Source: Minisyncoccia bacterium (GTDB lineage Bacteria > Patescibacteriota > Minisyncoccia > Phycocordibacterales > CSBR16-119). Taken from it: a stretch of 64,000 bases of DNA. A program made the position numbers and the translations under genes. The notes under the pieces are model-generated. The model saw only the letters and a list, made by a program, of their open reading frames with translations, did no database searches and was not told the origin of the DNA. The number at the start of each line of letters is the position of its first letter. The first letter of the stretch is position 1. Of the stretch, positions 1-64,000 are shown one piece after another. The stretch is from positions 8,911 through 72,910 of the forward strand of contig JBLHJW010000001.1 of the NCBI GenBank assembly GCA_047619465.1, in the 5' to 3' direction.

Positions 1-1107
1 AATTTCCTCTAGGACAACTCCACCATCTGAAACCACAGATCTGTTGTAACCCATAAGTCCTTGAATGTTTACTGGCATAGCCTTTAGAAAGTGGACTATC
101 AACTTTCTCTCTTCTTTTGTAATTGAATGAACTTTTTTATCTGTATCAAAACCAAGCTCGCCTATAGTTGCCTCAGCAAGTCCTTCTGGAGCAATTTCTA
201 AATAGACATTTTTAAAATCTTTATTTTTATTATCATCAAAAATCTTTGTAATTCTCTTCTCCAATGAAGGAAATTCTGTATCTGGGAAAGCATCAATACG
301 AGCTGTGACACGTGACCATTCCAGAAGCTCTTTAACCTCTGAAGATGAATTAAGGATTAACGGACCAGAGAGTCCAAAATGTGTGAAAAGAACCTTTCCT
401 GTTTTAGAAAACATTTTCTTTTCGTCTGCATAGAAAGAGATGTTCATAAAAGACAATGAGGTTCCAGAAAGTTCCTTCACCCATGAAGTGTCAGACTCTA
501 GTGGGACAATATTGGGAGTTGGGTTCTTTGTTGTGTGGCCCATTTTTGCAAGCCACTTGAAACCGTCTCCTGTAGAACCAGTCTCAGGGTGAGATGAACC
601 ACCAGTGGCAAAAATGTACGAGTCTGCTGTGAATTCTGTATCCTTACTCTGAACAGATATAACTTTTCCGTGTCTTGCTTTTACTTTTATTACTCCATGA
701 CTTTTCAGAACAGAGACGTTCTGGCTGTGTATAAATTTCTCCATAACTTTGTATACATCAAAAGCTCTTTGAGTTTTTGGAAACGCACGTTTACGAGCTT
801 CTACAACCAAAGGAAGCCCTCGACTTTCAAAAAACTTGAAGGTGTCCTCTACACCAAATTGAGAGAATGAAGAATAAAGAAACTTCTCTGCCTTACTATA
901 GTGCTTTAGAAGCGTTCGCTCATCGTACTCAGCATTTGTTATATTGCATCTTCCACCTCCAGTGATTTTTAGTTTCTTACCGAGCTCTCTATTTTTCTCT
1001 AATATCAAAACACGCTTTCCCCGTTCAGCCGCAACACCAGCCGCCATTAAACCGCTGGAACCACCGCCAACCACAATCACGTCGTAATGTGTAGAATACT
1101 TTTGCAT
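1..1107 (-). CDS. HI0933-family FAD-dependent flavoprotein (BaiN/YhiN-like), 3' end runs off the window
   Basis: Minus-strand translation from the ATG at 1107 reads MQKYSTHYDVIVVGGGSSGLMAAG... (GxGxxG FAD fold), then ...ITGGGRCN... and ...GLSGPLIL..., which are hallmarks of this family. It is missing from the ORF track because it is truncated by the window edge. Confidence 0.6.
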   Translation of the reverse strand, partial: MQKYSTHYDVIVVGGGSSGLMAAGVAAERGKRVLILEKNRELGKKLKITGGGRCNITNAEYDERTLLKHYSKAEKFLYSSFSQFGVEDTFKFFESRGLPLVVEARKRAFPKTQRAFDVYKVMEKFIHSQNVSVLKSHGVIKVKARHGKVISVQSKDTEFTADSYIFATGGSSHPETGSTGDGFKWLAKMGHTTKNPTPNIVPLESDTSWVKELSGTSLSFMNISFYADEKKMFSKTGKVLFTHFGLSGPLILNSSSEVKELLEWSRVTARIDAFPDTEFPSLEKRITKIFDDNKNKDFKNVYLEIAPEGLAEATIGELGFDTDKKVHSITKEERKLIVHFLKAMPVNIQGLMGYNRSVVSDGGVVLEEI

Positions 1108-1140
1108 GTTTTTGTTATAAATTATAAAAAAGAAATAGAT

Positions 1141-2922
1141 CTATGCTTTTTTCTTTTTTCTATCCCCTTCTTTTAGAAATTGCTTGCGCAATCTAATTGC
1201 ATCTGGTGTAACCTCTAGATACTCATCTTCTCGCATCACTCCTAGAGCTCTCTCTAAGGTTAGATCTGCTGCTGGAATTAGCTTGATTTGCTCATCATTA
1301 CCAGAAGACCGCATGTTTGTAAGTTGTTTTCCCTTTGTTGGGTTAACAGACATGTCTTCTCCTTTTACAGTGTAGCCAATAACCATTCCTTCATATATTT
1401 CTGCGTTTTGAGAAATATATAGAACACCTCTATCTTGCAATGTTGCAATAGAGAAACCAAGAGCCTTTCCTGTGGCCATAGAAATCATAGAACCAAATTC
1501 TGTTTTCTTTATCACTCCTGCGTATGGCTGAAAACTTGAGAACACGGTGGTAAGAATTCCTTCTCCTTTTGTGTCTACAATAAACTCATTTCGATACCCT
1601 AGAAGCCCCCTAGTTGGAATATCAAACACCAATCGAGTCTGGCCATTCTTTGTTTCCATGCTAGACATAACACCTCTTCGGTTTCCAAGTTTCTCAATAA
1701 TAGATCCAGAGAACTCTTCAGGAACAAGGATTGTTGCTTCTTCGTAGGGCTCGCTCTTTACTCCATCTACATCTTTTACAATAACCTTTGGAGATGACAC
1801 GGCCAACTCAAAGCCTTCTCTTCGCATATTTTCAATAAGAATAGCTAGGTGGAGTTCACCTCGTCCGAATATTTGAAATTTAGCTTGATCTGAAAAGTCC
1901 ACTTTTAGACCTACATTGATCTCAAGCTCTTTCTCGAGTCTCTCTCGAATCTGTCGTGAAGTAAGTAGTTTTCCAACTTTTCCAGCAAATGGAGAGTCGT
2001 TAATAAACATAAAGATAGATATTGTTGGCTCGTCAATTGCAATAGCTGGCATAGCAGTTCCTGCTTCATCCATAAGCATTGTGTGTCCAATGTAAATTTC
2101 TGGAATACCAGAGAACATCACAATATCTCCAGATACAGCCTCGTCAACTTCTTTTCTAGTTAGTCCTTCAAAAGTAAATAGTTTTGCAATCTTACCTTTG
2201 AAAGTTTTCCCTTCTGAGTCTTTGATAGTCATTACCTCTCCTTTTTTTAGGATACCTTCGTACACTCGGCATATTCCGAGCCTTCCTAGGAAGTTATCAT
2301 ATCCTAGGTTGAACACTTGAGCTTTCAGAGATTTCTCACTCGCACTCGCTGGAATAGCTTCTACTTCTTCTAGAACCAAATCCAAAATAGGGTCAAGATT
2401 TTCCATCTTCACATCCATGCTTCGAGAAGCAACTCCATCTTTACCAATAGCAAAAACAGTTTTGAAGTCCAACTGTTCTTCAGTCGCACCAAGCTCAAAG
2501 AAGAGTTCGTATACTGCATTTTCTGCCCACTTCACATCAGCTGCGGGTTTATCAATTTTATTTAAAATAAGAATAGGTTTTAGTCCAAGTTCAAGAGATT
2601 TCTTCAAAACAAACTTTGTCTGAGGCATTGGCCCCTCAGCAGCATCTACAACAAGAAGTACTGAGTCTACAGAACGAAGAACTCGCTCCACCTCCGAACC
2701 AAAGTCAGCATGGCCTGGAGTGTCCAGAATATTGATCTTTGTACCTTTATATAGGACTGAAGTATTCTTGGCGTAGATAGTAATTCCACGCTCTTTTTCT
2801 AGATCGTTTGAATCCATAGATACACCCTTTTCAACCATTCCTGTCTGGTCCAAAAAAGCATCTGTAAGAGTTGTCTTACCGTGGTCTACGTGAGCTATAA
2901 TTGCAATGTTTCGAATTTCCAT
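1141..2922 (-). CDS. typA: translational GTPase TypA/BipA
   Basis: 593 aa. The N-terminus is [17 protein letters not shown], with DTPGHADF and NKIDK G-motifs. Length and domain order match BipA rather than EF-G or LepA. Confidence 0.85.
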
Positions 2923-3150
2923 AATTTCTAGTGAGAACTAATGGGAAGCTCGCTTGCATATTATTCGAAAGACGAAATTATATGAGACGAGACACCTACC
3001 GAGCGCTCTTATAAATATTTAAATAAGTAATGTTTTGATAATAATTGGACTAAAAAAGTGCCCATTTCTGGACACCGCCATAGAAAATAGGATAGCACAA
3101 GAGCACCAAAAAAGCTATGGAATTGACTTAAGACAGAGGATGGGTTAGAT

Positions 3151-3885
3151 TTGAATAAAATAAAGCCCAGAACAATGACTAATAAAATACTACTCAAAAA
3201 GAGATTCTTTGTAGTAATTCACACTCTCACGAACGGCCTTGACCATGCAGTAAAAGAAACCAAGGTGGCAAAAGAAAATGGAGCTGACGGAGTATTTCTT
3301 ATCCATGACTATGAAAAGGGGAAATCCAAGATGGCAACAACCGATGACCAGCTTAGATATGTAGCAGCTTTAAAAAAGATATTTCCTGATTTTATGATTG
3401 GAGTAAATTTTCTTAAAAATCCAGCCTTCTTTGCAGATAAAGTCTATCAACTCAACCCAAGTCTAATACAAGAAGATGGCTTATCTGTACTCAAATTAAA
3501 CAGAAAAGATTTACCACAAACGGAGTTCTTCTGTGGTGTAGCATTCAAGTATTCAAATAATGTAAACCTAACCGGAGAAAAATTGAAAACGCACTGTGAC
3601 CAAATTGCACAGGACTCAGACGTTCCAACAACAAGTGGAGATGCTACAGGAAGTTCCGCCAATTTAGAAAAAATTAGAGAAATAAGACACTATCTTCCTC
3701 CAGAGAAAAGACTCGGCTTGGCAAGTGGAGTTACAGAGGAAAACATACACTCCTATCTTAAGGCTGGGGTTACTGACTTTTTGGTTGCAACATCATTAAT
3801 TCATCATGTTGATGAAAATGATTTTGACATATTGGACCCACTAAAGGTTTCAAAATTATCTGAGATTATACACTCGTACAATTAA
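3151..3885 (+). CDS. TIM-barrel protein, possibly BtpA/SgcQ-like (weak)
   Basis: 244 aa. Alternating beta/alpha pattern with a Gly-rich phosphate-binding-like segment (SGDATGSS...GLASGV). No definitive motif, and the true start is probably an internal Met. Confidence 0.3.
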   Translation: MNKIKPRTMTNKILLKKRFFVVIHTLTNGLDHAVKETKVAKENGADGVFLIHDYEKGKSKMATTDDQLRYVAALKKIFPDFMIGVNFLKNPAFFADKVYQLNPSLIQEDGLSVLKLNRKDLPQTEFFCGVAFKYSNNVNLTGEKLKTHCDQIAQDSDVPTTSGDATGSSANLEKIREIRHYLPPEKRLGLASGVTEENIHSYLKAGVTDFLVATSLIHHVDENDFDILDPLKVSKLSEIIHSYN

Positions 3886-3889
3886 TAAA

Positions 3890-3919
3890 ATACCCGCCTA
3901 GGCGGGTATTTTTATTTTT
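3890..3919. terminator. bidirectional intrinsic terminator shared by the convergent genes 3151..3885(+) and htpX(-)
   Basis: Perfect hairpin ATACCCGCC-TA-GGCGGGTAT flanked by an A-run on the 5' side and a T-run on the 3' side. Confidence 0.6.
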
Positions 3920-4787
3920 GTCGCAGCCTCTTAATCCTCTCCTCTACAGGAGGGTGTGTAGCGAACAAACTTTTCTTCTTTCCAAATGGGTTTGAGATGA
4001 ACAAGTGGGCAGTTGCCTTGCTTGTCTTCTTCATCTTGCCACCGTGTTCTGATATCTTCTCAAGAGCGCTTGCAAGGCCTTCTGGATATCGTGTTAGAAG
4101 TGACCCTGTAGCATCTGCTAAGTATTCCCTTTTTCGTGAAATGGCCATCTTTATAAGCATTGCAACAATAGGAGAAAGCACCATCAATACTATCCCAATA
4201 ATCATAATAGCCGACCCTCCTTTTCCATTACCATCTCTACTCCGTCCCCCACCCCAAAACATACTTCTAAGAAATATATCAGAAGCTAGCGCAAGAAATC
4301 CTACAAGCACTACGACCACGGTCATTACTAGAACATCTCTGTTTCCTATGTGAGACATCTCATGAGCGAGCACCCCCTCGAGCTCATTTTTCTCTAGCAA
4401 GCCCAAAAGTCCTGTCGTTACAGCTATCGCTGAGTGCTCTGGATCACGGCCTGTTGCAAAAGCGTTTGGTGCAGCGTCTTCTATTATATACACCTTGGGA
4501 TTTGGCAGCCCAGCAGTTATTGCTAGGTTTTCAGTGAGAGTATATAGATCGAAGTATTTTTCTCGAGAAGCTTCTTTGGCGCCCGATATTTTCAAAGCAA
4601 TCTTATCTGACTTCCAGTAACTCACGCCAACTTGAACAAAGGCAATCACTACAGCGATAATCAAAATCTCTGGTGCGCCATAGTAGTATGAGAGAAAATA
4701 ACCTATCCCAATAACCAAAACCAAAAAACCAGTCATTAAAAACCACGTTTTCCGTATATTTTCTGTTTGATGGGTGTATAGGGTCAT
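3912..4787 (-). CDS. htpX: zinc metalloprotease HtpX (M48 family)
   Basis: N-terminal TM helices, an HEMSH (HExxH) motif and a downstream EYxAD-like region. Length is ~290 aa. Confidence 0.8.
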   Translation of the reverse strand: MTLYTHQTENIRKTWFLMTGFLVLVIGIGYFLSYYYGAPEILIIAVVIAFVQVGVSYWKSDKIALKISGAKEASREKYFDLYTLTENLAITAGLPNPKVYIIEDAAPNAFATGRDPEHSAIAVTTGLLGLLEKNELEGVLAHEMSHIGNRDVLVMTVVVVLVGFLALASDIFLRSMFWGGGRSRDGNGKGGSAIMIIGIVLMVLSPIVAMLIKMAISRKREYLADATGSLLTRYPEGLASALEKISEHGGKMKKTSKATAHLFISNPFGKKKSLFATHPPVEERIKRLRQK

Positions 4788-5050
4788 GTTATATATATTC
4801 CTAGCCAGGTTGTCTCAATCTTCGTATCCACCACTTGATGAGGTGTGTTTTTAGCAAAAAAAAATAGAGTCTCCATTCTTCAGTTCGTTGTTCTTTTCAC
4901 CGACAATTATTGTTGACTCTCCCTTAATTAAATAAACCCACTCATCATTTTGACTACTAAAAACCTTACTTGAAAAACCCTTCGAAGACGTAATCCTTTT
5001 TACTTTCAACTTATCATTTTTGAAGAGTTATTCAAACTTCTCCACATGGA

Positions 5051-5635
5051 TTAGAACTCCACATTCACATTTTCTCTTTGTTCTTGATTGTCTTCTAGGT
5101 CGAAGAACTCTCGTTTTGCAAAGCTAAACATTCCAGCAATTATATTTGACGGGAACATTTCGATTTTCATATTTAGATCTCGTACATTTGCATTATAGAA
5201 ACGCCTAGATGCTTGAATCTTGTTTTCTGTATCTGATAGCTCTCTTTGAAGTTCTTTGAAGTTGTCGTTCGCCTTTAGGTCTGGATAGTTTTCAGAGATC
5301 GCTAGAAGTTTCCCAAGTGACTGAGTTAGACCGGCTTCAGCTCCTGCCATGGCTTTCATTGCTTCTGGTGTCATGTCTCCTACCTCTACATGCATTTGTG
5401 TGGCTGCGGCTCGCGCCTCTGTAACCTTTGTAAATACTCCCTCCTCATGAGCGGCGTAACCTTTTACAGTGTTTATAAGATTTGGAATCAAATCATACCG
5501 ACGCTTTAGTTGGACGTCTATATCTGCCCAAGCCTCTTCAGCTCGAGTTCTTAGCCTTACAAAGCTGTTATATCCCCCAACAAACCAAAGGACTCCAATA
5601 AAAACAATAGCAACAATAATATATAAAATAGTCAT
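5051..5635 (-). CDS. lemA: LemA family protein
   Basis: 194 aa. N-terminal TM segment followed by the conserved LemA core (GGYNSFVRLRT...AWADIDVQLKRRYDLIPNL). Confidence 0.75.
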   Translation of the reverse strand: MTILYIIVAIVFIGVLWFVGGYNSFVRLRTRAEEAWADIDVQLKRRYDLIPNLINTVKGYAAHEEGVFTKVTEARAAATQMHVEVGDMTPEAMKAMAGAEAGLTQSLGKLLAISENYPDLKANDNFKELQRELSDTENKIQASRRFYNANVRDLNMKIEMFPSNIIAGMFSFAKREFFDLEDNQEQRENVNVEF

Positions 5636-5689
5636 AGTTTTAGTTAATTAGATTTAATAGCAATACATACATTATATTATGATATAGGG

Positions 5690-5722
5690 TAAAACAAAAG
5701 CCCTGCTGAAGGCAGGGCTTTT
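5690..5722 (-). terminator. intrinsic terminator downstream of secF
   Basis: Hairpin AAGCCCTGC-TGAAG-GCAGGGCTT followed on the minus strand by TTTTGTTTT. Confidence 0.55.
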
Positions 5723-5745
5723 ACAAATACTTAATTTAAGTAAGT

Positions 5746-6633
5746 CTAAGCCTCTTTTTTCTGAAGAACCACTAGAAGTGGACTTGCTAGGAAGATAGAT
5801 GAGTATGTTCCAAAAAGCATTCCAAAGGCCAGAGTCAGAGCAAAGGTCTGGATTGATGATGGTCCAAAGAAGAACAGAGCAAGAAGAACAATAATAGTAG
5901 AAATAGACGTATTGATTGATCTCGTTATTGTCTGCTTTAGACTGTTTCCAACAACCTCTCCAAAGTCCCCCATTTTCTTTCCTCGAAGATTTTCACGAAC
6001 TCGGTCAAACACCACAATGGTATCGTTTACAGATAGTCCAAGCACCGTAAGAAGCGCCACCACAAAGAGTGAGTCTGCTGTCGCTCCAGTAAACTGCGAA
6101 ACAAGGACAAACACACCTGAGGTAAGAACTACATCATGCACAAGCGCCACAACCGCAATAAATCCATACTTCCATGAAGAAACCGGTTCTGAAACATGGC
6201 GGAAAGCATAGGCAACAAAGATTATGATTGCCAAAGCAACAATGATCAGTGCCCATGTAGCCTTTCGAGCAAGCTCCTTTCCTAGCGATGGACCAATAGA
6301 TGTAAATGAGACTTCCTCTGTGATGTATTCTCCTCCAAGAGTTAAGGTTTCAAATATTTCAACACGTTCAACTTCTTTTAGGTCTCGGCTTTTTAAAAAT
6401 ATACCAAGATCTTCAGTAGGAAGAACAGTCACGAAGTCATATCCTTTTTCAGCAAGGGCGTCATTTATCAAAGATACATCCGGTCTTCCTTCTGGATAAT
6501 TTATCTCTGCAAGAGACCCTCCTGTAAAATCAATTCCTAGATTTAATCCAAAAACTGATACAAGAACAATACCTCCAGCAACCATAAAAGCTGATAGAGA
6601 AAGAAATAGTTTTCGATACTTTATTACAAACAT
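5746..6633 (-). CDS. secF: protein-export membrane protein SecF
   Basis: SecF-like TM topology. The longest ORF (to 6705) would overlap secD by 68 nt. The internal Met (MFVIKYRKLF...) at 6633 gives the usual secD-secF spacing, so the start is set there. Confidence 0.75.
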   Translation of the reverse strand: MFVIKYRKLFLSLSAFMVAGGIVLVSVFGLNLGIDFTGGSLAEINYPEGRPDVSLINDALAEKGYDFVTVLPTEDLGIFLKSRDLKEVERVEIFETLTLGGEYITEEVSFTSIGPSLGKELARKATWALIIVALAIIIFVAYAFRHVSEPVSSWKYGFIAVVALVHDVVLTSGVFVLVSQFTGATADSLFVVALLTVLGLSVNDTIVVFDRVRENLRGKKMGDFGEVVGNSLKQTITRSINTSISTIIVLLALFFFGPSSIQTFALTLAFGMLFGTYSSIFLASPLLVVLQKKEA

Positions 6634-6637
6634 ATAA

Positions 6638-7969
6638 TTATTTATTAAATCCTGTTCCGAATAATAGCCGACGAATTTTTCCATCTCGAGTGCTTGTGAA
6701 AGCATATAGAAGGAACCGAGTGATGGTAATAGCTGAAATCATGCTCACAAGAACTCCAAGACCGAAGGTCAAGGCAAATCCCTTTATAAGAGAAGAACCG
6801 AACCAGAACAGAATAACTGCAGTGATAAGGCTTGAGACATTTGAATCTCGAATAGAAAGCCAGGCTCTAGAGAAACCTTCTTTTAGTCCATCAAATGTAG
6901 ATCTTCCTCCTTTTATTTCCTCCTTCATTCTTTCAAAGATTAGAATATTGGCATCCACGGCTATTCCAAGGGAGATTATAAACCCAGCTATTCCGGCAGC
7001 GGTAAGTGTTACAGGGACAAGTTTAAATAATGCGAACATGATAGCCATATAGAATCCAAGAGCAACTATTGCAATAACTCCTGGCAATCGATACCAGAGG
7101 ATAAACAATACCGAAAGAATCAAGAATCCTACCATTCCAGCAAACAATCCCGCGTCGATAGCATCTGATCCAAGCGTAGCTCCGATAGTCTGAGTTGAAA
7201 TAAGCTCAATAGGAACAGGTAGAGCTCCAGAGTTTAATCGTCCTACAAGTTGCTTTGCTTCATCTGGTGTGAAGTTACCAGTGATTGTAGCTTGACCACC
7301 TGAGATAGAACTCTGAATTACAGGAGTTGAAATAGGTGCTCCATCAAGGAAGATCGCTAGAATCTCCCCAATGTTGTCTCCTGTTATTTCTTCAAACATG
7401 TCACCTCCTTCTTTATTGAATTGAAGTGCAATAATTGGTTGCCCACCAAGACCTCCTTGCCCACCGCCAGACTGAGTAAACTCAAGGCTAGCTCTATCAA
7501 GATACTTACCAGTAAGACCAGTACTTGTGTAGTACCCTTCAAGGTCTAGGGGGTCTTCTGCTCCAGAAGAAGCCAATTTAAATTCTAGTAGAGGGGTTTG
7601 TCCAATCATCTCCACAGCTTGGTTGATATCAGTCACCCCAGGCAGGTCAACAACAAGTCTATTTTCATTAAGACCAGCGATTGTTACCTCTTGTGTCTGA
7701 ACTTTAGTCTCTGCTACCCCAAAAAGGTTAACTCTTCGCTCTATAACATCACGAAGTGATTCCATAGAGTCCTTTATTTCAGATTCTGGGATCTCTGCTA
7801 CATCAGCCTTGTAAACCAAGTGAGTACCACCAGACAAGTCTAATCCTAGTTTAAAATCGAGCTTTCCGCTCGCATTAGCGTTTAATCCTGATTCGCTACT
7901 ATATACAAAAAATGCTACTGCTAATCCAGCGATCAGAATCAAAAATGCTATCAATCTGCGTTTAATCAT
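6638..7969 (-). CDS. secD: protein-export membrane protein SecD
   Basis: 443 aa. Signal/TM segment, periplasmic domain and C-terminal six-TM block, sitting immediately upstream of secF. Confidence 0.8.
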   Translation of the reverse strand: MIKRRLIAFLILIAGLAVAFFVYSSESGLNANASGKLDFKLGLDLSGGTHLVYKADVAEIPESEIKDSMESLRDVIERRVNLFGVAETKVQTQEVTIAGLNENRLVVDLPGVTDINQAVEMIGQTPLLEFKLASSGAEDPLDLEGYYTSTGLTGKYLDRASLEFTQSGGGQGGLGGQPIIALQFNKEGGDMFEEITGDNIGEILAIFLDGAPISTPVIQSSISGGQATITGNFTPDEAKQLVGRLNSGALPVPIELISTQTIGATLGSDAIDAGLFAGMVGFLILSVLFILWYRLPGVIAIVALGFYMAIMFALFKLVPVTLTAAGIAGFIISLGIAVDANILIFERMKEEIKGGRSTFDGLKEGFSRAWLSIRDSNVSSLITAVILFWFGSSLIKGFALTFGLGVLVSMISAITITRFLLYAFTSTRDGKIRRLLFGTGFNK

Positions 7970-8069
7970 TGGTACATAGTACTCTTTTTGAAGGTAAATT
8001 GAAAGATATTGACAGAAAGCAAAAAACCTTTATATTCCAACGATTTTATAGTGTTTACGAGTAAAAGAC

Positions 8070-8099
8070 TTGACAAGATTGATATAATAGTGATATAAT
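8070..8099 (+). promoter_or_regulatory. candidate sigma70-type promoter for the 8139..8576 gene
   Basis: TTGACA (8070-8075), an 18-nt spacer, then TATAAT (8094-8099), ~40 nt upstream of the ATG. Confidence 0.4.
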
Positions 8100-8138
8100 A
8101 TATATAACTAATAAGTACAAAAAAAACACAATCAAAAA

Positions 8139-8576
8139 ATGAGAACTACACTTGCACTCTTAATCACAGCATCTTTCCTAATGTTCCTTGTTGCATTCTT
8201 AGCACGTACTATAACAGAAGATGTTTTGGAGCCAGCATCCTTATTGACGACCTTAACATTCTCAATAGGAGTAAAGGGGGTCGCCATTACGGTAATGCTT
8301 GGATATGCCTCTTTGTTGATACAAGACTTGCCCAATAACACCACTGAAAAGTCAGGTATAGACAAAGTTTCCAGCGTATTTTTTAAAGGAACACTTGCTC
8401 TGTTATTTTTAATTATGTTCTCTATCCTCTTTACGATGGAGATACTGGGTCTGGCTAATCCGATTGAATATATGCAAGAGAATTTTTCCCATGCATTAAT
8501 TTGGTTTATTCTTGGGCTTGGCATATCGATTTTCCTTTCAAAAAAGAATAGGATCAACAAGATCGCCTTTTCTTAA
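8139..8576 (+). CDS. hypothetical small membrane protein
   Basis: 145 aa with four predicted TM helices and its own promoter and terminator. No recognisable family. Confidence 0.4.
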   Translation: MRTTLALLITASFLMFLVAFLARTITEDVLEPASLLTTLTFSIGVKGVAITVMLGYASLLIQDLPNNTTEKSGIDKVSSVFFKGTLALLFLIMFSILFTMEILGLANPIEYMQENFSHALIWFILGLGISIFLSKKNRINKIAFS

Positions 8577-8583
8577 TTAAACT

Positions 8584-8617
8584 AAAGCCCCGCCGTTTGG
8601 CGGGGCTTTCTTGTTTA
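8584..8617 (+). terminator. intrinsic terminator; copy 1 of a near-identical 35-nt hairpin element
   Basis: AAAGCCCCGCC-GTTT-GGCGGGGCTTT followed by CTTGTTT. It differs by one base from the element at 9178-9212. Confidence 0.6.
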
Positions 8618-8694
8618 TCTATTTCAATCATTGACAAATACTGTAAATCATGATAGTGTATAAGCAACATAAACAGTACAAAAAACTATAAAAC

Positions 8695-9162
8695 ATGAAA
8701 AAGAATTTTGTAGATTGCCTCATTGGATCACTATTTACATCCATTATTGCTAGTTTAATAATGGTGGGAGGAGTAGTTTATTTCCTAAATGGAGTAATAC
8801 CTTGGTTTGGAATGAGTGTAGTGTTAGGTGTAGTATTTTCCGCCTCTTTGATTGCTCTGGGCATAACCCTTCCAATAATTTTTAAAAGGATGGATGGTTC
8901 TACGTTCACAATTAAAAATGAAATGAACTTTACAGACTTGATAAGCAAAGGAACGAAGCTAGTTCTTGCTGGGGTGATTCCAAGCGAGGGATTAAAGGTG
9001 CAGGAAAAAGTTCTCTTCAGGATTGAAGGAAAGGACAATACTCTGTTTTTTTTCAGATCTCCAGACACTTTTACACTGGCAGGTGTTCAACCTGGAGCAA
9101 GGTTTAGATTGGAGATGAAACCTAAAGGAGGTTACACTGCTCATATTGAAGGAGAAGAATAA
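8695..9162 (+). CDS. hypothetical membrane protein
   Basis: 155 aa with N-terminal TM helices. No recognisable family. Confidence 0.4.
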   Translation: MKKNFVDCLIGSLFTSIIASLIMVGGVVYFLNGVIPWFGMSVVLGVVFSASLIALGITLPIIFKRMDGSTFTIKNEMNFTDLISKGTKLVLAGVIPSEGLKVQEKVLFRIEGKDNTLFFFRSPDTFTLAGVQPGARFRLEMKPKGGYTAHIEGEE

Positions 9163-9177
9163 TAGAAATAGATAAGT

Positions 9178-9212
9178 AAAAAGCCCCGCCATTTGGCGGG
9201 GCTTTCTTGTTT
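9178..9212. terminator. bidirectional intrinsic terminator; copy 2 of the 35-nt hairpin element
   Basis: AAAGCCCCGCC-ATTT-GGCGGGGCTTT with an A-run upstream and a T-rich tract downstream. It serves 8695..9162(+) and the minus-strand operon ending with the PAP2 gene. Confidence 0.6.
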
Positions 9213-9726
9213 ACTTTTTTATTAACCTATACATCAAGTAAGCAACAAGCCATCCGGCAAGAATATCTATCGGGTAGTGCACACCAGTTACGATTCGTGA
9301 GACTGAAAGGAGCGCGGCCATAAATATAAAAAACAGTCCCGCCTTCTTGTGGTACTTATATACAGCCAAAGCCATCGCCATGTAGAAAGCTGAATGACCA
9401 GATGGAAATGAGTCAAAAGTCCCCGGCATGGATAGCGGAGTAATGTCCAAAGTCAAATATGGCCTGGGAGCTGCAAACATAATTTTTAGAAAGGCAGTCA
9501 CAGCCCATGTTCCAAGAGGTATAAATATTAAAGACCTCCACTCTCTCAAATGCTGAGAAATCTCTCTGAAAATTGATTGAAAACCATGCTTATGGAAACT
9601 AACGAAAATCATTGAAGATAGCATTATCGCCACTCCAAACCATCCAGCCAAGAAAAGCCAAATTTCCGGTCCATTTACTGACAGAGAGTGTATATATAAA
9701 AATAGATTTGTGTTTAATTCGTACAT
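9211..9726 (-). CDS. PAP2-family phosphatase (undecaprenyl-diphosphatase-like)
   Basis: Multi-TM protein carrying the PAP2 signature PSGHS...SRxxxGVHYPxD. Confidence 0.7.
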   Translation of the reverse strand: MYELNTNLFLYIHSLSVNGPEIWLFLAGWFGVAIMLSSMIFVSFHKHGFQSIFREISQHLREWRSLIFIPLGTWAVTAFLKIMFAAPRPYLTLDITPLSMPGTFDSFPSGHSAFYMAMALAVYKYHKKAGLFFIFMAALLSVSRIVTGVHYPIDILAGWLVAYLMYRLIKK

Positions 9727-10496
9727 GTTTTAAGAAGATTTTTAAATAAAATAGCAATTGTTATAGGTCCTATTCCTCCGGGGGTAGGAGTCATGAGGCT
9801 AGATTTCCAATCACAAGAAGGACAAACATCTCCCTCTAGTTTACCAGATCTCTCGCTTGTTCCAGCGTCGATTATTACAACCCCCTTCTTTACCATATCT
9901 CTCTTAAGAAAATGTGGATCCCCTGCCCCGGTTATAATTAAATCTGCATTACTAAACAGCTCCTTTTTTATATTTTCTGGAGTATTAAGAGTCACGACAA
10001 TGTGATCCAGGTCACGTGACTTCAGAACTTCTACAACCGGCAATCCAACTAGCTTACCATCCCCTACGACAACAATCTTTTTATTGTTTAGCTCTACACT
10101 ATGTCTATCCAAGATATCAAATACCGCACCAGCAACAGGATCTACAAAATCTCCACCATTTAAATTGTCTATATCTTTTTCTTTTGGAATACTTGAAAGA
10201 ACCACCCGCTCATCAACCTGCTTAGGAAGTGGCAACTGAACTACGACACCATCAGTTTCTAGATTTTTTAAAGAAAAAAGAACATCTTCTGTGGAGGCAG
10301 ACTCTGGGAGGATTTTTATCCAAACATCAACACCAATATCCTCACCAAAAGTTTTCTTAAGAGAAACAAACTTCTCTGAAGCTGGGTCCTCACCAACCAA
10401 AAGAACACCGAGTGAAGGGGCTTTTTCACACTTTTCGACTAAACCTTTCAGTTCATCTTTTATTTCTTGTTGTATTTTTTTGCCATCTATTAACAT
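9714..10496 (-). CDS. folD: bifunctional methylene-THF dehydrogenase/cyclohydrolase FolD
   Basis: IDGKKIQQEIKDEL..., GVLLVGEDPAS, VVVGDGKLVGLP and TPxPGGIGPIT motifs. The start is set at the internal MLIDGKK Met (10496), which avoids overlap with the upstream SEDS gene. Confidence 0.8.
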   Translation of the reverse strand: MLIDGKKIQQEIKDELKGLVEKCEKAPSLGVLLVGEDPASEKFVSLKKTFGEDIGVDVWIKILPESASTEDVLFSLKNLETDGVVVQLPLPKQVDERVVLSSIPKEKDIDNLNGGDFVDPVAGAVFDILDRHSVELNNKKIVVVGDGKLVGLPVVEVLKSRDLDHIVVTLNTPENIKKELFSNADLIITGAGDPHFLKRDMVKKGVVIIDAGTSERSGKLEGDVCPSCDWKSSLMTPTPGGIGPITIAILFKNLLKTCTN

Positions 10497-10500
10497 AGTC

Positions 10501-11625
10501 TTAGTATCCCATAAATTCATATTTCATATCGTCTCTGTGTATAGACCTACTGTCTCTTCTCATACTCATAAGTATACCAAGAGCCGCAAATTCTGTTAAT
10601 AAGTGCGATCCCCCATGAGACATGAACGGTAAAGTGATTCCAGTAACAGGCATAAGGCCAATATTCATACCTACGTTAATCGCAATATGAGAGAAAAACA
10701 TTACAGCCACACCAACTCCAAACAGAGTTTCAAAGTTACCTGAGCCGCGTCGAGCATTATCAAGGATTCTCCAGATAATCAACAGGTAAGACAGAATAAC
10801 TATCATAGACCCAATAAATCCCCATTCCTCAGAGAAAGCTGCAAAAATAAAGTCAGTTTCGTATTCTGGAAGAAACTGAAGCCTTGACTGTGTCCCATAC
10901 CCAACACCTTTACCAAACAGCTGGCCTGAACCTACAGCAATAGTTGACTGGTATGCATTGTAACCAGTTCCTTGTATATCTGTTAAAGGACTCAAGAAAC
11001 TTCTAATTCTGTCTTTTTGGTACCCTGCGAATACGAAGGTCCAAAGTAAAGAAAAAGTAAGTATGCCCGCAATTAAAACTAATAGTAAGTGCTTTTTGTT
11101 TATGCCGGAGACAAGCACCATGCCCAGCCACACAAGCAAGATAATCATGGCTGTTCCAAAGTCTGGCTGCAAAAAAACAAGAATAAATGGAAGTGCTGCG
11201 TACAAACCCGAAATAAATACGTGTTTTATATTTGCAATTTCAACATGCCTTCTTGAGAAGTACTTTGCCAGAAGAAGTATCAAGACAACCTTCATCAGGT
11301 CAGACGGCTGAAAAGAGAAAAAACCAAAGTTAAACCAACTTTGAGCACCTTTAATGGTTGAGCCAAAAAAGAAAAGTAATATCAGAAGAAATATAAAGAA
11401 ACCATATATACTCATTAAAACTTTTGTCTTTTTGAAAACACTAAAATCAAAAAAAGATAGTGTGAAAAATACAGAAAAAGATATGCCAATCCAAATCATC
11501 TGCCGCCAAAAAAGACCACCCTCTGCACCAAAAGAAGTCATGGTAACCAAACCAGCTCCTAGTACCGGCAAGATAAACAGAACAAGCATCCAGTCAATAT
11601 GCTTTGTAGAAAATATTTTATTCAT
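10501..11625 (-). CDS. SEDS-family peptidoglycan glycosyltransferase (FtsW/RodA)
   Basis: 374 aa with ~10 TM helices and the conserved SEDS loops (...QPSDLMK..., ...GYGTQSRLQFLPE...). Confidence 0.75.
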   Translation of the reverse strand: MNKIFSTKHIDWMLVLFILPVLGAGLVTMTSFGAEGGLFWRQMIWIGISFSVFFTLSFFDFSVFKKTKVLMSIYGFFIFLLILLFFFGSTIKGAQSWFNFGFFSFQPSDLMKVVLILLLAKYFSRRHVEIANIKHVFISGLYAALPFILVFLQPDFGTAMIILLVWLGMVLVSGINKKHLLLVLIAGILTFSLLWTFVFAGYQKDRIRSFLSPLTDIQGTGYNAYQSTIAVGSGQLFGKGVGYGTQSRLQFLPEYETDFIFAAFSEEWGFIGSMIVILSYLLIIWRILDNARRGSGNFETLFGVGVAVMFFSHIAINVGMNIGLMPVTGITLPFMSHGGSHLLTEFAALGILMSMRRDSRSIHRDDMKYEFMGY

Positions 11626-11628
11626 GTT

Positions 11629-12402
11629 TTAATCAAAAAGATAAAGCCTTGGTATAACCTCAATTGAAATGACCTCTTTTTCAAATGCCTCTGGCCAAGT
11701 AAAGTTTATTTTTTTACTAGTTGAACCCGACAACACATCCACGTAAGTAGAGCTTGTATTTATCATGTTTCCGTCTCTGTCATAAAGGATGGCAACTACA
11801 TCAAAACCCTTTACATCTAACAGAGTTCCATTCTCTAGTGTCACTTCTAGTAGGGGTTTTGTTCCCTCATTTTTTAGATTCCTATCTCTAACAACAACAG
11901 AAACGTTCGACAATTCCCTTGATCCAATCTTGATCCATTGAGGATTTTTATCTAGAAACTCAAAAGCTACTCGAGCTGGCTCTCTATTTCCTACGTCTAT
12001 AGCGCCTTCAAAAACAGCTGTGTTAGCGTTTGCATCTATAAAGGTTGAACCCCTCCTTCTCTGAATAAGAAGATTATTTTCATCATACAACTTAAATTCA
12101 TACCTAATAAAGGCAACCCCAGCAAAAGGATTTGGGTTCTGAATATAGGCTATAGCATTATGCCGCCCAGGTATGATTTCCTCTGAATTAGACCAAAGGA
12201 CAATCATCTCCTCTGCTTGCTCTTGGCAAACAAGCTGACAATCCCCACCACAATCAATTCCAAATTCTTCACCATTTTTCTGACCATCAAAACATGTTGG
12301 TTCTTTGGTGATATAAGGCCAAACAAGATAAAAAACAAGAAGAATAATCAATCCAATAAATACTCCAAATATTCTTATTTGATGCTTCTGTGCCCAATTC
12401 AT
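11629..12402 (-). CDS. hypothetical membrane-anchored protein
   Basis: 257 aa. N-terminal TM helix, then a Cys-rich stretch (CFDGQ...CGGDCQLVCQ) and a beta-rich extracytoplasmic domain. Confidence 0.4.
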   Translation of the reverse strand: MNWAQKHQIRIFGVFIGLIILLVFYLVWPYITKEPTCFDGQKNGEEFGIDCGGDCQLVCQEQAEEMIVLWSNSEEIIPGRHNAIAYIQNPNPFAGVAFIRYEFKLYDENNLLIQRRRGSTFIDANANTAVFEGAIDVGNREPARVAFEFLDKNPQWIKIGSRELSNVSVVVRDRNLKNEGTKPLLEVTLENGTLLDVKGFDVVAILYDRDGNMINTSSTYVDVLSGSTSKKINFTWPEAFEKEVISIEVIPRLYLFD

Positions 12403-12427
12403 TCATACAGTATAGCCTAGAATCTAC

Positions 12428-12460
12428 AAAACAAAAAACAGCTCGTTCGAGCTGTTTTTT
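12428..12460 (-). terminator. intrinsic terminator downstream of the 5S rRNA gene
   Basis: Hairpin ACAGCTCG-TT-CGAGCTGT with a T-run on the minus strand (A-run on plus), ~25 nt beyond the 5S 3' end. Confidence 0.55.
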
Positions 12461-12482
12461 GTTTACTTTTCAATTCATTGTC

Positions 12483-12598
12483 CTGGCGATGACCTACTTT
12501 CCCCATTAAGAGAGTATCATCAGCTCACGAGGGCTTAACTTCCGTATTCGGAATGAGAACGGGTGTGGCCCCTCCGATAAATCACCAGGACAATAAAT
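12483..12598 (-). rRNA. rrf: 5S ribosomal RNA
   Basis: The reverse complement reads GTCCTGGTGATTTATCGGAGGGGCCACACCCGTTCTCATTCCGAATACGGAAGTTAAGCCCTCGTGAGCTGATGATACTCTCTTAATGGGGAAAGTAGGTCATCGCCAGGAC, the canonical 5S helices I-V. Confidence 0.8.
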
Positions 12599-13164
12599 TC
12601 AAAAATTTTGAACCACCAAGGAATATCTCCCTGGTGGATTTTTGGTGAGCAAAACACAAAACCTACAGATAGCACGTAGCTCTCTACTGGGCCTTCTATA
12701 CCCCTAAAGCGATAACTCAACCAAAGCTAAAACTATGAATCACCTTTTAAGAGAAAAGATTTTCATACAATCAACTTATAACGGTTAAGAACAATCCAGA
12801 GCTAAATCAACATTACTGTTGTCGTTATTCGCAAATCCTCTATGTTTCCACTTCTGAATCTGCAATGTTCTAAATTTCACGCCCTCTCGGTTACCGTGTC
12901 TCCTCCGAGACCCCTCATAAACCAACTTCTGGTTTGTGTATTTGCTCACCACCCAAGCAGCTGTCATAAAAACAACTGACGGGTTAATGTCTTTTAAATC
13001 TTAACTGGTATTTTTATAATATATGGAGAATTTCTCCATATATTACCTTCGCTCGAGTATTATGAAAATAAATTTTCAAATACTTCTCGCTTGTTAATAT
13101 AAGCATTTTTACCATCTAAAAGCAGAGCTCTTGTAACTCGCTACCTTACGCTTTCCTAATAGGA

Positions 13165-16648
<3,484 letters not shown>

Positions 16649-16872
16649 TTCCTATTAGGAAAGCATAAAGTTACGAGTTAATTTCTTAACTTGATTTTGC
16701 TCACTACCACTAGCGAGACTTCATTCTACAATTGCTCTTAAACTTATTCCTGCCATGGAATAAGTTTATTCTTTTAGATGGTAAAAATACTTATATTTAC
16801 ATATTTTACCCCGAATTGTTTCTCTCAAAACAATTCTTAGTTAGATTTTAAAAGACGTCTATTATCAAAATG

Positions 16873-16902
16873 ATAATAGACATATTTGTATTTAGTTTTC
16901 AA
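16873..16902 (-). promoter_or_regulatory. candidate promoter of the 23S-5S operon
   Basis: On the minus strand, TTGAAA, an 18-nt spacer, then TATTAT, ~230 nt upstream of the 23S processing stem. A perfect palindrome TCTATTATCA-AAA-TGATAATAGA (16859-16881) overlaps the -10, which is operator-like. Confidence 0.25.
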
Positions 16903-17291
16903 ATAACTAGCATTTATTCTTTCCCAATTCAGAAAAGAAAAAATCCGCTATTTGCAAGCGGGTTGTACAACATTAAATAATGTCTCTACTGTTACAACAC
17001 CCACTAACAAAAATGATTTTTTGTGATTCCGAACACGTAAGGACTAGTATAGTCAGACAGAGAAAAAAGTCAAGCCCCTAATAAATAGATTTTAGGGTAA
17101 AACCATTTTCTTGGTTAAGGGTCAAAATTACTATACTTTAAGGCTTTAAAATAAGACTTATAATCAATATCGTCTTTGCTAGGAGGTGTGATGAAGCAGT
17201 CCAGGATTTTGCCATTCTATCGCAGACGTAAATCTATACAATAATTCTTTTTTCTTGCCAAAAAAAAGGAGGGGGTCGGCTTTATTAATCC

Positions 17292-17322
17292 AAAACAAAA
17301 AACCGCTTTCGCGGTTTTTTTA
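17292..17322 (-). terminator. intrinsic terminator downstream of gene 17355..18044
   Basis: Hairpin AACCGC-TTTC-GCGGTT with a T-run on the minus strand. Confidence 0.55.
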
Positions 17323-17354
17323 GGCGTAGCATCTAGTATCTAGTTAGATACTAA

Positions 17355-18044
17355 TTACTCTTTGTGTGATACAGAATCACTAGCTTTGTTCAGAACCTTT
17401 GTGGCTACTTCTTTTCCTCCAAGACCAAACGCAAGTCCACCAGCTAGTGCTAGCATTGCGATGATTCCTGTAAATAGGATTTGCATAAATGCTGGTGCAA
17501 TTCCAAGCTCAGAAAGAGCAATGATAATTGCAAAAATCCAGATTGCCCACTTTGCCATAGAACCAGCAAAGTGTGCTGACTTGATTCCCATAGCTTTTGC
17601 AGAACCTTCCACAACGCTTCTCGTAGCATCTGAAATAACTGTTGCGAAAACAATTATAAGTGACGCGATGATTACTTGTGGCAAATATCCAAGAACAACA
17701 TTTCCTAGGAAGATGTTAACTTGGGATAGACCCATAACCTCAAGTGAAGTCATAAGGAATACGATGATTAGGAACCACTTCACAACTTCACCGATAAACT
17801 GACTTAGTGAGAACTTGAATCCAGCTCTCTTGAAGATCTTATCTGCTCCAACTTTGCTAAATAATTCATCAAGTTTAACAGCTGCGAAGACCTGTGCGAT
17901 TGCCTTACCGACAACAGCTCCAATAGCCCAACCAATAACAAAAATAATCAATGCAACAAGAAGCTTTGGAATAAATCCCACGGCTCCTAGCCACAAACCT
18001 TGTAGAGATGCACTAAACACCTCAGCCCATGATTGAAATAACAT
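17355..18044 (-). CDS. hypothetical multi-TM membrane protein (possibly MscS-associated 'conserved TM helix' repeat type)
   Basis: 229 aa. Repeated amphipathic TM segments (…IGWAIGAVVGKAIAQVF…, …IIALSELGIAPAF…). Family assignment is tentative. Confidence 0.35.
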   Translation of the reverse strand: MLFQSWAEVFSASLQGLWLGAVGFIPKLLVALIIFVIGWAIGAVVGKAIAQVFAAVKLDELFSKVGADKIFKRAGFKFSLSQFIGEVVKWFLIIVFLMTSLEVMGLSQVNIFLGNVVLGYLPQVIIASLIIVFATVISDATRSVVEGSAKAMGIKSAHFAGSMAKWAIWIFAIIIALSELGIAPAFMQILFTGIIAMLALAGGLAFGLGGKEVATKVLNKASDSVSHKE

Positions 18045-18109
18045 ATATAGATATATAGATATTAATTAATAATGTAAGAAGCCAAGGGCTCCGTATACCT
18101 ATACATTGT

Positions 18110-18140
18110 ACAACGAAAAAGCACCCTTAATAAGGGTGCT
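18110..18140 (-). terminator. intrinsic terminator downstream of gene 18160..18879
   Basis: Hairpin GCACCCTTA-A-TAAGGGTGC followed on the minus strand by TTTTTCG. Confidence 0.5.
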
Positions 18141-18159
18141 TGTGGATAAAAACTATTAA

Positions 18160-18879
18160 TTAAGCTCTGTCTCCCATTTCTAAGTTAAAACCAGGAGAAA
18201 CAATAACTTTTTCGTGAGGAAATTCTAGTATGTCGCAAACAAGCTTGTCGTACATGTCCACTCTATACTTGAAGTCTTCAGCTGTAAATATCGCATAGTC
18301 TATTTCTGTCCCCAGCTCTGATTCCAAACGCAAAACAATATCTTCAATTGTTTTCTTTTTTAAATCATCACCAACAATCAAGAGATCTATTCTACTTTCT
18401 TCATCTTGAATAAACACACCCGCAGCTAGTAATAGTTTGATCTTACCAACATTCTTAAACTTCACAGCTAGGTCTTCACGGACCAGGGTTTCTGTTTCGA
18501 TAAGGAGAGCTTGAAGAGGTCTAAGGTAGATAAATTTTTCATTAATAATCCACCCATTACATTTCTTTTTTATAATTGTGGGATCTTTGTCAACAACCCT
18601 TCTACGAGAGTCAGTCTTACTATTTCTTGCTGGCTTTATCACATCTTTAATAAAAGTCTTTGTTTTAAGAAAACCAATAGATTTCAAAAGGTTTACTTCT
18701 ACTTTTGCAGAAGATGATTTTACTCTTGATTTATCAATAATATCATCCAAGTCAAAAGCCTCATCTTTATTCATAAGAAAAAGGCGCATTACTTTTACCA
18801 AAGCGTCGCTACTAAATAGTTTTCCGAGTATTTCCATGGACATAGTATAGAGAATTACCCAGGATATATCAAGTAACAC
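18160..18879 (-). CDS. hypothetical protein with an N-terminal winged-helix-like domain and a C-terminal nucleotidyltransferase-like domain
   Basis: 239 aa. N-terminal region …LVKVMRLFLMNKDEAFDLDDII…; C-terminal region …RIDLLIVGDD…, resembling pol-beta-type NTase motifs. Weak call, and the true start is probably an internal Met. Confidence 0.3.
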   Translation of the reverse strand: MLLDISWVILYTMSMEILGKLFSSDALVKVMRLFLMNKDEAFDLDDIIDKSRVKSSSAKVEVNLLKSIGFLKTKTFIKDVIKPARNSKTDSRRRVVDKDPTIIKKKCNGWIINEKFIYLRPLQALLIETETLVREDLAVKFKNVGKIKLLLAAGVFIQDEESRIDLLIVGDDLKKKTIEDIVLRLESELGTEIDYAIFTAEDFKYRVDMYDKLVCDILEFPHEKVIVSPGFNLEMGDRA

Positions 18880-18937
18880 CCCAGGGTGTCATATCTTGAA
18901 TAAAATAAATTTATCACACCCCTGTGGTTCACCTTAA

Positions 18938-18968
18938 ACAAAAAACACCCATTTCTGGGTGCTTTTTT
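18938..18968 (-). terminator. intrinsic terminator downstream of rplL
   Basis: Hairpin CACCCA-TTTC-TGGGTG flanked by an A-run and a T-run (bidirectional shape). Confidence 0.55.
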
Positions 18969-18983
18969 GAATTAAAGTAAAAC

Positions 18984-19493
18984 TTATTTAAGCTCTGCTT
19001 TTCCTCCTGCTTCTTCGATTTTCTTCTTAAGCTCTTCAGCTTCTTCTTTCTTTAGACCCTCCTTAAGAACTGTTGGAGCCGATTCTACAAGTTCTTTAGC
19101 CTCTTTTAGACCTAGACCTAGAGCTTCCTTAACAACCTTCATAACAGGAATCTTTGACTCCCCAAAGCTTGATAGTTCAACGTTGAACTCTGTTTGCTCT
19201 TCAGCCTCTTCTCCAGATCCTGCTCCTCCAGCAGCAGCAACAGCTGAAGCTGAAACTCCGAACTTAGCCTCAAAAAGCTTTACAAGCTCATTCAAGTCAA
19301 GAACTGACATTTCTTCAATAGCATCTACAATAGCTTTGAACTTTGCAGGTACTTCTACATCGGCTCCAGCTTCTGCTGGTGCTTCAGCTGCGGGTGCAGC
19401 TTCTTCTTTCTTTTCTTCAACAGCAGGAGCTTCAGTAGCTGGTGCTTCTGTTGCCTCTACTACTTCTTCTGTCTTTTTTGTATCGTCTGACAT
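18984..19493 (-). CDS. rplL: ribosomal protein L7/L12 with a ~50-aa E/A/P-rich N-terminal extension
   Basis: C-terminal domain …[56 protein letters not shown]; N-terminal dimerisation helix …[25 protein letters not shown]. The first ~50 aa are low-complexity ([27 protein letters not shown]). Confidence 0.85.
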
Positions 19494-19519
19494 AATAGTT
19501 TATTAATTCAATTAATTGA

Positions 19520-20008
19520 TTAAGCTTTTTTCTCAGCTATCTGACCAAGAGCGATAACGAATCGCTGAATTGGTGAGTTTATAATATTTACAAACATTCC
19601 TCGAAGTTGATCTGTTGGTGGGATTGTTGCGATTTCCATCATCTCAAGTTGAGATAGTAGTCTTCCTTCAAATAATCCTCCTTTTATTTCAATCTTGTCT
19701 TTGTGTGTTTTCTGGAATTCATAAACACCTCGAGCTGGAGCCGTAAGATCTTCCCCATAGGCAAGAGCAACTGTTCCCTCTATTACTGGCATCTCTCCTT
19801 CGAAACCTCCTTCTGAAAAAGCTTTTTTAAGTAGAGTTTTTTTCACAACATGGTATGAAGTAGAATCTGCTCGTAAACTTTTTCGAAGCTCAGTTTCATC
19901 TAGAACTGAAAGTCCATTAAATGACACAAAAACAGCTGAACCAGCATTTTTTGCAACTTCTGAAAGATTGTCTAATACTTCTTTCTTTTGCAATTTGGTT
20001 TTTGCCAT
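19520..20008 (-). CDS. rplJ: ribosomal protein L10
   Basis: MAKTKLQKKEVLDNLSEVAKNAGSAVFVSFNGLSVLDETELRKSLR… Start is set at the ATG at 20008; the track's longer ORF begins at a GTG. Confidence 0.85.
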   Translation of the reverse strand: MAKTKLQKKEVLDNLSEVAKNAGSAVFVSFNGLSVLDETELRKSLRADSTSYHVVKKTLLKKAFSEGGFEGEMPVIEGTVALAYGEDLTAPARGVYEFQKTHKDKIEIKGGLFEGRLLSQLEMMEIATIPPTDQLRGMFVNIINSPIQRFVIALGQIAEKKA

Positions 20009-20017
20009 ATAGTTTTT

Positions 20018-20088
20018 TGTTTTATTAAGACAATCGAGGAGCATAATCACTGCTTGAATAAATTATGTCCGAGCGAAATCTTAATATA
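20018..20088. repeat. ~70-nt hairpin element in the rplJ 5' UTR, copy 1 of 2
   Basis: TTTTATTAAGACAATCGAGGAGCATAAT…ATTATGTCCGAGCGAAATCTTAATATA: outer (TATTAAGA/TCTTAATA) and inner (GGAGCATAAT/ATTATGTCC) inverted repeats. The same element with a shorter loop occurs at 36655-36720. Confidence 0.6.
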
Positions 20089-20228
20089 CATTTTATATTT
20101 TAAATTAAAAAAACGACGTAAGAACGCGTTTTTTCTTTGTGCCTTGCACAGAAAATAGGTTCGACCTCGACGAGACCTCTGTTCTAGTAAGCTAGAACTG
20201 CTCGTTTTCTACGGTTCTTACAAATGAG

Positions 20229-20257
20229 ATATTAGCTAAATTATAAAAATTTGTCAA
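20229..20257 (-). promoter_or_regulatory. candidate promoter of rplJL (long ~210-nt structured leader follows)
   Basis: On the minus strand, TTGACA (rc 20252-20257), a 17-nt spacer, then TAATAT (rc 20229-20234). The leader 20009-20222 contains several stem-loops, e.g. GTTCTAG-CTTA-CTAGAAC. Confidence 0.4.
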
Positions 20258-20334
20258 CAGCCCAAATAAGAATTAAACTTCCCCCTATTATAAATCCAAA
20301 CCTAAGTAACATTTTGAAAAAATGATACATGTTT

Positions 20335-21003
20335 TTAGAGTTCCTCTTGTAAGGATTCTATTTCAGAGTTGTAAATATCAGACCTTTCTGGGTCTATAGC
20401 AAGGGCTTTTTCTAGATAAGATATAGCTTCTTGATAAAAATCATTACCACCTAGATAACTAGCATATCCTGTATACATATCTATAAGGTGATTCATGCCT
20501 ATTGTGCTTGCAACAGATTCTATTCTAGTGATCCCTTCTTCATACACACTTCTAATCATAGAGTCGTCTACTTTTGAGTGAATCAATGTTGTTAAATAAG
20601 CTCTCCAGTATTTTGATTCTAAATTACCAAAAGTATATACAACTTCATATAGCGCATCTCTCTTGCCGGCTATGTCACCAGTAAAATCATGTATCGAGCT
20701 TATTGTTATGTAGGCCTGGAATCCGTTGTATAGACTTATAGCCTCTCCAGTTTTTTGCAGTGCTTCGTTGTATTTTTTGTCACGAGTTAGATCACGAGCA
20801 TCAGAGAGTAAATCAAAATATTCATTTGGAGCATTCGCTTCCACCTCTACACCATCTAAACCTTCTTCTGTACTTGTAGCTGTCACATCTTCAACGTCTG
20901 TTATTATTTCTGTTTTTGGATTTTTGTTTATACTAAATAATATAACCGCTAAAACCACAGCAGAAACAAATGTACCTATATAAATCCAGTCTTTTTTATT
21001 CAT
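20335..21003 (-). CDS. hypothetical membrane-anchored TPR-like protein
   Basis: 222 aa. N-terminal TM helix, then an acidic linker and helical repeats with TPR-like spacing (…YYQEAISYLEKALAIDPERSDIY…). Confidence 0.4.
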   Translation of the reverse strand: MNKKDWIYIGTFVSAVVLAVILFSINKNPKTEIITDVEDVTATSTEEGLDGVEVEANAPNEYFDLLSDARDLTRDKKYNEALQKTGEAISLYNGFQAYITISSIHDFTGDIAGKRDALYEVVYTFGNLESKYWRAYLTTLIHSKVDDSMIRSVYEEGITRIESVASTIGMNHLIDMYTGYASYLGGNDFYQEAISYLEKALAIDPERSDIYNSEIESLQEEL

Positions 21004-21164
21004 AATTTTTAGTGAAGAGTGATTAGGAGCTTTGCTTATAAATCGTCTGAATTAAAATGGATCAAATCTAATGAGAGAAGACACCTCGGGGTAGACAGAA
21101 TTATATGATGCAAGCAAAGCGAGTACTCTTATAAATAAATTATACTATTTATTTATTAGAAACG

Positions 21165-23270
21165 CTATTCGTACTGAGCCAGCACAGCTGCCGCAGTCTT
21201 TGCTGTTGGAGCAAAGTCATAGGCAATCTTTGCAAGCCGATATGCTTCTTCTCTGTTCCCCATAGAATTCTCAACAGAAGCCAGCGTCCAGTAGCCAAGC
21301 TGATGCTCTGGACTTATCTCTATAGCAAGACTTGCATATCTATGTGCTTTTTCTACATACAACTCTTTTGATTCTCCTTGAGCCATACCTGAACTAAACA
21401 GTGCCGTCCTGGCGATAGTCACACTTGTACGTAAATCATCTGGATGTATAACCATAGACTTTTCCATTTCCTCAATAAAAACATCTTGAACATGCATAAC
21501 ATTTTCAGGGTATCTCGCTATTATCTGAGGGAATTGCACAATTTGGCCTCTCCACATTTCGGCGAGAAGTTTTATCTTTTCTGTCTCTCCAACTCTACTG
21601 CTTTGAACTTTAGAGATCAGTCTGTCCGTTGCTTCTGCAGAGGTTATAAACTCACCTTTAGAAAAGTTTATTGTTGCATTAGATGAGCCGTATGGAATGA
21701 ATACAAAAAATATCAAGCAAGCCAGCAGGCCAAATCCAGCTACAGATTGACCCACCCCCTCTTTCCAAAATTTTCCTGGAGCCTGGATTTCCTTTCCTCC
21801 TCGGCTTGCAACAAAAGCAAAAATTAAAGTAAACAACTGATATGTTGTAACAGTGTCAAACACTGTTAGGTTCTGAAGCAGGTGAATAATCAAAAGAACT
21901 GATGGAATAAAACTCTCCCAGAAATCTGCCTCACCTCTTCGATACCTCCTCCACAAGAAAATCAGTGCCAACACATACATTGAAGCAAACGACAGTGCCC
22001 CCAGAGATCCTGTTGTAGCCAGAATCTCATAACCAACACTGTGAGCTTTGTCCATCCAGTCATCCCCACCAAACTCAGCGGTAAGAAACTCTGGCTGATA
22101 AAAATCTTGATAAACATAGGTAAAGGTCCCTATCCCATAGCCAAGTAAAGGTCTAGTCTTCCAAGCGCTCACAGCACTCTCCCAAACCAAGACCCTAGAC
22201 TTCGACGCCTGAGCTGAAAGAAAATTTCTAACGGGAGAATTTGAAATAAAGAACATCACGACCGTCGAAAGAAAAACAATCGCAGTCAAAATAAGTAGAA
22301 TTTTTGAAGCTTGTTTAATAAACTTCTTTTTTGTATAAACAAAGCATCCTCCTAGAGCCATAGCGCCCATTCCCAGATAAAGAGAAATACTAGCGGCTCT
22401 AGCCTGACCAAGAATCAGTAACGGGTTTTTAAAGATATCAAAAAATCCATTTTTGCCATTCCATATCCTAGCCCCAAAGAATATAGGAGTTATAAAAATT
22501 GTTATCATCATGATGGCTAAAACACCTCTACTCTTATATTCTTCAATCCATAGATAGGCCATTAAGAAGAAACTTATCAACAAATATGAACCAGCAAAGG
22601 AAGTATTCCCGATGAGAGATCCTGCTCCCTTAGAAATGTCCATAAGGCCAAATCCGTCGCTACCTAGAATAGCAATCGAGGCTATTATCGTTGCCGAAAT
22701 ACTATTGGACCAAAAAACCTCTAACCAGTCTCTCTTGTCTTTAAAAACAGAACTTGCAACAACAAACAAAGCTCCCAAGTGAAGCCATGTCAGAGCTCCG
22801 TTCATTCTTTCAAAATTGGACCAGAATGAAAGGGATGGATCTACACTGAAAAAAGAAGACAGTAAAACCACAAAGATAAATATCAGGAAACTACCGGAGA
22901 CAACATTTAACCTAAAAACAACCTCCTTTTTAACAAGAAAAGCATACAACCAAAGAAAGAAGACGATCTCAATAAACAAATAGATGACCAACGTCTTAAA
23001 AGATATAAAAGGATATAGCGTGCTTTTTGCTATATAGGTAATAGGCAATAAAAAAACAGACCAAGATATCAATCTTTTGATCCATGTTGATAGTGTTGAG
23101 TTCGATGTCTGAAAAGCCATATATTCACGTGCAAAAATTGCAAAAACGTAGTATACATAGGATATCATGAAAACCTGGAAAATCATCATTCTGGCAATTG
23201 GAGACCTGGTTGCGGCATATGCATCACTATTTTTAATGCTTAAAATTTCTTTCGGAGAAAAACAAGGCAC
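21165..23270 (-). CDS. O-antigen ligase (Wzy_C) domain membrane protein with C-terminal TPR repeats (WaaL/Wzy/PglL-like)
   Basis: 701 aa with ≥10 TM helices. Wzy_C hallmark …SRVLVWESAVSAWKTRPLLGYGIGTF… and a C-terminal TPR region (…EISPEHQLGYWTLASVENSMGNREEAYRLAKIAY…). Start is uncertain: the longest ORF overlaps the divergent wbaP-like start, and internal Mets at ~23168/23120 are more likely. Confidence 0.6.
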   Translation of the reverse strand: MPCFSPKEILSIKNSDAYAATRSPIARMMIFQVFMISYVYYVFAIFAREYMAFQTSNSTLSTWIKRLISWSVFLLPITYIAKSTLYPFISFKTLVIYLFIEIVFFLWLYAFLVKKEVVFRLNVVSGSFLIFIFVVLLSSFFSVDPSLSFWSNFERMNGALTWLHLGALFVVASSVFKDKRDWLEVFWSNSISATIIASIAILGSDGFGLMDISKGAGSLIGNTSFAGSYLLISFFLMAYLWIEEYKSRGVLAIMMITIFITPIFFGARIWNGKNGFFDIFKNPLLILGQARAASISLYLGMGAMALGGCFVYTKKKFIKQASKILLILTAIVFLSTVVMFFISNSPVRNFLSAQASKSRVLVWESAVSAWKTRPLLGYGIGTFTYVYQDFYQPEFLTAEFGGDDWMDKAHSVGYEILATTGSLGALSFASMYVLALIFLWRRYRRGEADFWESFIPSVLLIIHLLQNLTVFDTVTTYQLFTLIFAFVASRGGKEIQAPGKFWKEGVGQSVAGFGLLACLIFFVFIPYGSSNATINFSKGEFITSAEATDRLISKVQSSRVGETEKIKLLAEMWRGQIVQFPQIIARYPENVMHVQDVFIEEMEKSMVIHPDDLRTSVTIARTALFSSGMAQGESKELYVEKAHRYASLAIEISPEHQLGYWTLASVENSMGNREEAYRLAKIAYDFAPTAKTAAAVLAQYE

Positions 23271-24390
23271 TGCGGCGGAAGACCATATACTTCCCTTCTC
23301 TGTTATTTTTGGTATATGGATTATTGTTCTTTTTATTTTTGATCAGTATGACCCAATTGCTGGACGGCCAAAAGTCTACAACATGAAACGCCTTGGATAT
23401 GCTTTAACAACTGCTTTTTTTACTGGAACAATTGTTTTCTACGTTGGACAATTTGGAATAAATCCAAAACTAAACCTTCTTCTAGTTTTTGTTTTTTTTG
23501 TTATTTTATATATTTCTTGGAGACGTATTGTTTTCAAACTACTAGGAGGCGCTTTTGTGGAGCGAGTCTATTTTCTAGATTCAAATGAATATGTGTCTAT
23601 ACTCAAATCAACAATCAAAGGAAATCCTCAGCTTGGATATGCCCTTGTTGAAACTGAAAGTGAATCAGATATAGTCATCTCTAAAATACCATTTTCACGA
23701 GGGAAAAAACTACTATCTCTTGCGGGTGCATATGAGAGTATAATGCAAAAAATACCAGTTGATATAGCTGAAAAAACTCTTGGCTATCAAATAGAATCTC
23801 GCCAAGAAAATATACTAGGAGTCTTTCTAAAAAGATCTTTTGACATTGTTTTCTCTCTTACGGCTTTAGCTGCAACATCTTGGCTGTGGCCAATCATAAT
23901 AGCTGGAATAAAGTTAGACGATCGAGGTCCTGTGCTATACACACACAAAAGAGTTGGACTTGATAACAAACCTTTCTCTTTTATCAAATTCAGGTCCATG
24001 AAAGTTGACGCAGAAAAAGACGGCGCAGTCTGGGCAGAAAAGGAAGACTCTAGAGTTACAAAATTTGGACGGTTCTTACGAAAAAGCCATCTAGATGAAA
24101 TCCCTCAAATGATCAATGTCCTCCGTGGAGATATGTCTGTTGTTGGACCCAGACCTGAGCGACCAGAATTTGTCTCGCAGCTAGAGGAAGAAATACCTTT
24201 GTATGACCTGCGACACATTATCAAACCCGGGTTTACTGGATGGGCTCAAATAAAGTACCGTTATGCTAGAACAGTCTCTGAGTCAAAAGAGAAATTTGAG
24301 TACGATCTATACTACATAAAGAACAAAAGTTTCATTCTTGATATGGGTGTAATGCTTAAAACAGTCCAGATTGTTGTGACTCATTTATAA
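23167..24390 (+). CDS. polyprenyl-phosphate glycosylphosphotransferase (WbaP/CpsE-like initiating sugar transferase, Bac_transf family)
   Basis: 407 aa. N-terminal TM block, then a C-terminal domain …DIVFSLTALAATSWLWPIIIAGIKLDDRGPVLYTHKRVGLDNKPFSFIKFRSMKVDAE…PRPERPEF… typical of the family. Confidence 0.8.
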   Translation: MKTWKIIILAIGDLVAAYASLFLMLKISFGEKQGTAAEDHILPFSVIFGIWIIVLFIFDQYDPIAGRPKVYNMKRLGYALTTAFFTGTIVFYVGQFGINPKLNLLLVFVFFVILYISWRRIVFKLLGGAFVERVYFLDSNEYVSILKSTIKGNPQLGYALVETESESDIVISKIPFSRGKKLLSLAGAYESIMQKIPVDIAEKTLGYQIESRQENILGVFLKRSFDIVFSLTALAATSWLWPIIIAGIKLDDRGPVLYTHKRVGLDNKPFSFIKFRSMKVDAEKDGAVWAEKEDSRVTKFGRFLRKSHLDEIPQMINVLRGDMSVVGPRPERPEFVSQLEEEIPLYDLRHIIKPGFTGWAQIKYRYARTVSESKEKFEYDLYYIKNKSFILDMGVMLKTVQIVVTHL

Positions 24391-24465
24391 GTAAGTTAAT
24401 CTACATAAGATTGAAACCCATAATCTTTTTTGTCGTTTCGAATATCTTTACATTAGAATAATCCA

Positions 24466-24645
24466 CTTGTCTTTGAGAACGCAGTGCGACTTTATCCCGT
24501 TAGAGCAAAGCGAGTTATAGGATAAGAAGTACTCTTGTGGTGAAGCAATCCAGTCTTACCTACTAGACCTAAGTGTTTTTGCACGAATCAAAGCAATTTT
24601 TGTCATTGCAAGGCACGAAGCAATCCAGAATTAATAACTTTTATT
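24466..24645. repeat. copy/fragments of the dispersed hairpin repeat family (core CTGGATTGCTTCG…CTCGCAATGAC), inverted relative to the other loci
   Basis: GTCATTGCAAGGCACGAAGCAATCCAG at 24605-24631 is the rc of the core. A partial GGTGAAGCAATCCAG and a GCAAAGCGAGT…AGTACTCTT block (related to 21100-21127) are also present. Confidence 0.55.
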
Positions 24646-24656
24646 AATAGTTTAGG

Positions 24657-25760
24657 CTACAGAGATTTATAAACCTCTGTAGTTTTTTTGATCATTTTTT
24701 CAAAAGAATATTTTTCTTCGACATGTTTTCTGAAAGAAACACCTAGGGAGTTTCTCCTGTCTTTATTATTCAAAAGATCTTTTATAGCCTTATTTAGAGT
24801 GGCTGGATCCTTTGATGGAACTAGGACTCCACTCCTAATCAGGATCTCTGAGACTCCCCCAACATCTGTCGCAACCGTAGGGATTCCTAGCTGGCCAGCT
24901 TCAAGAAGAACATATGGTAGCCCTTCCTTTATGGATGGTAGAACAAATACATCAAAAGCCTTCATGTACTTTGCTCCATCTGGAACAAAGCCTAAAAGAA
25001 ATACTTTATCTTCCATCTTCAGAGCTTCTACTTGGTTTAAAATCTCTTTTCTTAGTTCTCCATCACTCATCAAGACAAGATAGCAATCTAAATCTTTTAT
25101 TGCTTCAACTAAATACTTATGCCCTTTGTTTGAATGAAGCTCTGCATTTACCCCAACCCAAAGCTTGTCTGTTGGAATCTTTTTAAACTTCTGAAGCTCT
25201 TCTTTTGCGGCACTAGGATCAAAAGGGTTTTCAATAATGACTCCATGTGGAATATATACTATTTTCTTAGAAACAAAAGGCAGAGCCTTTCCTTTTTTCT
25301 CATCATCTATAGATGGAACTATTACAACGTGAGAAAGAATTGCAGTGAACCAACTGAATAAATAAATCAAGCTTTTAACGAAAATATTTTTGTCTTCTTT
25401 AAATGGCCATCCATGTGCTGTAAAGACAATTTTCTTTACACCTAGAATTCTCCCAGCAAAAGCCCCCAGCCCTCCAAGCTTCGAACTATTCACGTGAATA
25501 ATGTCTGGTTTTTCTTTTTTAATAATCTGAAAAATCTCGGAGAAAAGCCGGAATTCCTTCACCATGGAAATATCTCTCTCGGAGTTGATTAGCTTGCCCT
25601 GGTTAATAGCCTTGCTTCCAAGCTCATCTTGGAGGCGGCCTGTCCCACCAGAATATACAGATACATCAAATCCAGCACCATCCATAGAAAGAGCCAGATC
25701 ATACACATACTTCTGTGCCCCACCCCAATTTGATTTTGTAATAAAATAGATTATTTTCAT
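24657..25760 (-). CDS. glycosyltransferase family 4 (GT-B, 'group 1')
   Basis: 367 aa. N-terminal MKIIYFITKSNWGGAQKYV…, and a C-terminal EGLPYVLLEAGQLGIPTVATDVGG (E-x7-E-like motif). Confidence 0.75.
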   Translation of the reverse strand: MKIIYFITKSNWGGAQKYVYDLALSMDGAGFDVSVYSGGTGRLQDELGSKAINQGKLINSERDISMVKEFRLFSEIFQIIKKEKPDIIHVNSSKLGGLGAFAGRILGVKKIVFTAHGWPFKEDKNIFVKSLIYLFSWFTAILSHVVIVPSIDDEKKGKALPFVSKKIVYIPHGVIIENPFDPSAAKEELQKFKKIPTDKLWVGVNAELHSNKGHKYLVEAIKDLDCYLVLMSDGELRKEILNQVEALKMEDKVFLLGFVPDGAKYMKAFDVFVLPSIKEGLPYVLLEAGQLGIPTVATDVGGVSEILIRSGVLVPSKDPATLNKAIKDLLNNKDRRNSLGVSFRKHVEEKYSFEKMIKKTTEVYKSL

Positions 25761-25776
25761 GATAGGTTCAAGTAAA

Positions 25777-26634
25777 CTAAAATATCTTTTTCCATATTAA
25801 AGCAAAGCCTCTATGTGTCATCCTAAAAATAAAGAAATTTCTTGTCACAATAAACTCTGCGATCAATCTCCCAAAATAAACCCAGAAATATATGTTTCGC
25901 CAATAGTTATTTATACTAACGAATAGAGCAGGAATAAAATTTTCTGCATATATTTTTATTTTCCCATACCTTTTATGTAAATCTAATCTGTCAGTATAAT
26001 AAGTATAAAGAACCTCTTCTAATACATCAAAAATATACCCCTCATTAATTAATGTTAAGAACAAGACAAGATCCTCTGGTCTATACATGACCGGGTATAA
26101 ATGACTATCAAAAACCTCTCGTCTTACCATCATTGTGGGGTGTAACATCATAGACTTGGTAAAGAAATTTTTTGTTATTTCTTTGTAATATATCCTTTTT
26201 GGCTTCCTTTGTACAACACGACCGTCTTCCGAAACCTCTTCCCACCATGTGAACAATAGATCTACATTTTTGTTACTCTCCAAAAAATTAATCTGCTTTG
26301 CAAGTTTATCAGAAAAATGACACTCATCATCAGCATCCATTCTTGAAATATATTTACCCTTAGCAACCTTAAGGGCATTATTAAGAGAATCACCTAGACC
26401 AACATTTTTTATATTTTGAATTATTTTCACCCTGCCATCCCCATCAGACAATTCTCTGATTTTTTTCAAAGCAGGAGTGTTCAATGGGTTATCTAAAACA
26501 ATAATAAACTCAAAATCTACGTAACTCTGGTCTAAAACACCGGAGATGGCGCTCTCTATTTGAGTGATATTTTCTTTGTAAACGGCCATGATTACCGAGA
26601 CGACAGGCTTGTTCATATACATGGTATTATACAT
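25777..26634 (-). CDS. glycosyltransferase family 2
   Basis: 285 aa. VSVIMAVYKE…LDQSY…FEFIIVLDN…RMDADD (DxD), the GT-A fold signature. Confidence 0.75.
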   Translation of the reverse strand: MYNTMYMNKPVVSVIMAVYKENITQIESAISGVLDQSYVDFEFIIVLDNPLNTPALKKIRELSDGDGRVKIIQNIKNVGLGDSLNNALKVAKGKYISRMDADDECHFSDKLAKQINFLESNKNVDLLFTWWEEVSEDGRVVQRKPKRIYYKEITKNFFTKSMMLHPTMMVRREVFDSHLYPVMYRPEDLVLFLTLINEGYIFDVLEEVLYTYYTDRLDLHKRYGKIKIYAENFIPALFVSINNYWRNIYFWVYFGRLIAEFIVTRNFFIFRMTHRGFALIWKKIF

Positions 26635-26653
26635 CAGGTAAGAATATACTCAT

Positions 26654-27508
26654 ATGAAAAATAACATTCCTAAAAAAATATGGATATTATGGCTACAAGG
26701 CTGGGAAAATGCACCAGAGATTGTAAAGGAATGCCGAAAATCATGGGAGAAACTCAATCCAGATTGGGAGGTTGTAGCGCTTGATAATATTACTCTCTCA
26801 CAATATATTGATAGTGAAGAGTATTTAAACAACCCTAAGATTCCACCTCAGGCACTATCAGATATTATCAGAATACTTCTTCTAAAAAAACATGGTGGTG
26901 TCTGGGCAGATGCGAGTGTCTTCTGCTCAAAACCCCTTAATGAATGGGTTTATGATCATACCCCAAGGGGCTTTTTTGCATTTTCCAAGCCTGGTCCTTA
27001 TTATGACAAACTAACATCAAGCTGGTTTCTTGTCTCTGAGAAAAATAATATTGTTATTAGTGAATGGTTGATGGAAACCAAACTGTTTTGGAGCAAAGGC
27101 CCGGTTGCACCCGCAACAATAACTAAAACGTATCATAAACTATCTCACATCTTGATAATGCTTAGGCAATCTTGGGTTCTTAAGAAAAGTCAATTTTTTC
27201 TAAAAAAATCTCTGGGACTATTTCCATATTTCTGGTTTCATTATATTTTTGATAAACTATATGCAAGGAACAAGGAAGTTAAAAAAATATGGGATTATAC
27301 TCCGCATATTAGCGCTGATGGGCCTCATAAACTTATTTTTTATGGACTTGAAAAAGACACTACAAAAGAAATTCTCTCGTTTATCAATAGTAATGAGTCT
27401 TTTGTACACAAACTCTCTTGGCGTACAGACATTACACGTGAAGATCTAAAGAATTCTTCTGTAAATATTTTAATAGACACTACGAAGAATAAATATTCAT
27501 TTTACTAA
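26654..27508 (+). CDS. GT32-like / capsular-polysaccharide-synthesis-type glycosyltransferase (DXD sugar-binding family)
   Basis: 284 aa. IPKKIWILWLQGWENAP…C..SWEKLNPDWEVVALDN… and HGGVWADASVFC, matching Gly_transf_sug/Caps_synth-type motifs. Confidence 0.55.
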   Translation: MKNNIPKKIWILWLQGWENAPEIVKECRKSWEKLNPDWEVVALDNITLSQYIDSEEYLNNPKIPPQALSDIIRILLLKKHGGVWADASVFCSKPLNEWVYDHTPRGFFAFSKPGPYYDKLTSSWFLVSEKNNIVISEWLMETKLFWSKGPVAPATITKTYHKLSHILIMLRQSWVLKKSQFFLKKSLGLFPYFWFHYIFDKLYARNKEVKKIWDYTPHISADGPHKLIFYGLEKDTTKEILSFINSNESFVHKLSWRTDITREDLKNSSVNILIDTTKNKYSFY

Positions 27509-27510
27509 AC

Positions 27511-28287
27511 ATGAAAGAAAAAATAAGAGATGAAATATTAAATCATAAGAGAATCGCAAGAATCATATTCCCAATATATGTTTTTCTCTCATACCCGATT
27601 AAATTAGTTATATACGGAGCCGGTGACCCTCCAGCATATTTTATTTTTAAAAAGAGCAAGTTAATTTATCTAGTGAACTCGAAAGTTGCACAGACAGCAA
27701 TAACAAACACATGCGGAAACAAGAACAAAACTGAGTATTCAGGTATCGAAGAAAAGAATCTTGGAGAGAATAAAGATAAACTTAGTAAAAATGAAGAAGA
27801 TTACTATTCTTTTACTTTTGTAAGAAACCCTTTTGAAAGACTCTACTCCTGCTATAAATCAAAATATATAGCAGATAAAGAACGATACAAAAAACCGTTC
27901 CTCGATTTTGATTTCTATCTATTAGGATATCTAAAAAAAGACACTGGATTTGAAAACTTTGTAAAACGAGCGATGAGAGTGCCTCACTTTTTAGCAGACA
28001 GGCACTTTAAGTCCCAATACACTCTTATTAAGGAAGAAAGCAGACTAAAGATCGACTACATAGGCAGGTATGAAAGTATTAGTGATGATTTTAAAAAAAT
28101 ACAAGACCGTTTTAACCTTGAAACTCTTCCCCTCCTAAACAAATCAGGTAGCAACACCTGGAGAGATTTCTACACAAAAGATTTAGTGTCCATTGTTTCT
28201 GAATTTTATAAGGAAGATCTAAAGGAGTGGTACCCAAGTGCAGAAAGTGAATTAATTGAATATATATCAAAAAAGAAACCTAGCTAG
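27511..28287 (+). CDS. sulfotransferase-family protein (carbohydrate sulfotransferase-like), paralog 1
   Basis: 258 aa. 5'-PSB-like NSKVAQTAI and 3'-PB-like FTFVRNPFERLYSCY (RNPxxRxxS). Paralogous to 28280..29011. Confidence 0.5.
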   Translation: MKEKIRDEILNHKRIARIIFPIYVFLSYPIKLVIYGAGDPPAYFIFKKSKLIYLVNSKVAQTAITNTCGNKNKTEYSGIEEKNLGENKDKLSKNEEDYYSFTFVRNPFERLYSCYKSKYIADKERYKKPFLDFDFYLLGYLKKDTGFENFVKRAMRVPHFLADRHFKSQYTLIKEESRLKIDYIGRYESISDDFKKIQDRFNLETLPLLNKSGSNTWRDFYTKDLVSIVSEFYKEDLKEWYPSAESELIEYISKKKPS

Positions 28288-29011
28288 GTTTCTTTTTTTC
28301 TAAATAAGCCATCAATTTTTTATACTCTCCTTCATAGCCAAGCATCTCAAAATCTTTCTTGTATCGCTTATACACAATACCTGCAAGCTCCTTTGTGTAG
28401 AAACATCTCCAGTCCCCTTTTTGGGTGTCATGTATATGAGGCAAAGAAAGCAGGTCAAAACTCTCCTGTATCCGTTTGAAATCACCCGCCAAATTCTCGT
28501 AGTGACCAAGGTAATCGTATAGTGGCTTTCTTCTTAGAAAAAGAATGTCTTGCTGTGACTGGAAATGTTGATCCGAAAAAAAGTCTGGAATTTTGGCAAT
28601 CTTTTTTACAAAAGACTCAAAGGTTTCATCTTTTTCAATTGTTGCGAAGCCATAATAATTTCTCCTAAGGGCAATTTTGCTTTTTTCAATTTTGTGAATA
28701 TAGCAAGATGCTATCCTGTCAAATGGATTTCTTACAAAAGTAAACTTAAAGAAATCCTTTTTCTGCTTCCTTGTTAAAAAAGGCCGGTTCAACTTTCTAC
28801 TGACCTGCTTATGTGTGCGGTCTTCACCAACAGAATCCAAACTATCTGCAAAAGACTCCTTAATGGAAGAACATCCAGTCTTTGGAACAACTATATAGAC
28901 TAACTTTTTTTTATTCTCAATAATAAAATTTGTAAGACTAAAGTTGTCATGATACAATCGAATCATCAAACTTCTAATAATCCTAACAATTGGGTTATTT
29001 CTTTTTTTCAT
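28280..29011 (-). CDS. sulfotransferase-family protein (carbohydrate sulfotransferase-like), paralog 2
   Basis: 243 aa. 5'-PSB VVPKTGCSSI and 3'-PB FTFVRNPFDRIASCY; the PAPS-binding motif pair is clearer here than in paralog 1. Confidence 0.55.
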   Translation of the reverse strand: MKKRNNPIVRIIRSLMIRLYHDNFSLTNFIIENKKKLVYIVVPKTGCSSIKESFADSLDSVGEDRTHKQVSRKLNRPFLTRKQKKDFFKFTFVRNPFDRIASCYIHKIEKSKIALRRNYYGFATIEKDETFESFVKKIAKIPDFFSDQHFQSQQDILFLRRKPLYDYLGHYENLAGDFKRIQESFDLLSLPHIHDTQKGDWRCFYTKELAGIVYKRYKKDFEMLGYEGEYKKLMAYLEKKKPS

Positions 29012-30272
29012 GATTTAGATACTTTAACATTATTATTTGGACAACAATAGCAATTACAAATTCTGTTGGCAAAGCAAGGGAAATCACAAGGTTTTTATTT
29101 TCAGAATGATATGATAGCAAGAAAAAAGTTACAACAAAAGCGACCAACCCTACAGTCCGATAGAAATACATAATCTTAATCTGTTTGGTTGCAACAAACA
29201 ACTGATCAAGCAAGTTTCGAATTGGGGCAAGGAATATTAAAGAACCCAGAAAAATGCTGGGAAGAACAAAATCAGTGTACTCAGGAAAAAAATGCCTAAT
29301 TAGAGATCCTGAGATCAATGTATAAAAAACAAAAATTGCGAACAGAAAAATAAAATAAGCAAATATTTTTTTGTAAAAAATTATTCTTTCAGATGTAAGA
29401 CTCCAGTCTTTCCCAGCAAGTTTTGGCAAGGATAGCTGTGTGACAAAACCTGTCAAACCTCTAATAGCATTGGGAAAAGCGAGGGCTACAACATATCCAG
29501 CAAGCATTACTGGGCCTAAGAAGTGCCAGACCATAAGCTTATCCATTTGATCAGATACTGTAGTCAGAACCCCCGTTAATGATAGTTTTTTTCCATAAGA
29601 AATAACTTCTTTGGTTTGGATCTCATCATATCTCTCATCAATTTTCTTGGCGGTCATTTTAAAAAGGGCGCTTCTTGAGATTAATTGCCCAAGGAAAAAT
29701 GCAAGAACCACAGCAAGTACATTATCTGTAAACAACACCGCAAGAATCACAAATAATGATTGAACCATAAGCCCACCAATCTGGTATATAGAAAATAGCT
29801 TAAAATTCTTTTTTCCTCTATAGTAGGCCGTATACAGGTGTAAAGATTCAATAAACGGAAGCAGAGGAGAAACTAATAGAAAAACAAGGCCAAGAGTCTG
29901 ATTGCTTCTTATGAAGTAATAGAGTGATAATCCAAGGGCAACTAAAAAACCAATAAAGCTCCATTTTATACGCTTTTTAACAACCCTCCAAAGTGAAACT
30001 TTCTCGTTTTTTGAAAATGCCAAGGTTATAGCATTATCCATTCCAGGAAGTGAGAATATGAAAAGGAGAGAGATTGTTGAAATAACATATTTATAAACAC
30101 CAAAATCCTCCTTAGAAAGATGGGTTGTCAAAAATAAAGTAACAACAAAGCCTATAGCAGCCGCAGCCGCTTTAAAAAGCATTAACCAAAAACCACCCTG
30201 AGCAATATATGTCATATCTGTTTTTGTATATTTCTCTGTAAATTTTAATGCTTTTTTAATTTTTTCTAACAT
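28995..30272 (-). CDS. oligosaccharide/O-antigen flippase (Wzx, MOP superfamily)
   Basis: ~425 aa with ~12 TM helices in the typical Wzx arrangement. The start is taken at MLEKIKKALKF (30272); the track's longer N-terminus overlaps the gmd remnant. Confidence 0.7.
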   Translation of the reverse strand: MLEKIKKALKFTEKYTKTDMTYIAQGGFWLMLFKAAAAAIGFVVTLFLTTHLSKEDFGVYKYVISTISLLFIFSLPGMDNAITLAFSKNEKVSLWRVVKKRIKWSFIGFLVALGLSLYYFIRSNQTLGLVFLLVSPLLPFIESLHLYTAYYRGKKNFKLFSIYQIGGLMVQSLFVILAVLFTDNVLAVVLAFFLGQLISRSALFKMTAKKIDERYDEIQTKEVISYGKKLSLTGVLTTVSDQMDKLMVWHFLGPVMLAGYVVALAFPNAIRGLTGFVTQLSLPKLAGKDWSLTSERIIFYKKIFAYFIFLFAIFVFYTLISGSLIRHFFPEYTDFVLPSIFLGSLIFLAPIRNLLDQLFVATKQIKIMYFYRTVGLVAFVVTFFLLSYHSENKNLVISLALPTEFVIAIVVQIIMLKYLNHEKKK

Positions 30273-30295
30273 AATCTTTCTGTATATTAAAATAA

Positions 30296-30537
30296 GACTC
30301 AACTTTAATTATGTTCGTAGGACCTATCAGTTTTCCATAGTGAAACATGTGACTCTTGTCTTTTTTATTATGATATTAATACAAGTATTCAACACGTGTG
30401 ATATTGAAGAATGAGAACCATCTCTTGGGCCCATTAACCTCTTATCATTTACTTACAAGGGGTTCAGCTAGATATGAGCCATCCTGGCCTGTTATACCGG
30501 TTATTAGGGCTATTTTATTGTTTTCTGGTTGTTCCAT
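30296..30537 (-). pseudogene. gmd: decayed N-terminal remnant of GDP-mannose 4,6-dehydratase (gmd)
   Basis: Minus-strand translation from the ATG at 30537 gives [80 protein letters not shown]…. This is collinear with Gmd ([48 protein letters not shown]…FHLHYGDLSD…), but in-frame TGA and TAA replace the GY dipeptide and a further TAA follows. Only ~80 codons remain. Confidence 0.55.
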
Positions 30538-30677
30538 ATTGATCAAAGTCTCCTTTATTTATTAATTATATCTCATATTATACCACCTGAAAGCGATCGT
30601 AAAGGATCCGAGAAAATAAAAAACCCTGTCTCTAAAAATTAAGACACTGAAACCTCTTTAATTTAGTGAAATAATTA

Positions 30678-30706
30678 AAAAAACCGAACATAACTGTCCG
30701 GTTTTC
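30678..30706 (-). terminator. weak intrinsic terminator downstream of the collagen-like gene
   Basis: Imperfect hairpin CCGGACAG-TTA-TGTTCGG followed by TTTTTTT on the minus strand. Confidence 0.4.
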
Positions 30707-30708
30707 TC

Positions 30709-32166
30709 TTATTCATTTGGCTTCAATCTTGGATAGCAGCAACGATGCCGATAACCAGTCTCATTTTGACCATTATGGGTAACGCTTTGACAATCACCAT
30801 TACCCCAAAGAACAAAATCGTTATTAATATCACTAGTTGCATCATCAACCCATTCCCAATTATTTTTCATATTAACTAAATTTAACTGGCTTTCAAGTTC
30901 GCATGCAGCTCTCCATTGACCAGAAGAACAAAGGTTTCCATCTTTCTCAACACATTTTTTTGATGATTGCCACCAGCTAAGTCCACCAGAGTCGTCTATA
31001 TCAATACAGTAGTTTGCGTTAACGGCAACAGAACCTGTTGGACAACCAATAGAAATAGGGTGAGTTATAACAACACTATCCCCTCCCGAAATAAAAATTG
31101 TATCACCTGAGATACTAAGATATTGAGCTATCCCTAGACCAGGATCGCCCTGCAATCCTTGTAGGCCTGTTGGACCAATGGGTCCAGTTGACCCCTGCAA
31201 ACCAATGATTCCTTGTAATCCCTGAAGTCCTTGTTGTCCTTCAGAGCCTGTGGGACCTGTGGGGCCTGTACTTCCAATCAATCCTTGAGGTCCAGTAGAG
31301 CCAGTAGGTCCTTCTTGGCCATTTAACCCTGTATTACCAACTAAGCCTTGAACCCCTTGCGGTCCGGTAGATCCTGATATCCCTTGCTGACCTTGAATCC
31401 CATTGGGACCCATGACACCTGTTGACCCAGTGGGACCAGATAAACCAATCAAACCTTGTGGACCTTGGATTCCATCTACACCAGTAATACCTTGGGGGCC
31501 AGTGGGTCCAATAGACCCTTGTACACCGATAGAACCATCTTGACCTGGAAACCCTTGAGGGCCTTCTGGACCTGTTGTTCCCTGGATTCCTACAACACCT
31601 TGTGGACCGGTTGCACCTATACTTCCTTGCAGGCCTGTGGAACCTGTCAAACCCTGAGGTCCAGTAGGACCAATTGATCCAGTCAGACCTTGCGGCCCTG
31701 ATAAGCCAATAGGTCCTGTCGGTCCAGCGGGACCTGCAGGGCCAGGATCTTCTGAGCTACCTGATGTTTCAGCATACAGCGCATACGGAACAGATAAGAG
31801 CTGAGAAGCGCCTAGGAATTCATACTCCAAAGAAGATCCATTCCAGAGTTCAATCTTCAGGAAATAATTTCCTGAAGACCAATCTATAGAAGAAAATACA
31901 CCAGAAACAACTTGACCACCTCCAACATGAAGAGTGAATAATCCAAACTGATTTGTTGTAGGACTGTGAACCTCCTGATAGGATGGCTGGTTCTGAGGGT
32001 CAGTAGGTACGATAGAGATTCTAATCTCAATTGATTGATTTACCATAATTATACCTCCAGCGTCACGAGCTACAGCTTGATAGCTAAACCTCTGTGGTGG
32101 AGAAGTCTGCTGAGCAAAAAGAGGGTAAGAAAAAAGCATAGTCACGGCAAGCATTAGATTTTTCAT
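30709..32166 (-). CDS. secreted collagen-like (Gly-X-Y triple-helix repeat) protein with a Cys-rich C-terminal domain
   Basis: 485 aa. Signal peptide [20 protein letters not shown], an N-terminal ~120-aa globular domain, ~200 aa of uninterrupted GPxGxxG repeats (…[22 protein letters not shown]…), and a C-terminal domain with 8 Cys (…[13 protein letters not shown]…CVEKDGNLC…CCYPR). Confidence 0.8.
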
Positions 32167-32214
32167 TATATTTGGTTTTGAATTTTACGATTTTCCAAAG
32201 TATATCAGAGTCTG

Positions 32215-32355
32215 TGATTCGTTGCGAGGAAAGTTAGTCTTTGCGAATGAAATGAAGCAATCCATTATTTCTGATGGTTTACTTCTAGATTGCCACGTCG
32301 GAATTCCTCGCAATGACGGGTTTTTGTTTTTGCGAGCTTGTCGAAGCAATCCAGG
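32215..32355. repeat. left cluster of the dispersed hairpin repeat family flanking the GIY-YIG gene
   Basis: Contains ATTGCCACGTCG (rc of CGACGTGGCAAT), CCTCGCAATGACGG and CGAAGCAATCCAGG (rc of the CCTGGATTGCTTCG core). Orientation is mixed. Confidence 0.6.
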
Positions 32356-32373
32356 ACCATGTATAATAAATTC

Positions 32374-32664
32374 ATGTCACGAAAACTTCCATGTATATAT
32401 ATACTTACAAACAAAAGAAACGGAACCCTTTACACCGGAGTAACTTCGAACCTGAAGCAACGAATTTATCAGCATAAAAATAATGAAACAGAGGGCTTTA
32501 CCAAAAAATATAAAGTTCACATACTTGTATTTTATGAATTTGGCGATTCTATGGAAGGAGCAATTATGAGAGAAAAACAGATAAAGGCTGGATCAAGAAA
32601 GAGAAAAATTGATTTAATAGAAAGAATGAACCCTCTCTGGGAGGATTTATTTGATACTCTGTAA
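32374..32664 (+). CDS. stand-alone GIY-YIG nuclease-domain protein (YhbQ/UPF0213-like, ~97 aa)
   Basis: MSRKLPCIYILTNKRNGTLYTGVTSNLKQRIYQHKNN…: the GIY…YIG spacing, conserved Arg and Glu downstream. The track ORF starts earlier at a TTG inside the repeat; ATG 32374 (or 32359) is more plausible. Confidence 0.7.
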   Translation: MSRKLPCIYILTNKRNGTLYTGVTSNLKQRIYQHKNNETEGFTKKYKVHILVFYEFGDSMEGAIMREKQIKAGSRKRKIDLIERMNPLWEDLFDTL

Positions 32665-32905
32665 GCTAATTCTGGATTGCTTCGTTCCTCGCAATGACGG
32701 GTTTTTTAAGAGGAATGGAACGTTGTGAAATGACATTGCAATCTATTTTGTCTTTGCGAGGAGTTTTGACGACGCGGCAATCTAGTTTATTTTATGGTTA
32801 TCTCTGGATTGCTTCGTTCCTCGCAATGACGAAGCTACTGGGTTGCCGAGTCTTGCATCCTCGCAAAGACAGGAATAACAAAAAACACCCTTGCGGGTGT
32901 TTTTT
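32665..32905. repeat. right cluster of the dispersed hairpin repeat family (two direct core copies plus the associated TGTCTTTGCGAGGAG…CGACGCGGCAATCTA module)
   Basis: CTGGATTGCTTCGTTCCTCGCAATGACG at 32672-32699 and 32804-32831. 32748-32790 is TGTCTTTGCGAGGAGTTTTGACGACGCGGCAATCTAGTTTATTTT, which recurs at 37243-37285. The region ends in a terminator hairpin. Confidence 0.65.
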
Positions 32906-32907
32906 GT
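32878..32907. terminator. bidirectional intrinsic terminator between the GIY-YIG region (+) and the giant surface-protein gene (-)
   Basis: ACACCC-TTGC-GGGTGT flanked by an A-run and a T-run. Confidence 0.5.
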
Positions 32908-32950
32908 ATTAGAGTTTTAAGGCTCTAATTTACTCACTACTTAATCTACC

Positions 32951-35900
32951 TTATGAAGGGTTGATGTGTAGTTGTGAGTACTCGGTAGACATCATATCTC
33001 CACGCCATAGCACATCTGCTACTGCGTTTGCGAAGTTGGCTCCGTCAATTCCGAAGTCTAGATCTGCCCCTGTTGAGCTATCTAGTTGAAGTTGGATAGA
33101 GTCATTGTTTGCTGTCAAAGCTGAAGTATTGTATGTAACATACACTATTTCGCTTGATCCAGCTGAAACTACAAGCTCATTTGTAACGAAGTCCAAAGTG
33201 ATTTCGTTTGTAGCTGTTCCTGTAGCAACTGATGTTGATGAAAGAATAACACCAAGCTCATCTTTGAATGTCATCAAAAGATTTGCGGCTCCAGATGCTT
33301 GTACAACAATAGATTGCAATACAATCTTGTTACCGTTTGCGTTCTGGAATGTAACATCCTCATCTCCATTAGCTGTGATCTTTAGCTTTCCAACCTGATG
33401 GTTGGCGTTGTTTGCCAAAGTTGTGTTTCCAATTGTCATCCACTCAAATGTTGGGTATGACTGGAATAGGTTAGCTGAAGTAGATGTACCAACTCCTGCT
33501 GAGCCAATAGCTGAACCGGAAGCAAGTCCTGTTCCATCTATATCTCCTGCTGTGGAAATTGCAATATTAACTGCATTACCATTTGCTGCTGATGAGAAGT
33601 CTACATCTCGTGTTGAAGCTTTAACTGCAACCTTGATGTAGTCATTTCGTGGAATTTCCACTGCTCCTTCAGCCCACTCAGCTGTAGCTGTAGTACCTGT
33701 GTTAGCAACTGCAACTGCAGATCCTAAGTTGGCACCATTCTTATCCATAGCTTGGAAGTAGTATGTATCTACTACTGATGAAGCTCCGGTTCCTCCAGCT
33801 GTCATAATAAGTGAGTCAAGCTCGATATCTTCAACGCTGCTAGCAGCAAGTCGGAAGATAGCAAGTGTTTCCATACCTCCTTGATTATCATCAAGAACTA
33901 CTCCTTCGTTTGGTGATGAAGAATCAACTGTGACTGTAAGTACTCCTGTAGACTCTGAAGTCATAGCTTGTCCTGCACCTGAAGGTGTAACTACAATTGC
34001 ATCTCCTGTATCAGCTCCTGTAGCTGTTAAAGCAGAAAGGTCAACTGTGTAAGTATCGTTTGATCCTGCAGCTGTTGATCCTGATGAAAGATCAGCAACA
34101 AATGCAACTCGTACAGATGTATCTTTTGCAACTGTGAACACCTCTGAAAGGTTGTACGCTTGTGTTGCAGCTGAAATCTGTTCTAGATCAGAAATCTCAG
34201 TTTCGAATCGGTCTCCTCTTTCTGAGTCATTTCCTGTTCCGGCAAGGTCAGCCCATAGAGATGCATTGTCAAGGTCAGCATATGCTGCAGTACCTGCAAT
34301 AGCAAATCCAGCAGTAATATCTGAAATCTCTACATCCTCTCCTGATCCTACAGCAGAGAAGTCAAGGTGTGCCCATACGAAGTCTTGTGCTCCAACGGCC
34401 ACATCTTGTGCTCCTGGTGTTGTAAGAGTTGTAGCAGTAAGTGAACCAGCTTCAATTGTAAGCGTGTTACCTGCTACTGCTGATGCTGGTGCTGCTGTAA
34501 GAGTATCATTTGATGATATTCCCTTTACAGTAATTGTTGTTGCTGAGTTATCAACTCCAGCTTTAATTGTATCTGCTGAACCAAAAGCTGTTCCAAGATC
34601 AGCGTATACACCAACCTTTGTAGTTCCTACAAGGAATTCCATTGTGTCAGTAAATACGATCTTGTCTCCTGATACAGCGTCATTTGGACCTGAAAGCGTT
34701 TCTCCAGATTCGAAGTTCTTAAGAACAACGTTTGTAACATCTCCAAAAGCAGGACCTCCTGCTAGATCGATGTCAACTTGGAAGCTTGTTACTTGAACCT
34801 CTTCTCCTGTAACGATAACGTCCAGAACTGCAAGAAGCCTGTCATCTCCTTCTGTAACATTTCCTGTTGCTGGTGTCTCTGAAGACTTAGCTACAGTAAA
34901 CGCTCCTGCTGCGATAGTTTGGTTTGATGTACCTTGTCCATCAAAGCCAGATGCCCATGATCCGTTTGTAGGTGTAATGTAGTAACCATAATCGTTACCC
35001 ATTGCCATTACTCGAACGTCTGAACCATCTGTTAGGTCAGCGTTAATTGTAAGTCCTGTTCCATCTGTAAGATCAAGTCGGATTTGGAATCGGTGATTAT
35101 CACCTTCTTCCAATACCATTCCTAGACCGTTGAATGTAGCAAGTCCTTGTGCATCCCACCCTGATACTGTAGCGATTGTTGCTCCATCTGTAACAGAGTA
35201 AAGCTCAATGTTTGCAGCGTCATCTGAAGATGCTGATCCTCGCTTTTCAACTTGGATCTGCTCGATTGTTACAGCTTCTGTAGAACCTGCAGTAATCTTG
35301 AACTTGTTAACGATAACGTCAGTGTCTCCAACATCTGGTGTTGAGTCTGAAGTTGTTCCGTCCTTAGCAACAGTAAGAGAACCAATTGATAGGCTCAATA
35401 TTTCGAACTCATCTCCTGTAACAGGGAATGATCCGTCTACGTCAGGTGAACCAGAGAAATCGATATCATCCATAGAATCAATACCGAAGTATGCTGATTG
35501 CCCCTGTGTAGCTACTGAGTCAACTCCTGCTCGCAAGTAGAACATTGTAGTTTCACCAGACATAACCTCTAGGTTAGGTGAGAATGAAAGTTTTACTTGG
35601 TTTGAAGAGTTAAGTGTTCCAGCTGATGTAAGTGCTACACCATCTGCATCAAGAACCTTTAGGTTCTCCCAGTTAGAGTTAACTGACTGACCGTATCGAG
35701 TGAACGTAATGTCATCGATAGATAGGTCGTCTTCTCCAGCAGAGATTTCAAATGCAAACACGTTAGCGTTTCCACCTGTTGCGATCATTCCTCCATCAAG
35801 AGAAACTCCGTCAACCTCTCCTGCTCCAACTCCTTCTGGTGTTGATGATTCTCCTTCTGATTCTCCTTCTGATTCACAGTTGTCAGAAACATAAGCTAGG

Positions 35901-36358
35901 TATGAAGCCTGTGTGTTTGGTCCCCATACACCATCTGGTGTTGTTCCAATAATTTCTTGGAAGTACTGTACAACACCTGTTGTAAGTGGTCCAAAGGCTG
36001 AGTCCTCAACTAGAGGTGCCATAGATCCGTTTGAAAGATCTAGAATTTGGTTCATAGCTTTTTGAATTGCTAGAACGTTTGCTCCTGACATACCACTTCG
36101 AACAATTGATGATGTTCCGTAAGTATCACATGAAGTCATTGATGATGAACCGCTTCCCATTGTTGGCTCACCGTTAAGTGCTGATTCCACATCGGCTAGT
36201 GTTGATGCTGGTGCATCAAAAGATGATAGCAATCCTAGGATCGCATCGATCTGAGTTTGTGTTAGAGCTTGGGCTGTTGGAAGTGCAACGAATCCGAAGA
36301 TTGTTGTAGCAACCAAAAGCGCAGTCAAAGCTCCTGAAAGTTTTTTAGTAATTTCCAT
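32951..36358 (-). CDS. giant secreted surface protein (1135 aa) with an N-terminal peptidoglycan-binding-like domain and a long S/T/G/A/D-rich beta-repeat region
   Basis: Signal peptide MEITKKLSGALTALLVATTIFGFVALPTAQA. The segment …GMSGANVLAIQKAMNQILDLSNGSMAPLVEDSAFGPLTTGVVQYFQEIIGTTPDGVWGPNT… matches the PG_binding_1 pattern (G..V..LQ..L… DG.FG..T..AV..FQ). An acidic SEGESEGES linker follows, then ~900 aa of repetitive beta-strand-like sequence. Confidence 0.6.
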   Translation of the reverse strand: MEITKKLSGALTALLVATTIFGFVALPTAQALTQTQIDAILGLLSSFDAPASTLADVESALNGEPTMGSGSSSMTSCDTYGTSSIVRSGMSGANVLAIQKAMNQILDLSNGSMAPLVEDSAFGPLTTGVVQYFQEIIGTTPDGVWGPNTQASYLAYVSDNCESEGESEGESSTPEGVGAGEVDGVSLDGGMIATGGNANVFAFEISAGEDDLSIDDITFTRYGQSVNSNWENLKVLDADGVALTSAGTLNSSNQVKLSFSPNLEVMSGETTMFYLRAGVDSVATQGQSAYFGIDSMDDIDFSGSPDVDGSFPVTGDEFEILSLSIGSLTVAKDGTTSDSTPDVGDTDVIVNKFKITAGSTEAVTIEQIQVEKRGSASSDDAANIELYSVTDGATIATVSGWDAQGLATFNGLGMVLEEGDNHRFQIRLDLTDGTGLTINADLTDGSDVRVMAMGNDYGYYITPTNGSWASGFDGQGTSNQTIAAGAFTVAKSSETPATGNVTEGDDRLLAVLDVIVTGEEVQVTSFQVDIDLAGGPAFGDVTNVVLKNFESGETLSGPNDAVSGDKIVFTDTMEFLVGTTKVGVYADLGTAFGSADTIKAGVDNSATTITVKGISSNDTLTAAPASAVAGNTLTIEAGSLTATTLTTPGAQDVAVGAQDFVWAHLDFSAVGSGEDVEISDITAGFAIAGTAAYADLDNASLWADLAGTGNDSERGDRFETEISDLEQISAATQAYNLSEVFTVAKDTSVRVAFVADLSSGSTAAGSNDTYTVDLSALTATGADTGDAIVVTPSGAGQAMTSESTGVLTVTVDSSSPNEGVVLDDNQGGMETLAIFRLAASSVEDIELDSLIMTAGGTGASSVVDTYYFQAMDKNGANLGSAVAVANTGTTATAEWAEGAVEIPRNDYIKVAVKASTRDVDFSSAANGNAVNIAISTAGDIDGTGLASGSAIGSAGVGTSTSANLFQSYPTFEWMTIGNTTLANNANHQVGKLKITANGDEDVTFQNANGNKIVLQSIVVQASGAANLLMTFKDELGVILSSTSVATGTATNEITLDFVTNELVVSAGSSEIVYVTYNTSALTANNDSIQLQLDSSTGADLDFGIDGANFANAVADVLWRGDMMSTEYSQLHINPS

Positions 36359-36654
36359 AATTAAATTATCTTTAATAATTAGTAGTTCATCTATACGTTT
36401 AATTAATACATATAAATGCTACTAGACGCTTTATGTTTAGTTCGACTAAAACTAATAGCGCTTGTGTTCTACGACAGAACTTTTATTGAACTGTATGTAA
36501 AACCGTAATCATATGATTGGGTTTAACAAACTTACAATTACGACCCTCTCTATAAGTTTCTTTGCAGAAAATAAGTTAAGGATTTTTGCAGTAACTACAC
36601 TGCATGCATCTGCCTTGTCGACACGACGGATACATGTGGCAACATGTATCGTCC

Positions 36655-36720
36655 TTTTTTTATTAAGACAAGCGAGGAGCATAGTTAAAATTAATTATGT
36701 CCGAGCGAATTCTTAATATA
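36655..36720. repeat. copy 2 of the rplJ-leader hairpin element, preceded by an orphan hairpin+T-run
   Basis: TTTTTTATTAAGACAAGCGAGGAGCATAGTTAAAATTAATTATGTCCGAGCGAATTCTTAATATA; compare 20018-20088. Immediately upstream (36621-36654) is GACGGATACATGT-GGCA-ACATGTATCGTCC followed by TTTTTT. Confidence 0.6.
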
Positions 36721-37164
36721 AGGTTTTAACACCTCTTACCTTTTATTTACTGATTGCTCAGCAAACAAAGAACTTTGAGAAGGTCTAGGAATCCACCTTT
36801 GAAAGTCTTGTATTTCAAAAATAAATTCCACTTAAAAATATCGAAATATTTTTAAGAAAAACAGGATCGTAAACACACTTTTCAGTAAACTGAAAAGTTG
36901 TCTGTATTCTGTTTTCAAGGACCTTCTAAACCCTTTGCTGAGCACTGTAATATAACCAAAAAGTCACATACAGCCGCCTGACAAAGAGTCACAATACTTT
37001 AGCACATACTAGTTAATATTTCTAGTACCTACTGCGTATAATTATATCTTGTATTCACTGATAAAAACAAGCTATAAGTGTGGAAAAGAGGTAGTAAATA
37101 AAGTGCTTATACTCCCTTGACTTCCCTAAGTCAAAGACGATTCAACCGTGCAAATCTTACACTT

Positions 37165-37295
37165 TAAATTTCTGGATTTCTTCGTTCCTCGCAATGACGA
37201 AGTGGTAGTTCTGAGTTGCTTCGTTCCTCGCAATGACGAGTATTTGTCTTTGCGAGGAGTATTTACGACGTGGCAATCTATTTTATTTACCTTTA
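37165..37295. repeat. cluster of the dispersed hairpin repeat family
   Basis: TCTGGATTTCTTCGTTCCTCGCAATGACGAAG (37171-37202), GAGTTGCTTCGTTCCTCGCAATGACGAG (37213-37240), then TGTCTTTGCGAGGAGTATTTACGACGTGGCAATCTATTTTATTT (37243-37285). Confidence 0.65.
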
Positions 37296-37299
37296 TTTA

Positions 37300-38067
37300 T
37301 TATCTCAAATAGACATATCTTGCCCATCTCTTCTCCCCTGTCTTTTTTATCTGTCCCCTATCAATTAAATACTGGAGGTCTCTTTGGATTGTTTTTGACG
37401 CAACCCCCTCTACAATGGACATAATGTCTTTTACACTTATATCTCCTTTGTCTTTTATAAACTCAATTATTTTATCAATTCTGGTAGACTTTTCCTCTGA
37501 AACATGTCTCTTATCTAATTTTTCTATCGTTTTAGGTGGGGCATTTTCTGTAAATAAAACATCAATGTCTTTTTGAATTGCTGAAGGTTTTTTCAGTTTC
37601 TGATTATTTAAAGAAGATCCATTAATCCAATCTTCGTCTATAGAAACTCTGGACACTGGACCTCCACTTGAAAGGTCTAACATCTCATCTCCAAAAGACT
37701 GCTTATTATTCTTTAGATCGCTCAAGACAGAATTAATTGCCTCCTTAAGCAGGCTATAGTTATGTTCTGAAACATCCCCAGAAGACCAGAGAGTAAATAT
37801 TTGTTTCTCGATAAGAAGAAGAACTTCTTCGATATGACCGAAAATAATCTCTTTATCAAGGGGGCCTTTTTTGTGAAAGCTAGCCGTATAAGAAAGTAGT
37901 AGGTTTGAGTTTTTACGAAGAGAAATTCTGAAGGGGTCAGACTCTAAAAGACACTTAGATAAGACAGCTGTCGCCACACTTATCTTGTGTGTTTTTTTTA
38001 TTATAAAAGACATGTCTTTTATAAGACCCTTTATCTCAGTCATTATTTTATGTTTATCATTTAACAT
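37300..38067 (-). CDS. hypothetical protein with a C-terminal winged-helix (DeoR-type HTH-like) DNA-binding domain
   Basis: 255 aa. C-terminus …KGDISVKDIMSIVEGVASKTIQRDLQYLIDRGQIKKTGEKRWARYVYLR (HTH pattern); the N-terminal ~180 aa are unassigned. Confidence 0.4.
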   Translation of the reverse strand: MLNDKHKIMTEIKGLIKDMSFIIKKTHKISVATAVLSKCLLESDPFRISLRKNSNLLLSYTASFHKKGPLDKEIIFGHIEEVLLLIEKQIFTLWSSGDVSEHNYSLLKEAINSVLSDLKNNKQSFGDEMLDLSSGGPVSRVSIDEDWINGSSLNNQKLKKPSAIQKDIDVLFTENAPPKTIEKLDKRHVSEEKSTRIDKIIEFIKDKGDISVKDIMSIVEGVASKTIQRDLQYLIDRGQIKKTGEKRWARYVYLR

Positions 38068-38281
38068 GAGGTATTTCTGTCGTTTATAATGTCTTTTATA
38101 AAAATCGTTTATACTCTAATAGACATGTCCATTATAGCCAAAGCTGTTTAAATATCAAGCTATGTGGCTTCTACGCAGAACCATAATGAATAAATATAGG
38201 ACATGAGAAAAGTGCAATGTTTTCAACGTTTTTTAAAGAAACTCTTTTAATCTTTTCTTGCTATAATATTAGGATAACAAC

Positions 38282-40441
38282 ATGGCACGAAAGAAAAAGA
38301 AGGCAAACAATCTACTGACTCCTGAAGCAAAGCGTACGCTCTACGCCATTGTTTTATTTTTGGTTGCCATATTTATAGTGCTAGGATCTCTAAATGTTGC
38401 TGGACCAGCTGGCTTGGCTGTTCACAAGGCTTTGATGTTTCTCTTTGGGTATGGATTCATATTTGTTCCTGTACTTGCTATAGCTTACGGATCATACCTA
38501 TTTAACTTTATTGAAAGCGTAGACAGGAAAACAATCATTGGATCTATTCTACTTATTGTTTCATCTCTTGGACTGTTGTCTCTTGCAGGAGAGGAAGCTG
38601 GAGGTCTAATTGGTAAGCTAATTCAAAATCCTTTAGTAAAACTATTAGATATATATGTGGGAGCAATACTACTCCTAGGAGTCTTTGCTTCTTCAATAGT
38701 TCTTGTTTTTAATATACCTCTATCCTTGAATGCTTTCAAAGTAAAGCTTTCTTCTATCTTTAAGAAGAGGACAAAGGAGATCGATAGTGATCACGAAGAA
38801 GACGAATATGAAGAAGATTATGAAGAAGAGGAATATGAAGAAGATTATGAAGAAGAGGAAAAAGAAACTTCTGAACCAACAATAACAACCAACGAAGAAG
38901 ACGAAATGTTTTCTGGATCTTTCGAGTTCAAAGAGTACACTCCACCACCCCTATCTCTCCTAGCAAAAGACAAAGGTAAGCCAAACGTTGGAGACATAAA
39001 AGCAAACTCTAATATAATTAAAATAACTCTACAAAACTTCGGTATTGAAGTTGAGATGGATGAAATAACAGTTGGTCCAACGATTACAAGGTATGCCATG
39101 AAGCCAGCTCAAGGTGTAAAGATATCTAGAATAATAGGATTGAAAAACGATCTATCTCTAGCTCTAGCCGCTCACCCTATCAGAATTCAAGCTCCTATTC
39201 CAGGAAAGGCCCTCGTCGGTGTAGAAGTACCTAACAAAACAAAATCAATGGTTGGTCTTGGTAACCTTGTTGCAACACGAGAGTTCCAAGAAAGTCCAAA
39301 AGATCTACTTGTTGCTCTTGGTAAAGGGGTGTCAGGTAAGCCACAGTACACAAACATCGCAAAAATGCCTCACCTTCTTATTGCTGGTGCGACTGGTGCA
39401 GGTAAATCTGTAACGGTTCATGCGATCATAACGTCACTTCTGTATAGAAATGGGCCTGCGAATCTACGCTTCATAATGGTTGACCCAAAAAGAGTTGAAC
39501 TTACTTTATATAACAAAATACCTCACCTGCTAACACCAGTTATCAAAGAAGCAAAGAAAGCCATCCTTGCTCTAAACTGGGCTATAAAAGAAATGGAACG
39601 GAGGTATGACATCCTAGAATCAGAAGCAGTGAGAGATCTTCAGTCATATCATAAAAAGTTTGAAGAAGAAAAGGAAGCCGGGATTGACGATGAAGAAAAA
39701 GGAATGGAGAGACTTCCCTACATTGTTATTATTATCGATGAGGTGGCAGATATAATGCAGACTTACCCAAGAGAGCTTGAGTCTGGGGTTGTTCGTCTAG
39801 CTCAGATGAGTCGAGCTATTGGAATTCACTTAATACTTTCAACTCAAAGGCCATCAGTAAATGTGGTAACAGGACTTATCAAAGCAAACGTCCCTGCTAG
39901 ACTTGCTCTACAAGTGGCTTCACAGGTTGATTCTAAAACAATTCTGGACCAGTCTGGAGCAGAAACACTACTTGGAGCAGGAGATATGCTTTACCTATCT
40001 GGTGACATGTCTCAACCTGAGCGTATACAATGTGCATTTATTTCTGAAGGAGAAGTTAAAGCTGTTGTTAAGTACCTAGCCAAAGCCTACCAAGACGAGG
40101 TTCAAGAAGAAATAATCTTTACAAAAGAACAGGAAGGAGTTCGAGGTTCTATCTTCTCTTCGTCTGTTAACGATGACGATGATGATGACCTATACGAAGA
40201 AGCAAGAGAGCTAGTTATCAATACAAAGAAAGCCAGCACTTCCTATCTACAGAGGAAGCTAAAAATAGGATACTCGCGAGCTGCTAGGCTAATTGATATA
40301 CTAGAAGAGCGAGGAGTTGTTGGACCAGCAAATGGTTCAAAGCCTCGAGACGTACATGAAAAGGCCGACAACGAAGTCGAAGAGTACGAAGAAGAGTTAG
40401 AAGATGAATCAACAGAAGACTATGATCAAGAGGAAGAATAG
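38282..40441 (+). CDS. ftsK: DNA translocase FtsK/SpoIIIE
   Basis: 719 aa. N-terminal TM helices, an acidic linker with a tandem DYEEEEYEE repeat, a Walker A motif LLIAGATGAGKSV, an FtsK alpha/beta domain, and a C-terminal gamma-like winged helix (…TSYLQRKLKIGYSRAARLIDILEERGVVG…) with an acidic tail. Confidence 0.85.
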   Translation: MARKKKKANNLLTPEAKRTLYAIVLFLVAIFIVLGSLNVAGPAGLAVHKALMFLFGYGFIFVPVLAIAYGSYLFNFIESVDRKTIIGSILLIVSSLGLLSLAGEEAGGLIGKLIQNPLVKLLDIYVGAILLLGVFASSIVLVFNIPLSLNAFKVKLSSIFKKRTKEIDSDHEEDEYEEDYEEEEYEEDYEEEEKETSEPTITTNEEDEMFSGSFEFKEYTPPPLSLLAKDKGKPNVGDIKANSNIIKITLQNFGIEVEMDEITVGPTITRYAMKPAQGVKISRIIGLKNDLSLALAAHPIRIQAPIPGKALVGVEVPNKTKSMVGLGNLVATREFQESPKDLLVALGKGVSGKPQYTNIAKMPHLLIAGATGAGKSVTVHAIITSLLYRNGPANLRFIMVDPKRVELTLYNKIPHLLTPVIKEAKKAILALNWAIKEMERRYDILESEAVRDLQSYHKKFEEEKEAGIDDEEKGMERLPYIVIIIDEVADIMQTYPRELESGVVRLAQMSRAIGIHLILSTQRPSVNVVTGLIKANVPARLALQVASQVDSKTILDQSGAETLLGAGDMLYLSGDMSQPERIQCAFISEGEVKAVVKYLAKAYQDEVQEEIIFTKEQEGVRGSIFSSSVNDDDDDDLYEEARELVINTKKASTSYLQRKLKIGYSRAARLIDILEERGVVGPANGSKPRDVHEKADNEVEEYEEELEDESTEDYDQEEE

Positions 40442-40808
40442 TGAGAGTTTTATTGATTATAAGAGGGTTTTCGTAACCCTTGGACTAATTACTTTTTTTG
40501 TTCTATTGCTGATCTTTACATATAGTAGAATAAGTCATATATGGAGAGGTATAAACCTAACCGTATCTTATCCAATAAGTGGAGAATCTATAGAGAGCCA
40601 GCTAATCTATATCGAAGGCTCTGCACCAAAAGCAATAGAGCTAACAGTCAACGGAAACAGTACCTTTGTCTCAAGGGATGGTGAATTCTCATACCCTATC
40701 CCAGTACATAATGGGTACAATGAGATACACATTGAAGCGACAGACAAGTTTGATAATACGACGAAAGAAATATTAAAAATTAACGGAATAACCAAATCTT
40801 CTGATTAA
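40422..40808 (+). CDS. hypothetical membrane-anchored small protein
   Basis: ~128 aa. One TM helix then a beta-rich domain. It overlaps the ftsK 3' end by ~20 nt, suggesting coupled translation. Confidence 0.35.
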   Translation: MIKRKNSESFIDYKRVFVTLGLITFFVLLLIFTYSRISHIWRGINLTVSYPISGESIESQLIYIEGSAPKAIELTVNGNSTFVSRDGEFSYPIPVHNGYNEIHIEATDKFDNTTKEILKINGITKSSD

Positions 40809-40900
40809 TAATTTACCAAGTCATTTGTAGAAAATGCGCAGTGAGTCGTAGTTAAAAATTTTAAATACTAGCATCGCTAATATGAAAAATTTTTAACAAG

Positions 40901-42127
40901 ATGCAACAAGTATTTACAGAAATGGCGAAGTGTAAATTATTAATTATAAGATTAAAACATAACAATATGGCAGCAAAAAAACCCAAAGAGAAAGAGGAAA
41001 AAATTGATCAACCTAAGAAAACTGAAAAGGAAGATTCTGTGAAGCCAGTGGAAGAAAAGAAAATAACCGCTGTCGAGAAAAAAGAAATTGAAAAAGCAGA
41101 AAAGGTAAAGGAGGCTGATGCAAATGCAATCCAAGACACCATCAAGTCCATCCAAACAAAGTTCGGTGAAGGAGCAATCATGAAGCTTGGAGGTATTCCA
41201 AGTGTCGATATTGGAGCTGTTTCCACTGGATCACTAGGACTCGATGCTGCGCTTGGAGTCGGCGGACTACCCAAAGGACGAGTTGTAGAGATATATGGAC
41301 CAGAATCATCTGGTAAAACAACACTGTCTCTACACGTAATAGCAGAAGCTCAAAAAGCAGGAGGTGTGTGTGCTTTTATAGATGCCGAACATGCTATCGA
41401 CCCAGAATATGCCAAGAAGCTTGGAGTAGATATTGACAACCTTCTAATATCTCAACCAGACACAGGAGAGCAAGCACTGGAGATCACAGAGAGCCTTGTG
41501 CGTTCTGGAAAGATAACACTTATCGTTATTGACTCTGTGGCAGCTCTAACACCTAAAGACGAAATAGAGGGAGATATGGGAGCCTACCACGTAGGGAAAC
41601 AGGCTAGACTGATGTCACAGGCTTTGCGTAAGCTTACAGCTCTGACAGCCAAGACAAATACAATGATCATCTTCATTAACCAGATCCGAATGAAAATCGG
41701 AGTTATGTTTGGTTCTCCGGAGACAACACCTGGAGGAAAAGCTCTAAAGTTCTACACTTCTGTAAGGCTTGATATCAGAAGAATTGCTCAGATTAAAAAA
41801 GGTGAAGATGTTGTAGGAGCTCGAACACGAGTAAAGGTGGTAAAAAACAAAGTTGCCGCACCGTTTAAGAAAACTGAATTCGATATTATCTACAATGAAG
41901 GAATCTCACGATCAGGAGAACTTCTTGCTCTAGGAGAAAAGATGGGAATAGTTAAGAAGTCAGGAGCATCCTACAGCTACCTCCCTGCCGACGGTGGAGA
42001 TGAAGTGAAGCTTGCTCGTGGATATGATGCAACTCGAAAAGTTCTTGAAGATAAAGACAACAAGAAACTTCTCTCTTCCCTGCTTAAAGATGTAAAGAAA
42101 GGGTTGAAGGATGAGAAGAATCAGTAA
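40901..42127 (+). CDS. recA: recombinase RecA with a Lys/Glu-rich N-terminal extension
   Basis: Core …[61 protein letters not shown]… with conserved L1/L2 loops. The first 50-75 aa are KE-rich ([29 protein letters not shown]…). The likely true start is MAAKKPK at 40967. Confidence 0.9.
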
Positions 42128-42150
42128 TTATAGGTTAATAATTCAACGTT

Positions 42151-42804
42151 ATGGAAAAATCACCTTACGAAAATTTAAATACTAGAGGGTCAGAATTAGA
42201 TAAGAGAGAAAAACCCAGAAGTTCAGAATTGGATCTAAGATCCCAGGAAGAAATCGATGAAACAGCACACCTAAATCCAAAAGAATGGAAAGACTCTGAA
42301 GGGGTTGTTGATACAGATGATTCCTTTGAGACTTTTGGTGAGTCAAAAGAAGAAGAGGAGGAGGACGATCTGGGAGGAATAGTTACTGAAGAAGAAGTCG
42401 GTAATGTGGAAGCAGAAGATATAAGAATTAAAAGAGAGGCGGACCTAGATAGAATGGAAAAGAAGGCGGCGTTAGAGATTACTGATATAGACAGAGAAGC
42501 TACTCTAATGAAAGAGCTCCAGCAAGATCACCCGGAAAGAGACGAAGAGCCCTTCCGACAAAGCATGACAGGTCACATTCTTGGTTCGGAAAAAATTGAC
42601 AGAAGGGAGATCAAGGATTTTAAAAAGAGACAGACTAACTGGGATAATCAAAAGACAGAAAAAAAGAAAGATTATTATCGTGCAGATAATCCAGAGAAAG
42701 TGGCAGCTAAAAAAGATGCAAAAAAAGGAAACAAAAAAGGATTCTTTGGAAAAGTTCTCAACATGTTTAAAAGTGACGATAGCGACCAAAACAAAGCAGC
42801 ATAA
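42151..42804 (+). CDS. hypothetical highly charged (E/D/K-rich) low-complexity protein
   Basis: 217 aa, predicted disordered. Not RecX-like despite its position after recA. Confidence 0.35.
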   Translation: MEKSPYENLNTRGSELDKREKPRSSELDLRSQEEIDETAHLNPKEWKDSEGVVDTDDSFETFGESKEEEEEDDLGGIVTEEEVGNVEAEDIRIKREADLDRMEKKAALEITDIDREATLMKELQQDHPERDEEPFRQSMTGHILGSEKIDRREIKDFKKRQTNWDNQKTEKKKDYYRADNPEKVAAKKDAKKGNKKGFFGKVLNMFKSDDSDQNKAA

Positions 42805-42810
42805 ACAAAA

Positions 42811-42838
42811 AAGCCTTGGCAAACGCCAAGGCTTTTTA
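42811..42838. terminator. bidirectional intrinsic terminator
   Basis: Perfect hairpin GCCTTGGC-AAAC-GCCAAGGC flanked by AAAAAA and TTTTT. Confidence 0.6.
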
Positions 42839-42841
42839 ATA

Positions 42842-43381
42842 TCAAGGATATATTGTCTTTACAAATGAATCCTGGAAATAAACGTCTTCCGTAGGTTGAT
42901 AGTGAATATTGTCTATAGGACAAGATCTCTGACAACTCAGTCCTTCTAAGGAGCATGGGACAAAACCTCTTCCCACAAACCCAGGAAAGGGATCAGTTAA
43001 ATCCTCTACCACAGGTCTGACAACAGACCTTGGACAAACACTTGTTTTTTTTATTGACCTTCGAGGGTTATTTGGTGTTATGTAACCTGCTGCCCCCTTA
43101 CTAAAGCCAGGGCAATGCTTGTTGAGATAATCTTCTATTTCTCGTTCTTCTAAATTTACTTTTATGTACACAGTTCTTTCGAAGATCGGGAAATCGTTAA
43201 CCCAATCCATATCTACTTTCTGCCCTTTGCTATAGTAAATATTAACCATAACTCCTTTAACTTCTGTTGTTAAGACATTACTGCTGTCCATGTTCCAGGG
43301 TGGAGGCATATTCATCATATATGTTTGACATCTTTCAACCAAACAAATTTTATAAAGACTCTTTATTATTCCATTTTCCAT
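42842..43381 (-). CDS. hypothetical Cys-containing protein
   Basis: 179 aa with several Cys (…CPGFSKG…CPRSVV…CSLEGLSCQRSCP…). No recognisable family. Confidence 0.3.
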   Translation of the reverse strand: MENGIIKSLYKICLVERCQTYMMNMPPPWNMDSSNVLTTEVKGVMVNIYYSKGQKVDMDWVNDFPIFERTVYIKVNLEEREIEDYLNKHCPGFSKGAAGYITPNNPRRSIKKTSVCPRSVVRPVVEDLTDPFPGFVGRGFVPCSLEGLSCQRSCPIDNIHYQPTEDVYFQDSFVKTIYP

Positions 43382-43461
43382 TTAATCTGCTTAAGTACCG
43401 CTTTTCCATAAGACTAATAAAAAGTTGCTCATAAGTCAATTTTGTTTATAATGGAACCATT

Positions 43462-44040
43462 ATGCTGAGTTACAATGAGATAAAAGAGCGAAGGATTATT
43501 ATTCACAACGGAGAGCCCTGCGAGGTTCTTTCATCACATGTGTTCCGTAAACAGGCTCGTAAGCCAGTGAATCAGACCAAGCTGAAGAACCTGGTATCAG
43601 GAAAAGTTGTTGAACACTCTTTCCACACGTCAGACAAGGCAGAGGAAGCAGATGTGACAAAGAAAGATGTTATTTTTATCTACGAAGCTAAAGGTGAGTA
43701 CTGGTTCCACCCAGAAGGAGATAAAACCGGTAGATTTGCAATAGATGCGAGAACAATTGGAGACGACACTATCAAGTTTCTAAAGGCAAACTCCCCTGCC
43801 AAGATGCTTATATTTGAATACAAAGATGAAGAGCGTATCATCGGAGTCAAACTCCCAATGAAAATGACTTTCAAAGTCAAAGATGCTCCCCCAGGAATCA
43901 AAGGAAATACCGCTACAGGAGGAGACAAAGTCGTCACACTAGAAAATGGCACAAAAATCACAACACCACTCTTCATAGAAGTCGGACAGGAGATTATAGT
44001 AAACACAGAGAAAGCAGAGTATGTAGAAAGAGCTAAATAA
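43462..44040 (+). CDS. efp: elongation factor P
   Basis: 192 aa with the three-domain EF-P pattern (…GVKLPMKMTFKVKDAPPGIKGNTATGGDKVVTLENGTKITTPLFIEVGQEIIVNTE…). The beta3-beta4 loop is non-canonical. Confidence 0.85.
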   Translation: MLSYNEIKERRIIIHNGEPCEVLSSHVFRKQARKPVNQTKLKNLVSGKVVEHSFHTSDKAEEADVTKKDVIFIYEAKGEYWFHPEGDKTGRFAIDARTIGDDTIKFLKANSPAKMLIFEYKDEERIIGVKLPMKMTFKVKDAPPGIKGNTATGGDKVVTLENGTKITTPLFIEVGQEIIVNTEKAEYVERAK

Positions 44041-44068
44041 AAAAACGCCTTACGGCGATTTTTTATTT
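44041..44068. terminator. weak bidirectional terminator between efp and rpsR
   Basis: AACGCC-TTAC-GGCGAT followed by TTTTTTATTT, with an A-run upstream. Confidence 0.45.
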
Positions 44069-44084
44069 ACCTTCTCAGCGTTTT

Positions 44085-44285
44085 CTACTCAGCGACGTAT
44101 GCCATAAGTGACATAAATCGTGCGTGCTTGATGGCTTCTGCCACCCTTCGCTGATTCTTTGCAGTCAGTCCTGTTCTTCGTCGGCTCATGATTCGTCCGG
44201 AAGGATTGATGAACTTTCCTAGTATATCGATATCTCGAAAGTCGATATGTGGAATATTGTTTTGTGTGTAGTAATCTTGTTTCAT
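44085..44285 (-). CDS. rpsR: ribosomal protein S18
   Basis: 66 aa. …IDFRDIDILGKFINPSGRIMSRRRTGLTAKNQRRVAEAIKHARFMSL…. Confidence 0.8.
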   Translation of the reverse strand: MKQDYYTQNNIPHIDFRDIDILGKFINPSGRIMSRRRTGLTAKNQRRVAEAIKHARFMSLMAYVAE

Positions 44286-44462
44286 ATTTTTATCTTTTTA
44301 CAATTTTAAATAATTTATCTTTTTACAGATTAGAATATCTAGTTTTTTAAAATTACTTTAGATTTTTATTTTCTAACCGAGAAATATCTTGAAGCGGGAG
44401 AGATACTCCAGCGAAAGATTTTTGAGGGAGAGCAAATAAAAAGATGAAATGATTTTAGAAAA

Positions 44463-44915
44463 CTAGAATGGGATGTCGTCAGGGTTGATGTCTACATCAG
44501 GATATTCTACTTCTGGAGCTGGTTGCTCCTTATTTGCAGAGTCTGCCTGTGGTGCACTACTTGCCCCACCGCCATATGAAGCTCCATCACCTTTTGAACC
44601 AAACTGAATATTATCTGCAACAATTTCTGTTCGATAGTTTTTCTTGCCATCTTGACCATCCCAAGACCGAGTTTGAATTCTACCTTCAATAAGAAGCGAA
44701 CTTCCTTTCTTCATGTACTGAGAAACAGTCTCAGCTTGTCGTCCAAAGACAACAACGTTGTGGAACTGAACCTCTTCTTTCTTTTGCCCGTCTTGACCTT
44801 TCCAAGTTCGGTTTGTAGCTACACCAAATGATGCAACTTTGATTCCAGATGGAAGAGCTTTTAGTTCTGGATCCTTTGTTAGGTTCCCTATAATAATAGC
44901 TTTGTTTAGATACAT
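44463..44915 (-). CDS. ssb: single-stranded DNA-binding protein
   Basis: 150 aa. OB fold MYLNKAIIIGNLTKDPEL…, a Gly-rich tail and the C-terminal acidic tip …DDIPF. Confidence 0.85.
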   Translation of the reverse strand: MYLNKAIIIGNLTKDPELKALPSGIKVASFGVATNRTWKGQDGQKKEEVQFHNVVVFGRQAETVSQYMKKGSSLLIEGRIQTRSWDGQDGKKNYRTEIVADNIQFGSKGDGASYGGGASSAPQADSANKEQPAPEVEYPDVDINPDDIPF

Positions 44916-44961
44916 AAATATATTTAATTTAAATTAATAACTTTAATACCTTTATTATACC

Positions 44962-45501
44962 TTAAACTTCTTCTGATGCAGTTTCTTGGTCTTTGCCATC
45001 CTCTTTGGCTTCACCTTCTACCTTATCTGCAGATTCATCGTCTAGCATCTTGTCTAACTGCTCATCAACCTTCTTTTCACTCATGTCTCCCTCAACAACA
45101 GGCTCTGGAGCTTTCTCAACTTTCCTAACAGGCGCTGCAACAATCTCCTTTCCTTGAAGAATTGCAAAAACGTCTTTAGAAATCATTGTGTTCTCCTTTA
45201 CTGTCTTCAGAGTCAAGTAACGCAAAAGCACCTTGATATTATCAAGTCCCTTTTTTACATCTTGAGCTTCAGACTGCTCTACATCGTACTTTACCCACCC
45301 AAAGTGAGCTGTCTCGTGAGTTTTATACTTGTTGTCCATTCGGTGACGAATAGAATATGCAAGATTAATAACTTGAGGATATTCTTCTGAAATAATTTCT
45401 CCACCTTTTGAAGTAATAACCTCCTTTAGCTTCCCTACTTGTGTTGCAAGCTCATCGCTAGCAAGAGTAGGTAGAAACGAAAATGATGTTTCGTAAATCA
45501 T
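44962..45501 (-). CDS. rpsF: ribosomal protein S6 with an acidic C-terminal extension
   Basis: MIYETSFSFLP…INLAYSIRHRMDNKYKTHETAHFGWVKY… Start is set at the internal ATG (45501). rpsF-ssb-rpsR is the classic operon order, and no rplI follows. Confidence 0.8.
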   Translation of the reverse strand: MIYETSFSFLPTLASDELATQVGKLKEVITSKGGEIISEEYPQVINLAYSIRHRMDNKYKTHETAHFGWVKYDVEQSEAQDVKKGLDNIKVLLRYLTLKTVKENTMISKDVFAILQGKEIVAAPVRKVEKAPEPVVEGDMSEKKVDEQLDKMLDDESADKVEGEAKEDGKDQETASEEV

Positions 45502-45614
45502 ATATTTGTAATTTTTTAAAATCTTTGTAAATGTCTGTCTCGAACCAATGCGATACGCTATCAGTGCGCATCGAACAGACAAAAGAGATATTACCAGAGA
45601 GAGCTCTATATGTC

Positions 45615-45645
45615 AAAAGCCCTTTTCGGGGCTTTTGGTCTTTAT
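45615..45645 (-). terminator. intrinsic terminator downstream of gene 45669..46709
   Basis: AAAGCCC-TTTTCG-GGGCTTT with flanking T/A runs. Confidence 0.45.
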
Positions 45646-45668
45646 TTATCTTTTAGATATAAAACTAT

Positions 45669-46709
45669 TTAATATAATGCTTCATATAATTGGGTAGCCC
45701 CAGTTACTGAAAAGCTAAACTCATCAACAACGATACCTCCTACAAATCCTCGAGCAAACAAGTTTGTAGCAAGAATAGGGTCTAGGTTTCCATAATCAAG
45801 TGACCAATTTTGTTGCCCATTTGGATCCATTGAACTAAGCGATGCCTCCCCCCAAAGAACGTAGTCATCTTCTGCCATCCCTGTTCCTGTTGGAATAGCC
45901 CAAATCTCAACCCTTTCAACCCCCCTACTTTGGACAATTATATTAGATTGGTCTTTTAATACATAAAAATTATCTAAATAAGCTTCCTCAACATTTGTTT
46001 CTGAGCCAGCTTCTGAAACCACGTCATTTTGAATTACTTCAGATTGTTCTTGTTCTAAATTATCTAGATCTTCTAACCCTTCTTCTTGCTCCAGATCTAT
46101 TGTATCCTCTGTTTCTGGATATTGTCGTGATCCATTACCATTTTGAAGTTCTTTAATTTTTGCTTCAAGATTAGAAAGCTTGTTTAAAAGAAATTGTATT
46201 TTTTCATCAATAGCGGATCTAACTTCCCCTTGTTTGTTTATAGCTCTTTGTATAGCTTCTTTGGCTTCTGGATTTTCTAATTTATCTTGCACAGCAGTAA
46301 GGACATTTGTTCTAGTGTCAGCTGTACTTGATATATTATCTAATATTTCTTCTTGTTTCTTGTCATCTTCTATTCTATCTGTAGAATTTGTAGCTTTAGT
46401 AGTATATTTGTCTGATTCATCAAAAAGCACACTCGCTTCATCAGTATCTCCTATTTCAAGCTTTTCTTTTGCTAATTCAAAATTTCTACTTGAAAAATCT
46501 TGTAATAGATCAATCTTGTTTACAGGTTTAAATGTAAAAAATAACCTTACTTTATCAAAAAATCCCACAGGCTTAATCTCTGTGTTTATACTATATTGAT
46601 ATGAAGCCGTGGCTTCTGTATCAGATGTTTGGGCAAATGATGATGCTCCAAAAAATAGGAAGGCTATAGCCCCTATTGTTACTAAACTTAATAATATTTT
46701 ATTTGTCAT
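45669..46709 (-). CDS. hypothetical secreted/membrane-anchored coiled-coil protein (DUF5667-like architecture)
   Basis: 346 aa. Signal peptide/TM MTNKILLSLVTIGAIAFLFFGASSFA, a long acidic helical region, and a C-terminal beta domain. Confidence 0.4.
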   Translation of the reverse strand: MTNKILLSLVTIGAIAFLFFGASSFAQTSDTEATASYQYSINTEIKPVGFFDKVRLFFTFKPVNKIDLLQDFSSRNFELAKEKLEIGDTDEASVLFDESDKYTTKATNSTDRIEDDKKQEEILDNISSTADTRTNVLTAVQDKLENPEAKEAIQRAINKQGEVRSAIDEKIQFLLNKLSNLEAKIKELQNGNGSRQYPETEDTIDLEQEEGLEDLDNLEQEQSEVIQNDVVSEAGSETNVEEAYLDNFYVLKDQSNIIVQSRGVERVEIWAIPTGTGMAEDDYVLWGEASLSSMDPNGQQNWSLDYGNLDPILATNLFARGFVGGIVVDEFSFSVTGATQLYEALY

Positions 46710-46808
46710 ATGATTTTGATCTGTTTTAGTAGAATTATTATTAATAAACGAGCCAGATATGATTCGTACGATATAAGACGTATATAGTATAATTATATTA
46801 CAGTAATA

Positions 46809-47618
46809 TTATATACCAAAAAGTCTTTTGGTGTTTTCCAAAAGCTGAACTCGTAGAGTCTCAACCTCTGACCCCCGCAGTACAGCGAGTTTTTCTACAA
46901 CAGATATTACATGCCATGGCTCTGCTCTCTTTCCTCGATATGGAACAGGTGCCACATATGGAGCGTCTGTCTCGGACAGCATTCGATCAAGAGGGATCCC
47001 TTTTACCACTTCATCGTAGTCATGAGTAAATGTAATAACTCCAGTAAATGATATATAGAAACCAAGATCTATAAATCTGTTGGCAATATCTAGATTCCCA
47101 GCGAAAAAGTGAGCATCTCCACGAAGCTGTTCTCCTGCAGAAGCCTTGTATTCAGTCAGTATTTTCAAGGTGTCTTCGTAGGCGTCAAATGAGTTTTTAG
47201 AAGGCCTTATGTGTAACATAAGTGGTTTATCATGTTTGATTGCAAACTCAATCTGAGCTCGAAATTGAGCCTCCTGTCGCTCTTTTTCACCCGTATCTGA
47301 GGCTGTTGTTCTAAAGTAGTCTAGACCGCACTCCCCCACACAAACGACCTTTTTCTCCTTCATGAATTTCTCATAGAATTCTGGATTAAACACCTCTCTA
47401 TCTGTCTCGGTTGGGTGAAGCCCAACAGCAGCGTATAGGTTTTCTGATAATCCAGCTATCTCAACAGCTTTAGCTGAGCTCTTCTCATCCACTCCAACAG
47501 TAATAGTTCCCACCTCTTTTTCCTCGAGTGCTGAAATAACCTGCGAATAGTCGTCGCTGAATTGAGCTAGATTTAAATGTGAATGGATATCAAAATATTT
47601 CATAAGGTAACTATACAA
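46809..47618 (-). CDS. tatD: TatD-family Mg-dependent deoxyribonuclease
   Basis: …MKYFDIHSHLNL…, …VGECGLDY…, …HIRPSK… (His/Asp metal ligands of the TIM-barrel amidohydrolase fold). The likely start is the internal MKYFD Met at 47600. Confidence 0.8.
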   Translation of the reverse strand: MYSYLMKYFDIHSHLNLAQFSDDYSQVISALEEKEVGTITVGVDEKSSAKAVEIAGLSENLYAAVGLHPTETDREVFNPEFYEKFMKEKKVVCVGECGLDYFRTTASDTGEKERQEAQFRAQIEFAIKHDKPLMLHIRPSKNSFDAYEDTLKILTEYKASAGEQLRGDAHFFAGNLDIANRFIDLGFYISFTGVITFTHDYDEVVKGIPLDRMLSETDAPYVAPVPYRGKRAEPWHVISVVEKLAVLRGSEVETLRVQLLENTKRLFGI

Positions 47619-47629
47619 AATTAAAACAA

Positions 47630-47653
47630 AAATAAAAACCCTTTCGGGTCTTT
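47630..47653 (-). terminator. weak intrinsic terminator downstream of metG
   Basis: ACCC-TTTC-GGGT followed by a T-run on the minus strand. Confidence 0.4.
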
Positions 47654-49140
47654 TAATCCTTCCTGAGGAAAAGTGGTTCCTCTGGCATTTTTAATTCAAC
47701 AAGATGTTGCTGAATTTTCTCTGCGGTTTCTGGAAGGAACGGCTCAAGTAGAATAGCTACATACCACAGATTTAATAGTAGTTTTGCCAGGTCTTCTTTG
47801 GCCTCTTCTTCATTCACTTTAATTTTTTTGAAAGGTTGCTCCTTGGCTATGAACTCATCCATCTCCCCTATCTCTTTCCAAATGAAATCCAACGAAGAAT
47901 TATAATTATATGACTCCATGGAATCTCTATACTCTTTAAATCCATCTTCTACTTTAATCTCTTCTAGAGTTTCAGTTCTATCTGGGAAATCAAGAACAAC
48001 TCCGTAACTAGTTACCATTTTAAGTATGCGATTTACTAAGTTCCCAAGTCCGTTTGCTAGGTGGGCATTATAACTATTCTTAAATCGTTCATGAGTAAAA
48101 GGAGAGTCTTCAACTGAAGATATTTCTTTGAGTAAGAAGAATCGAAGTGCTTCTGTGCCATACTCATTAACAATATCCCGAGGGTCGACGACATTGCCTA
48201 GAGTTTTACTCATCTTTACGCCTCCAGCACCTGTAATATGGCCATTTACAATGATCTGGTGTGAATTTGGAAATCCTGCCGCCATAAGCATGGCCTGCCA
48301 AAGAGCTCCCTGCCATCTAGTGTTATCCTTACCACAGTACTGTGTAGGTGTACCCTCTATCCAAAATTTACCAAACATCTCTTGGTCGCCATTCCAGTCC
48401 TTTAGAGTATTAATATAATTTGTTAGAGCATCAAACCAGACATACATTACATGATCTGAGTCGCCAGGCACTTCTATACCCCAAGGCATTTTTGTCTTAA
48501 GTCTGGAAATAGAGATGTCTTGAAGACCCCTCTTCACAAACTCCTTCATTTCATTAAACCTAAAATCAGGAGTAATAAAATTAGGGTTTTTGGAATAAAA
48601 ATCTAAAAGCCTATCACCAAAAGCAGAGTACTTGAAAAAATAATTTTCTTCGTTTATGGACTCAAGGGATACGCCGTCATGGTAAGGACAGAACCCTTGT
48701 TCGTTTAATTCTGACTCTGTCTTATCACTCTCACAACCGACACAATATTTTGCTTCGTATTTATCTTTGTAAATATAACCATTATTGAAAACTAACTGCC
48801 AAAATTCTTGGGCAAGAGACTCATGAGTCTTGTCTGTTGTACGAATAAAATGAAGACCCTCTTCCTCACTCATTAAACCAAACATACCCAACTGTTCTTT
48901 AAAAATAGATAGGGATTCATCTACAAAAACCTGAGGATCTTTACCCATCTCCTTAGCTTTATTTAGTATCTTTATGCCGTGCTCATCAGTACCAGTATTA
49001 AAAAACACATCATACCCGGCAATCTTTTTTGATCGTGCCAAAACATCAGCACGGACAAATTCAAGAGCATGACCTATATGAAGAGGAGCATTCACGTATG
49101 GAAGAGTCGTTGTTATATAAAAATTTTTTTTCTCTGACAT
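47653..49140 (-). CDS. metG: methionyl-tRNA synthetase
   Basis: 495 aa. PYVNAPLHIGH (HIGH), CxxC…CxxC zinc knuckles and VKMSKTLGN (KMSKS). Confidence 0.9.
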   Translation of the reverse strand: MSEKKNFYITTTLPYVNAPLHIGHALEFVRADVLARSKKIAGYDVFFNTGTDEHGIKILNKAKEMGKDPQVFVDESLSIFKEQLGMFGLMSEEEGLHFIRTTDKTHESLAQEFWQLVFNNGYIYKDKYEAKYCVGCESDKTESELNEQGFCPYHDGVSLESINEENYFFKYSAFGDRLLDFYSKNPNFITPDFRFNEMKEFVKRGLQDISISRLKTKMPWGIEVPGDSDHVMYVWFDALTNYINTLKDWNGDQEMFGKFWIEGTPTQYCGKDNTRWQGALWQAMLMAAGFPNSHQIIVNGHITGAGGVKMSKTLGNVVDPRDIVNEYGTEALRFFLLKEISSVEDSPFTHERFKNSYNAHLANGLGNLVNRILKMVTSYGVVLDFPDRTETLEEIKVEDGFKEYRDSMESYNYNSSLDFIWKEIGEMDEFIAKEQPFKKIKVNEEEAKEDLAKLLLNLWYVAILLEPFLPETAEKIQQHLVELKMPEEPLFLRKD

Positions 49141-49152
49141 ACAACAGTTTTA

Positions 49153-50280
49153 CTACGATGAGGCTTTCTTTGCAAGCTTGATAGCCTCTTTAGTTGTTTT
49201 AGCTACAACTTTATCTTTCTCTACATCACTTGCAAACTCCATCAAAACTACAGCCACTGGAATAGCCAAGATAAGACCCCAGAACCCTGCAAGCTGAACA
49301 CCTATAAGAACGGCTAGGATAACAACTAACGGAGATATCCCTGTTACCTTTTGAACAACCAGTGGTGCAATAAGGTAGTTTTCAAATTGTTGAACAATCA
49401 AGTAAAAACCAGCCACAAGGAATCCCATGGTTAAACCTCCGTCCAGATAACCGAAAGATATCGCTGGAATAGCGGCCAGAATAATACCAAAAGGGATCAG
49501 CTCCATGATACCTGCCACAAGCGCTAGCATCAGTGCGTATTTAACCCCTAGAATAGATAGACCTAAATATGTCAGAACTCCAATCAGAAGCCCAAGCACC
49601 AGCTGCCCTTGCATCCAGAGCGCTATTTTTTTCTGGGAACGATTCCATAGATCTATAGCGTAGTTCTCATGAGAAAGCGGAACAACTATTCGCAAGAAGT
49701 GAGCTATCCCTCCTTTTTCAATAGATAGATAAAAGGAAATAACAACGATTAGAATTAAGTTTGCAAGACCTCCAAAGATACCAGAAATTGCAGAGAAGAA
49801 ATTGGTTGAGACATTTTGAACAACACCTGAAGAGCTGCTAACCAATCCCCCAAGGTTACCGCTGCTTAAATTTGTAACACCCTGAGCAGCAGACAAAATA
49901 CTGTCTTTAAACCCATTCATAGTATCTGAGTCAGGGAGATATTCAGCAAGAATATTCACTACGTTTGCAGATTCAACAATAAGTATCGGAACAAACAAAT
50001 AAAATACTCCAGCAAGAACACCTATAGATAGGGCGTAGATAATAACAACAGAAAGTGTTCTACCGAGTTTGTATTTCTCTGATGCCGTAGCAGCTGAACC
50101 CACAAAAGAAGCTATAACAATAGAAGTCATAACAACCAAGACCAAATCTTTTAAAGCAAATACCGCCGCTACAACAGCAACCCAGATCAGAATTTTTAAG
50201 ATCGCAGATGTTGTAATATTTATTGAAATTGTGGAATTTTTTTTTGTTGCCATAATATATAGAGAAAGTTGTTTATACAA
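49153..50280 (-). CDS. AI-2E family transporter (PerM/UPF0118)
   Basis: 375 aa with ~8 TM helices in the family-typical arrangement. Confidence 0.65.
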   Translation of the reverse strand: MYKQLSLYIMATKKNSTISINITTSAILKILIWVAVVAAVFALKDLVLVVMTSIVIASFVGSAATASEKYKLGRTLSVVIIYALSIGVLAGVFYLFVPILIVESANVVNILAEYLPDSDTMNGFKDSILSAAQGVTNLSSGNLGGLVSSSSGVVQNVSTNFFSAISGIFGGLANLILIVVISFYLSIEKGGIAHFLRIVVPLSHENYAIDLWNRSQKKIALWMQGQLVLGLLIGVLTYLGLSILGVKYALMLALVAGIMELIPFGIILAAIPAISFGYLDGGLTMGFLVAGFYLIVQQFENYLIAPLVVQKVTGISPLVVILAVLIGVQLAGFWGLILAIPVAVVLMEFASDVEKDKVVAKTTKEAIKLAKKASS

Positions 50281-50301
50281 AATATTGTAGCATGGTTTTA
50301 A

Positions 50302-50334
50302 ATAAAAAATTCCACGAGAGTGGAATTTTTTATT
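50302..50334. terminator. intrinsic terminator downstream of glyQS
   Basis: AATTCCAC-GAGA-GTGGAATT flanked by A-runs and T-runs. Confidence 0.55.
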
Positions 50335-51725
50335 TATCTTTCCAATTTTTCTTTTAAATACCCTACAAGATCTTCTTCTTTTACTCGCTCCTGCTCTCCA
50401 GTATTTCGGTCTCGAATGGTTACCCCTTCTCCTTCGAGGGTGTCGTAATCTATAACGATTCCAAACGGTGTTCCTATTTCATCTTGTCGTCGATATCTTT
50501 TACCAACGTTTCCATTGTCATCCCAGACCACTCGTCCGAACTCAGATTTCAACTTTCCAAAAATACTCCGGGCTTTGTCTACAATTTCTGGCTTATTTTT
50601 CACAAGAGGCGAAACAGCGCAGAGTATTGGAGCAATAGAGGGTTTGAATTTCAAATAAACACGAGATGTCCCGTCTTCCATTTCTTCCTCTTCATAAGCA
50701 GATAATAACAACGCAAGAATTGTCCGATCCAACCCAAACGATGGCTCTATCACATGAGGGACAAAAGTCTCTCCTGTAGATGAGTCAGTGTATTGAAGTT
50801 TCTGTTTTGAGTGCTCTGCATGTTTTGTCAAATCAAAGTCTGTCCGGTAGGCCAACCCACAAAGCTCGCTTCGTCCAAAAGGAAAATCAAATTCCCAGTC
50901 CATTGTTCTTTTTGAATAGTGACTTCTAGCTTCTTTTGGGTGTTCATACTCATGCATTTTTGAGTCATCTAGGCCGATTTCTGTGAACCACTCCCTCTGC
51001 TCTTCCAGCCAGTATGTAAATTGTTTTTCCCAGTCTTCTTCTTTTATAAAATATTCAATCTCCATTTGCTCTAGCTCCCGAACCCTGAAAATAAAGTCTT
51101 TCGGAGTAATTTCATTTCGAAAAGCTTTTCCTATCTGCCCAATACCGAAAGGAATTTTTGGATTCATGGTATCGAGTACATTTTTGTAGTTTACAAAAAT
51201 ACCCTGAGCTGTTTCAGGTCGCAAGTAACTTACACTAGAGCTATCTTCTGATGCACCAAGGCTTGTTTTGAGCATCATATTGAACTGCTTAACATCTCCT
51301 AAGTCATTTCCATTTGGAGATTTCAATCCAAGCTCTTTTATTTTGTCTGTCATTTGTTGAGCGGTCATTCCTTCTGCTTCAGGTAGACCAGCTTCTTCTA
51401 GCAAATGGTCAGCGCGGTACCGCTTATTTGTTTTGGTGTCTTCTACCAGCATGTCATGGAACTCATCAACATGACCAGTTGCCTCCCAGACCTTCTGATT
51501 CATAAGAATTGCTGCATCTACTCCATACATATCTTCTCGGCTTTCTATAAATTTTTTCCACCAAGAGTCCTTAATGTGCTTCTTCAACTGTACACCAAGC
51601 GGACCAAAGTCATATGTTCCAGCAAGTCCACCATATATTTCAGACCCAGGGAAAATAAACCCTCTCCTTTTTGCCAGGCTGACTATTTTATGCATTAAAT
51701 CAATATTTTGGTCTTTTTTATCCAT
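50334..51725 (-). CDS. glyQS: glycyl-tRNA synthetase (class II, alpha2 dimeric type)
   Basis: 463 aa. N-terminal …RRGFIFPGSEIYGGLAGTYDFGPLGVQLK…, class II motifs and a C-terminal anticodon-binding domain. Confidence 0.85.
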   Translation of the reverse strand: MDKKDQNIDLMHKIVSLAKRRGFIFPGSEIYGGLAGTYDFGPLGVQLKKHIKDSWWKKFIESREDMYGVDAAILMNQKVWEATGHVDEFHDMLVEDTKTNKRYRADHLLEEAGLPEAEGMTAQQMTDKIKELGLKSPNGNDLGDVKQFNMMLKTSLGASEDSSSVSYLRPETAQGIFVNYKNVLDTMNPKIPFGIGQIGKAFRNEITPKDFIFRVRELEQMEIEYFIKEEDWEKQFTYWLEEQREWFTEIGLDDSKMHEYEHPKEARSHYSKRTMDWEFDFPFGRSELCGLAYRTDFDLTKHAEHSKQKLQYTDSSTGETFVPHVIEPSFGLDRTILALLLSAYEEEEMEDGTSRVYLKFKPSIAPILCAVSPLVKNKPEIVDKARSIFGKLKSEFGRVVWDDNGNVGKRYRRQDEIGTPFGIVIDYDTLEGEGVTIRDRNTGEQERVKEEDLVGYLKEKLER

Positions 51726-51758
51726 AATCTCTATATTACTTTAGATAGAACAGACTGT

Positions 51759-53633
51759 CTATTCTGGTGCAACTCTTCCTTCAGAAGTAAGGTATCCTTG
51801 ATCATTTGTTATTCGAATAGAAACAGGCCCGACAACACTCTCTAGCGAGGTTCCTGTAAATAGATCTCTAGCTAATATTTGAGTGTCACTGGTTAGGAGT
51901 GGACCGCTTCCAATCTGTGAAATAGACGGTGTAAGACCAACCAAGAAAGAAACTTCTTTTCCTAGTCGTGTTAGGCCAGCTCCGCGATTTATAGTTCCAA
52001 TGTTCCAAGTAACCTCTCTTGTCGCAGGGTCATATGAAACAGATTCTGTAACAGGGGAAACCTGATTTTTGTACTCGACATAGTTAGGTAGAGTTGTTTT
52101 TGCTTTTGCCCCAGAAGCAGCATTTGCAGAGTTTGTAACAGACCATATGATTGTGTACTCTGTTTCCTGACCAACAACAGGTGGTACTGTTCCTCTGTTA
52201 TTAAATGGACCAGATCTAAAGAAACCATCAGCCGTAATAAACAGGTCTGAATTTATTTGTATTGTTTTTTGAATTGAATTTTTTATAGTCTCCAAAGACC
52301 TTCCTTCTGTTGGTTTTTTACCGCTTATAGATACAGACAACTTAATTTCTTCGTCTTCAGCTAAATCACCACCTTGATACAAAGGCAGAGATGAAAAACT
52401 GAAGTTTATGTTACTCCTAGATCCAGGCTGAACAGAGGCGAAAGATCCATAGTTTGTTTTATCCCATCGTATGGTTTTAGTGTTTGAATCATAGAAACCT
52501 CCCGAAACTTCAATACTTGATTCATTTAATATTTCTCCCTCAAGTGAAATTTCAAGAACAACATCATCTATTCTAGTTGGAAGGTTATTTGACCATTTAA
52601 TCACGACAGGAATTGTCTCTCCAGATTTTACAGAAACAGTTTCATCATCTACCCCAGCAATCAAGATTTGAGTACCTATGAAAGGACGACTTATGGTTGC
52701 GGTGTGAATATAAGAACTATAAACCTGAGAAAGGTCTGAACTAGAGAAATTGGTGTATGGTCCAACAAAGAATCTAAAAGCTCTCTGCTCACCTTCCTCT
52801 CCAAAGAGAACTCCTGAGAAAGTTATTTCTTTTTCAACACCGGACCCTAGGTCTCCCAAATGCCACACACTATCACCAAAAACTGGATCTATATCTGACT
52901 CTTCAAATCTAAACCCTGTTGGGTAGTCTATTTTTATTCCAACATCCTTATTTACAACACTGTTGTTTGCTCTAATTTTTACTGTAAAAGTTGTCTTTTG
53001 CCCTGAAATAACACCATTGTGAGCATCTATAGTTAAGTCGATTGGAGCAGAGTTAAGCGTTACAAAATGTGAAAAATCTTTAAAGAAAATTGCATTTGAT
53101 CCTTTTATTCGATACTCAATGGTTGTCTGTATTTCCTGCAATGAACCCTGCTGACCAAAAAGAACAACGTCCCGAGCTTCTACAACTGTCTCGCCTGCTT
53201 TAATGGTACCCAAGGAAACTCTTTCTCTAACCGCATCTCCTGCTCCGTCTGGATAATTAACAAGAAGATCGCTGTACTCTAGAGGAACAGAATTTCTGTT
53301 TGTTATTTGAATTTGAAGAGGTAACTCCTCTCCTCCAGCTGTAAAAGTGTTACCTAAAACCTGTATATCAATATTTTTTGTAGAAACTTTTCCATTCCCG
53401 CTTAGAAGCTGAAAAACCAGGAAAAGAATAGAAAAGCTAAAAAAAACAATAGATAAAACAAATATGGTTTTTACGATTGATCTTTTCTTTTTTGGAACAT
53501 ACTTCTTTACAGAAGAAGAACCCCAATCACGATTGGATTCTTTGTCATTTTTTTTCTGAACACCCCGTCTTTTACGACTTGATATTTTGGCTTTACCATA
53601 GAGTAAGTCCTCTTTTTTGTCTAAATTTCTCAT
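51759..53633 (-). CDS. hypothetical membrane-anchored protein with a large beta-rich extracytoplasmic domain
   Basis: 624 aa. Basic cytoplasmic N-terminus, one TM helix (IFVLSIVFFSFSILFLVFQLL), then repetitive beta-strand domains. Confidence 0.4.
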   Translation of the reverse strand: MRNLDKKEDLLYGKAKISSRKRRGVQKKNDKESNRDWGSSSVKKYVPKKKRSIVKTIFVLSIVFFSFSILFLVFQLLSGNGKVSTKNIDIQVLGNTFTAGGEELPLQIQITNRNSVPLEYSDLLVNYPDGAGDAVRERVSLGTIKAGETVVEARDVVLFGQQGSLQEIQTTIEYRIKGSNAIFFKDFSHFVTLNSAPIDLTIDAHNGVISGQKTTFTVKIRANNSVVNKDVGIKIDYPTGFRFEESDIDPVFGDSVWHLGDLGSGVEKEITFSGVLFGEEGEQRAFRFFVGPYTNFSSSDLSQVYSSYIHTATISRPFIGTQILIAGVDDETVSVKSGETIPVVIKWSNNLPTRIDDVVLEISLEGEILNESSIEVSGGFYDSNTKTIRWDKTNYGSFASVQPGSRSNINFSFSSLPLYQGGDLAEDEEIKLSVSISGKKPTEGRSLETIKNSIQKTIQINSDLFITADGFFRSGPFNNRGTVPPVVGQETEYTIIWSVTNSANAASGAKAKTTLPNYVEYKNQVSPVTESVSYDPATREVTWNIGTINRGAGLTRLGKEVSFLVGLTPSISQIGSGPLLTSDTQILARDLFTGTSLESVVGPVSIRITNDQGYLTSEGRVAPE

Positions 53634-53655
53634 ATATAGCTATCAGTATAACACC

Positions 53656-54234
53656 TTAGAGATGGCTTTCGTGTAAGGCTCTGTTTATTTCTAGAATAAC
53701 CTCTTTTTTGTTTTTCAATACAAAGTCAGCATTGACATCCTCTCCCATATCAACGATTTTTTTTGAAGCTGTATCATCACCAATATATCCTAGATGGTCG
53801 AGAATATGAACGCCTACGACAAGCTCAAAAACTCCAGGCTTATCTCCTTTTGTAAATAAATCATGAAAGAAAAAGGACACTATGTCATCAAATAGCTTTT
53901 CGTTTGGTTCTTCCCCAACATAAAGCCTTCGGAGTAAACTAGCTATTCGTGCCAAAACTTCGTTTTGCCTTAGACTTAAACTTCCATAGTCTCCCGACTC
54001 GTAGACATCTCCATTTGTAAGCTTCCATCCAGCCTTGCCATGAACCATACTGAATAGTCCAACATTGTAGTCTTGGACATGTCCACGGAGCTTGGACTGA
54101 AGTTTTCTTATTCCTGTTGCTTTTGCAAATACTACACCCAAGTCTCTGGTGAATATTTGAAGAAGCCTATCTGCCTCCCCTGACTTATAGGAAGTCAGTA
54201 TAAATCCAGGTGTTGTGTAGATTGGATATGCCAT
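53656..54234 (-). CDS. recO: DNA repair protein RecO (short form, no Zn-finger)
   Basis: The N-terminal OB domain aligns with RecO (GFILTSYKSGEADRLLQIFTRDLGVVFAKATGIRKLQSKL vs E. coli [40 protein letters not shown]). The later …ELVVGVHILDHLGY… matches ELALLGHLGYG. Confidence 0.55.
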   Translation of the reverse strand: MAYPIYTTPGFILTSYKSGEADRLLQIFTRDLGVVFAKATGIRKLQSKLRGHVQDYNVGLFSMVHGKAGWKLTNGDVYESGDYGSLSLRQNEVLARIASLLRRLYVGEEPNEKLFDDIVSFFFHDLFTKGDKPGVFELVVGVHILDHLGYIGDDTASKKIVDMGEDVNADFVLKNKKEVILEINRALHESHL

Positions 54235-54236
54235 TT

Positions 54237-54980
54237 TTATAATTCAAATTCTAAATAAAGGGCTGCATGATCTGAGACCTCATCTGGCAACACTTTAAAA
54301 TCTTTTACTTCTACGCCTTTGGTAAAAATGTAATCAGCAAAACGTATCTCCTTTTCATAATACGAAGTACGCGTATCCTTTATCCCATATTCTTCCACAA
54401 GATCTATCATTCCTTCTTTAATAAGAGAGAGACTTTCTGTTTCAGGCTTTAAATTAAAATCTCCAACCAAAACTTTAGGCATGTCAAATCTACCTAAAAA
54501 ATTTCTAATTTTATTTGATTGATTAATCCTATCCTCAGAATCATCTTTTCCTTTTCCATTCCATAAACCATGAACATTCACTACGATAAATTTTTCTCCA
54601 TCTTTATTCAAGATCGCATATTGTAAATTTCTTGGATGATGGCCTCCGTCACCATCTTTATATGAACCCCTTTCTCTATGAATAAAAATATCTCCTTCTT
54701 CTTCAACTATGAAATCTTTTTTAACCCAAAGAGCAATGCCGTACCAGTCCTCAATACAAGGCCTAAAGAAGCCCTTGTGGTTATTTAAGATGTTATCTAT
54801 ATCGTTAAATAACTCTAATGAACAGTTTTCTTTTCCGTCTTCAGCTTGGGTTTTGTCCGAAGCATTAGAATGAACCTCTTGAAAGCAGAAAATATCTATT
54901 TCTTCTGACCTGTCATCAAAAAACCTAAAGAGTGGGTCCCTAACTCTCCCTCCCCAGACATTTAAAGTGATTAATTTCAT
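54237..54980 (-). CDS. endonuclease/exonuclease/phosphatase (EEP) family protein
   Basis: 247 aa. MKLITLNVWGG…FCFQEV…; catalytic D/N/H residues are at EEP-typical positions. Confidence 0.6.
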   Translation of the reverse strand: MKLITLNVWGGRVRDPLFRFFDDRSEEIDIFCFQEVHSNASDKTQAEDGKENCSLELFNDIDNILNNHKGFFRPCIEDWYGIALWVKKDFIVEEEGDIFIHRERGSYKDGDGGHHPRNLQYAILNKDGEKFIVVNVHGLWNGKGKDDSEDRINQSNKIRNFLGRFDMPKVLVGDFNLKPETESLSLIKEGMIDLVEEYGIKDTRTSYYEKEIRFADYIFTKGVEVKDFKVLPDEVSDHAALYLEFEL

Positions 54981-54982
54981 TA

Positions 54983-57900
54983 TTATATTTTATCAATTTT
55001 AATCTCTCCACCAAAGTCCACCTCTACGACACCTGCTGTGTTTTGGAATTCATTTGAAAAACTCTCATAAATGTCTTTATTATTTTCTGGGAGGGTGAGT
55101 CTTATTCTATCTTCTGGATTTAAGCCGGCTTCTTTTCTCATCTTCTGAACCTCTCGAAGAAGATCTCTGGCCTTCCCTTCTATTTCTAGTTCTGGAGTCA
55201 GCACAGTATCGATAGCCAGATCGGGACCGATCACAACTTCTTTTACATTTAGTTCGTCAGCAATCAACTCCAGGTATTCGCCATCTAGCATTTCTGTGAT
55301 TGTTAAAGACGCCAAAGGCTGTCGTACATTTATATTTGCTTTGGAACGAAGCTCAAGTGCCTCTGAAATAACAGCTCGAGTTTTTTGCATTGACGCAAGA
55401 GTCTTGGCTTCTTTTTTCTTTCCAAACATCTTTTGGAAAAATCCTCCTGTCGTTTTTATCTCTGCCCAGTTTTCTAGGTGAACTGACTCCAGCTTTCCTC
55501 CAACACGTCCATACATGTCTTCTGCGAAGAACGGAGTAAAAGGTGCCATCAGAATAGATAGTCTCTCAAGGACAGACCTTGTTGTAGCTAGGGCGAACTT
55601 TCGATCTGCTTCGTCTTGTCCTTTGAACCTATCTCTACTTCTTCGAATATACCACTGTGACAAATCACCGATAAGCTCGCGAATAGCTCGAGTTGGTTCA
55701 AGTAGCTGGTAAGCGTCAAGTTTTTTTGTTACAAGCTCTTCTAACTCGTCTGTCTTTTCTAGGATCCATCGATCTAGAACATTCGGTGAGGTCTTTGGAT
55801 CTACTGACAAATCTACTGAGCCAGAGTACATTTCATAGAACTTCACCACGTTATCCAAAAGGCCAAACACCTTTCTCTGTGTTTCTGTGATTGTCTTCTC
55901 GTCGAAGTTCTTCGACTCTCCTGGTCCATTTACTGAGTACATCCAGAAACGAAGTGAATCTACTCCGAACTTCGTAACGGCATCCCAGGGGTTTACCGTG
56001 TTCCCTTTTGATTTAGACATCTTTTGTCCTTTCTCGTCATTTACGAGACCTAGACTAATTACGTTTTTATAGACCTTTCCCTTACCTACAAGGTTTCCTA
56101 TTGCATGTAGTGTATAGAACCAACCACGTGTTTGATCCATTCCCTCCGAGATGAAGTCAGCCGGTACTCCTACTTTGTCCACATAATCTTTGTTTTCAAA
56201 TGGATAGTGCTCTTGAGCAAATGGCATAGATCCTGAATCAAACCATACATCCATCACTTCTTTTACTCTTTTGAAGTCTTTTCCATCTTTCTCTAAAACT
56301 ACTTCGTCGATAAACGGTTTGTGGAGATCTAGCTTGTGATTACTATCATGAGGTATTGGTACAAAGTCTAGCTCTCGAACCTCTGCATTATCATAAGCTT
56401 CAAAATCATCGTCAAAGCTACAATCACAAGAATCTGGAGTGTGCCCTGTCACACTCACATGAAGCAACCAAAGAGGAGTCCCATGAGAGACAAAAAGTAT
56501 ATTTTTGTCTCTGTACTTTTCTTCTAATTCATACAATACAGGAGCCACACGATTCATCACGTCTTGTGAAGATTCTCCTCCACCTATTTTCACGTGGAAT
56601 TGTTCTGACCCCTTTTCTCTTATAAAAGAGTGGTACTCTTCGTGATTTTTGCCTTCAAATTCTCCGACCCCTACCTCAACAAGTCTTTTGTCAAAAACAA
56701 GTTGGTCGTCAGAGAGTTTCAATCCTGCTTTCACAAGTTCGGCTGTCATTTTTGTTCTCATAAATGGCGAGGCGACTATTAGATCAATGTTTTTTGATTT
56801 CAGTTTTTCTACAGCTTGCCTTACCTGGGCTTCTCCCTTTTCGGTGACTGGATCTATGTTTTCTAAAACAGTACTTAGAACTTTTTTGACATTGCTCTCT
56901 GACTGACCATGACGCATGGCGAAGTATTTATTCCCAGATTTCTTTACGTTCTTTTTTATATCCTCTATAGAACCTGCAACCAACATCTCTCCGTCCTCTG
57001 CCTGCCAGATAGGAAGTGGTGTTCCCCAGTATCGCTCTCGAGAAATTGCCCAGTCTTTCAAGTCTTTTAGCCACTCACCAAAACGTCCATCTTTGATGTG
57101 TGATGGCTCCCAATTTATAGTTTGGTTCTCTGCAATCATCTTTGACTTCACTTCTTGCATGTTTATATACCAAGAGTCTCGTGCGTAGTAGATAAGAGGA
57201 GTCTTACATCGCCAACAGTGAGGGTAGCTGTGCTCGTACTTTTCCTTGCTAAAATATGTTTTGTTGTCTTGTAGATGCTTAATCACATCAATATCCATAG
57301 TCGGCTTACCATCAGTCATCTCTTTTACAGATCTACCTGAAAAGTCACCCATTCCATCCACAAAAGTTCCGTCTTCTTTTACAACATGCATCTTTGGAAG
57401 GCTAACCTTGTTTCCAAGTTCGAAGTCATCCTGTCCGTACATCACAGCGGTATGTACAATCCCTGTTCCGTCTGTAGTTGTCACGAAGTCAGCCGCATAT
57501 ACTTTGTATGCGTTTTCTATATTCTTAATTTCTTCTTTTTCTGCAAGGTCTTTGAAGTATGGGAATAATGGCTTGTATTCTTTGCCAACTAGTTCAGATC
57601 CCTTTATTTCTTCAGTAATTTCATAAATTTCTCCGTTGTAAAAATACCTCTTAGAATCACTTGTGGGATTAACTTTTTGATCTTCTTTAGCAAAGATGCT
57701 TTTAGCAAGAATAATAACACTTTCCGTATCTAGGTCTGATGGAGTTTTGTGTTCCTTATCATTAGGTATTGTAGATGTTGAAGCAACAGCTATTGTGGAT
57801 GTTGAAGCAACTTTTTTTGCCTTTACATAATCTATCTTTTCTCCAACAGCTAGAGCAACATTTCCAGGAAGAGTCCATGGGGTTGTAGTCCAGGCCAGGA

Positions 57901-58579
57901 GATATGTTCCTTTTTCATCTACTAGCTCAAACTTTGCAGTAATAGAAATATCTTTTACATCTTCATACCCTTGGGCAAGCTCGTGAGATGAGAGTGTGGT
58001 TCCACAACGGGGACACCACGGAACGACCTTGTAGTCTTTGTAAATTAGATTCTGATCAGCTACCTTTTTTATTACCCACCAAACAGACTCCATGTAGTGA
58101 TTGTCATAAGTAATATACGGATCATCTAAATCCACCCAGAAACCAATTCTTCGTGTGAAGTCCTCCCACTCTGATTTATATTCCCAAACAGACTCCTTAC
58201 ACTTTTGGTTAAAGGCTTCAATTCCATAGTCTTCGATCTCAAGTTTTGATTTCAGTCCGAGTTGCTTCTCCACCTGAAGCTCCACAGGAAGCCCGTGAGT
58301 ATCCCATCCCCCCTTTCGGCGAACATTGTATCCCTGCATAGTTTTATATCTTGGAATTGCATCCTTGAAAGCTCGCGCTGCCAAGTGATGAATACCTGGT
58401 CGCCCATTTGCAGTCGGCGGTCCTTCAAAGAAAACAAACTCACCCTTTGGCGAATCTTTCTTTGTAGTCTTGGCGAAAATTTCTTTCTCATTCCATTCGT
58501 TCAAAATCTCCCCTTCGCGCTCAGCGTAGGGACTCTGTTTCTCTTCTTTTTCTTGGTATTTTTTGTATTCGTTGCTCAT
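54983..58579 (-). CDS. ileS: isoleucyl-tRNA synthetase with an embedded histidine-phosphatase (PGAM-like) domain
   Basis: PTANGRPGIHHL (HIGH-type), a CP1 editing domain with …TTTPWTLPGN…, CxxC knuckles, and KMSKSKGNTVNP (KMSKS). Between WAISRERYWGTPLP and DVWFDSG the protein carries ~250 aa instead of the usual ~60, including …YFAMRHGQSESN… and …ILFVSHGTPLWLL…. Start is set at MSNEYKK (58579). Confidence 0.85.
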   Translation of the reverse strand: MSNEYKKYQEKEEKQSPYAEREGEILNEWNEKEIFAKTTKKDSPKGEFVFFEGPPTANGRPGIHHLAARAFKDAIPRYKTMQGYNVRRKGGWDTHGLPVELQVEKQLGLKSKLEIEDYGIEAFNQKCKESVWEYKSEWEDFTRRIGFWVDLDDPYITYDNHYMESVWWVIKKVADQNLIYKDYKVVPWCPRCGTTLSSHELAQGYEDVKDISITAKFELVDEKGTYLLAWTTTPWTLPGNVALAVGEKIDYVKAKKVASTSTIAVASTSTIPNDKEHKTPSDLDTESVIILAKSIFAKEDQKVNPTSDSKRYFYNGEIYEITEEIKGSELVGKEYKPLFPYFKDLAEKEEIKNIENAYKVYAADFVTTTDGTGIVHTAVMYGQDDFELGNKVSLPKMHVVKEDGTFVDGMGDFSGRSVKEMTDGKPTMDIDVIKHLQDNKTYFSKEKYEHSYPHCWRCKTPLIYYARDSWYINMQEVKSKMIAENQTINWEPSHIKDGRFGEWLKDLKDWAISRERYWGTPLPIWQAEDGEMLVAGSIEDIKKNVKKSGNKYFAMRHGQSESNVKKVLSTVLENIDPVTEKGEAQVRQAVEKLKSKNIDLIVASPFMRTKMTAELVKAGLKLSDDQLVFDKRLVEVGVGEFEGKNHEEYHSFIREKGSEQFHVKIGGGESSQDVMNRVAPVLYELEEKYRDKNILFVSHGTPLWLLHVSVTGHTPDSCDCSFDDDFEAYDNAEVRELDFVPIPHDSNHKLDLHKPFIDEVVLEKDGKDFKRVKEVMDVWFDSGSMPFAQEHYPFENKDYVDKVGVPADFISEGMDQTRGWFYTLHAIGNLVGKGKVYKNVISLGLVNDEKGQKMSKSKGNTVNPWDAVTKFGVDSLRFWMYSVNGPGESKNFDEKTITETQRKVFGLLDNVVKFYEMYSGSVDLSVDPKTSPNVLDRWILEKTDELEELVTKKLDAYQLLEPTRAIRELIGDLSQWYIRRSRDRFKGQDEADRKFALATTRSVLERLSILMAPFTPFFAEDMYGRVGGKLESVHLENWAEIKTTGGFFQKMFGKKKEAKTLASMQKTRAVISEALELRSKANINVRQPLASLTITEMLDGEYLELIADELNVKEVVIGPDLAIDTVLTPELEIEGKARDLLREVQKMRKEAGLNPEDRIRLTLPENNKDIYESFSNEFQNTAGVVEVDFGGEIKIDKI

Positions 58580-58580
58580 A

Positions 58581-58810
58581 TATATATAAATTAAAAAACT
58601 CGTCCTAGAACTACGACCGAAGTCGCAATCCAAGGACGAGCTTCTCTCGTGGTACCACCTTGTTTTACCAAGCATATAGCTTGGCCTCATTACAGCTATT
58701 TCGGGCTTACCCGTTGGGTTCTATTTTCCTATTTCCTCCGCATGGGCAGGCATATTAGAATTTCTTCCCAAAGCTCCAGAATGATTAAGTCCATCAACGC
58801 TCGCATGTAC
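58581..58810 (-). promoter_or_regulatory. candidate T-box riboswitch leader of ileS, with an extended -10 promoter
   Basis: On the minus strand: TGTTATAAT (extended -10), a ~210-nt leader, the T-box-like sequence AACAAGGTGGTACCACGAG (consensus AANNNGGGTGGNACCGCG), then the terminator CTCGTCCT…AGGACGAG + TTTTTT. The terminator's 5' half can pair with the T-box 3' half to form the antiterminator. An ATC (Ile) codon sits in a candidate specifier context (GACTTAATCATTC). Confidence 0.45.
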
Positions 58811-58841
58811 GATTATAACAGATAATTCTTTTAGAGATATA

Positions 58842-58869
58842 CTTGACTTTATCTTATGAAGTGATATAA
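58842..58869 (+). promoter_or_regulatory. sigma70-type promoter for gene 58898..59236
   Basis: TTGACT (58842-58847), a 16-nt spacer, then TATAAT (58864-58869), divergent from the ileS leader promoter. Confidence 0.45.
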
Positions 58870-58897
58870 TAATAAGCAACACATAAAGAACATTTAG

Positions 58898-59236
58898 ATG
58901 AGTGAAAAAGAAAAAAATGGTTTTAAAATAATGAAGATTGAAACAGACAAGGGAAACTATTTTGTGTTTCAAGTGCAGTACCTGAAGCCGTTCGGCCAAG
59001 GATTCTATACAAACCACAAAGGAAAGTTTTTATCTGAGAAAGCATCTGCTGAAGAAGAGATTCTCTGGATGGAAGACGTATGGGACGAGTTTCCTATGAG
59101 AGAAGAAGCTGATGAAAACATTTTCGGTCGCCTATTCAAAAAGGCCGACAACGAGCAAGAAATTGTTCCTCCAGGGCCAGCAATTCATAATCCTTTTTCC
59201 GGTCTCGGTGTCCTAAAAGAACAAATGGAAGACTGA
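58898..59236 (+). CDS. hypothetical protein
   Basis: 112 aa with its own promoter and terminator. No recognisable family. Confidence 0.4.
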   Translation: MSEKEKNGFKIMKIETDKGNYFVFQVQYLKPFGQGFYTNHKGKFLSEKASAEEEILWMEDVWDEFPMREEADENIFGRLFKKADNEQEIVPPGPAIHNPFSGLGVLKEQMED

Positions 59237-59261
59237 TCATTAAAAATTATTTTTGTATTGA

Positions 59262-59293
59262 AAAGCCCGACTCATTGAGTCAGGCTTTTTTAT
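59262..59293. terminator. bidirectional intrinsic terminator (58898..59236 and argS)
   Basis: AGCCCGACTCA-T-TGAGTCAGGCT followed by TTTTTTATT. Confidence 0.55.
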
Positions 59294-60978
59294 TACATTT
59301 TTTCTGGAGATTCTATTCCTAGGAGAAATAATGTATTTTTAAGAACTTGAGATGTGGCTTTTACAAGCGACAAATTATATCCAGCATTGTTATTTTCAGT
59401 ATCTACTAGCTTTGTATTTCCATAAAAACTATTGAAAGCTCGAGCAAGTTCTAGGCCGTAGTTTACCAAATGATGTGGTGCCCAGTCTCGAGCAGACACC
59501 TCTGCCACTTCCCCAAATCTATAGAGCAGTCGTTCTACATCTGTGATCTCTCCTCCGTCCTTTTTAAATGATTCTTTTATTCCCTCTGCCTCCGCTTTTA
59601 CCAGAACAGAGTTTGATCGTGCGATCGTATACTGAATATATGGACCAGTATCCCCTTCGAAAGATAGGTCTGTCTCTGGGTCGAAGTTTATATTTTTACC
59701 AGCTTGGGATTTCAAAATAGTAAACTTCAAAGCAGCAATAGAAATCTGGTCCTTTAGATTTTCATCTGCGTCAGTATTTTTCTCACTCACCTCGTTATGA
59801 ATACTCTCTAGCAAATCAGTCGCTAATGGCACACCGCCAAGACGTGACGACATTTTCTGGCCTTTAAAACTCATCCGTCCGTGATACCGATGCACACTTT
59901 TATCTCTCCACTCTTTATCTATTTTCTCTGCAGCATCTAGTACTACCTGGAAGTGAGAAATTTGCTGGCTGTCAGTCATAAATACTGAGATATCTGGAGA
60001 GTATCTATCAAACTTTAGTTTTAATAGGCCCAAGTCTTTTGCTTCATATGTAGGATTTCCTTGGCTGTTTATAAACACAGCTGTATTCAAGTGTTTATCC
60101 TCTTCTGAGGGAATATATACAACAGCGCCATCGCTCTCTGTAAAAATAGTCTTGTTTTCTTTTACCATCTTAGCTCCTGTAACTCCAGCTTCACTTTCAT
60201 ATATATATGAATCGATATCTGTTCCTAGTCTTTTCAGAATTTTCTCAAAGTATTGAATGTTGAAATCTTTACAAGATTCAAATATTTTTAATTCAGGTGA
60301 GTCCTTTTTTGCGTACAAATTATCAGCAATTTCTCTTACCCTAGGCTGAACAGATTCGTCTTCTTCATATCTTTTTGTTCCTTTTACATAAGCACCACCT
60401 AGAACAGCTACGTCTGTTGGTGTAAAATCCTCACCCTCTTCTTCCAGAAGAATAAATATAGCCTTGGCTACACCAAGAGAAATATCAGATGGAAATGAAA
60501 TTACTGTTGTGTCTGCGCTAGCAAACTTCGATAGCCTTGAAATAGACTCTCCGATTGCATTGTTCATCACATGACCAACATGAAACGGCTTAAACAGGTT
60601 TGGACTTGAGTGCTCTACTAGAATCTTCTTGCCTTTGTATAAATCAGACTTTCCATACCCTTCACCAGCAGAAACAATCTCCCTTGTTTCTTTTACAAAA
60701 AACTCTGGTTCAAGTGTGAAGTTTATAAACCCAGGACCCGCAATCTGAATTCCGTCTTTTGAAATTAATTCAATGTCTCTTTCTTTTAGTAAGTCTACGA
60801 TTTCTCCAGCAACTTCTATGGGATTTCTTCCTTCTTTCTTTGACAAAATAAGGGCTGTATTTGCAGCATAATCGCCATGTGAGAAATCCTGTGGATGTGA
60901 GAGCTCAACAGAAACAGCCTCAAAGCCGAGCTCTAATAACACAGATTCTATCTCCTTCTTTAGAGTCTCTTTTATCAT
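59293..60978 (-). CDS. argS: arginyl-tRNA synthetase
   Basis: 561 aa. N-terminal additional domain, …LFKPFHVGHVMNNAIG… (HIGH-type), a DALR-type anticodon-binding C-terminus, and the typical terminal Met. Confidence 0.9.
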   Translation of the reverse strand: MIKETLKKEIESVLLELGFEAVSVELSHPQDFSHGDYAANTALILSKKEGRNPIEVAGEIVDLLKERDIELISKDGIQIAGPGFINFTLEPEFFVKETREIVSAGEGYGKSDLYKGKKILVEHSSPNLFKPFHVGHVMNNAIGESISRLSKFASADTTVISFPSDISLGVAKAIFILLEEEGEDFTPTDVAVLGGAYVKGTKRYEEDESVQPRVREIADNLYAKKDSPELKIFESCKDFNIQYFEKILKRLGTDIDSYIYESEAGVTGAKMVKENKTIFTESDGAVVYIPSEEDKHLNTAVFINSQGNPTYEAKDLGLLKLKFDRYSPDISVFMTDSQQISHFQVVLDAAEKIDKEWRDKSVHRYHGRMSFKGQKMSSRLGGVPLATDLLESIHNEVSEKNTDADENLKDQISIAALKFTILKSQAGKNINFDPETDLSFEGDTGPYIQYTIARSNSVLVKAEAEGIKESFKKDGGEITDVERLLYRFGEVAEVSARDWAPHHLVNYGLELARAFNSFYGNTKLVDTENNNAGYNLSLVKATSQVLKNTLFLLGIESPEKM

Positions 60979-61002
60979 AAGACTACTTTAGCACGCCCCA
61001 GA

Positions 61003-61035
61003 AAATAAAAAAGCGGTTGCTCAGGCAACCGCTTT
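61003..61035 (-). terminator. intrinsic terminator overlapping the 3' end of gene 61021..61467
   Basis: GCGGTTGC-TCAG-GCAACCGC with a T-run on the minus strand. It is preceded by CACGCCCCAGAAAATAAAAAA, a motif shared with 61625-61641. Confidence 0.5.
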
Positions 61036-61467
61036 TTTGTCTTTATCTAGCTTAGCCAACCAGGCTATAGCTTTTTCTGAAAAAACCCTATACTCTCTAT
61101 CAAATTCTAAATGAATTATATTCTGATTGGCTGCATTGTATACAGTTAAGCGATCTTGCCCATTACCGGGCTTCTTGCCTGGGAAAAATGATCCTAACGA
61201 TTTATATAATAAAACTTCAAATTCTCCCAACATGATCGCATAGAATATAAACCTAGCATAAACAATCTTTCTTTTCCTTGTTCGAATTAAGATATCTGAA
61301 ATTTTACAATTGGAAAGTGTAGACAAAACGGTCAGAATTTCTTCTGCCCTCAGAAGATGCTCTTCTGTTATCTGCTTAGACTCTGCAGAGGATCTACTGA
61401 ACGAATTCTTTCTTCTGTTGTACTTTATTAGCTTATAGGGCTTATCTTTTAGCCTCTTTTTTGCCAT
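61021..61467 (-). CDS. small DnaA C-terminal-domain-like HTH protein (paralog A)
   Basis: 148 aa. …ISDILIRTRKRKIVYARFIFYAIMLGEF… resembles the Bac_DnaA_C helix-turn-helix region (…R.R.IV.ARQIAMYL…). Confidence 0.4.
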   Translation of the reverse strand: MAKKRLKDKPYKLIKYNRRKNSFSRSSAESKQITEEHLLRAEEILTVLSTLSNCKISDILIRTRKRKIVYARFIFYAIMLGEFEVLLYKSLGSFFPGKKPGNGQDRLTVYNAANQNIIHLEFDREYRVFSEKAIAWLAKLDKDKKAVA

Positions 61468-61501
61468 CTTTTATGATTTTGACTTTAGAAACACATTAAT
61501 A

Positions 61502-61590
61502 AAAAAGACCCGCTTATGCAAGTCTTTTTTATTTCTACTTTTTATATGCTCTTAATATTTTATCAATTTTTACAGCAATAAGGACAAAGT
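61502..61590. repeat. duplicated copy of the glyA 3'-end/terminator segment (copy 1, upstream of paralog A)
   Basis: 61531-61590 matches 62331-62391 with one mismatch. In copy 2 this is the last ~17 codons of glyA (…VKIDKILRAYKN*); here the same frame reads …VKIDKILRAYKK* but is non-coding. Confidence 0.65.
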
Positions 61591-61629
61591 ATTTTATTTG
61601 TTCTCTACAGGTCTTATTTATCACGCACC

Positions 61630-61660
61630 AGAAAATAAAAAACGATCGCTATTGCGATCG
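61630..61660 (-). terminator. intrinsic terminator downstream of gene 61735..62250
   Basis: CGATCGC-TATT-GCGATCG with a T-run on the minus strand. Confidence 0.5.
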
Positions 61661-61734
61661 TTTAACAGTGATTTTTTCACCTTTTGATTTTTGAGGTCTT
61701 GGTATCAAAATCGGTGATTGTTGATAGCTGTTCT

Positions 61735-62250
61735 TTAAAGGATCCTTCTTCTGGCTCTTCTTCCCCTTCTCACAACAAGATGAGCTCCGAAGAATTTTGC
61801 AGCCAAATTCTCAAAATCTTGAAAGGTGTAAGTTCTGCCGTCATCAAAATAGTCAAAATCTTCTAATGACATTATATTGTTGAATCGACCCTCCAGAGAA
61901 GGCAACGTCTTGCTGTAATAAACGTTATAAGCCTTACCGAGTTCATACTTTCTATAATGAACGATCGTACTATGATCTCTGTAAACAGAAGATCCAAGCA
62001 GGATTACCCCTGCTGATGGATGCTTCATTGTCATCATGCGACAAATAAATTTCCTTGCTATGACAGTTTTCTTTGTACCACCCTTTCTAGTAACACCTAG
62101 AACCGTTAAACCTAGAACATCTTTTACTGTTCTATATGCAATCTTCAATCGCCTTAAATAAACAAAGGATTCATAGGCCGAGAAGTTTTCTGGAAAACAA
62201 AGAATTATCTCATCTACACATGCTGGAACTTTTTTTCCTTTTTCTTTCAT
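61735..62250 (-). CDS. small DnaA C-terminal-domain-like HTH protein (paralog B)
   Basis: 171 aa. …GVTRKGGTKKTVIARKFICRMMTMKHPSAGVILLGSSVYRDHSTIVHYRKYE… matches Bac_DnaA_C (…[50 protein letters not shown]…). C-terminal RRGRRARRR tail. Confidence 0.5.
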   Translation of the reverse strand: MKEKGKKVPACVDEIILCFPENFSAYESFVYLRRLKIAYRTVKDVLGLTVLGVTRKGGTKKTVIARKFICRMMTMKHPSAGVILLGSSVYRDHSTIVHYRKYELGKAYNVYYSKTLPSLEGRFNNIMSLEDFDYFDDGRTYTFQDFENLAAKFFGAHLVVRRGRRARRRIL

Positions 62251-62299
62251 TGCGCACTTTTTTAAAAAGATTAACCTTAAACAACATTTTCTGCAAGAG

Positions 62300-62334
62300 T
62301 CAAAAAAAGACCCTCTGTTTGGGTCTTTTTTATT
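62300..62334 (-). terminator. intrinsic terminator downstream of glyA (part of duplicated segment copy 2)
   Basis: AAGACCC-TCTGTTT-GGGTCTT flanked by T/A runs. Confidence 0.55.
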
Positions 62335-62335
62335 T

Positions 62336-63514
62336 CTAATTTTTATATGCTCTTAATATTTTATCAATTTTTACAGCAATAAGGACAAAGTCTTTTTCTT
62401 TCTTTCCTCGAGTGGTCTCAGCTGGTGTTCCAAGTCTAACCCCCGATGGATTCATGGGCTTTCTAGTGTCAAAAGGTATTTGGTTTTTGTTTACTATAAT
62501 ATTATTTTGTTCAAGAATCTCGCTGGCCTCTTTTCCTCCAATCTTTAATGTTCCCCAAACGTCAATCAAAATAATATGGTTATCTGTTCCTCCAGATACG
62601 ATTCTCCATCCAAGGCTTTTTAGTTTATCTGAAAGAGCTTTGGCATTTAGAACAACCTGTTTTGCGTAAATCTTGAAGCTTGTTTGTGTTGCCTCGTTTA
62701 ATGCTACAGCTGTTGATAGAATCTGATTCATATGTGGACCTCCCTGCATTCCTGGGAATACCGCTTTATCTATTCGATCTGAATAATCAGAGATGTCTTT
62801 TCTAGAGAAGATTAGTGCAGCACGTGGACCTCGGAGAGTTTTGTGAACTGTAGTAGTTACAATATCAGCATACGGAAAAGGGCTTGTATGTGCCCCACCA
62901 GCAACCAGTCCAGCAATGTGTGCCATATCCACCATCAATATTGCCCCACAACTATCTGCAATTTCGCGGAACTTCTTCCAGTTCACTTTTCTGGAGTAAG
63001 CAGAGAATCCTGCAACTATAAGCTGAGGTTTTTCCTTCATTGCGATTCGCATGACAGCATCGTAATTGATCTTTTCAGTGTCGGGATCAACACTGTATGG
63101 AACTTGCTTCCACATCTTCCCTGTTATAGAAACCTTATACCCGTGAGACAAGTGACCACCTGAGTCTAGCGTCATAGCCATGATTTTCCCTCCAAAAGGA
63201 ACCAGTGCAGAAAACACAGCCATGTTTGCTGGGGTACCAGAAAGGGACTGAACATTTACATGCCACTTTTTATCTGAAAGTTTAAAGAGTTTTCGAGCTC
63301 GGTTTTGAACTAGGTCCTCTAACTCATCTACAAATTGATTCCCTCCATAGTATCTTGCTTTTGAATACCCTTCTGCGTACTTGTTTGTGTACTCAGAACC
63401 AAGAGCTTCTAAAACATCTTTAGATACGTAGTTCTCAGAAGCGATTAGATTGATCGCTTTTTTCTGGCGAGCTTTTTCGTTTTTTAAGAGTTTAGCAATT
63501 TGTTTATCTTTCAT
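62336..63514 (-). CDS. glyA: serine hydroxymethyltransferase
   Basis: 392 aa. …INLIASENYVS…, …YYGGN…, …HLSHGYK… and the PLP-Lys region …TTTVHKTLRGPR…. Confidence 0.9.
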   Translation of the reverse strand: MKDKQIAKLLKNEKARQKKAINLIASENYVSKDVLEALGSEYTNKYAEGYSKARYYGGNQFVDELEDLVQNRARKLFKLSDKKWHVNVQSLSGTPANMAVFSALVPFGGKIMAMTLDSGGHLSHGYKVSITGKMWKQVPYSVDPDTEKINYDAVMRIAMKEKPQLIVAGFSAYSRKVNWKKFREIADSCGAILMVDMAHIAGLVAGGAHTSPFPYADIVTTTVHKTLRGPRAALIFSRKDISDYSDRIDKAVFPGMQGGPHMNQILSTAVALNEATQTSFKIYAKQVVLNAKALSDKLKSLGWRIVSGGTDNHIILIDVWGTLKIGGKEASEILEQNNIIVNKNQIPFDTRKPMNPSGVRLGTPAETTRGKKEKDFVLIAVKIDKILRAYKN

Positions 63515-63584
63515 AGTCTCTATCCTACCCTATTTGCAAAAATAGGACAATTTGAGTAAGGTTAGAAAAACAAATGTGATCATT

Positions 63585-64000
63585 ATGAAAAAAACAGCAA
63601 TAGATTGGTTTCCCTTAATTGTGGACCCTTGTAAAGAACAAGCCAAAAACAAAGCTGAGCAATATGGATCTTCATGGACCATTTACAGACCAGCAGGTCT
63701 TCGCGATAAGCTTTTCATTAAGGCTTCACGAATTAGAACAATTCAAGAAGCTGGAGAGAACAAAGTCGGTGAATCCATTGAAGGAGAATTTCAAGCAATC
63801 TTGAATTATTCTCTCATGGGACTCATTCAAATCGAACGAGGTTTTGAGGAAGCAAAACTCTATCCTCAAGAGGTTCTGTCCCTCTACGAAAAAGAATCAG
63901 CTCTATGTCTTAAGCTTATGGAGAAAAAAAACCATGACTATGGTGAAGCATGGCGAGGCATGTCTCAAGAAGGTATTACGGATGAGATACTTGTAAAGCT
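63585..64000 (+). CDS. hypothetical protein (possibly MazG-like/DUF1599-type nucleotide pyrophosphohydrolase fold); 3' end beyond the window
   Basis: Translation MKKTAIDWFPLIVDPCKEQAKNKAEQYGSSWTIYRPAGLRDKLFIKASRIRTIQEAGE…EKKNHDYGEAWRGMSQEGITDEILVK. It is absent from the ORF track because it is truncated by the window edge. Family call is weak. Confidence 0.3.
   Translation, partial: MKKTAIDWFPLIVDPCKEQAKNKAEQYGSSWTIYRPAGLRDKLFIKASRIRTIQEAGENKVGESIEGEFQAILNYSLMGLIQIERGFEEAKLYPQEVLSLYEKESALCLKLMEKKNHDYGEAWRGMSQEGITDEILVK

What the first reader, a model, noticed from the sequence alone, without database searches (positions are those of the whole stretch)
21165..36358. Candidate protein-glycosylation / sulfated-glycan system next to a collagen-like protein and a giant PG-binding surface protein
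Within ~15 kb, all pointing at the cell surface, lie:
- a Wzy_C+TPR membrane protein, an architecture shared by O-antigen ligases and by PglL/PilO-type O-oligosaccharyltransferases;
- a WbaP-like initiating phosphoglycosyl transferase;
- GT4, GT2 and GT32-like transferases;
- two paralogous sulfotransferase-like genes with PAPS-binding 5'-PSB/3'-PB motifs;
- a Wzx flippase;
- a decayed gmd;
- a secreted 485-aa Gly-X-Y collagen-like protein;
- an 1135-aa secreted protein whose N-terminus looks like a peptidoglycan-binding domain followed by S/T-rich repeats.

A lipid-linked, possibly sulfated oligosaccharide assembled here could be transferred en bloc to these S/T-rich surface proteins, or to a lipid anchor. 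Collagen-like glycoproteins with dedicated glycan loci are known, for example Bacillus BclA. A sulfated version combined with a collagen-like protein would be an extracellular-matrix-mimicking surface layer, which is interesting for an organism with an episymbiont-like gene repertoire. The link between the glycan genes and the two surface proteins is inference from adjacency only.
Basis: partly seen in the sequence, partly recalled or inferred. Interest (0 to 1): 0.7.

Follow-up and report, generated by a model that had tools for sequence, protein, structure and literature searches.

The report
Sulfated surface-glycan island in a Paceibacteria genome
An ultrasmall (CPR) bacterium carries a swappable gene island that most likely builds a sulfated sugar chain and passes it to an enzyme shaped like known protein-glycosylating enzymes, next to a cell-wall-anchored surface protein; the sulfate-donor genes that related islands carry are not in the 64 kb read here.

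Summary
All ten listed genes are real at the stated coordinates; Pfam and NCBIfam support every domain call. The contig comes from a Candidatus Paceibacteria (CPR) genome assembled from a metagenome.

The Wzy_C protein (651 aa) has a WaaL-type fold and a C-terminal TPR domain predicted to face outward, the architecture reported for the O-oligosaccharyltransferases PglL and WsfB. Its family is widespread in CPR. It pairs with the initiating transferase and recurs near peptidoglycan-binding surface proteins related in N-terminal domain or body to the 1135-aa protein in seven loci, and near an unrelated one in an eighth. The collagen-like gene is shared only with the closest relative and looks like an adhesin fibre.

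The gmd remnant marks a recombination breakpoint of a swapped island.

Verdict: a new variant of a known kind, resembling S-layer-glycosylation and synechan loci. Protein glycosylation is plausible but unproven.

The parts
20335..21003 (-). Small protein (222 aa) with an N-terminal membrane anchor and a TPR-like region, directly downstream of the Wzy_C gene. Possible accessory partner, as the TPR protein WsaA is to WsaB.
   Evidence: Weak Pfam TPR hits (TPR_2 E 3e-5). The N-terminal hydrophobic helix is visible in the translation. Similar small anchored TPR genes lie next to the surface-protein gene in L034, L144, L166 and L094; their sequence similarity to this one is marginal (E 7e-5 to 0.01).
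21165..23120 (-). Wzy_C-TPR membrane enzyme (651 aa). It has 13 transmembrane helices, a catalytic outer loop at residues 291-361 (R309, W313 and H360 are invariant in the family), and a C-terminal TPR domain at 488-651 predicted to lie outside the membrane. It is the candidate final transferase: O-oligosaccharyltransferase, ligase or polymerase.
   Evidence: Pfam Wzy_C. AlphaFold model with pLDDT 89.9 and pTM 0.91. Top Foldseek hit is WaaL 7tpg (E 1.7e-5), followed by TPR proteins. The family profile hits WaaL at 2.5e-12 and the oligosaccharyltransferase 9rmk at 3.3e-12. Topology follows the positive-inside rule.
23167..24390 (+). Initiating polyprenyl-phosphate hexose-1-phosphate transferase (WbaP/WcaJ type), transcribed divergently from the Wzy_C gene.
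   Evidence: Pfam Bac_transf 1e-65. TIGR03025 scores 317.5 bits against a cut-off of 295.55. A homologue lies within 10 kb of the Wzy_C-TPR gene in 36 of 80 related metagenome loci.
24657..25760 (-). GT4 glycosyltransferase.
   Evidence: Glycos_transf_1 6.1e-31 and Glyco_transf_4 2.4e-20.
25777..26634 (-). GT2 glycosyltransferase.
   Evidence: Glycos_transf_2 2e-25.
26654..27508 (+). GT32-like (Caps_synth, DXD motif) glycosyltransferase, always found next to the STb sulfotransferase.
   Evidence: Caps_synth 2.3e-46 and Gly_transf_sug 3.6e-11. The GT32/STb pair is conserved in L003, L005, L006, L007, L034, L037 and L048.
27511..28287 (+). Sulfotransferase STb (258 aa), with a lineage-specific variant of the 5'-phosphosulfate-binding motif (NSKVAQTA).
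   Evidence: Sulfotransfer_2 3.9e-14. Orthologues are 56-58% identical in L003, L005 and L006, 57% in L034, and about 50% in L037 and L048. The Lys, the RNPxxRxxS motif and the His are conserved.
28280..29011 (-). Sulfotransferase STa (243 aa), with the canonical PKTGCSS 5'-PSB and RNPFDRIAS 3'-PB motifs; overlaps the end of wzx.
28995..30302 (-). Wzx-type flippase.
   Evidence: Polysacc_synt 1.9e-12 and Polysacc_synt_3 1.2e-11. It is 41% identical to the L003 flippase but only 30% to that of the syntenic relative L034.
30301..30537 (-). gmd pseudogene: codons 1-79 of GDP-mannose 4,6-dehydratase with three in-frame stops, cut off where wzx begins. Marks a recombination breakpoint of the island.
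   Evidence: tblastn with the intact L034 gmd (348 aa, GDP_Man_Dehyd 3.3e-157) gives 52% identity over residues 1-79.
30709..32166 (-). Secreted collagen-like fibre protein. It has a signal peptide, an N-terminal domain, 68 uninterrupted Gly-X-Y triplets (residues 142-345; Thr in 20 Y positions) and a Cys-rich C-terminal head.
   Evidence: Collagen 2.2e-32. Triplet count. The orthologue in L034 is 42% identical over the full length. The C-terminal domain family has 404 representative clusters and often caps collagen stalks.
32951..36358 (-). 1135-aa acidic, Ala/Thr/Gly/Ser-rich secreted protein with an N-terminal PG_binding_1 domain. Candidate wall-anchored surface-layer protein and candidate glycan acceptor.
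   Evidence: PG_binding_1 7.5e-6. PDB 1lbu peptidoglycan-binding domain at E 0.007. Composition. Proteins related in N-terminal domain or body lie next to or near Wzy_C-TPR genes in L003, L138, L034, L094, L144 and L166; PG_binding_1 itself reaches the Pfam cut-off in L034, L003 and L138, is sub-threshold in L094, was not detected in L144 and was not scanned in L166.
37300..38067 (-). Protein with a DeoR-like helix-turn-helix, conserved next to the surface-protein gene. Possible regulator.
   Evidence: HTH_DeoR 9.7e-7. Homologues occupy the same relative position in L034 (56% identity), L138 and L094.

Best explanation
This is a strain-variable surface-glycan island in the chromosome of a Candidatus Paceibacteria (CPR) bacterium.

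Proposed pathway:
1. The WbaP-type transferase starts an oligosaccharide on a polyprenyl phosphate at the inner face of the membrane.
2. The GT4, GT2 and GT32-like transferases extend it.
3. Two Sulfotransfer_2 enzymes add sulfate from PAPS. STb is always paired with the GT32 gene. STa is paired with the flippase gene.
4. Wzx flips the finished unit to the outside.
5. The Wzy_C-TPR enzyme takes the unit off the lipid carrier and transfers it to an acceptor. It has a WaaL/PglL-type fold and an outward-facing TPR domain.
6. The most likely acceptor is the peptidoglycan-anchored, acidic 1135-aa surface protein. The arrangement resembles the S-layer-glycosylation (slg) loci of Gram-positive bacteria.

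The central part of the island was exchanged by recombination, leaving a truncated gmd. Unlike three related islands it carries no PAPS-synthesis genes, so sulfation here depends on genes outside the window.

Shown: the gene content, the sulfotransferase motifs in both copies, the fold of the STa model and of the Wzy_C model, and the comparative linkage.
Inferred: the order of steps, the topology (positive-inside rule applied to the model's helices), the acceptor, and that sulfation is active in this genome.

Confidence by part: about 0.85 that this is a Wzx-dependent glycan pathway with genuine sulfotransferases; about 0.4 that the acceptor is a protein.
For: Gene content and identity:
- All domains are confirmed.
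- The organism is Ca. Paceibacteria, protein accessions MFT5359552-606.

Sulfation:
- K44, R94, N95, P96, R99, S102 and H149 are invariant or nearly so across 18-20 homologues, including both paralogue lineages.
- PAPS-synthesis genes sit inside the related clusters L003 (a Sat-CysC fusion), L005 and L006 (CysD plus a CysN-CysC fusion).
- They also lie within 10 kb of the sulfotransferase in 15 of 79 loci from GTDB genomes.

Final transferase:
- The model has a WaaL fold plus a TPR domain. Both the catalytic loop and the TPR domain are predicted to be outside the membrane.
- PglL and WsfB are reported to have Wzy_C plus a C-terminal TPR. WsaB has a separate small TPR partner, WsaA (PMC2943079).
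- The window also has a small anchored TPR gene beside the enzyme gene.
- No second polymerase, co-polymerase or LCP ligase was found among the window's ORFs of 100 aa or more.

Link to the surface protein:
- Related surface proteins are directly upstream of Wzy_C-TPR on the same strand in L003 and L138.
- They lie within four genes in L094, L144 and L166, and across the island in the window and L034. In L124 an unrelated PG_binding_1 protein lies two genes away.
- L138 has the same frame as the window (FtsK, HTH, surface protein, Wzy_C ... L10, L12) but without an island.

Island variability:
- Identity to L034 is 76-86% in the flanks. It falls to 30% for Wzx, 51-57% for GT32 and STb, 42% for the collagen-like protein and 32% for the surface protein.
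- The gmd gene is truncated at codon 79.
Against: - No PAPS-synthesis gene lies in the 64-kb window. None lies in the 20 kb of the closest syntenic relative L034 either. Whether the genome has one elsewhere could not be determined.
- The Wzy_C family profile matches WaaL and a solved oligosaccharyltransferase equally well, at 49.2 versus 48.8 bits. The enzyme class is therefore not resolved.
- In 33 of 80 related loci the gene's immediate neighbour is murB. That fits a cell-wall-polymer role as well as a protein-glycosylation role.
- Surface-protein linkage was seen in only about 8 of 86 loci. Many contigs are short, and the background frequency of such proteins in CPR genomes is unknown.
- Part of the conserved adjacency with L034 may simply be inherited synteny.
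- No glycosylation site motif can be tested with these tools.
Confidence: 0.55

Rival explanations
1. The locus makes a sulfated capsule or exopolysaccharide. The Wzy_C-TPR protein is the Wzy polymerase that joins flipped repeat units into a polymer, as in the synechan (xss) system of Synechocystis or the sulfated capsules of marine Vibrio and Cobetia. The neighbouring surface proteins are unrelated bystanders.
For: - The gene set (PGT, GTs, Wzx, a Wzy_C-domain membrane protein, two sulfotransferases) mirrors the xss cluster, which has two sulfotransferases plus Wzx and Wzy (PMC8205485).
- Wzy_C is the only candidate for a step after flipping.
- Sulfotransferase genes lie in polysaccharide loci across many phyla.
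Against: - No polysaccharide co-polymerase (Wzz/PCP) or LCP ligase was found in the window.
- The enzyme carries an outward-facing TPR domain, reported for the O-oligosaccharyltransferases PglL and WsfB. From my own knowledge, Wzy polymerases do not typically have one.
- The best structural match is the ligase WaaL.
- Linkage to PG-binding surface proteins recurs in eight loci.
Confidence: 0.22
2. The Wzy_C-TPR protein is a ligase that attaches the glycan to a membrane glycolipid, as TacL does when it makes pneumococcal lipoteichoic acid, or to the cell wall. The product is then a sulfated lipoglycan or wall glycopolymer of a bacterium without an outer membrane.
For: - TacL is a Wzy_C protein that ligates Und-PP-linked chains to a glycolipid in a Gram-positive bacterium (PMC5727136).
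- The best fold match is WaaL.
- In 33 of 80 CPR loci the gene sits directly upstream of murB, which suggests a core cell-envelope role.
Against: - TacL is 397 aa and has no TPR domain. This family has an extracytoplasmic TPR domain of a kind usually used to bind proteins.
- Adjacency to surface-protein genes recurs.
- The murB adjacency may be plain synteny.
Confidence: 0.15
3. Sulfation no longer works in this genome. The island arrived by recombination without the PAPS-synthesis genes that travel with it elsewhere, so the two sulfotransferase genes are idle passengers and the glycan is unsulfated.
For: - There are no PAPS genes in 64 kb, whereas L003, L005 and L006 carry them in-cluster.
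- gmd has decayed at the island border, which shows that gene loss has happened here.
Against: - Both sulfotransferase ORFs are intact and keep all catalytic residues.
- A second strain keeps them at 99-100% identity, although there are too few substitutions to measure selection.
- L034, L037 and L048 also keep STb without PAPS genes within the sequence held on either side, at most 10 kb. This suggests the donor pathway is often encoded elsewhere in these genomes.
Confidence: 0.15
4. The collagen-like protein is the dedicated acceptor, giving a BclA-like glycosylated collagen fibre and a sulfated layer that mimics extracellular matrix.
For: - Twenty Gly-X-Thr triplets in the stalk resemble the GPT repeats that, from my own knowledge, are O-glycosylated in BclA.
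- The gene lies between the island and the surface-protein gene in both the window and L034.
Against: - No collagen-like gene was found in the other 80 Wzy_C-TPR loci, nor in the other sulfotransferase loci.
- Its C-terminal Cys-rich head belongs to a family of 404 clusters that often caps collagen stalks (five of ten members scanned). That fits a stand-alone adhesin fibre.
- Its conservation with L034 can be explained by overall synteny.
Confidence: 0.1

Closest known systems
S-layer glycosylation (slg) gene clusters of Geobacillus stearothermophilus NRS 2004/3a and Paenibacillus alvei (WsaP/WsfP, WsaB/WsfB, WsaA)
   Same: - A WbaP-like initiating transferase.
- Several glycosyltransferases.
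- A Wzy_C-domain transferase with a C-terminal TPR (WsfB), or with a separate small TPR partner (WsaA with WsaB).
- A location beside the gene for a wall-associated surface protein in a bacterium without an outer membrane (PMC2943079).
   Different: - From my own knowledge, the Geobacillus cluster exports its glycan with an ABC transporter; this locus uses Wzx.
- A term search of the review text finds no mention of sulfation.
- The acceptor here is not a known S-layer protein, and its glycosylation is untested.
- The organism is a CPR bacterium.
Synechan (xss) sulfated exopolysaccharide cluster of Synechocystis sp. PCC 6803
   Same: A Wzx-dependent lipid-linked pathway with two sulfotransferase genes of different subfamilies embedded among glycosyltransferases (PMC8205485).
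   Different: - xss has eight GTs, a separate Wzy, a co-polymerase and an outer-membrane exporter, and it makes a free polymer.
- This locus has three GTs plus a PGT.
- It has no co-polymerase or exporter.
- Its only late-acting enzyme is a Wzy_C-TPR protein.
PglL/PilO (TfpO)-type general O-oligosaccharyltransferase systems of Neisseria, Pseudomonas and Acinetobacter
   Same: - A Wzy_C catalytic core.
- A C-terminal TPR, as reported for PglL.
- A profile match to the solved oligosaccharyltransferase 9rmk at E 3.3e-12.
- Many family members sit beside a PglF/CapD-like dehydratase, a DegT aminotransferase and a PGT.
   Different: - Those systems act in the periplasm of bacteria with two membranes.
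- Their acceptors are pilins and lipoproteins.
- The match to 9rmk is no stronger than the match to WaaL.
WaaL O-antigen ligase (PDB 7tpg) and the TacL lipoteichoic acid ligase
   Same: WaaL is the best fold match (Foldseek E 1.7e-5, TM 0.57 on the target). The family keeps invariant Arg and His residues in the outer loop, the loop where, from my own knowledge, WaaL's catalytic residues lie; their equivalence was not checked by structural alignment. TacL shows that such enzymes can act in bacteria with a single membrane.
   Different: - WaaL and TacL are about 400 aa and have no TPR domain.
- From general knowledge, CPR bacteria are not expected to have the lipid A-core acceptor that WaaL uses; this was not tested genome-wide.
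Bacterial collagen-like surface proteins (Scl1/Scl2, Lcl, BclA)
   Same: A signal peptide, a long uninterrupted Gly-X-Y stalk and a globular C-terminal head. NCBIfam hits to Lcl and SclB cover the collagen region only and fall below their cut-offs.
   Different: - Inspection of the translated sequence shows no LPXTG motif.
- No Lcl_C domain hit was found.
- The head is an uncharacterised Cys-rich domain.

Membership tests
PAPS-dependent sulfotransferase (Pfam Sulfotransfer_2, PF03567) | Profile HMM score above the curated cut-off | tested here: met
   STa scores 79.3 bits and STb 53.8 bits against a cut-off of 22.
PAPS-dependent sulfotransferase (Pfam Sulfotransfer_2, PF03567) | 5'-phosphosulfate-binding loop with its catalytic Lys, and the 3'-phosphate-binding Arg and Ser (RNPxxRxxS) | tested here: met
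   K44, R94, N95, R99 and S102 are invariant in 18-20 homologues. The STb lineage has a conserved variant loop, NSKVAQTA.
PAPS-dependent sulfotransferase (Pfam Sulfotransfer_2, PF03567) | Sulfotransferase fold | tested here: met
PAPS-dependent sulfotransferase (Pfam Sulfotransfer_2, PF03567) | A PAPS supply (ATP sulfurylase plus APS kinase) in the same genome | tested here: inconclusive
   None is present in the 64-kb window. PAPS genes are present inside the related clusters L003, L005 and L006.
Wzx/Wzy-dependent polysaccharide pathway | Initiating phosphoglycosyl transferase, glycosyltransferases and a Wzx flippase | tested here: met
   Bac_transf/TIGR03025, GT4, GT2, GT32-like and Polysacc_synt are all present.
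Wzx/Wzy-dependent polysaccharide pathway | A dedicated Wzy polymerase with a chain-length regulator (PCP/Wzz) | tested here: not met
   No Wzz/PCP was found, and no second polytopic candidate, among the window's ORFs of 100 aa or more. The only candidate is the Wzy_C-TPR protein. Only the window was tested, not the whole genome.
O-oligosaccharyltransferase systems (PglL, PilO, WsaB/WsfB) | A Wzy_C catalytic domain with conserved outer-loop Arg and His | tested here: met
   Wzy_C scores 45.9 bits against a cut-off of 31.7. R309 and H360 are invariant in 37 family members.
O-oligosaccharyltransferase systems (PglL, PilO, WsaB/WsfB) | A C-terminal TPR domain or a separate TPR partner, as reported for PglL, WsfB and WsaA | tested here: met
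   The model shows a helical repeat domain at residues 488-651 that matches TPR structures. Most family members have Pfam TPR hits. There is no Pfam TPR hit in this copy itself. A small anchored TPR ORF lies at 20335-21003.
O-oligosaccharyltransferase systems (PglL, PilO, WsaB/WsfB) | Closer to known O-oligosaccharyltransferases than to ligases or polymerases | tested here: inconclusive
   Against the family profile, 9rmk (oligosaccharyltransferase) scores 48.8 bits and 7tpg (WaaL) 49.2 bits. No phylogeny including PglL, PilO, WsfB, TacL and Wzy could be built with these tools.
O-oligosaccharyltransferase systems (PglL, PilO, WsaB/WsfB) | A demonstrated glycosylated acceptor protein | not testable with these tools
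   There is only genomic linkage: related surface proteins next to or near the enzyme gene in seven loci counting this window, and an unrelated PG_binding_1 protein in L124.
WaaL O-antigen ligase | WaaL-type membrane fold | tested here: met
   7tpg_B is the top Foldseek hit, E 1.7e-5, with TM 0.57 on the target.
WaaL O-antigen ligase | A lipid A-core acceptor, meaning an organism that makes LPS | not testable with these tools
   No lpx or outer-membrane genes are in the window. From general knowledge, CPR bacteria lack LPS. The whole genome was not available.
Bacterial collagen-like proteins | A long uninterrupted Gly-X-Y region plus a secretion signal | tested here: met
   There are 68 consecutive triplets at residues 142-345 and a Pfam Collagen hit at 2.2e-32. 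A hydrophobic N-terminus is visible in the sequence.
Bacterial collagen-like proteins | Family-specific anchor or head: LPXTG (Scl), Lcl_C (Lcl) or a C1q-like head (BclA) | tested here: not met
   NCBIfam Lcl and Scl hits cover only the collagen region and lie far below their cut-offs. There is no Lcl_C hit. Inspection of the translated sequence shows no LPXTG motif; the head fold was not modelled, so a C1q-like head was not tested. The head belongs to an uncharacterised family.

The most novel reading that the evidence does not exclude
Parcubacteria/Paceibacteria (CPR) may possess a general surface-protein O-glycosylation system. It would be built on an ancestral gene pair: a peptidoglycan-binding surface protein and a Wzy_C-TPR O-oligosaccharyltransferase. 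Strain-variable glycan islands would be inserted between the two genes. In some lineages, including this one, the island would make a sulfated oligosaccharide. To my knowledge that would be the first sulfated protein-linked glycan in Bacteria; the known precedents are archaeal S-layer glycoproteins. The result would be a negatively charged, matrix-like coat that shapes attachment of the ultrasmall cell to its host or resistance to phage.
Probability: 0.25. Interest if true: 0.75.

Novelty: new variant of a known kind. Interest (0 to 1): 0.5.

Why it matters
CPR bacteria live attached to other cells, yet almost nothing is known about the chemistry of their surface. This locus, together with its relatives, points to three things:
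- A conserved late-acting enzyme, Wzy_C-TPR paired with an initiating transferase, around which variable glycan genes are exchanged.
- A sulfation module that travels with its own PAPS-synthesis genes in some lineages.
- A recurrent link to wall-anchored surface proteins.

If the glycan is attached to protein, this would extend S-layer-type glycosylation to CPR and add sulfation to bacterial protein glycans. The steep fall in identity is the signature of a surface under diversifying selection: 76-86% in the flanking genes against 30-57% in the island and 32-42% in the surface proteins. That makes the locus useful for strain typing and for thinking about host and phage specificity.

The enzymes are small and can be expressed, so the key claims can be tested without culturing the organism.

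Tried and rejected
1. Looking up the window's own proteins to reach the rest of the contig. Nothing was on record; the source contig appears to be masked, so the genome could not be searched for PAPS genes.
2. A profile search with three CPR APS-kinase domains, to find one with an accession in this genome's range. All 8000 scored candidates were significant, and the 120 listed included no Paceibacteria entry. Inconclusive.
3. dN/dS of the sulfotransferase and GT genes against a second strain, L170. At 99-100% identity there are only 0-9 substitutions per gene. Uninformative.
4. Single-sequence searches of the PDB with STa, the Wzy_C protein and the collagen head. No significant hits. Only profile and fold searches worked.
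5. My first idea was that the collagen-like gene and the GIY-YIG gene were a recent insertion that broke gmd. I rejected it because L034 has the collagen-like gene beside an intact gmd. The truncation lies on the wzx side, so it was the glycan island that was replaced.
6. L008 looked like a locus with many sulfotransferases. It is a mirror-image assembly artefact and was ignored.
7. The 'gmd-like' gene in L003 has a GalE-like epimerase N-terminus by inspection and tblastn finds no counterpart of it in the window, so it cannot serve as the counterpart of the window's remnant.
8. Literature searches for sulfotransferases in CPR/Patescibacteria and for PDB entry 9RMK found nothing relevant.

Full report
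**1. What is in the sequence**

The window is a piece of a CPR chromosome. It carries a 23S and a 5S rRNA gene and densely packed housekeeping genes: BipA, SecDF, FtsW, L10/L12, FtsK, RecA, EF-P, SSB, S6, several tRNA synthetases and SHMT. Exact protein look-ups place it in an NCBI metagenome-assembled genome named Candidatus Paceibacteria bacterium. The locus tags are ACI88L_0000xx, the proteins are MFT5359552-606, and the contig is 101,768 bp.

- Wzy_C at 21165-23270(-)
- Bac_transf at 23167-24390(+), which also passes the NCBIfam cut-off for TIGR03025 EPS_sugtrans
- GT4 at 24657-25760(-)
- GT2 at 25777-26634(-)
- Caps_synth/Gly_transf_sug (GT32-like) at 26654-27508(+)
- Sulfotransfer_2 at 27511-28287(+) and at 28280-29011(-)
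- Polysacc_synt (Wzx) at 28995-30302(-)
- Collagen at 30709-32166(-)
- PG_binding_1 in the 1135-aa protein at 32951-36358(-)

The decayed gmd is also real. Window 30537->30301(-) aligns to residues 1-79 of an intact gmd at 52% identity, with three in-frame stops, and it ends where wzx begins.

Three corrections apply:
- The Wzy_C protein is most likely 651 aa, starting at M51.
- Pfam finds no TPR in this copy.
- The 1135-aa protein is S/T-rich and acidic but has no repeats detectable by BLAST.

**2. The sulfotransferases**

The two proteins are 34% identical. Each belongs to its own conserved lineage, STa and STb, with orthologues at 55-59% identity in other loci.

Across 18-20 homologues the following are invariant or nearly so: the 5'-phosphosulfate-loop lysine (K44), the 3'-phosphate motif RNPxxRxxS (R94, N95, P96, R99, S102) and H149. 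The STb lineage has a conserved variant loop, NSKVAQTA.

The strongest evidence is comparative. Three related loci carry the same module: wzx, STa, then STb and GT32 on the opposite strand.
- In L003, a Sat-CysC fusion (PUA_2 + ATP-sulfurylase + APS_kinase) lies directly upstream of wzx.
- In L005 and L006, CysD and a CysN-CysC fusion follow the cluster.

Two non-orthologous routes to PAPS have therefore been recruited to the same module. In a scan of one genome per GTDB species, more than 555 stretches encode relatives of these sulfotransferases, spread across many phyla. PAPS-synthesis genes lie within 10 kb in 15 of the 79 loci fetched.

The family is therefore a genuine, widespread, PAPS-linked glycan sulfotransferase family.

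**3. The caveat for this genome**

The window has no ATP sulfurylase, CysD or APS kinase. The only tblastn matches worth noting are the BipA GTPase domain to CysN (E 0.003-0.006) and one chance-level hit at E 0.04. The closest syntenic relative, L034, also has none in its 20 kb, and neither do L037 and L048.

I could not read the rest of the genome. The source contig seems to be masked in the look-up tool. A profile search for APS kinase was swamped by generic hits.

Both sulfotransferase ORFs are intact, and a second strain keeps them at 99-100% identity. That is too close to measure selection. Active sulfation here is likely but not shown.

**4. The Wzy_C-TPR enzyme**

The AlphaFold model (pLDDT 89.9, pTM 0.91) has 13 membrane helices, a large loop at residues 291-361 and a C-terminal helical-repeat domain at 488-651. 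The loop holds the residues R309, W313 and H360, which are invariant in the family.

The positive-inside rule places both the loop and the C-terminal domain outside the membrane. The best fold match is the ligase WaaL (7tpg, E 1.7e-5, TM 0.57 on the target). All other matches are TPR proteins.

A profile of 37 family members hits TPR proteins strongly. It also hits WaaL (2.5e-12, 49.2 bits) and a solved 'Oligosaccharyltransferase', 9rmk (3.3e-12, 48.8 bits), equally well. Neither sequence nor fold therefore separates ligase from oligosaccharyltransferase.

The architecture is more informative. A review of S-layer glycosylation states three things (PMC2943079):
- The O-oligosaccharyltransferases WsaB and WsfB contain Wzy_C, as do PilO and PglL.
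- WsfB and PglL have a C-terminal TPR.
- WsaB, which lacks one, is preceded by a 168-aa TPR protein, WsaA.

This window has both features: a fused TPR domain and a 222-aa membrane-anchored TPR-like ORF directly downstream. By contrast the lipoteichoic-acid ligase TacL is a 397-aa Wzy_C protein without TPR (PMC5727136).

**5. Context of the enzyme family**

More than 537 relatives were found in JGI metagenomes, and 80 loci were fetched. Findings from these loci:
- A homologue of the initiating transferase lies within 10 kb in 36 of 80.
- The commonest immediate neighbours are MurB downstream (33 loci), the PGT upstream (20 loci) and an SDR cluster that includes RmlB-type and membrane-bound PglF/CapD-like dehydratases upstream (20 loci).
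- HPF, SecA, DegT aminotransferases, GT4 and Wzx follow nearby.
- None of these 80 loci has the sulfotransferases, the GT32-like gene, PAPS genes or a collagen-like gene.

The Wzy_C-TPR/PGT pair is thus a widespread core envelope module in CPR. The sulfation module is an optional add-on, seen beside the enzyme in the window, L003, L006, L034, L037 and L048.

**6. Link to the surface proteins**

L034 comes from contig CAZOLO010000001.1, 95.6 kb, labelled as an uncultured Saccharibacteria bacterium. It is syntenic with the window. Its gene order is L12, L10, Wzy_C (65% identical), PGT (72%), GT2, a GT32 fusion, STb (57%), a methyltransferase, Wzx (30%), an intact gmd, a collagen-like protein (42%), a small TPR protein, a 1093-aa PG_binding_1 protein (32%) and a DeoR-like HTH protein (56%).

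The flanking housekeeping genes are 76-86% identical. The island and the surface proteins are therefore much more diverged than their surroundings.

Beyond this close relative, surface proteins related to the window's 1135-aa protein in N-terminal domain or body lie in these positions:
- Directly upstream of Wzy_C-TPR on the same strand in L003 and L138.
- Within four genes in L094, L144 and L166.

PG_binding_1 itself reaches the Pfam cut-off in L003 and L138, is sub-threshold in L094, was not detected in L144, and was not scanned in the truncated L166 copy. In L124 an unrelated 989-aa protein with a C-terminal PG_binding_1 domain lies two genes from the enzyme gene.

L138 shows the same frame as the window, FtsK, HTH, surface protein, Wzy_C ... 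L10, L12, but with no island in between. This suggests that the surface-protein/Wzy_C-TPR pair is ancestral and that the glycan island was inserted between the two genes.

Small anchored TPR proteins and the DeoR-like HTH protein recur in the same neighbourhoods.

It is still limited to about 8 of 86 loci, and no background rate is available.

The collagen-like gene is shared only with L034. It has 68 uninterrupted Gly-X-Y triplets, with Thr in 20 Y positions. Its Cys-rich C-terminal head belongs to a family of 404 representative clusters that often caps collagen stalks and has no Pfam model. I read it as a trimeric adhesin fibre. It could also be glycosylated, but nothing ties it specifically to the island.

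**7. History of the island**

In L034, wzx and gmd converge and gmd is intact. In the window, wzx is on the other strand and only 30% identical to the L034 copy, and gmd is cut at codon 79. The central segment was therefore replaced by recombination, with one breakpoint inside gmd. My first idea, that the collagen-like gene and the GIY-YIG gene had been inserted into gmd, does not hold.

**8. Most likely mechanism**

PGT, then three glycosyltransferases, then two cytoplasmic sulfations, then flipping by Wzx, then transfer by the Wzy_C-TPR enzyme to an acceptor outside the membrane.

The window shows no co-polymerase, no second polymerase candidate and no LCP ligase. En bloc transfer of a short unit therefore fits better than polymer export.

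The acceptor I favour is the wall-anchored acidic surface protein. I put about 0.4 on a protein acceptor, against about 0.85 for the pathway as such. The rival explanations, with their approximate confidence, are:
- a sulfated capsule with Wzy_C-TPR acting as the polymerase (0.22);
- a TacL-like ligase to a glycolipid or to the wall (0.15);
- sulfation inactive in this genome (0.15; this question is independent of the acceptor).

**9. Comparison with known systems and novelty**

The closest known systems are:
- the slg clusters of Geobacillus and Paenibacillus, which share the logic and the enzyme architecture;
- the synechan xss cluster, which has two sulfotransferases in a Wzx pathway (PMC8205485);
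- the sulfated capsule clusters of marine Vibrio and Cobetia.

Full-text searches found no paper that holds 'sulfotransferase', 'Candidate Phyla Radiation' and 'PAPS' together, and none of the listed Patescibacteria papers mentions a sulfotransferase. From my own knowledge, sulfated glycans on surface-layer proteins are known from haloarchaea, not from Bacteria.

I rate this a new variant of a known kind, of moderate interest. The components are ordinary and widespread. The combination in a CPR bacterium, and the conserved pairing of enzyme and surface protein, are worth testing.

Noticed in passing
window 13154-16658 (-), especially 13458-13843: The 23S rRNA gene spans 3505 nt against a 2925-nt model. 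It contains a match resembling a group I intron (45.2 bits, just under the Rfam cut-off of 50, E 2e-9). No ORF of 100 aa or more lies inside it.
   Followed up: partly
window 54983-58690 (-): The isoleucyl-tRNA synthetase (1235 aa) carries an inserted histidine-phosphatase domain (His_Phos_1, E 1.4e-30) at residues 591-754, in the middle of the catalytic core.
   Followed up: no
window 32338-32664 (+): A 108-aa GIY-YIG nuclease ORF sits between the collagen-like and giant genes on the opposite strand. The syntenic relative L034 has a small TPR gene at that position instead, so this looks like a mobile insertion.
   Followed up: partly
window 30712-31134 (-), residues 345-485 of the collagen-like protein: The Cys-rich C-terminal head defines an uncharacterised family: 404 representative clusters at E<=1e-3 among 1.84 billion proteins. 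Members are mostly proteins of about 255 aa or caps of collagen stalks. There is no Pfam model. One member also has a sub-threshold Lcl_C domain.
   Followed up: partly
window 31762-32166 (-), N-terminal domain of the collagen-like protein: There is a weak, sub-threshold NCBIfam hit (E 1.2e-4) to the N-terminal domain of the Bdellovibrio mosaic adhesive trimer fibre proteins. This hints that the collagen-like protein may be a host-attachment fibre.
   Followed up: no
loci L090-L169 (metagenome relatives of the Wzy_C-TPR gene): In many CPR contigs the Wzy_C-TPR gene sits in a conserved housekeeping neighbourhood. A PGT or a PglF/CapD-like dehydratase lies upstream. MurB, the ribosome hibernation factor and SecA lie downstream.
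   Followed up: partly
L003:5925-7553, L005:5139-7817, L006:7391-10095: Related sulfation clusters have recruited two different routes to PAPS: a Sat-CysC fusion in one, and CysD plus a CysN-CysC fusion in two others. This is an example of non-orthologous replacement within one module.
   Followed up: partly
L008 (JGI 3300036198, 8.1 kb): The contig is a near-perfect mirror image of itself (sulfotransferase, flippase, sulfotransferase, GT32, then the same in reverse). It is most likely a palindromic assembly artefact.
   Followed up: no
window 40404-40808 (+) and 51759-53633 (-): Two further candidate surface proteins lie outside the finding: a 134-aa protein with a Glucodextran_B domain and a 624-aa protein with a DUF11 repeat.
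   Followed up: no
window 28156-30098 compared with L001 and L010 (sample SRR28416798): In another assembly of the same strain the contigs break exactly across STa and wzx. L001 ends at window position 28155 and L010 starts at 30099. The cause may be the paralogous sulfotransferases or strain variation at the island.
   Followed up: partly

Follow-up and report, generated by a model that had tools for sequence, protein, structure and literature searches.

The open reading frame 32374-32664 (+ strand) of the 64-kb stretch of DNA analysed here (referred to as the window) encodes a small GIY-YIG protein and is surrounded by short repeats, which raises the question of whether nuclease and repeats form one system and, if so, of which kind. 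A first-pass annotation had suggested that the repeats are a dispersed hairpin family of REP/MITE type and that the GIY-YIG protein is the nuclease associated with it. Gene and surrounding repeats are indeed real and belong together, and the suggestion matches the Ssn system with its SRM/NTS repeats. Ssn proteins are site-specific ssDNA endonucleases whose genes are flanked by SRM/NTS hairpin repeats (Chenal et al., Nat Commun 2025, PMC11893778). The locus is very probably an Ssn-SRM module, composed of an Ssn-family ssDNA endonuclease and its cognate SRM repeats.

The ssn gene and its product

The reading frame comprises 96 codons and a stop codon (the protein length had been given as 97 residues). 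Residues 7-78 of the protein match Pfam family PF01541 (GIY-YIG, E=3.5e-17), which is its sole Pfam domain; an extra DNA-binding domain was not found with Pfam, nor a known transposase domain with Pfam and NCBIfam. A family-specific NCBIfam model was likewise not found, and the single 14-bit match to the defence-system models of PADLOC is meaningless. Assignment to the CDD model cd10448 is one of the criteria for membership of the Ssn family (PMC11893778). As reference for the comparison with SsnA we used the orthologue of N. gonorrhoeae, a protein of 94 residues that carries Y6, Y17 and E64 as described in PMC11893778 and whose gene is embedded in NTS arrays (16 NTS repeats in 3.3 kb). The window protein is 55% identical to it over 88 ungapped residues (BLASTP, E=2e-35; tblastn, E=8e-25) and thus falls, via this orthologue, within the cut-off of E < 1e-10 used for SsnA relatives in PMC11893778. 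The counterparts of its residues Y9, Y20 and E67 in Nm SsnA are Y6, Y17 and E64, at which mutation abolished cleavage in that work. All three are invariant across 16 as well as across 46 aligned sequences; R30, H34 and N86 are likewise invariant in the alignment. The AlphaFold model reveals one compact GIY-YIG domain (pLDDT 94.7), whose nearest folds are UPF0213, Slx1 and the N-terminal domain of UvrC. A structure search found no solved Ssn structure; the closest entry, and the only match, is BH0048, a protein of the UPF0213 family (E ~1e-3, ~24% identity). On the basis of the Pfam and BLASTP matches, the catalytic residues and the structural model, the 96-residue protein is a member of the Ssn family. 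Site-specific ssDNA cleavage beside the repeat has been demonstrated for four enzymes only, from Nm, N. elongata, N. wadsworthii and Wolbachia (PMC11893778), and by analogy with these the window protein is presumably specific for single-stranded DNA.

Repeat units in the window

About ten copies of one repeat are present in the window, around the ssn gene and in further clusters. The forward unit has the consensus YGTC-WTTGCGAG-[variable]-GCAATCYAG. Its 5' tag, YGTC, is followed by a short palindrome, WTTGC...GCAAT, that encloses a variable insert, and by a C-rich 3' tail, CYAG. With up to two mismatches CCTCGCAATGACG matches the window 10 times compared to 0.49 expected, with none of 100 shuffles reaching 10, and CTGGATTGCTTCG matches 9 times compared to 1.16 expected. 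What had been described as two separate modules is one family, module B (TGTCTTTGCGAGGAG..CGACGYGGCAATCTAG) being a subtype of the reverse complement of module A (CGTCATTGCGAGGAACGAAGCAATCCAG).

Four to five units lie upstream of ssn and four to five downstream. The upstream flank begins with a remnant corresponding to the 5' half of a unit (TGTGATTCGTTGCGAGGAA, 32213-32231, +), a weak assignment read off the sequence, followed by a degenerate forward unit (AGTCTTTGCGAATGAAATGAAGCAATCCAT, 32236-32265, +) identified by motif matches. The two reverse-complement pieces already noticed left of the gene are present as a unit that reads forward on the minus strand and is a hybrid of subtypes a and b (CGTCATTGCGAGGAATTCCGACGTGGCAATCTA, 32286-32318, -; motif matches) and as the forward unit closest to ssn (GTTTTTGCGAGCTTGTCGAAGCAATCCAGG, 32326-32355, +), which has a degenerate 5' tag and starts 48 nt before the ATG. 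On the other side the closest unit is of subtype a (CGTCATTGCGAGGAACGAAGCAATCCAG on the minus strand, 32672-32699, -), with its tag 34 nt past the stop codon. It is followed by a collapsed or remnant unit with 3 mismatches (GAAATGACATTGCAATCTA, 32727-32745, +), by a head-to-head dimer recognised by motif matches and folding, and by a divergent unit (TGTCTTTGCGAGGATGCAAGACTCGGCAACCCAG on the minus strand, 32838-32871, -; motif matches). The left arm of the dimer is a forward unit of subtype b (TGTCTTTGCGAGGAGTTTTGACGACGCGGCAATCTAG, 32749-32785, +), the second module of the first-pass annotation; the right arm is a unit of subtype a (32804-32831, -) with the same sequence as 32672-32699, so that the two exact 28-nt copies of CTGGATTGCTTCGTTCCTCGCAATGACG reported for these positions were found again. 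The description of the flanks as inverted clusters holds for the pair closest to the gene (forward 32326-32355, reverse 32672-32699), but each flank contains units of both orientations.

The more distant clusters reported earlier, 37172-37280 and 24468-24628, were found as well, all by motif matches unless stated otherwise. The former is an orphan cluster downstream of a DeoR-like gene and consists of two units of subtype a (37172-37199, -, and 37211-37238, -) and a forward unit of subtype b (37245-37280, +). The latter contains an orphan forward unit between convergent glycosyltransferase genes (TGTCATTGCAAGGCACGAAGCAATCCAG, 24601-24628, +) and, as a weak assignment, either a pair of half-sites or one degenerate unit whose insert is long (TGTCTTTGAGAA ... 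GTGAAGCAATCCAG, 24468-24553, +). A degenerate orphan forward unit between the 23S rRNA gene and an MscS-like gene (CGTCTTTGCTAGGAGGTGTGATGAAGCAGTCCAGG, 17171-17205, +) had been missing from the list. The units are intergenic and often lie where a gene ends or two genes converge (24.5, 32.7-32.9 and 37.2 kb), and their surroundings include a polysaccharide cluster and genes of giant wall and collagen-like proteins. They are not confined to the borders of this island, as had been assumed, because the copies at 24.5 kb are located inside the polysaccharide gene cluster.

Folding of units and dimers

SRMs are described as inverted repeats of 20-50 nt that likely form hairpins. The single window unit, with a 5-bp stem (ATTGC/GCAAT) and an insert of 10-22 nt, folds at -2.4 kcal/mol, no better than shuffled sequence (z ~0), compared to -8.9 kcal/mol for NTS, whereas the head-to-head dimer 32745-32835 as single-stranded DNA reaches -19.6 kcal/mol (z=-7). 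The earlier statement that the units form hairpins therefore applies mainly to the pairing of two units and hardly to the single one. In GC-rich relatives the insert often forms a small hairpin itself. The four tested Ssn proteins recognise hairpins with 8-bp stems (PMC11893778); because of the weak folding of its single units, with their 5-bp stem, the form recognised by the window nuclease may differ from these.

Association of gene and repeats across phyla

The gene-repeat association extends across phyla. Of 80 metagenomic loci that encode relatives, 66 (83%) have the core GTCATTGCGAG no more than 700 nt from the gene, and in 54 (68%) both flanks contain it, compared to about 2% expected by chance for a core within this distance according to our own estimate; the first eight loci examined, from Patescibacteria, Methylophaga and Nitrosomonas, all contain it. 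Loci devoid of this core have other CGTC hairpin subtypes, which are paired with a different protein subclade. Residue 73 follows the repeat subtype in the same manner, with glycine in the window protein (K-A-G-S-R) and tryptophan in the Neisseria type (K-K-W-N-R).

The architecture of the locus also recurs. Among the 54 loci flanked on both sides, 35 have a forward unit upstream and a reverse unit downstream; the forward unit most often starts ~50 nt upstream of the gene, the downstream unit commonly lies ~30-60 nt away, and some loci consist of a forward unit, the gene and a reverse unit and nothing more. Of 331 units from relatives, 320 have C or T at position -1 and 319 have one of these two bases directly after GCAATC. 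Conservation comprises the unpaired tag, the tail and specific sequence beyond the stem alone. In Nitrosomonas two copies of the gene reside in tandem arrays; clustering near surface genes was likewise seen in Nitrosomonas, at capsule-type clusters.

The window subtype is found in at least 120 genomic loci of 8 kb from many phyla, including Bradyrhizobium, sphingomonads, Rickettsiales and Micavibrio; the motif is thus by no means restricted to the window. A GIY-YIG gene is present in only 2 of 120 such loci and most copies of the motif are therefore far from any nuclease gene. Neighbouring orphan pairs are arranged forward-then-reverse in 79 of 94 cases, with a commonest gap of about 21-24 nt; this order, A'-spacer-A, led us to discard an A-loop-A' phasing of the hairpin. 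A CRISPR-like array was discarded as well, since whole units including the 'spacers' are repeated in Methylophaga and Nitrosomonas. Literature searches by sequence, using the DNA strings of the repeat or peptides translated from it, returned nothing relevant.

Comparison with known systems

The window system shares with the published Ssn/SRM system a single-domain GIY-YIG protein of ~95 residues with the same catalytic residues, a gene flanked on both sides by a dispersed repeat in which a 5' tag of CGTC type precedes a palindrome beginning with AT and a C-rich tail, the clustering of repeats near surface-related genes, and a large excess of orphan repeats over the gene. Window units and the NTS consensus CGTCATTCCCGCGMAVGCGGGAATCYRG have in common CGTCATT at the start, AATCC at the end and a C following the palindrome, and the oriented SRM motif, an unpaired 5' GTC and a C directly after the palindrome, is recognisable in the window as YGTC-WTTGC...GCAAT-C-YAG. 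In contrast to the published cases, the host is Patescibacteria-like with 38.5% GC (the term 'Patescibacteria' is absent from the main text of PMC11893778), the palindrome of 5 bp encloses 10-22 nt instead of an 8-bp stem closed by a 3-4-nt loop, and strong folding is seen only in dimers. The published string for finding SRMs, HGTCWYN(0-2)YYVSBRHN(0-5)WNVSBRGN(0-2)RNCYNB, is a search aid and not a definition. In our own implementation it matches the canonical NTS, 9 of the 80 related loci and no window unit; its sole match in the window (42513-42544) is unrelated. The string misses the window subtype because GC stands at its YY positions.

The window repeats also correspond to the 'CGTC-tagged REPs' (Di Nocera, De Gregorio and Rocco, BMC Genomics 2013, PMC3733652). 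Both have a CGTC/TGTC end tag, a stem starting with A-T and a 3-nt CCA-like tail, are mostly intergenic, occur predominantly as head-to-head dimers (as in the pairs of our motif scan) and are distributed over many phyla including the four groups named above. They differ in that the stems reported there measure 8-9 bp and the loops 4-5 nt, although atypical loops are mentioned for CGTC-1 of Bradyrhizobium, and in that no associated enzyme was found (PMC3733652), whereas the window units flank a GIY-YIG gene. REPIN-RAYT systems are similar in having one small nuclease gene flanked by inverted short palindromic repeats, and a dispersed repeat, mostly in inverted doublets, that is thought to be recognised as single-stranded hairpin DNA. 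Their enzyme is, however, an IS200/IS605-like HUH tyrosine transposase, their tag is GTAG instead of CGTC/TGTC, and REPs are lineage-specific whereas the core of the window repeat is conserved across phyla. In comparison with MITEs and insertion sequences, the arrangement resembles terminal inverted repeats but lacks a known transposase domain.

Turnover and alternative explanations

Repeats and gene have been gained or lost between related genomes, as comparisons suggested by the first-pass annotation revealed. The three-unit cluster 37172-37280 is absent from a close relative whose neighbouring DeoR-like protein is 96% identical, the difference being a clean indel of ~100 nt. In related genomes the gene is found at the same site in one, is absent there in another and lies between RecA and EF-P in a third. 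These data are relevant to a reading in which SRM-ssn-SRM is a selfish, IS-like transposon of ~400 nt mobilised by the GIY-YIG protein, gene-less dimers are its MITE- or REPIN-like derivatives and any effect on recombination is a by-product. We consider this reading possible if doubtful, and it overlaps with the Ssn-SRM explanation without excluding it. The indel, the differing sites within one syntenic block, the arrangement resembling terminal inverted repeats with the gene in place of the orphan-dimer spacer, the loci reduced to two units and the gene, and the tandem Nitrosomonas copies are all in line with it. The same holds for the identity of 62-72% between GIY-YIG proteins from different phyla, compared to 65% for the DeoR-like neighbour between related Patescibacteria, and for the many homologues on very short contigs, as is usual for repeats. 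Moreover, an IS-like architecture was noted by the authors of PMC11893778, and no transposase was found for the CGTC REPs (Di Nocera et al., PMC3733652).

Several observations, however, argue against autonomous transposition. Neither a target-site duplication nor defined element ends could be read at 37.2 kb, the single filled/empty alignment, in which the flanks have diverged. The relative with the gene at the same site has a DeoR-like neighbour of only 65% identity, which points to long residence. No match was obtained in a tblastn search of 50,697 phage records or in an IMG/VR scan for viral carriage, and 32 of 33 matches in a plasmid collection are on replicons typed as non-mobilisable, at least two of which are mislabelled chromosomes. 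GIY-YIG enzymes are not known to perform strand transfer, and those of homing and Penelope-like elements are not known to do more than cut. A mobilising role of the GIY-YIG gene, raised at first as one option, would go beyond the known activity of the enzyme, site-specific ssDNA cleavage beside a hairpin.

It is considerably less likely that the repeats work chiefly at the level of RNA or transcription, for instance as terminators, mRNA stabilisers or promoters, roles suggested for classical REPs, and that the GIY-YIG gene beside them is incidental. The intergenic location, with many units behind a gene or between converging ones, the strong folding of the head-to-head dimer and the view of Di Nocera et al. 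(PMC3733652) that many REPs are transcribed would fit such a role. The upstream unit 32326-32355 furthermore contains a -35-like hexamer, and TTGTCG-18 nt-TATAAT spans 32338-32367, as a consensus match only; promoter-like matches are, however, no commoner than in shuffled sequence. The association with the gene (83% of 80 loci) and the co-variation of protein and repeat subtypes are too strong for an incidental neighbour, the conserved tag, tail and specific sequence go beyond a stem, and Neisseria SsnA does not bind RNA (PMC11893778). The repeat matched no Rfam family, which speaks against a conserved structured RNA: at the gathering threshold the whole window yielded only 23S and 5S rRNA. 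Three related loci searched with E up to 1 gave one spurious miRNA match on the palindrome.

A free-standing I-TevI-like homing endonuclease or a UPF0213/YhbQ-type repair nuclease beside unrelated repeats is hardly conceivable, since the matches in its favour, TIGR01453 (NCBIfam group I intron endonuclease family; 23 bits compared to a cut-off of 56) and BH0048, are weak and do not extend beyond the common catalytic core, since identity is 55% to the Ssn orthologue versus ~24% to BH0048, and since the single-domain protein lacks the DNA-binding domain and the intron or phage context of I-TevI-type enzymes.

Proposed function of the Ssn-SRM module

The window system is a further example of the already published Ssn/hairpin-repeat kind, here in a bacterium of the candidate phyla radiation. 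In analogy to the four characterised enzymes, the Ssn protein would bind one strand of the unit when the DNA is single-stranded and cut a few nucleotides 5' of the tag, while duplex DNA and RNA would not be acted on. The ssn gene, between a forward and a reverse unit, takes the place of the ~22-nt spacer of the common gene-less head-to-head dimers; gene-less units and dimers are dispersed over intergenic DNA, in the window in and around the polysaccharide and surface-protein region. For Neisseria it was proposed that the nuclease trims incoming ssDNA at the repeats near surface genes and thereby modulates recombination there (PMC11893778). For the present organism we infer that single-stranded DNA carrying units, such as incoming transforming DNA, would be trimmed at the units and that recombination around the flanked genes would be modulated as a consequence. 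The idea that the repeats are recombination scars delimiting a cassette exchange of surface genes is not supported in that wording. The same cleavage may underlie spread and loss of the units.

A more far-reaching scenario, which is speculative and rather unlikely to hold in full, would combine these elements. The ATTGCGAG-type repeat and the Gly-type Ssn clade would constitute a self-propagating pair, with Ssn as the enzyme that the CGTC REP superfamily has long lacked; a dimer with ssn for its spacer would make up the gene-bearing unit, and the ubiquitous gene-less dimers would be non-autonomous forms derived from it. The nuclease would recognise the dimer or another two-unit structure instead of the weak hairpin of one unit, and residue 73 would help to set the repeat subtype that is read. 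In Patescibacteria, as reduced epibionts, the system might then determine which stretches of imported DNA recombine at loci for surface glycans and wall proteins.

The basic picture of 2025 is unchanged by these data. The new details are the Patescibacteria-like host, a subtype missed by the published string, weak single units as opposed to strong dimers, and the tracking of repeat subtype by Gly or Trp. With at least 120 genomic loci in many phyla, CGTCATTGCGAG...GCAATCCAG is the most widespread repeat subtype, and as it escapes the published string, gene and repeat may be associated more widely than has been reported. The residue at position 73, Gly or Trp, is a candidate specificity position and may offer a further ssDNA-cutting specificity for tool development. 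The Ssn/SRM system is now placed in a genome of the candidate phyla radiation, beside a polysaccharide cluster and genes for giant proteins of wall and collagen-like type, a surface-gene setting that echoes the clustering of the repeats around surface genes in Neisseria.

The GIY-YIG protein and its genomic surroundings

The window has a GC content of 38.5%, the nearest homologues of its neighbour genes are annotated as Parcubacteria, Paceibacterota or Patescibacteria, and from its sequence it looks like a Patescibacteria (CPR) genome. A polysaccharide cluster (21 to 30.3 kb; Wzy_C, Bac_transf, GT4, GT2, Caps_synth, two sulfotransferases and a flippase) and a collagen-repeat protein gene (30709–32166) precede the ssn-type GIY-YIG gene (32374–32664, plus strand). 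Downstream lie a gene (32951–36358) for a protein of 1135 aa that carries a peptidoglycan-binding domain and, beyond it, a DeoR-like gene, FtsK and RecA.

The encoded protein of 96 aa carries PF01541 as its sole Pfam domain (residues 7–78, E=3.5e-17). Its AlphaFold model is confident (pLDDT 94.7), and the nearest solved folds are UPF0213 BH0048, Slx1 and the N-terminal domain of UvrC. It belongs to the Ssn family of site-specific ssDNA endonucleases. According to Chenal et al. 2025 (PMC11893778), the single-domain GIY-YIG gene ssnA (94 aa, cd10448) is flanked in many bacteria by the Neisseria hairpin repeat NTS (CGTCATTCCCGCGMAVGCGGGAATCYRG) or its relatives, the SRM motifs. The window protein shares 55% identity with the gonococcal orthologue over 88 ungapped residues (E=2e-35); the latter has 94 aa, carries Y6, Y17 and E64 exactly as published and sits amid 16 NTS copies in 3.3 kb. 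The residues mutated in the SsnA study align with Y9, Y20 and E67 of the window protein, and Y9, Y20, R30, H34, E67 and N86 are invariant in our family sample. The reference Neisseria orthologue was taken from a gonococcal chromosome that PLSDB wrongly files as a plasmid; in that database the Neisseria gonorrhoeae records NZ_CP119140.1 and NZ_CP119142.1, each of about 2.17 Mb, are both entered as plasmids and are evidently mislabelled chromosomes.

A promoter-like match on the plus strand (32338–32367), whose -35 (TTGTCG) falls within the repeat unit upstream of the gene and whose -10 (TATAAT) stops 6 nt short of the ATG, agrees with the consensus only, and such matches are no commoner in the window than in shuffled sequence; given this match, the ssn transcript would be leaderless or nearly so.

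Several other features of the window deserve mention. RecA (40901–42127, plus strand) has 408 aa with the RecA domain starting at residue 76, i.e. an N-terminal extension of ca. 75 aa; its length in relatives is 341–385 aa. The 23S rRNA match (12481–16658, minus strand), adjoined by 5S rRNA, spans 3505 nt vs. 2925 nt of the model, the ca. 580 nt extra being accompanied by no ORF of at least 90 aa inside the match, and neither a 16S rRNA nor a tRNA gene was found within the 64 kb. A segment of ca. 70 nt recurs with 93–94% identity at 20017–20088 and 36655–36720; on the minus strand it comprises an upstream region and about the first nine codons (ATGCTCCTCGNTTGTCTTAATAAAA), one copy belonging to the ribosomal protein L10 gene and the other to a 57-aa ORF ahead of the 1135-aa wall protein, and duplication of a promoter or leader may account for it. 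Finally, a 1235-aa isoleucyl-tRNA-synthetase-like protein (54983–58690, minus strand; tRNA-synt_1, Anticodon_1) contains an unusual mid-synthetase insertion of a His_Phos_1 histidine phosphatase domain (residues 591–754, E=1.4e-30).

Repeat units in the window

On both sides of the GIY-YIG gene we find a single short-repeat family, whose forward unit reads YGTC-WTTGCGAG-[variable]-GCAATCYAG and which occurs in two subtypes. Subtype a, CGTCATTGCGAGGAACGAAGCAATCCAG, is present on the minus strand at 32672–32699 and 32804–32831, these two copies being identical, and at 37172–37199 and 37211–37238; a related copy lies on the plus strand at 24601–24628. Subtype b, TGTCTTTGCGAGGAG-N-CGACGYGGCAATCTAG, is found on the plus strand at 32749–32785 and 37245–37280. 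Hybrid or degenerate units occupy 32286–32318 and 32838–32871 on the minus strand and 32326–32355, 32236–32265, 24468–24553 and 17171–17205 on the plus strand. The excess above chance is clear: in the window, CCTCGCAATGACG gives 10 matches at up to two mismatches vs. 0.49 expected, and the other half of the repeat 9 vs. 1.16. The units are intergenic, within and around the surface-related region, with one further copy by the 23S rRNA gene. The repeat clusters described in the first-pass annotation are borne out; given the subtypes above, its two modules represent the two orientations and subtypes of a single repeat.

The oriented tag and tail of NTS recur in the window repeats. In our own implementation, the degenerate SRM search string from the literature matches NTS but none of the window units, and it matches in only 9 of the 80 related loci. 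A single window unit forms a 5-bp stem of -2.4 kcal/mol (z about 0), the corresponding value for NTS being -8.9 kcal/mol; the head-to-head dimer at 32745–32835 reaches -19.6 kcal/mol (z=-7). In GC-rich relatives the variable insert often forms its own small GC-rich hairpin, e.g. CCCGCC-GAAG-GCGGG.

Association of gene and repeat across phyla

Homologues with 62–83% identity occur in Patescibacteria, Methylophaga, Nitrosomonas, Halothiobacillaceae and others. All of the first eight loci retrieved (8/8) carry arrays of the shared core CTGGATTGC...CTCGCAATGACG on both sides of the gene, with units of ca. 134 nt in Methylophaga and ca. 232 nt in Nitrosomonas. Of 80 further metagenomic loci encoding relatives at 51–68% identity, 66 have GTCATTGCGAG (at most one mismatch) no more than 700 nt from the gene, and 54 have it on both flanks, against a chance level that we estimate at ca. 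2%.

A one-genome-per-species scan for GGATTGC-N(3-33)-CTCGCAATGAC yielded at least 120 loci; the matches listed (80) include Alpha-, Beta-, Gamma- and Deltaproteobacteria, Helicobacter, Bacteroidota, Chloroflexota, Cyanobacteria, Melainabacteria, Firmicutes, Planctomycetota, Zixibacteria, Armatimonadetes and Patescibacteria. Only 2 of 120 8-kb loci contain a GIY-YIG ORF, and most copies are therefore orphans, i.e. units without a neighbouring ssn gene. Neighbouring orphans are paired as forward–spacer–reverse in 79/94 cases, mostly with a gap of about 21–24 nt. The commonest layout at loci flanked on both sides (35/54) is forward unit, gene, reverse unit, and this match indicates that the gene occupies the spacer position of an orphan dimer. 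In relatives the forward unit starts ca. 50 nt ahead of the ATG and the reverse-unit tag lies ca. 30–60 nt past the stop codon, which the window distances (48 nt upstream, 34 nt downstream) fit; some loci consist of unit, gene and unit alone, about 400 nt in all.

Long tandem arrays of ca. 232-nt units hold one or two Ssn genes in Nitrosomonas nitrosa and related contigs; the arrays are situated inside a polysaccharide cluster, with Wzy_C or GFO/IDH-type genes on one side and heparinase II/III and GT4 genes on the other; gene and unit numbers vary between assemblies. In another Patescibacteria genome, a 2686-aa Peptidase_S74 protein is encoded ahead of the ssn gene, which also has an Ig-like surface protein nearby.

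Repeat subtype also varies with protein type. REKQ[IL]K-x-G-x-R proteins (KAGSR in the window) are accompanied by ATTGCGAG-type repeats in 76/77 cases, and K-x-W-x-R proteins (KKWNR in Neisseria) by classical CGTC hairpins with an 8-bp stem, e.g. ATTCCCG, ATCCTGA or ATCCCGG, in 11–12 of 15. This co-variation may reflect a specificity determinant or simply mark a clade, because the cases share phylogeny and are not independent.

Turnover in relatives

Gene and repeats turn over between related genomes. In one relative, whose DeoR-like neighbour protein is 96% identical, the three-unit cluster at 37172–37280 is absent as a clean indel of ca. 100 nt. In a relative with a 65% identical DeoR-like protein, the same gap between wall protein and collagen-like protein holds a GIY-YIG gene of 96 aa. 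In another (64% identity; L130, GCA_041294345.1), the segment 15100–15200, orthologous to ca. 32200–32900 of the window, contains neither a GIY-YIG gene nor ATTGCGAG-type repeats. Three GTCATCCTGAA units are found there instead, and the final one, GTCATCCTGAATTTATTTCAAGATC, makes a complete hairpin. GTCATCCTGAA is a different SRM subtype which accompanies the Trp-type (K-x-W-x-R) Ssn clade at other loci, so two repeat subtypes have been present at this one spot. In a third genome the same block of synteny carries the gene between RecA and EF-P, again with GTCTTTGCGAG units on its flanks.

Discussion

The repeats correspond to the 'CGTC-tagged REPs', which are defined by their tag (CGTC or TGTC), by A-T pairs at the start of the stem and by a tail resembling CCA; these form mainly head-to-head dimers in several phyla, include Neisseria dRS3 and some Rickettsia RPEs, and 'apparently lack a dedicated transposase' (Di Nocera et al. 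2013, PMC3733652). The first-pass reading of a MITE/REP-like family with an associated nuclease was on target, the observation being real and corresponding to the Ssn–SRM system described in 2025. SsnA binds its hairpin solely as ssDNA and cuts a few nucleotides upstream, with no action on duplex DNA or on RNA; the critical positions are the three bases ahead of the palindrome and the C that follows it. It reduces transformation by NTS-bearing DNA, and NTS cluster near surface and virulence genes (PMC11893778).

The data above establish that the protein belongs to the Ssn family, that gene and repeat are associated and that both turn over. The best-supported reading is that the window protein is an Ssn enzyme which would recognise one strand of the units in ssDNA and nick just 5′ of the tag; the dispersed units would therefore mark places at which ssDNA is cut, e.g. 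DNA incoming during transformation. The activity of the subtype, like its role in the host, is an inference. That the enzyme may also spread the units, as a selfish element, is a less likely possibility: the architecture, the similarity across phyla and the indels speak for it, and the authors of the SsnA study noted the NTS-ssnA-NTS layout as insertion-sequence-like (PMC11893778), but no joining activity is known and the one filled/empty comparison, with diverged flanks, revealed no target-site duplications. There is little support for reading the repeats as an RNA element, or the gene as a homing endonuclease or a housekeeping UPF0213 protein.

The Ssn–SRM system has been known since 2025; new here are a previously unreported host group and a repeat subtype missed by the published search string.

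What the first reader, a model, noticed from the sequence alone, without database searches (positions are those of the whole stretch)
56254..57004. Isoleucyl-tRNA synthetase carrying an inserted, complete histidine-phosphatase (PGAM-branch) domain
In the continuous 1199-aa IleS ORF, the segment between the conserved W-x-ISR-x-R-x-WG-x-P block and the DVWFDSG block is ~250 aa. In E. coli-type IleS it is ~60 aa. The extra sequence aligns motif-by-motif with cofactor-dependent phosphoglycerate-mutase/CobC/SixA-type histidine phosphatases:
- YFAMRHGQSESN matches the RHGE/Q..N catalytic His loop.
- VTEKGEAQV and DLIVASPFMRTKMTA also align.
- ILFVSHGTPLWLL matches the second catalytic His.

The aaRS motifs on both sides are intact (HIGH-type at the N-terminus, KMSKS downstream), so this is an in-frame domain insertion, not a fusion artefact. 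A phosphatase module inside a class I aaRS is, to my knowledge, unusual. It could act on an aminoacyl-adenylate or nucleotide by-product, or serve a regulatory or moonlighting role.
Basis: partly seen in the sequence, partly recalled or inferred. Interest (0 to 1): 0.6.

Follow-up and report, generated by a model that had tools for sequence, protein, structure and literature searches.

The report
Phosphatase domain nested inside isoleucyl-tRNA synthetase
The housekeeping isoleucyl-tRNA synthetase of this tiny-genome (Patescibacteria/CPR) bacterium really does carry a complete, apparently active histidine-phosphatase domain spliced into a surface hairpin of its catalytic body, an old arrangement shared by related species in at least 80 genomes that I could not find described in the literature.

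Summary
The ileS gene (window 54983-58579, minus strand, 1198 aa) holds a clean 199-aa insertion (56351-56947). Pfam calls it His_Phos_1 (E=1.3e-30).

- **Fold:** the AlphaFold model of the insert is confident (pLDDT 90). Its closest solved relatives are small-molecule phosphomonoesterases (PspA, GpgP, PhoE), not phosphoglycerate mutases.
- **Insertion site:** the loop of the zinc-knuckle hairpin of the connective peptide, about 30 residues before DVWFDSG.
- **Active site:** R-H...R...E...H is invariant in 121 close relatives and kept in 88 of 90 representatives of 50%-identity clusters.
- **Spread:** all 120 best database hits and all 80 retained species genomes carry it (Paceibacteria/Minisyncoccia, Nomurabacteria and similar). 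It is not a chimera.
- **Losses:** insert-free orthologues with the same ArgS-IleS-RecO gene order nest inside the insert-bearing clade (100/100 NJ bootstraps). This implies one old gain and several clean losses, so aminoacylation does not need the insert.
- **Host enzyme:** a T-box-regulated type-2 IleRS. Its "HIGH" motif is actually the swapped GIHH form.

Best reading: a bifunctional enzyme whose phosphatase is an autonomous guest module with an unknown small-molecule substrate. Coupling to tRNA charging is not excluded. No paper describing this was found. I rate it a new variant of a known kind, of moderate interest.

The parts
58629..58806 (-). T-box leader upstream of ileS, with a shortened Stem I; AAUCA in the Stem I loop is a possible AUC (Ile) specifier
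   Evidence: Rfam RF00230 scores 56 bits, E=1.9e-11, below the gathering score of 93. The GGUGGUACCACG T-box sequence is visible. Similar sub-threshold T-boxes lie directly upstream of ileS in 4 of 6 related loci.
58593..58646 (-). Intrinsic terminator hairpin plus U6 tract of the T-box leader; it ends 13 nt before the start codon
   Evidence: The RNA fold shows a long perfect hairpin followed by UUUUUU; z-score -3.65 for the whole leader.
54983..58579 (-). ileS coding sequence (1198 aa plus stop): a type-2 isoleucyl-tRNA synthetase with a nested phosphatase domain
   Evidence: TIGR00392 ileS scores 855 bits against a cut-off of 621. Best solved relatives are IleRS2 structures 8c8w and 1ile. 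The full-length AF2 model has pLDDT 88.3 and pTM 0.82.
58385..58396 (-). G63-I-H-H66: swapped (GXHH) version of the class I HIGH signature
   Evidence: Translation. G63, H65 and H66 are nearly invariant in the family. The motif is linked to mupirocin hyper-resistance in IleRS2 (PMC10485003).
56948..58579 (-). N-terminal IleRS part: first half of the catalytic fold, the CP1 editing domain (TTTPWT at 57872-57889), and the connective peptide up to the left arm of the hairpin
   Evidence: Pfam tRNA-synt_1 covers residues 26-552. The alignment to 8c8w covers residues 10-477.
56351..56947 (-). The inserted block, residues 546-744 (199 aa): linker KKSGNK, the histidine-phosphatase domain, and the return linker ...FVPIP
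   Evidence: It is the gap in the alignment to IleRS2 8c8w. The Pfam His_Phos_1 match lies at 56429-56920. The AF2 model of the insert has pLDDT 90.2 and pTM 0.89. Foldseek gives TM about 0.75 to PspA, GpgP and PhoE.
56909..56914 (-). R557-H558 of the RHG motif (H558 is the predicted phospho-accepting nucleophile)
   Evidence: Invariant in 121 of 121 close relatives. H is present in 91 of 91 and R in 90 of 91 sequences (the query plus 90 representatives of 50%-identity clusters).
56756..56758 (-). R609, the second phosphate-binding arginine (SPxxRTxET motif)
   Evidence: Present in 121 of 121 and 89 of 91.
56675..56677 (-). E636, the predicted proton donor (RLxE...GxFxG motif)
   Evidence: E in 118 and D in 3 of 121. 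E in 88 and D in 3 of 91.
56483..56485 (-). H700, the second catalytic histidine (THG motif)
   Evidence: Present in 121 of 121 and 90 of 91.
54983..56350 (-). C-terminal IleRS part: right arm of the hairpin (DLHKPFID), DVWFDSG (56231-56251), KMSKS (56009-56023), the anticodon-binding domain and the type-2 C-terminal domains
   Evidence: Pfam Anticodon_1 and DUF5915. The alignment to 8c8w starts at chain residue 480. Translation check.

Best explanation
**What it is (shown).** This is the cell's housekeeping isoleucyl-tRNA synthetase. It is T-box-regulated and editing-competent by motifs, type 2, with the GXHH signature. A complete branch-1 histidine-phosphatase domain of about 200 aa was inserted once, long ago, into the loop of the zinc-knuckle hairpin of the connective peptide. 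That site lies about 8 residues before the invariant DLHRPxID motif and about 30 residues before the second half of the Rossmann fold.

**Is the guest domain active (inferred).** Most likely yes. H558 would take the phosphate from a phosphomonoester, R557, R609 and H700 would hold it, and E636 would protonate the leaving group. In sequence and predicted fold the domain resembles broad or small-molecule phosphatases (PhoE, PspA, GpgP) rather than mutases.

**How it relates to IleRS (inferred).** I infer that the phosphatase works as an autonomous module on a small phosphorylated metabolite. IleRS serves mainly as a permissive, constitutively needed host. That ties the phosphatase's dosage to ileS expression and therefore to tRNA-Ile charging through the T-box. 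Aminoacylation does not need the insert, because several sub-lineages have deleted it cleanly.

**Status of each step.** Shown: the architecture, the fold class, active-site conservation, phyletic spread and the losses. Inferred: catalytic activity, the substrate class and independence from aminoacylation.
For: **Domain identity and fold**
- Pfam His_Phos_1, E=1.3e-30.
- The AF2 model of the insert has pLDDT 90.2.
- Top Foldseek hits are 6s2q, PspA (4ij5/4ij6), GpgP Rv2419c, the riboflavin-pathway histidine phosphatase 9mmh, and PhoE, at TM about 0.75 and rmsd mostly 2.3-3.1 A. Most dPGMs align at rmsd 4.6-7 A or worse.
- There is no ERHYG or HGNSLR dPGM signature (sequence).

**Insertion site**
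- It is a clean 199-aa gap against IleRS2 8c8w.
- Insert-free relatives show CxxC...CxxC around the same loop.

**Active site under selection**
- R-H-R-E-H is invariant in 121 relatives and kept in 88 of 90 cluster representatives.
- The insert as a whole evolves faster than the IleRS catalytic parts: mean pairwise identity 0.45 against 0.67-0.73.
- Insert length is tightly held at 192-216 aa.

**Not a chimera**
- All 120 best hits and all 80 retained species-level genome loci carry it.
- ArgS-IleS-RecO-membrane protein gene order is conserved.

**Dispensable for IleRS**
- Insert-free orthologues P0123, P0136, P0127, P0149, P0152 and P0177 fall inside the insert-bearing clade in 100 of 100 NJ bootstraps.
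- Two of those checked share the gene order around ileS: P0123 has ArgS-IleS-RecO and P0271 (the P0127 cluster) has IleS-RecO-membrane protein.
- Some keep linker remnants, such as LPKNE..DLHRP.

**Probably not an RNA binder**
- The insert is acidic: pI 5.1, family median 5.4.

**Host is a true IleRS**
- TIGR00392 scores above its cut-off.
- The TTTPWT and GTG.VH editing motifs and KMSKS are invariant.
- A T-box leader precedes the gene.
Against: - No enzymatic data exist and the substrate is unknown.
- A nested insertion, rather than an end fusion, has been kept across a whole class.
- Both linkers are conserved and predicted with confidence, and the full-length model has pTM 0.82. The site is immediately next to invariant catalytic-core motifs. 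All this would also fit a mechanistic link to aminoacylation.
- I could not obtain model coordinates, so the distance and orientation between the phosphatase pocket and the synthetic or editing sites were not measured.
- No stand-alone phosphatase gene was found within 10 kb of ileS in three insert-free relatives. Functional replacement in those genomes is therefore not shown.
- The phylogeny is neighbour-joining only.
Confidence: 0.55

Rival explanations
1. **Coupled function.** The phosphatase takes part in aminoacylation or regulates it. It might hydrolyse a phosphomonoester linked to the reaction (AMP, another nucleotide, or a tRNA terminal phosphate). It might dephosphorylate the synthetase itself. 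Or it might act as a phosphometabolite sensor that tunes the neighbouring catalytic core allosterically.
For: - The insertion lies within the connective peptide, about 30 residues from strand beta-4, directly before the invariant DLHRPxID motif.
- The linkers are conserved and confidently modelled, and the full-length model has pTM 0.82.
- Expression is tied to tRNA-Ile charging by a T-box.
- Two relatives add yet another phosphohydrolase domain (HD, with a weak HD_3 match) at the C-terminus. This hints that this IleRS may act as a platform for phosphate or nucleotide chemistry.
Against: - AMP, PPi and tRNA ends are common to all aaRSs, so nothing explains why only IleRS would carry the domain.
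- No Ile-specific phosphomonoester is known (general knowledge).
- Insert-free orthologues nest inside the clade, so charging works without the insert.
- The insert is acidic, which is a poor fit for binding the tRNA backbone.
- No residues of the IleRS core are specifically conserved only in insert-bearing proteins.
Confidence: 0.25
2. **Specific known enzyme.** The insert is a cofactor-dependent phosphoglycerate mutase, an alpha-ribazole phosphatase (CobC) or a SixA-type phosphohistidine phosphatase. It would supply that defined housekeeping activity.
For: - The best NCBIfam matches are dPGM_arch (80 bits), cobC (76 bits) and RNase H/acid phosphatase PRK07238 (75 bits).
- These families share the same catalytic core.
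Against: - All of these scores lie far below the curated cut-offs of 225, 163 and 326 bits.
- The dPGM substrate-binding signatures (ERHYG after the Glu, HGN after the second His) are absent.
- dPGM structures superpose worse than PspA, GpgP or PhoE.
- No SixA model matched.
Confidence: 0.1
3. **Non-catalytic structural module.** The domain is a folded plug that replaced the zinc knuckle as a stabiliser of the hairpin, or a docking surface, and has no enzymatic role.
For: - 139 of 199 insert-bearing sequences, including this one, have lost both CxxC pairs of the knuckle.
- The insert's overall sequence is less conserved than the IleRS core.
Against: - The five catalytic residues are invariant or nearly so across sequences that are otherwise only about 45% identical in this region. 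That pattern is typical of selection on catalysis or at least on ligand binding.
- 53 insert-bearing sequences still keep the zinc knuckle, so the insert did not simply replace it.
- Many insert-free IleRS2 proteins also lack the cysteines.
Confidence: 0.05
4. **Artefact.** The architecture results from an assembly chimera, a frameshift fusion, or an intein-like element that is removed from the mature protein.
For: None found. The return linker contains an H-N/D dipeptide that superficially recalls the end of an intein.
Against: - The same in-frame architecture appears in all 120 best protein hits and all 80 retained species genomes, from many independent assemblies.
- Composition is similar to the flanks.
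- There is no Hint or intein Pfam hit, and the fold is a histidine phosphatase.
Confidence: 0.01

Closest known systems
Type-2 isoleucyl-tRNA synthetase (IleRS2) with the swapped GXHH signature (Brkic et al. 2023, PMC10485003; structures 8c8w, 8c8v, 1ile)
   Same: - It is the best sequence and fold match over the whole IleRS body: phmmer E=3.5e-222, and Foldseek TM 0.79-0.88 normalised to the target.
- It has the type-2 C-terminal domains (DUF5915).
- It has the GXHH motif.
- The editing motifs are intact.
   Different: - No solved or described IleRS2 carries a catalytic domain in the zinc-knuckle hairpin of the connective peptide.
- This protein has lost the four knuckle cysteines.
- It also has an extra disordered stretch of about 50 aa in the editing domain.
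Small histidine phosphatases of branch 1: PhoE (1h2e), phosphoserine phosphatase PspA/iPSP1 (4ij5), glucosyl-3-phosphoglycerate phosphatase Rv2419c (4pz9), riboflavin-pathway HFP (9mmh)
   Same: - Same fold: TM about 0.75, rmsd mostly 2.3-3.1 A, 22-25% identity.
- Same R-H...R...E...H catalytic set.
- Same short 'cap' region of the L.E...G.[WF].G type.
   Different: - Those are free-standing proteins of about 200 aa. This domain is nested in another enzyme.
- It reaches none of the curated family cut-offs.
- Its substrate is unknown.
Rv2228c-type bifunctional RNase H / CobC-like acid phosphatase (NCBIfam PRK07238)
   Same: A branch-1 histidine-phosphatase domain is fused to an enzyme of nucleic-acid metabolism. 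It is one of the better NCBIfam matches to the insert, at 75 bits.
   Different: That case is an end-to-end fusion, not a nested insertion. The partner enzyme is different. The score is far below the cut-off of 326 bits.
NCBIfam NF040702 'ileS_w_GNAT' (IleRS containing an N-acetyltransferase domain)
   Same: It is a precedent for an IleRS carrying a second catalytic domain. I know of it only from the model's name.
   Different: The guest domain is a GNAT, and its position in the protein was not examined. The score of 319 bits, against a cut-off of 1999, reflects only the shared IleRS body.
Idiosyncratic insertions of class Ia synthetases (CP1 editing domain, the INS subdomain of IleRS2, the leucine-specific domain of LeuRS)
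   Same: These are lineage-specific modules nested in surface loops of the class Ia scaffold. Natural gain and loss is documented for INS in bioRxiv 10.64898/2026.02.03.703510.
   Different: Those modules serve tRNA binding, editing or aminoacylation. This one belongs to an unrelated phosphohydrolase superfamily with its own active site.

Membership tests
Isoleucyl-tRNA synthetase, type 2 (IleRS2) | Scores above the curated cut-off of the IleRS equivalog model | tested here: met
   TIGR00392 scores 855 bits against a cut-off of 621.4. ValRS, LeuRS and MetRS models score below their cut-offs.
Isoleucyl-tRNA synthetase, type 2 (IleRS2) | Class I signatures: HXGH (or the IleRS2-specific GXHH) and KMSKS | tested here: met
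   GIHH lies at residues 63-66 and KMSKS at 854-858. Both are conserved in 93 relatives. GXHH is documented as an IleRS2-only variant (PMC10485003).
Isoleucyl-tRNA synthetase, type 2 (IleRS2) | CP1 editing domain with the Thr-rich and GTG.VH motifs | tested here: met
   T232-T-T-P-W-T237, G372, G374, V376, H377 and D386 are invariant, and T373 nearly so, in the family alignment.
Isoleucyl-tRNA synthetase, type 2 (IleRS2) | Type-2 C-terminal organisation (no C-terminal zinc-binding domain; best matches are IleRS2 rather than IleRS1) | tested here: met
   A Pfam DUF5915 C-terminal domain is present. MupA and MupB models score about 720 bits. IleRS2 structures give E=3.5e-222 to 1e-211, against 1.6e-85 for IleRS1.
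Isoleucyl-tRNA synthetase, type 2 (IleRS2) | Charges tRNA-Ile with isoleucine | not testable with these tools
   Support is indirect only: a T-box leader with a possible AUC specifier, and conserved housekeeping gene order.
Histidine phosphatase superfamily, branch 1 (Pfam PF00300) | Scores above Pfam's gathering threshold over most of the model | tested here: met
   107 bits against 21.7; profile positions 3-165 of 194.
Histidine phosphatase superfamily, branch 1 (Pfam PF00300) | Catalytic core: RHG His nucleophile, two Arg, a second His, and an acidic proton donor | tested here: met
   R557, H558, R609, E636 and H700 are present here. They are invariant in 121 relatives and kept in 88 of 90 cluster representatives.
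Histidine phosphatase superfamily, branch 1 (Pfam PF00300) | Alpha/beta/alpha sandwich fold of the family | tested here: met
   The AF2 model has pLDDT 90.2. Foldseek gives probability 1.00 and TM 0.73-0.76 to PspA, GpgP and PhoE. This is a predicted structure, not a solved one.
Histidine phosphatase superfamily, branch 1 (Pfam PF00300) | Phosphomonoesterase or mutase activity through a phospho-histidine intermediate | not testable with these tools
   Needs an enzyme assay.
Cofactor-dependent phosphoglycerate mutase (dPGM) | Reaches a dPGM equivalog cut-off and carries the dPGM substrate-binding signatures (E-R-H-Y-G; H-G-N) | tested here: not met
   dPGM_arch scores 80.4 against 225, GpmB 49 against 261, and PRK01295 43 against 316. 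The sequence after E636 is VGVGEF and after H700 is GTP.
Alpha-ribazole phosphatase CobC | Reaches the TIGR03162 or PRK15004 cut-off | tested here: not met
   76.3 bits against 162.9, and 48.7 against 250.
Phosphoserine phosphatase PspA (iPSP1) | Reaches the NF045917 cut-off | tested here: not met
   61.3 bits against 350, although PspA is among the best fold matches.
T-box riboswitch (Rfam RF00230), for the leader of the gene | Reaches the Rfam gathering score; has the T-box sequence, alternative terminator and antiterminator, and a specifier codon | tested here: inconclusive
   56 bits against a gathering score of 93, but E=1.9e-11. The T-box sequence and a strong terminator are present, and Stem I is truncated. 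It recurs upstream of ileS in 4 of 6 relatives. The specifier assignment (AUC) is by eye only.

The most novel reading that the evidence does not exclude
The nested phosphatase is mechanistically wired into tRNA-Ile charging. One version is a phosphometabolite-sensing or hydrolysing switch that sits next to the catalytic core and sets IleRS activity according to the cell's phosphate or energy state. Another is a built-in eraser of inhibitory phosphorylation on the synthetase. Either would make this the first aminoacyl-tRNA synthetase with an intrinsic phosphohydrolase control module.
Probability: 0.15. Interest if true: 0.8.

Novelty: new variant of a known kind. Interest (0 to 1): 0.55.

Why it matters
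- **A second active site in a bacterial synthetase.** aaRSs are textbook examples of modular evolution, but their extra domains almost always serve tRNA binding or editing, or signalling in eukaryotes. Here a bacterial housekeeping class I synthetase has carried a second, unrelated and apparently active catalytic centre. The domain sits inside its catalytic body and has persisted across a major class of the Candidate Phyla Radiation.
- **A ready comparative system.** Nature has supplied the controls: close orthologues that deleted the insert, and members that kept or lost the zinc knuckle around it. The question "what does the guest domain do for the host enzyme?" can therefore be tested directly with a few recombinant proteins.
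- **Annotation and metabolic reconstruction.** NCBI names many of these proteins only "class I tRNA ligase family protein". Metabolic reconstructions of these minimal genomes will also miss a phosphatase hidden inside ileS.
- **If coupled to charging.** It would be a new way of regulating translation.

Tried and rejected
- **Genome scan with the insert alignment.** The scan was redone with the single window sequence.
- **Word-indexed protein search with the insert alone.** It returned only two free-standing proteins: P0291 (184 aa, 36% identity) and P0292, which its source names glucosyl-3-phosphoglycerate phosphatase. The origin of the insert and its nearest stand-alone family remain unresolved.
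- **AlphaFold-database fold search.** The library was unavailable.
- **IleRS-core residues conserved only in insert-bearing proteins.** This was a search for an interface or coupling signature. Nothing passed strict thresholds. The weak signals (for example positions 880, 897, 908 and 917) look like lineage effects.
- **Conserved functional partner gene.** The EEP-family gene immediately downstream occurs in only 1 of 80 related loci. The conserved neighbours (ArgS, RecO, a DUF11 membrane protein) say nothing about the phosphatase.
- **Stand-alone phosphatase near ileS in insert-free relatives.** None lies within 10 kb. Whole genomes could not be searched.
- **Tandem repeat at DNA level for the VASTSTIAVASTSTI duplication.** None was reported.
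- **Literature (papers read).** Seven searches found no paper describing an IleRS, or any aaRS, with a histidine-phosphatase domain.
- **Intein idea.** Rejected: there is no Hint domain and the fold is a phosphatase.
- **RNA-binding role.** Made unlikely by the acidic pI.
- **Geometry of the two active sites.** Not measured, because model coordinates are not exposed by the tools.
Full report
**Numbering.** Residue numbers follow the 1199-codon translation of window:54983-58582(-) that the tools used. Its first residue is the Tyr codon directly upstream of the ATG at 58579-58577, so subtract 1 for Met-1 numbering.

Yes. One continuous ORF on the minus strand runs 54983-58690. NCBIfam identifies it as ileS (TIGR00392, 855 bits against a cut-off of 621) and closest to the type-2, MupA/MupB-like kind. 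Pfam splits tRNA-synt_1 into two stretches. Between them it places His_Phos_1 (PF00300) at residues 555-718, with E=1.3e-30 and 107 bits against a gathering score of 21.7.

Against the best solved relative, P. megaterium IleRS2 (8c8w, E=3.5e-222), query residue 545 pairs with chain residue 477 and query 745 with chain 480. The extra material is therefore a clean 199-aa block, residues 546-744, window 56351-56947. In 57 insert-free IleRS2 relatives the R515-Q790 stretch is 75-114 aa, against 276 aa here. GC content does not change markedly across the insert.

**2. What is the inserted domain?**

Modelled alone with 24 homologues, it gives a confident AlphaFold model (pLDDT 90.2, pTM 0.89) with the alternating strand-helix pattern of the family.

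Foldseek against the PDB returns the following at TM about 0.75, mostly at rmsd 2.3-3.1 A:
- a mycobacterial hydrolase (6s2q);
- Hydrogenobacter phosphoserine phosphatase PspA (4ij5/4ij6);
- M. tuberculosis glucosyl-3-phosphoglycerate phosphatase Rv2419c;
- a riboflavin-pathway histidine phosphatase (9mmh);
- PhoE.

Phosphoglycerate mutases come lower and superpose worse. No curated NCBIfam equivalog is reached: dPGM_arch 80 against 225, CobC 76 against 163, PspA 61 against 350. The dPGM-specific ERHYG and HGN signatures are absent. It is thus a branch-1 histidine phosphatase of the small "PhoE-like phosphatase" type, with no assignable substrate.

**3. Is it likely active?**

In 121 sequences (this protein plus the 120 best database hits, 51-63% identical overall), R557, H558, S605, R609, R678 and H700 are invariant. 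E636 is E in 118 and D in 3.

In the more divergent set of 50%-identity cluster representatives that carry the insert, 88 of 90 keep R-H-R-E/D-H. The exceptions are a truncated insert (P0190) and an R-to-W change (P0200).

The rest of the insert evolves faster than the synthetase's catalytic parts: mean pairwise identity 0.45 against 0.67-0.73. Its length stays at 192-216 aa. Selection focused on the catalytic set is what one expects of a working enzyme, or at least a working phosphate-binding site.

**4. Where exactly is it inserted?**

The site is the loop of a hairpin in the last part of the connective peptide. Brkic et al. 2023 include this region in CP2, because their catalytic core resumes at PmIleRS2 residue 513. 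In the CP core/CP1/CP2/CP3 scheme it is probably CP3, which I did not verify.

Insert-free relatives show ...PIW-x-C-x-x-C...SG-x-K...DLHRP-x-ID...C-x-x-C...EV-x-DVWFDSG, which is a four-cysteine zinc knuckle. The insert sits between the SGxK turn and DLHRP.

The window protein has lost all four cysteines (IWQAEDGE... and ...LEKDGKDF). Across 199 insert-bearing sequences, 139 lack both CxxC pairs and 53 keep both. The insertion therefore predates the loss of the knuckle and did not simply replace it.

The full-length model is confident (pLDDT 88.3, pTM 0.82), including the N-terminal linker. It matches IleRS2 structures (TM 0.79-0.88 normalised to the target). No solved structure combines both folds. 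Coordinates are not exposed, so I could not measure how the two active sites face each other.

**5. How widespread is it, and is it an artefact?**

All 120 best hits in the 5.8-billion-protein collection carry PF00133 plus PF00300. Named members come from Pacebacteria/Paceibacterota, Nomurabacteria, Campbellbacteria and Minisyncoccia.

A scan of one genome per species found 398 related stretches. All 80 that were kept contain the insert at 47-56% identity, from many independent projects. The gene order ArgS-IleS-(variable)-RecO-DUF11 membrane protein is conserved: 56, 71 and 70 of 80 loci for ArgS, RecO and the membrane protein. A chimera is excluded.

**6. Gain and loss.**

Among the 150 best 50%-identity cluster representatives, 90 carry the insert and the rest do not.

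On a neighbour-joining tree of the IleRS core with the insert columns removed, insert-free proteins are scattered among insert-bearing ones. In 100 bootstrap replicates, P0123, P0136, P0127, P0149, P0152 and P0177 fall inside the clade spanned by insert-bearing sequences every time. P0123 falls inside the small clade of the query, P0121 and P0122 in 99 of 100. More distant insert-free IleRS2 proteins fall outside in 92 of 100.

Further support for secondary loss:
- P0123 has the same ArgS-IleS-RecO neighbourhood.
- The Komeilibacteria/Parcubacteria GWA2_43_17 protein (the P0127 cluster) keeps IleS-RecO-membrane protein.
- P0123's closest insert-bearing relatives (P0121, P0140) still have the zinc knuckle, so a simple deletion explains P0123.
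- P0149 and P0152 keep an LP-x-(N/D)-E...(D/N)LHRP remnant of the return linker.

The most economical history is one ancient insertion and several clean deletions. The caveat is that this rests on NJ only, with no likelihood analysis.

**7. The host gene.**

The gene is preceded by a T-box leader (58629-58806; RF00230 at 56 bits, below the gathering score of 93, E=1.9e-11). The leader has a shortened Stem I and a strong terminator hairpin plus U6 that ends 13 nt before the ATG at 58579. Similar leaders precede ileS in 4 of 6 relatives tested. This fixes the start codon: the 1235-aa ORF extension runs through the leader. It also shows that the whole bifunctional protein is expressed in response to tRNA charging.

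The class I signature is G63-I-H-H66. This is the swapped GXHH motif that Brkic et al. linked experimentally to mupirocin hyper-resistance in IleRS2, and it is nearly invariant in this family. The editing motifs and KMSKS are invariant. This is a genuine housekeeping IleRS.

**8. How does it most likely work?**

*Shown:* the architecture, the fold class, the conserved catalytic set, the spread and the losses.

*Inferred:* H558 attacks a phosphomonoester, R557, R609 and H700 bind the phosphate, and E636 protonates the leaving group. This is the standard mechanism of the superfamily.

I favour an autonomous guest enzyme acting on a small metabolite (confidence 0.55), for these reasons:
- the nearest folds are metabolite phosphatases;
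- no phosphomonoester is specific to the isoleucine system, while AMP, PPi and tRNA ends are common to all synthetases;
- the insert is acidic, with pI 5.1 and a family median of 5.4, which does not fit tRNA binding;
- the synthetase works without it in nested lineages;
- no IleRS-core residues are specifically conserved with the insert.

The main rival is functional coupling to charging (0.25). It draws on the nested position next to invariant core motifs, the ordered conserved linkers, the T-box coupling, and the extra C-terminal HD phosphohydrolase domain in two relatives.

The remaining rivals are less likely: a specific dPGM, CobC or SixA identity (0.10), a purely structural role (0.05) and an artefact (0.01).

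**9. Novelty.**

The architecture sits in public databases with automatic Pfam labels. NCBI often names these proteins only "class I tRNA ligase family protein". Seven full-text searches and two recent IleRS evolution and structure papers gave no description of it.

It is a new variant of a known kind: a known enzyme hosting a known fold in an undescribed nested arrangement. It is moderately surprising to a specialist and easy to test, thanks to the natural insert-free orthologues.

Noticed in passing
window 58593-58806 (-): A T-box leader with a truncated Stem I and a strong terminator lies directly upstream of ileS. It scores below the Rfam gathering score (56 against 93 bits, E=1.9e-11). 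AAUCA in the Stem I loop may hold an AUC (Ile) specifier. Similar leaders lie upstream of ileS in 4 of 6 related Paceibacteria loci (L001, L003, L006, L015).
   Followed up: partly
window 58385-58396 (-): The class I 'HIGH' signature is G-I-H-H, the swapped GXHH motif shown experimentally to give mupirocin hyper-resistance in IleRS2 (PMC10485003). It is nearly invariant across this whole family.
   Followed up: partly
window 13154-16658 (-), especially 13458-13843: The 23S rRNA gene spans 3505 nt against a 2925-nt model. A group I intron-like match (RF00028, 45.2 bits against a gathering score of 50, E=2e-9) lies inside it. 5S rRNA is at 12481-12589. No tRNA genes were found anywhere in the 64 kb.
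   Followed up: partly
window ~57629-57784 (-), residues 267-318 of IleS: There is an extra segment of about 50 aa in the CP1 editing domain relative to P. megaterium IleRS2. Its N-terminal part is predicted disordered (pLDDT below 50 at residues 267-279). It contains a duplicated peptide, VASTSTI-AVASTSTI. Tandem Repeats Finder reported nothing at the DNA level.
   Followed up: partly
window 54237-54980 (-): An endonuclease/exonuclease/phosphatase-family gene (Pfam PF03372) ends 3 nt downstream of the ileS stop codon. A homologue is present in only 1 of 80 related loci (L017), so it looks like a recent arrival rather than a partner of the phosphatase insert.
   Followed up: yes
proteins P0072 (1306 aa) and P0091 (1334 aa), relatives: Two insert-bearing IleRS relatives carry a further HD phosphohydrolase domain at the extreme C-terminus (PF01966, with a weak PF13023 HD_3 match in P0091). 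That gives three catalytic folds in one polypeptide.
   Followed up: partly
window ~56999-57010 and ~56279-56290 (-), residues 525-528 and 765-768 region: The four cysteines of the connective-peptide zinc knuckle (CxxC...CxxC in insert-free relatives and in 53 of 199 insert-bearing ones) are all replaced here. 139 of 199 insert-bearing sequences lack both pairs.
   Followed up: yes
L083 4311-4859 and L084 4102-4698: In the insert-free Komeilibacteria/Parcubacteria GWA2_43_17 relative, a Y1 (IS200-like) transposase gene sits between ileS and recO.
   Followed up: no
window 58898-59236 (+): A 112-aa ORF lies on the opposite strand between ileS and argS. It has no Pfam match and no homologue in the 80 related loci.
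   Followed up: partly
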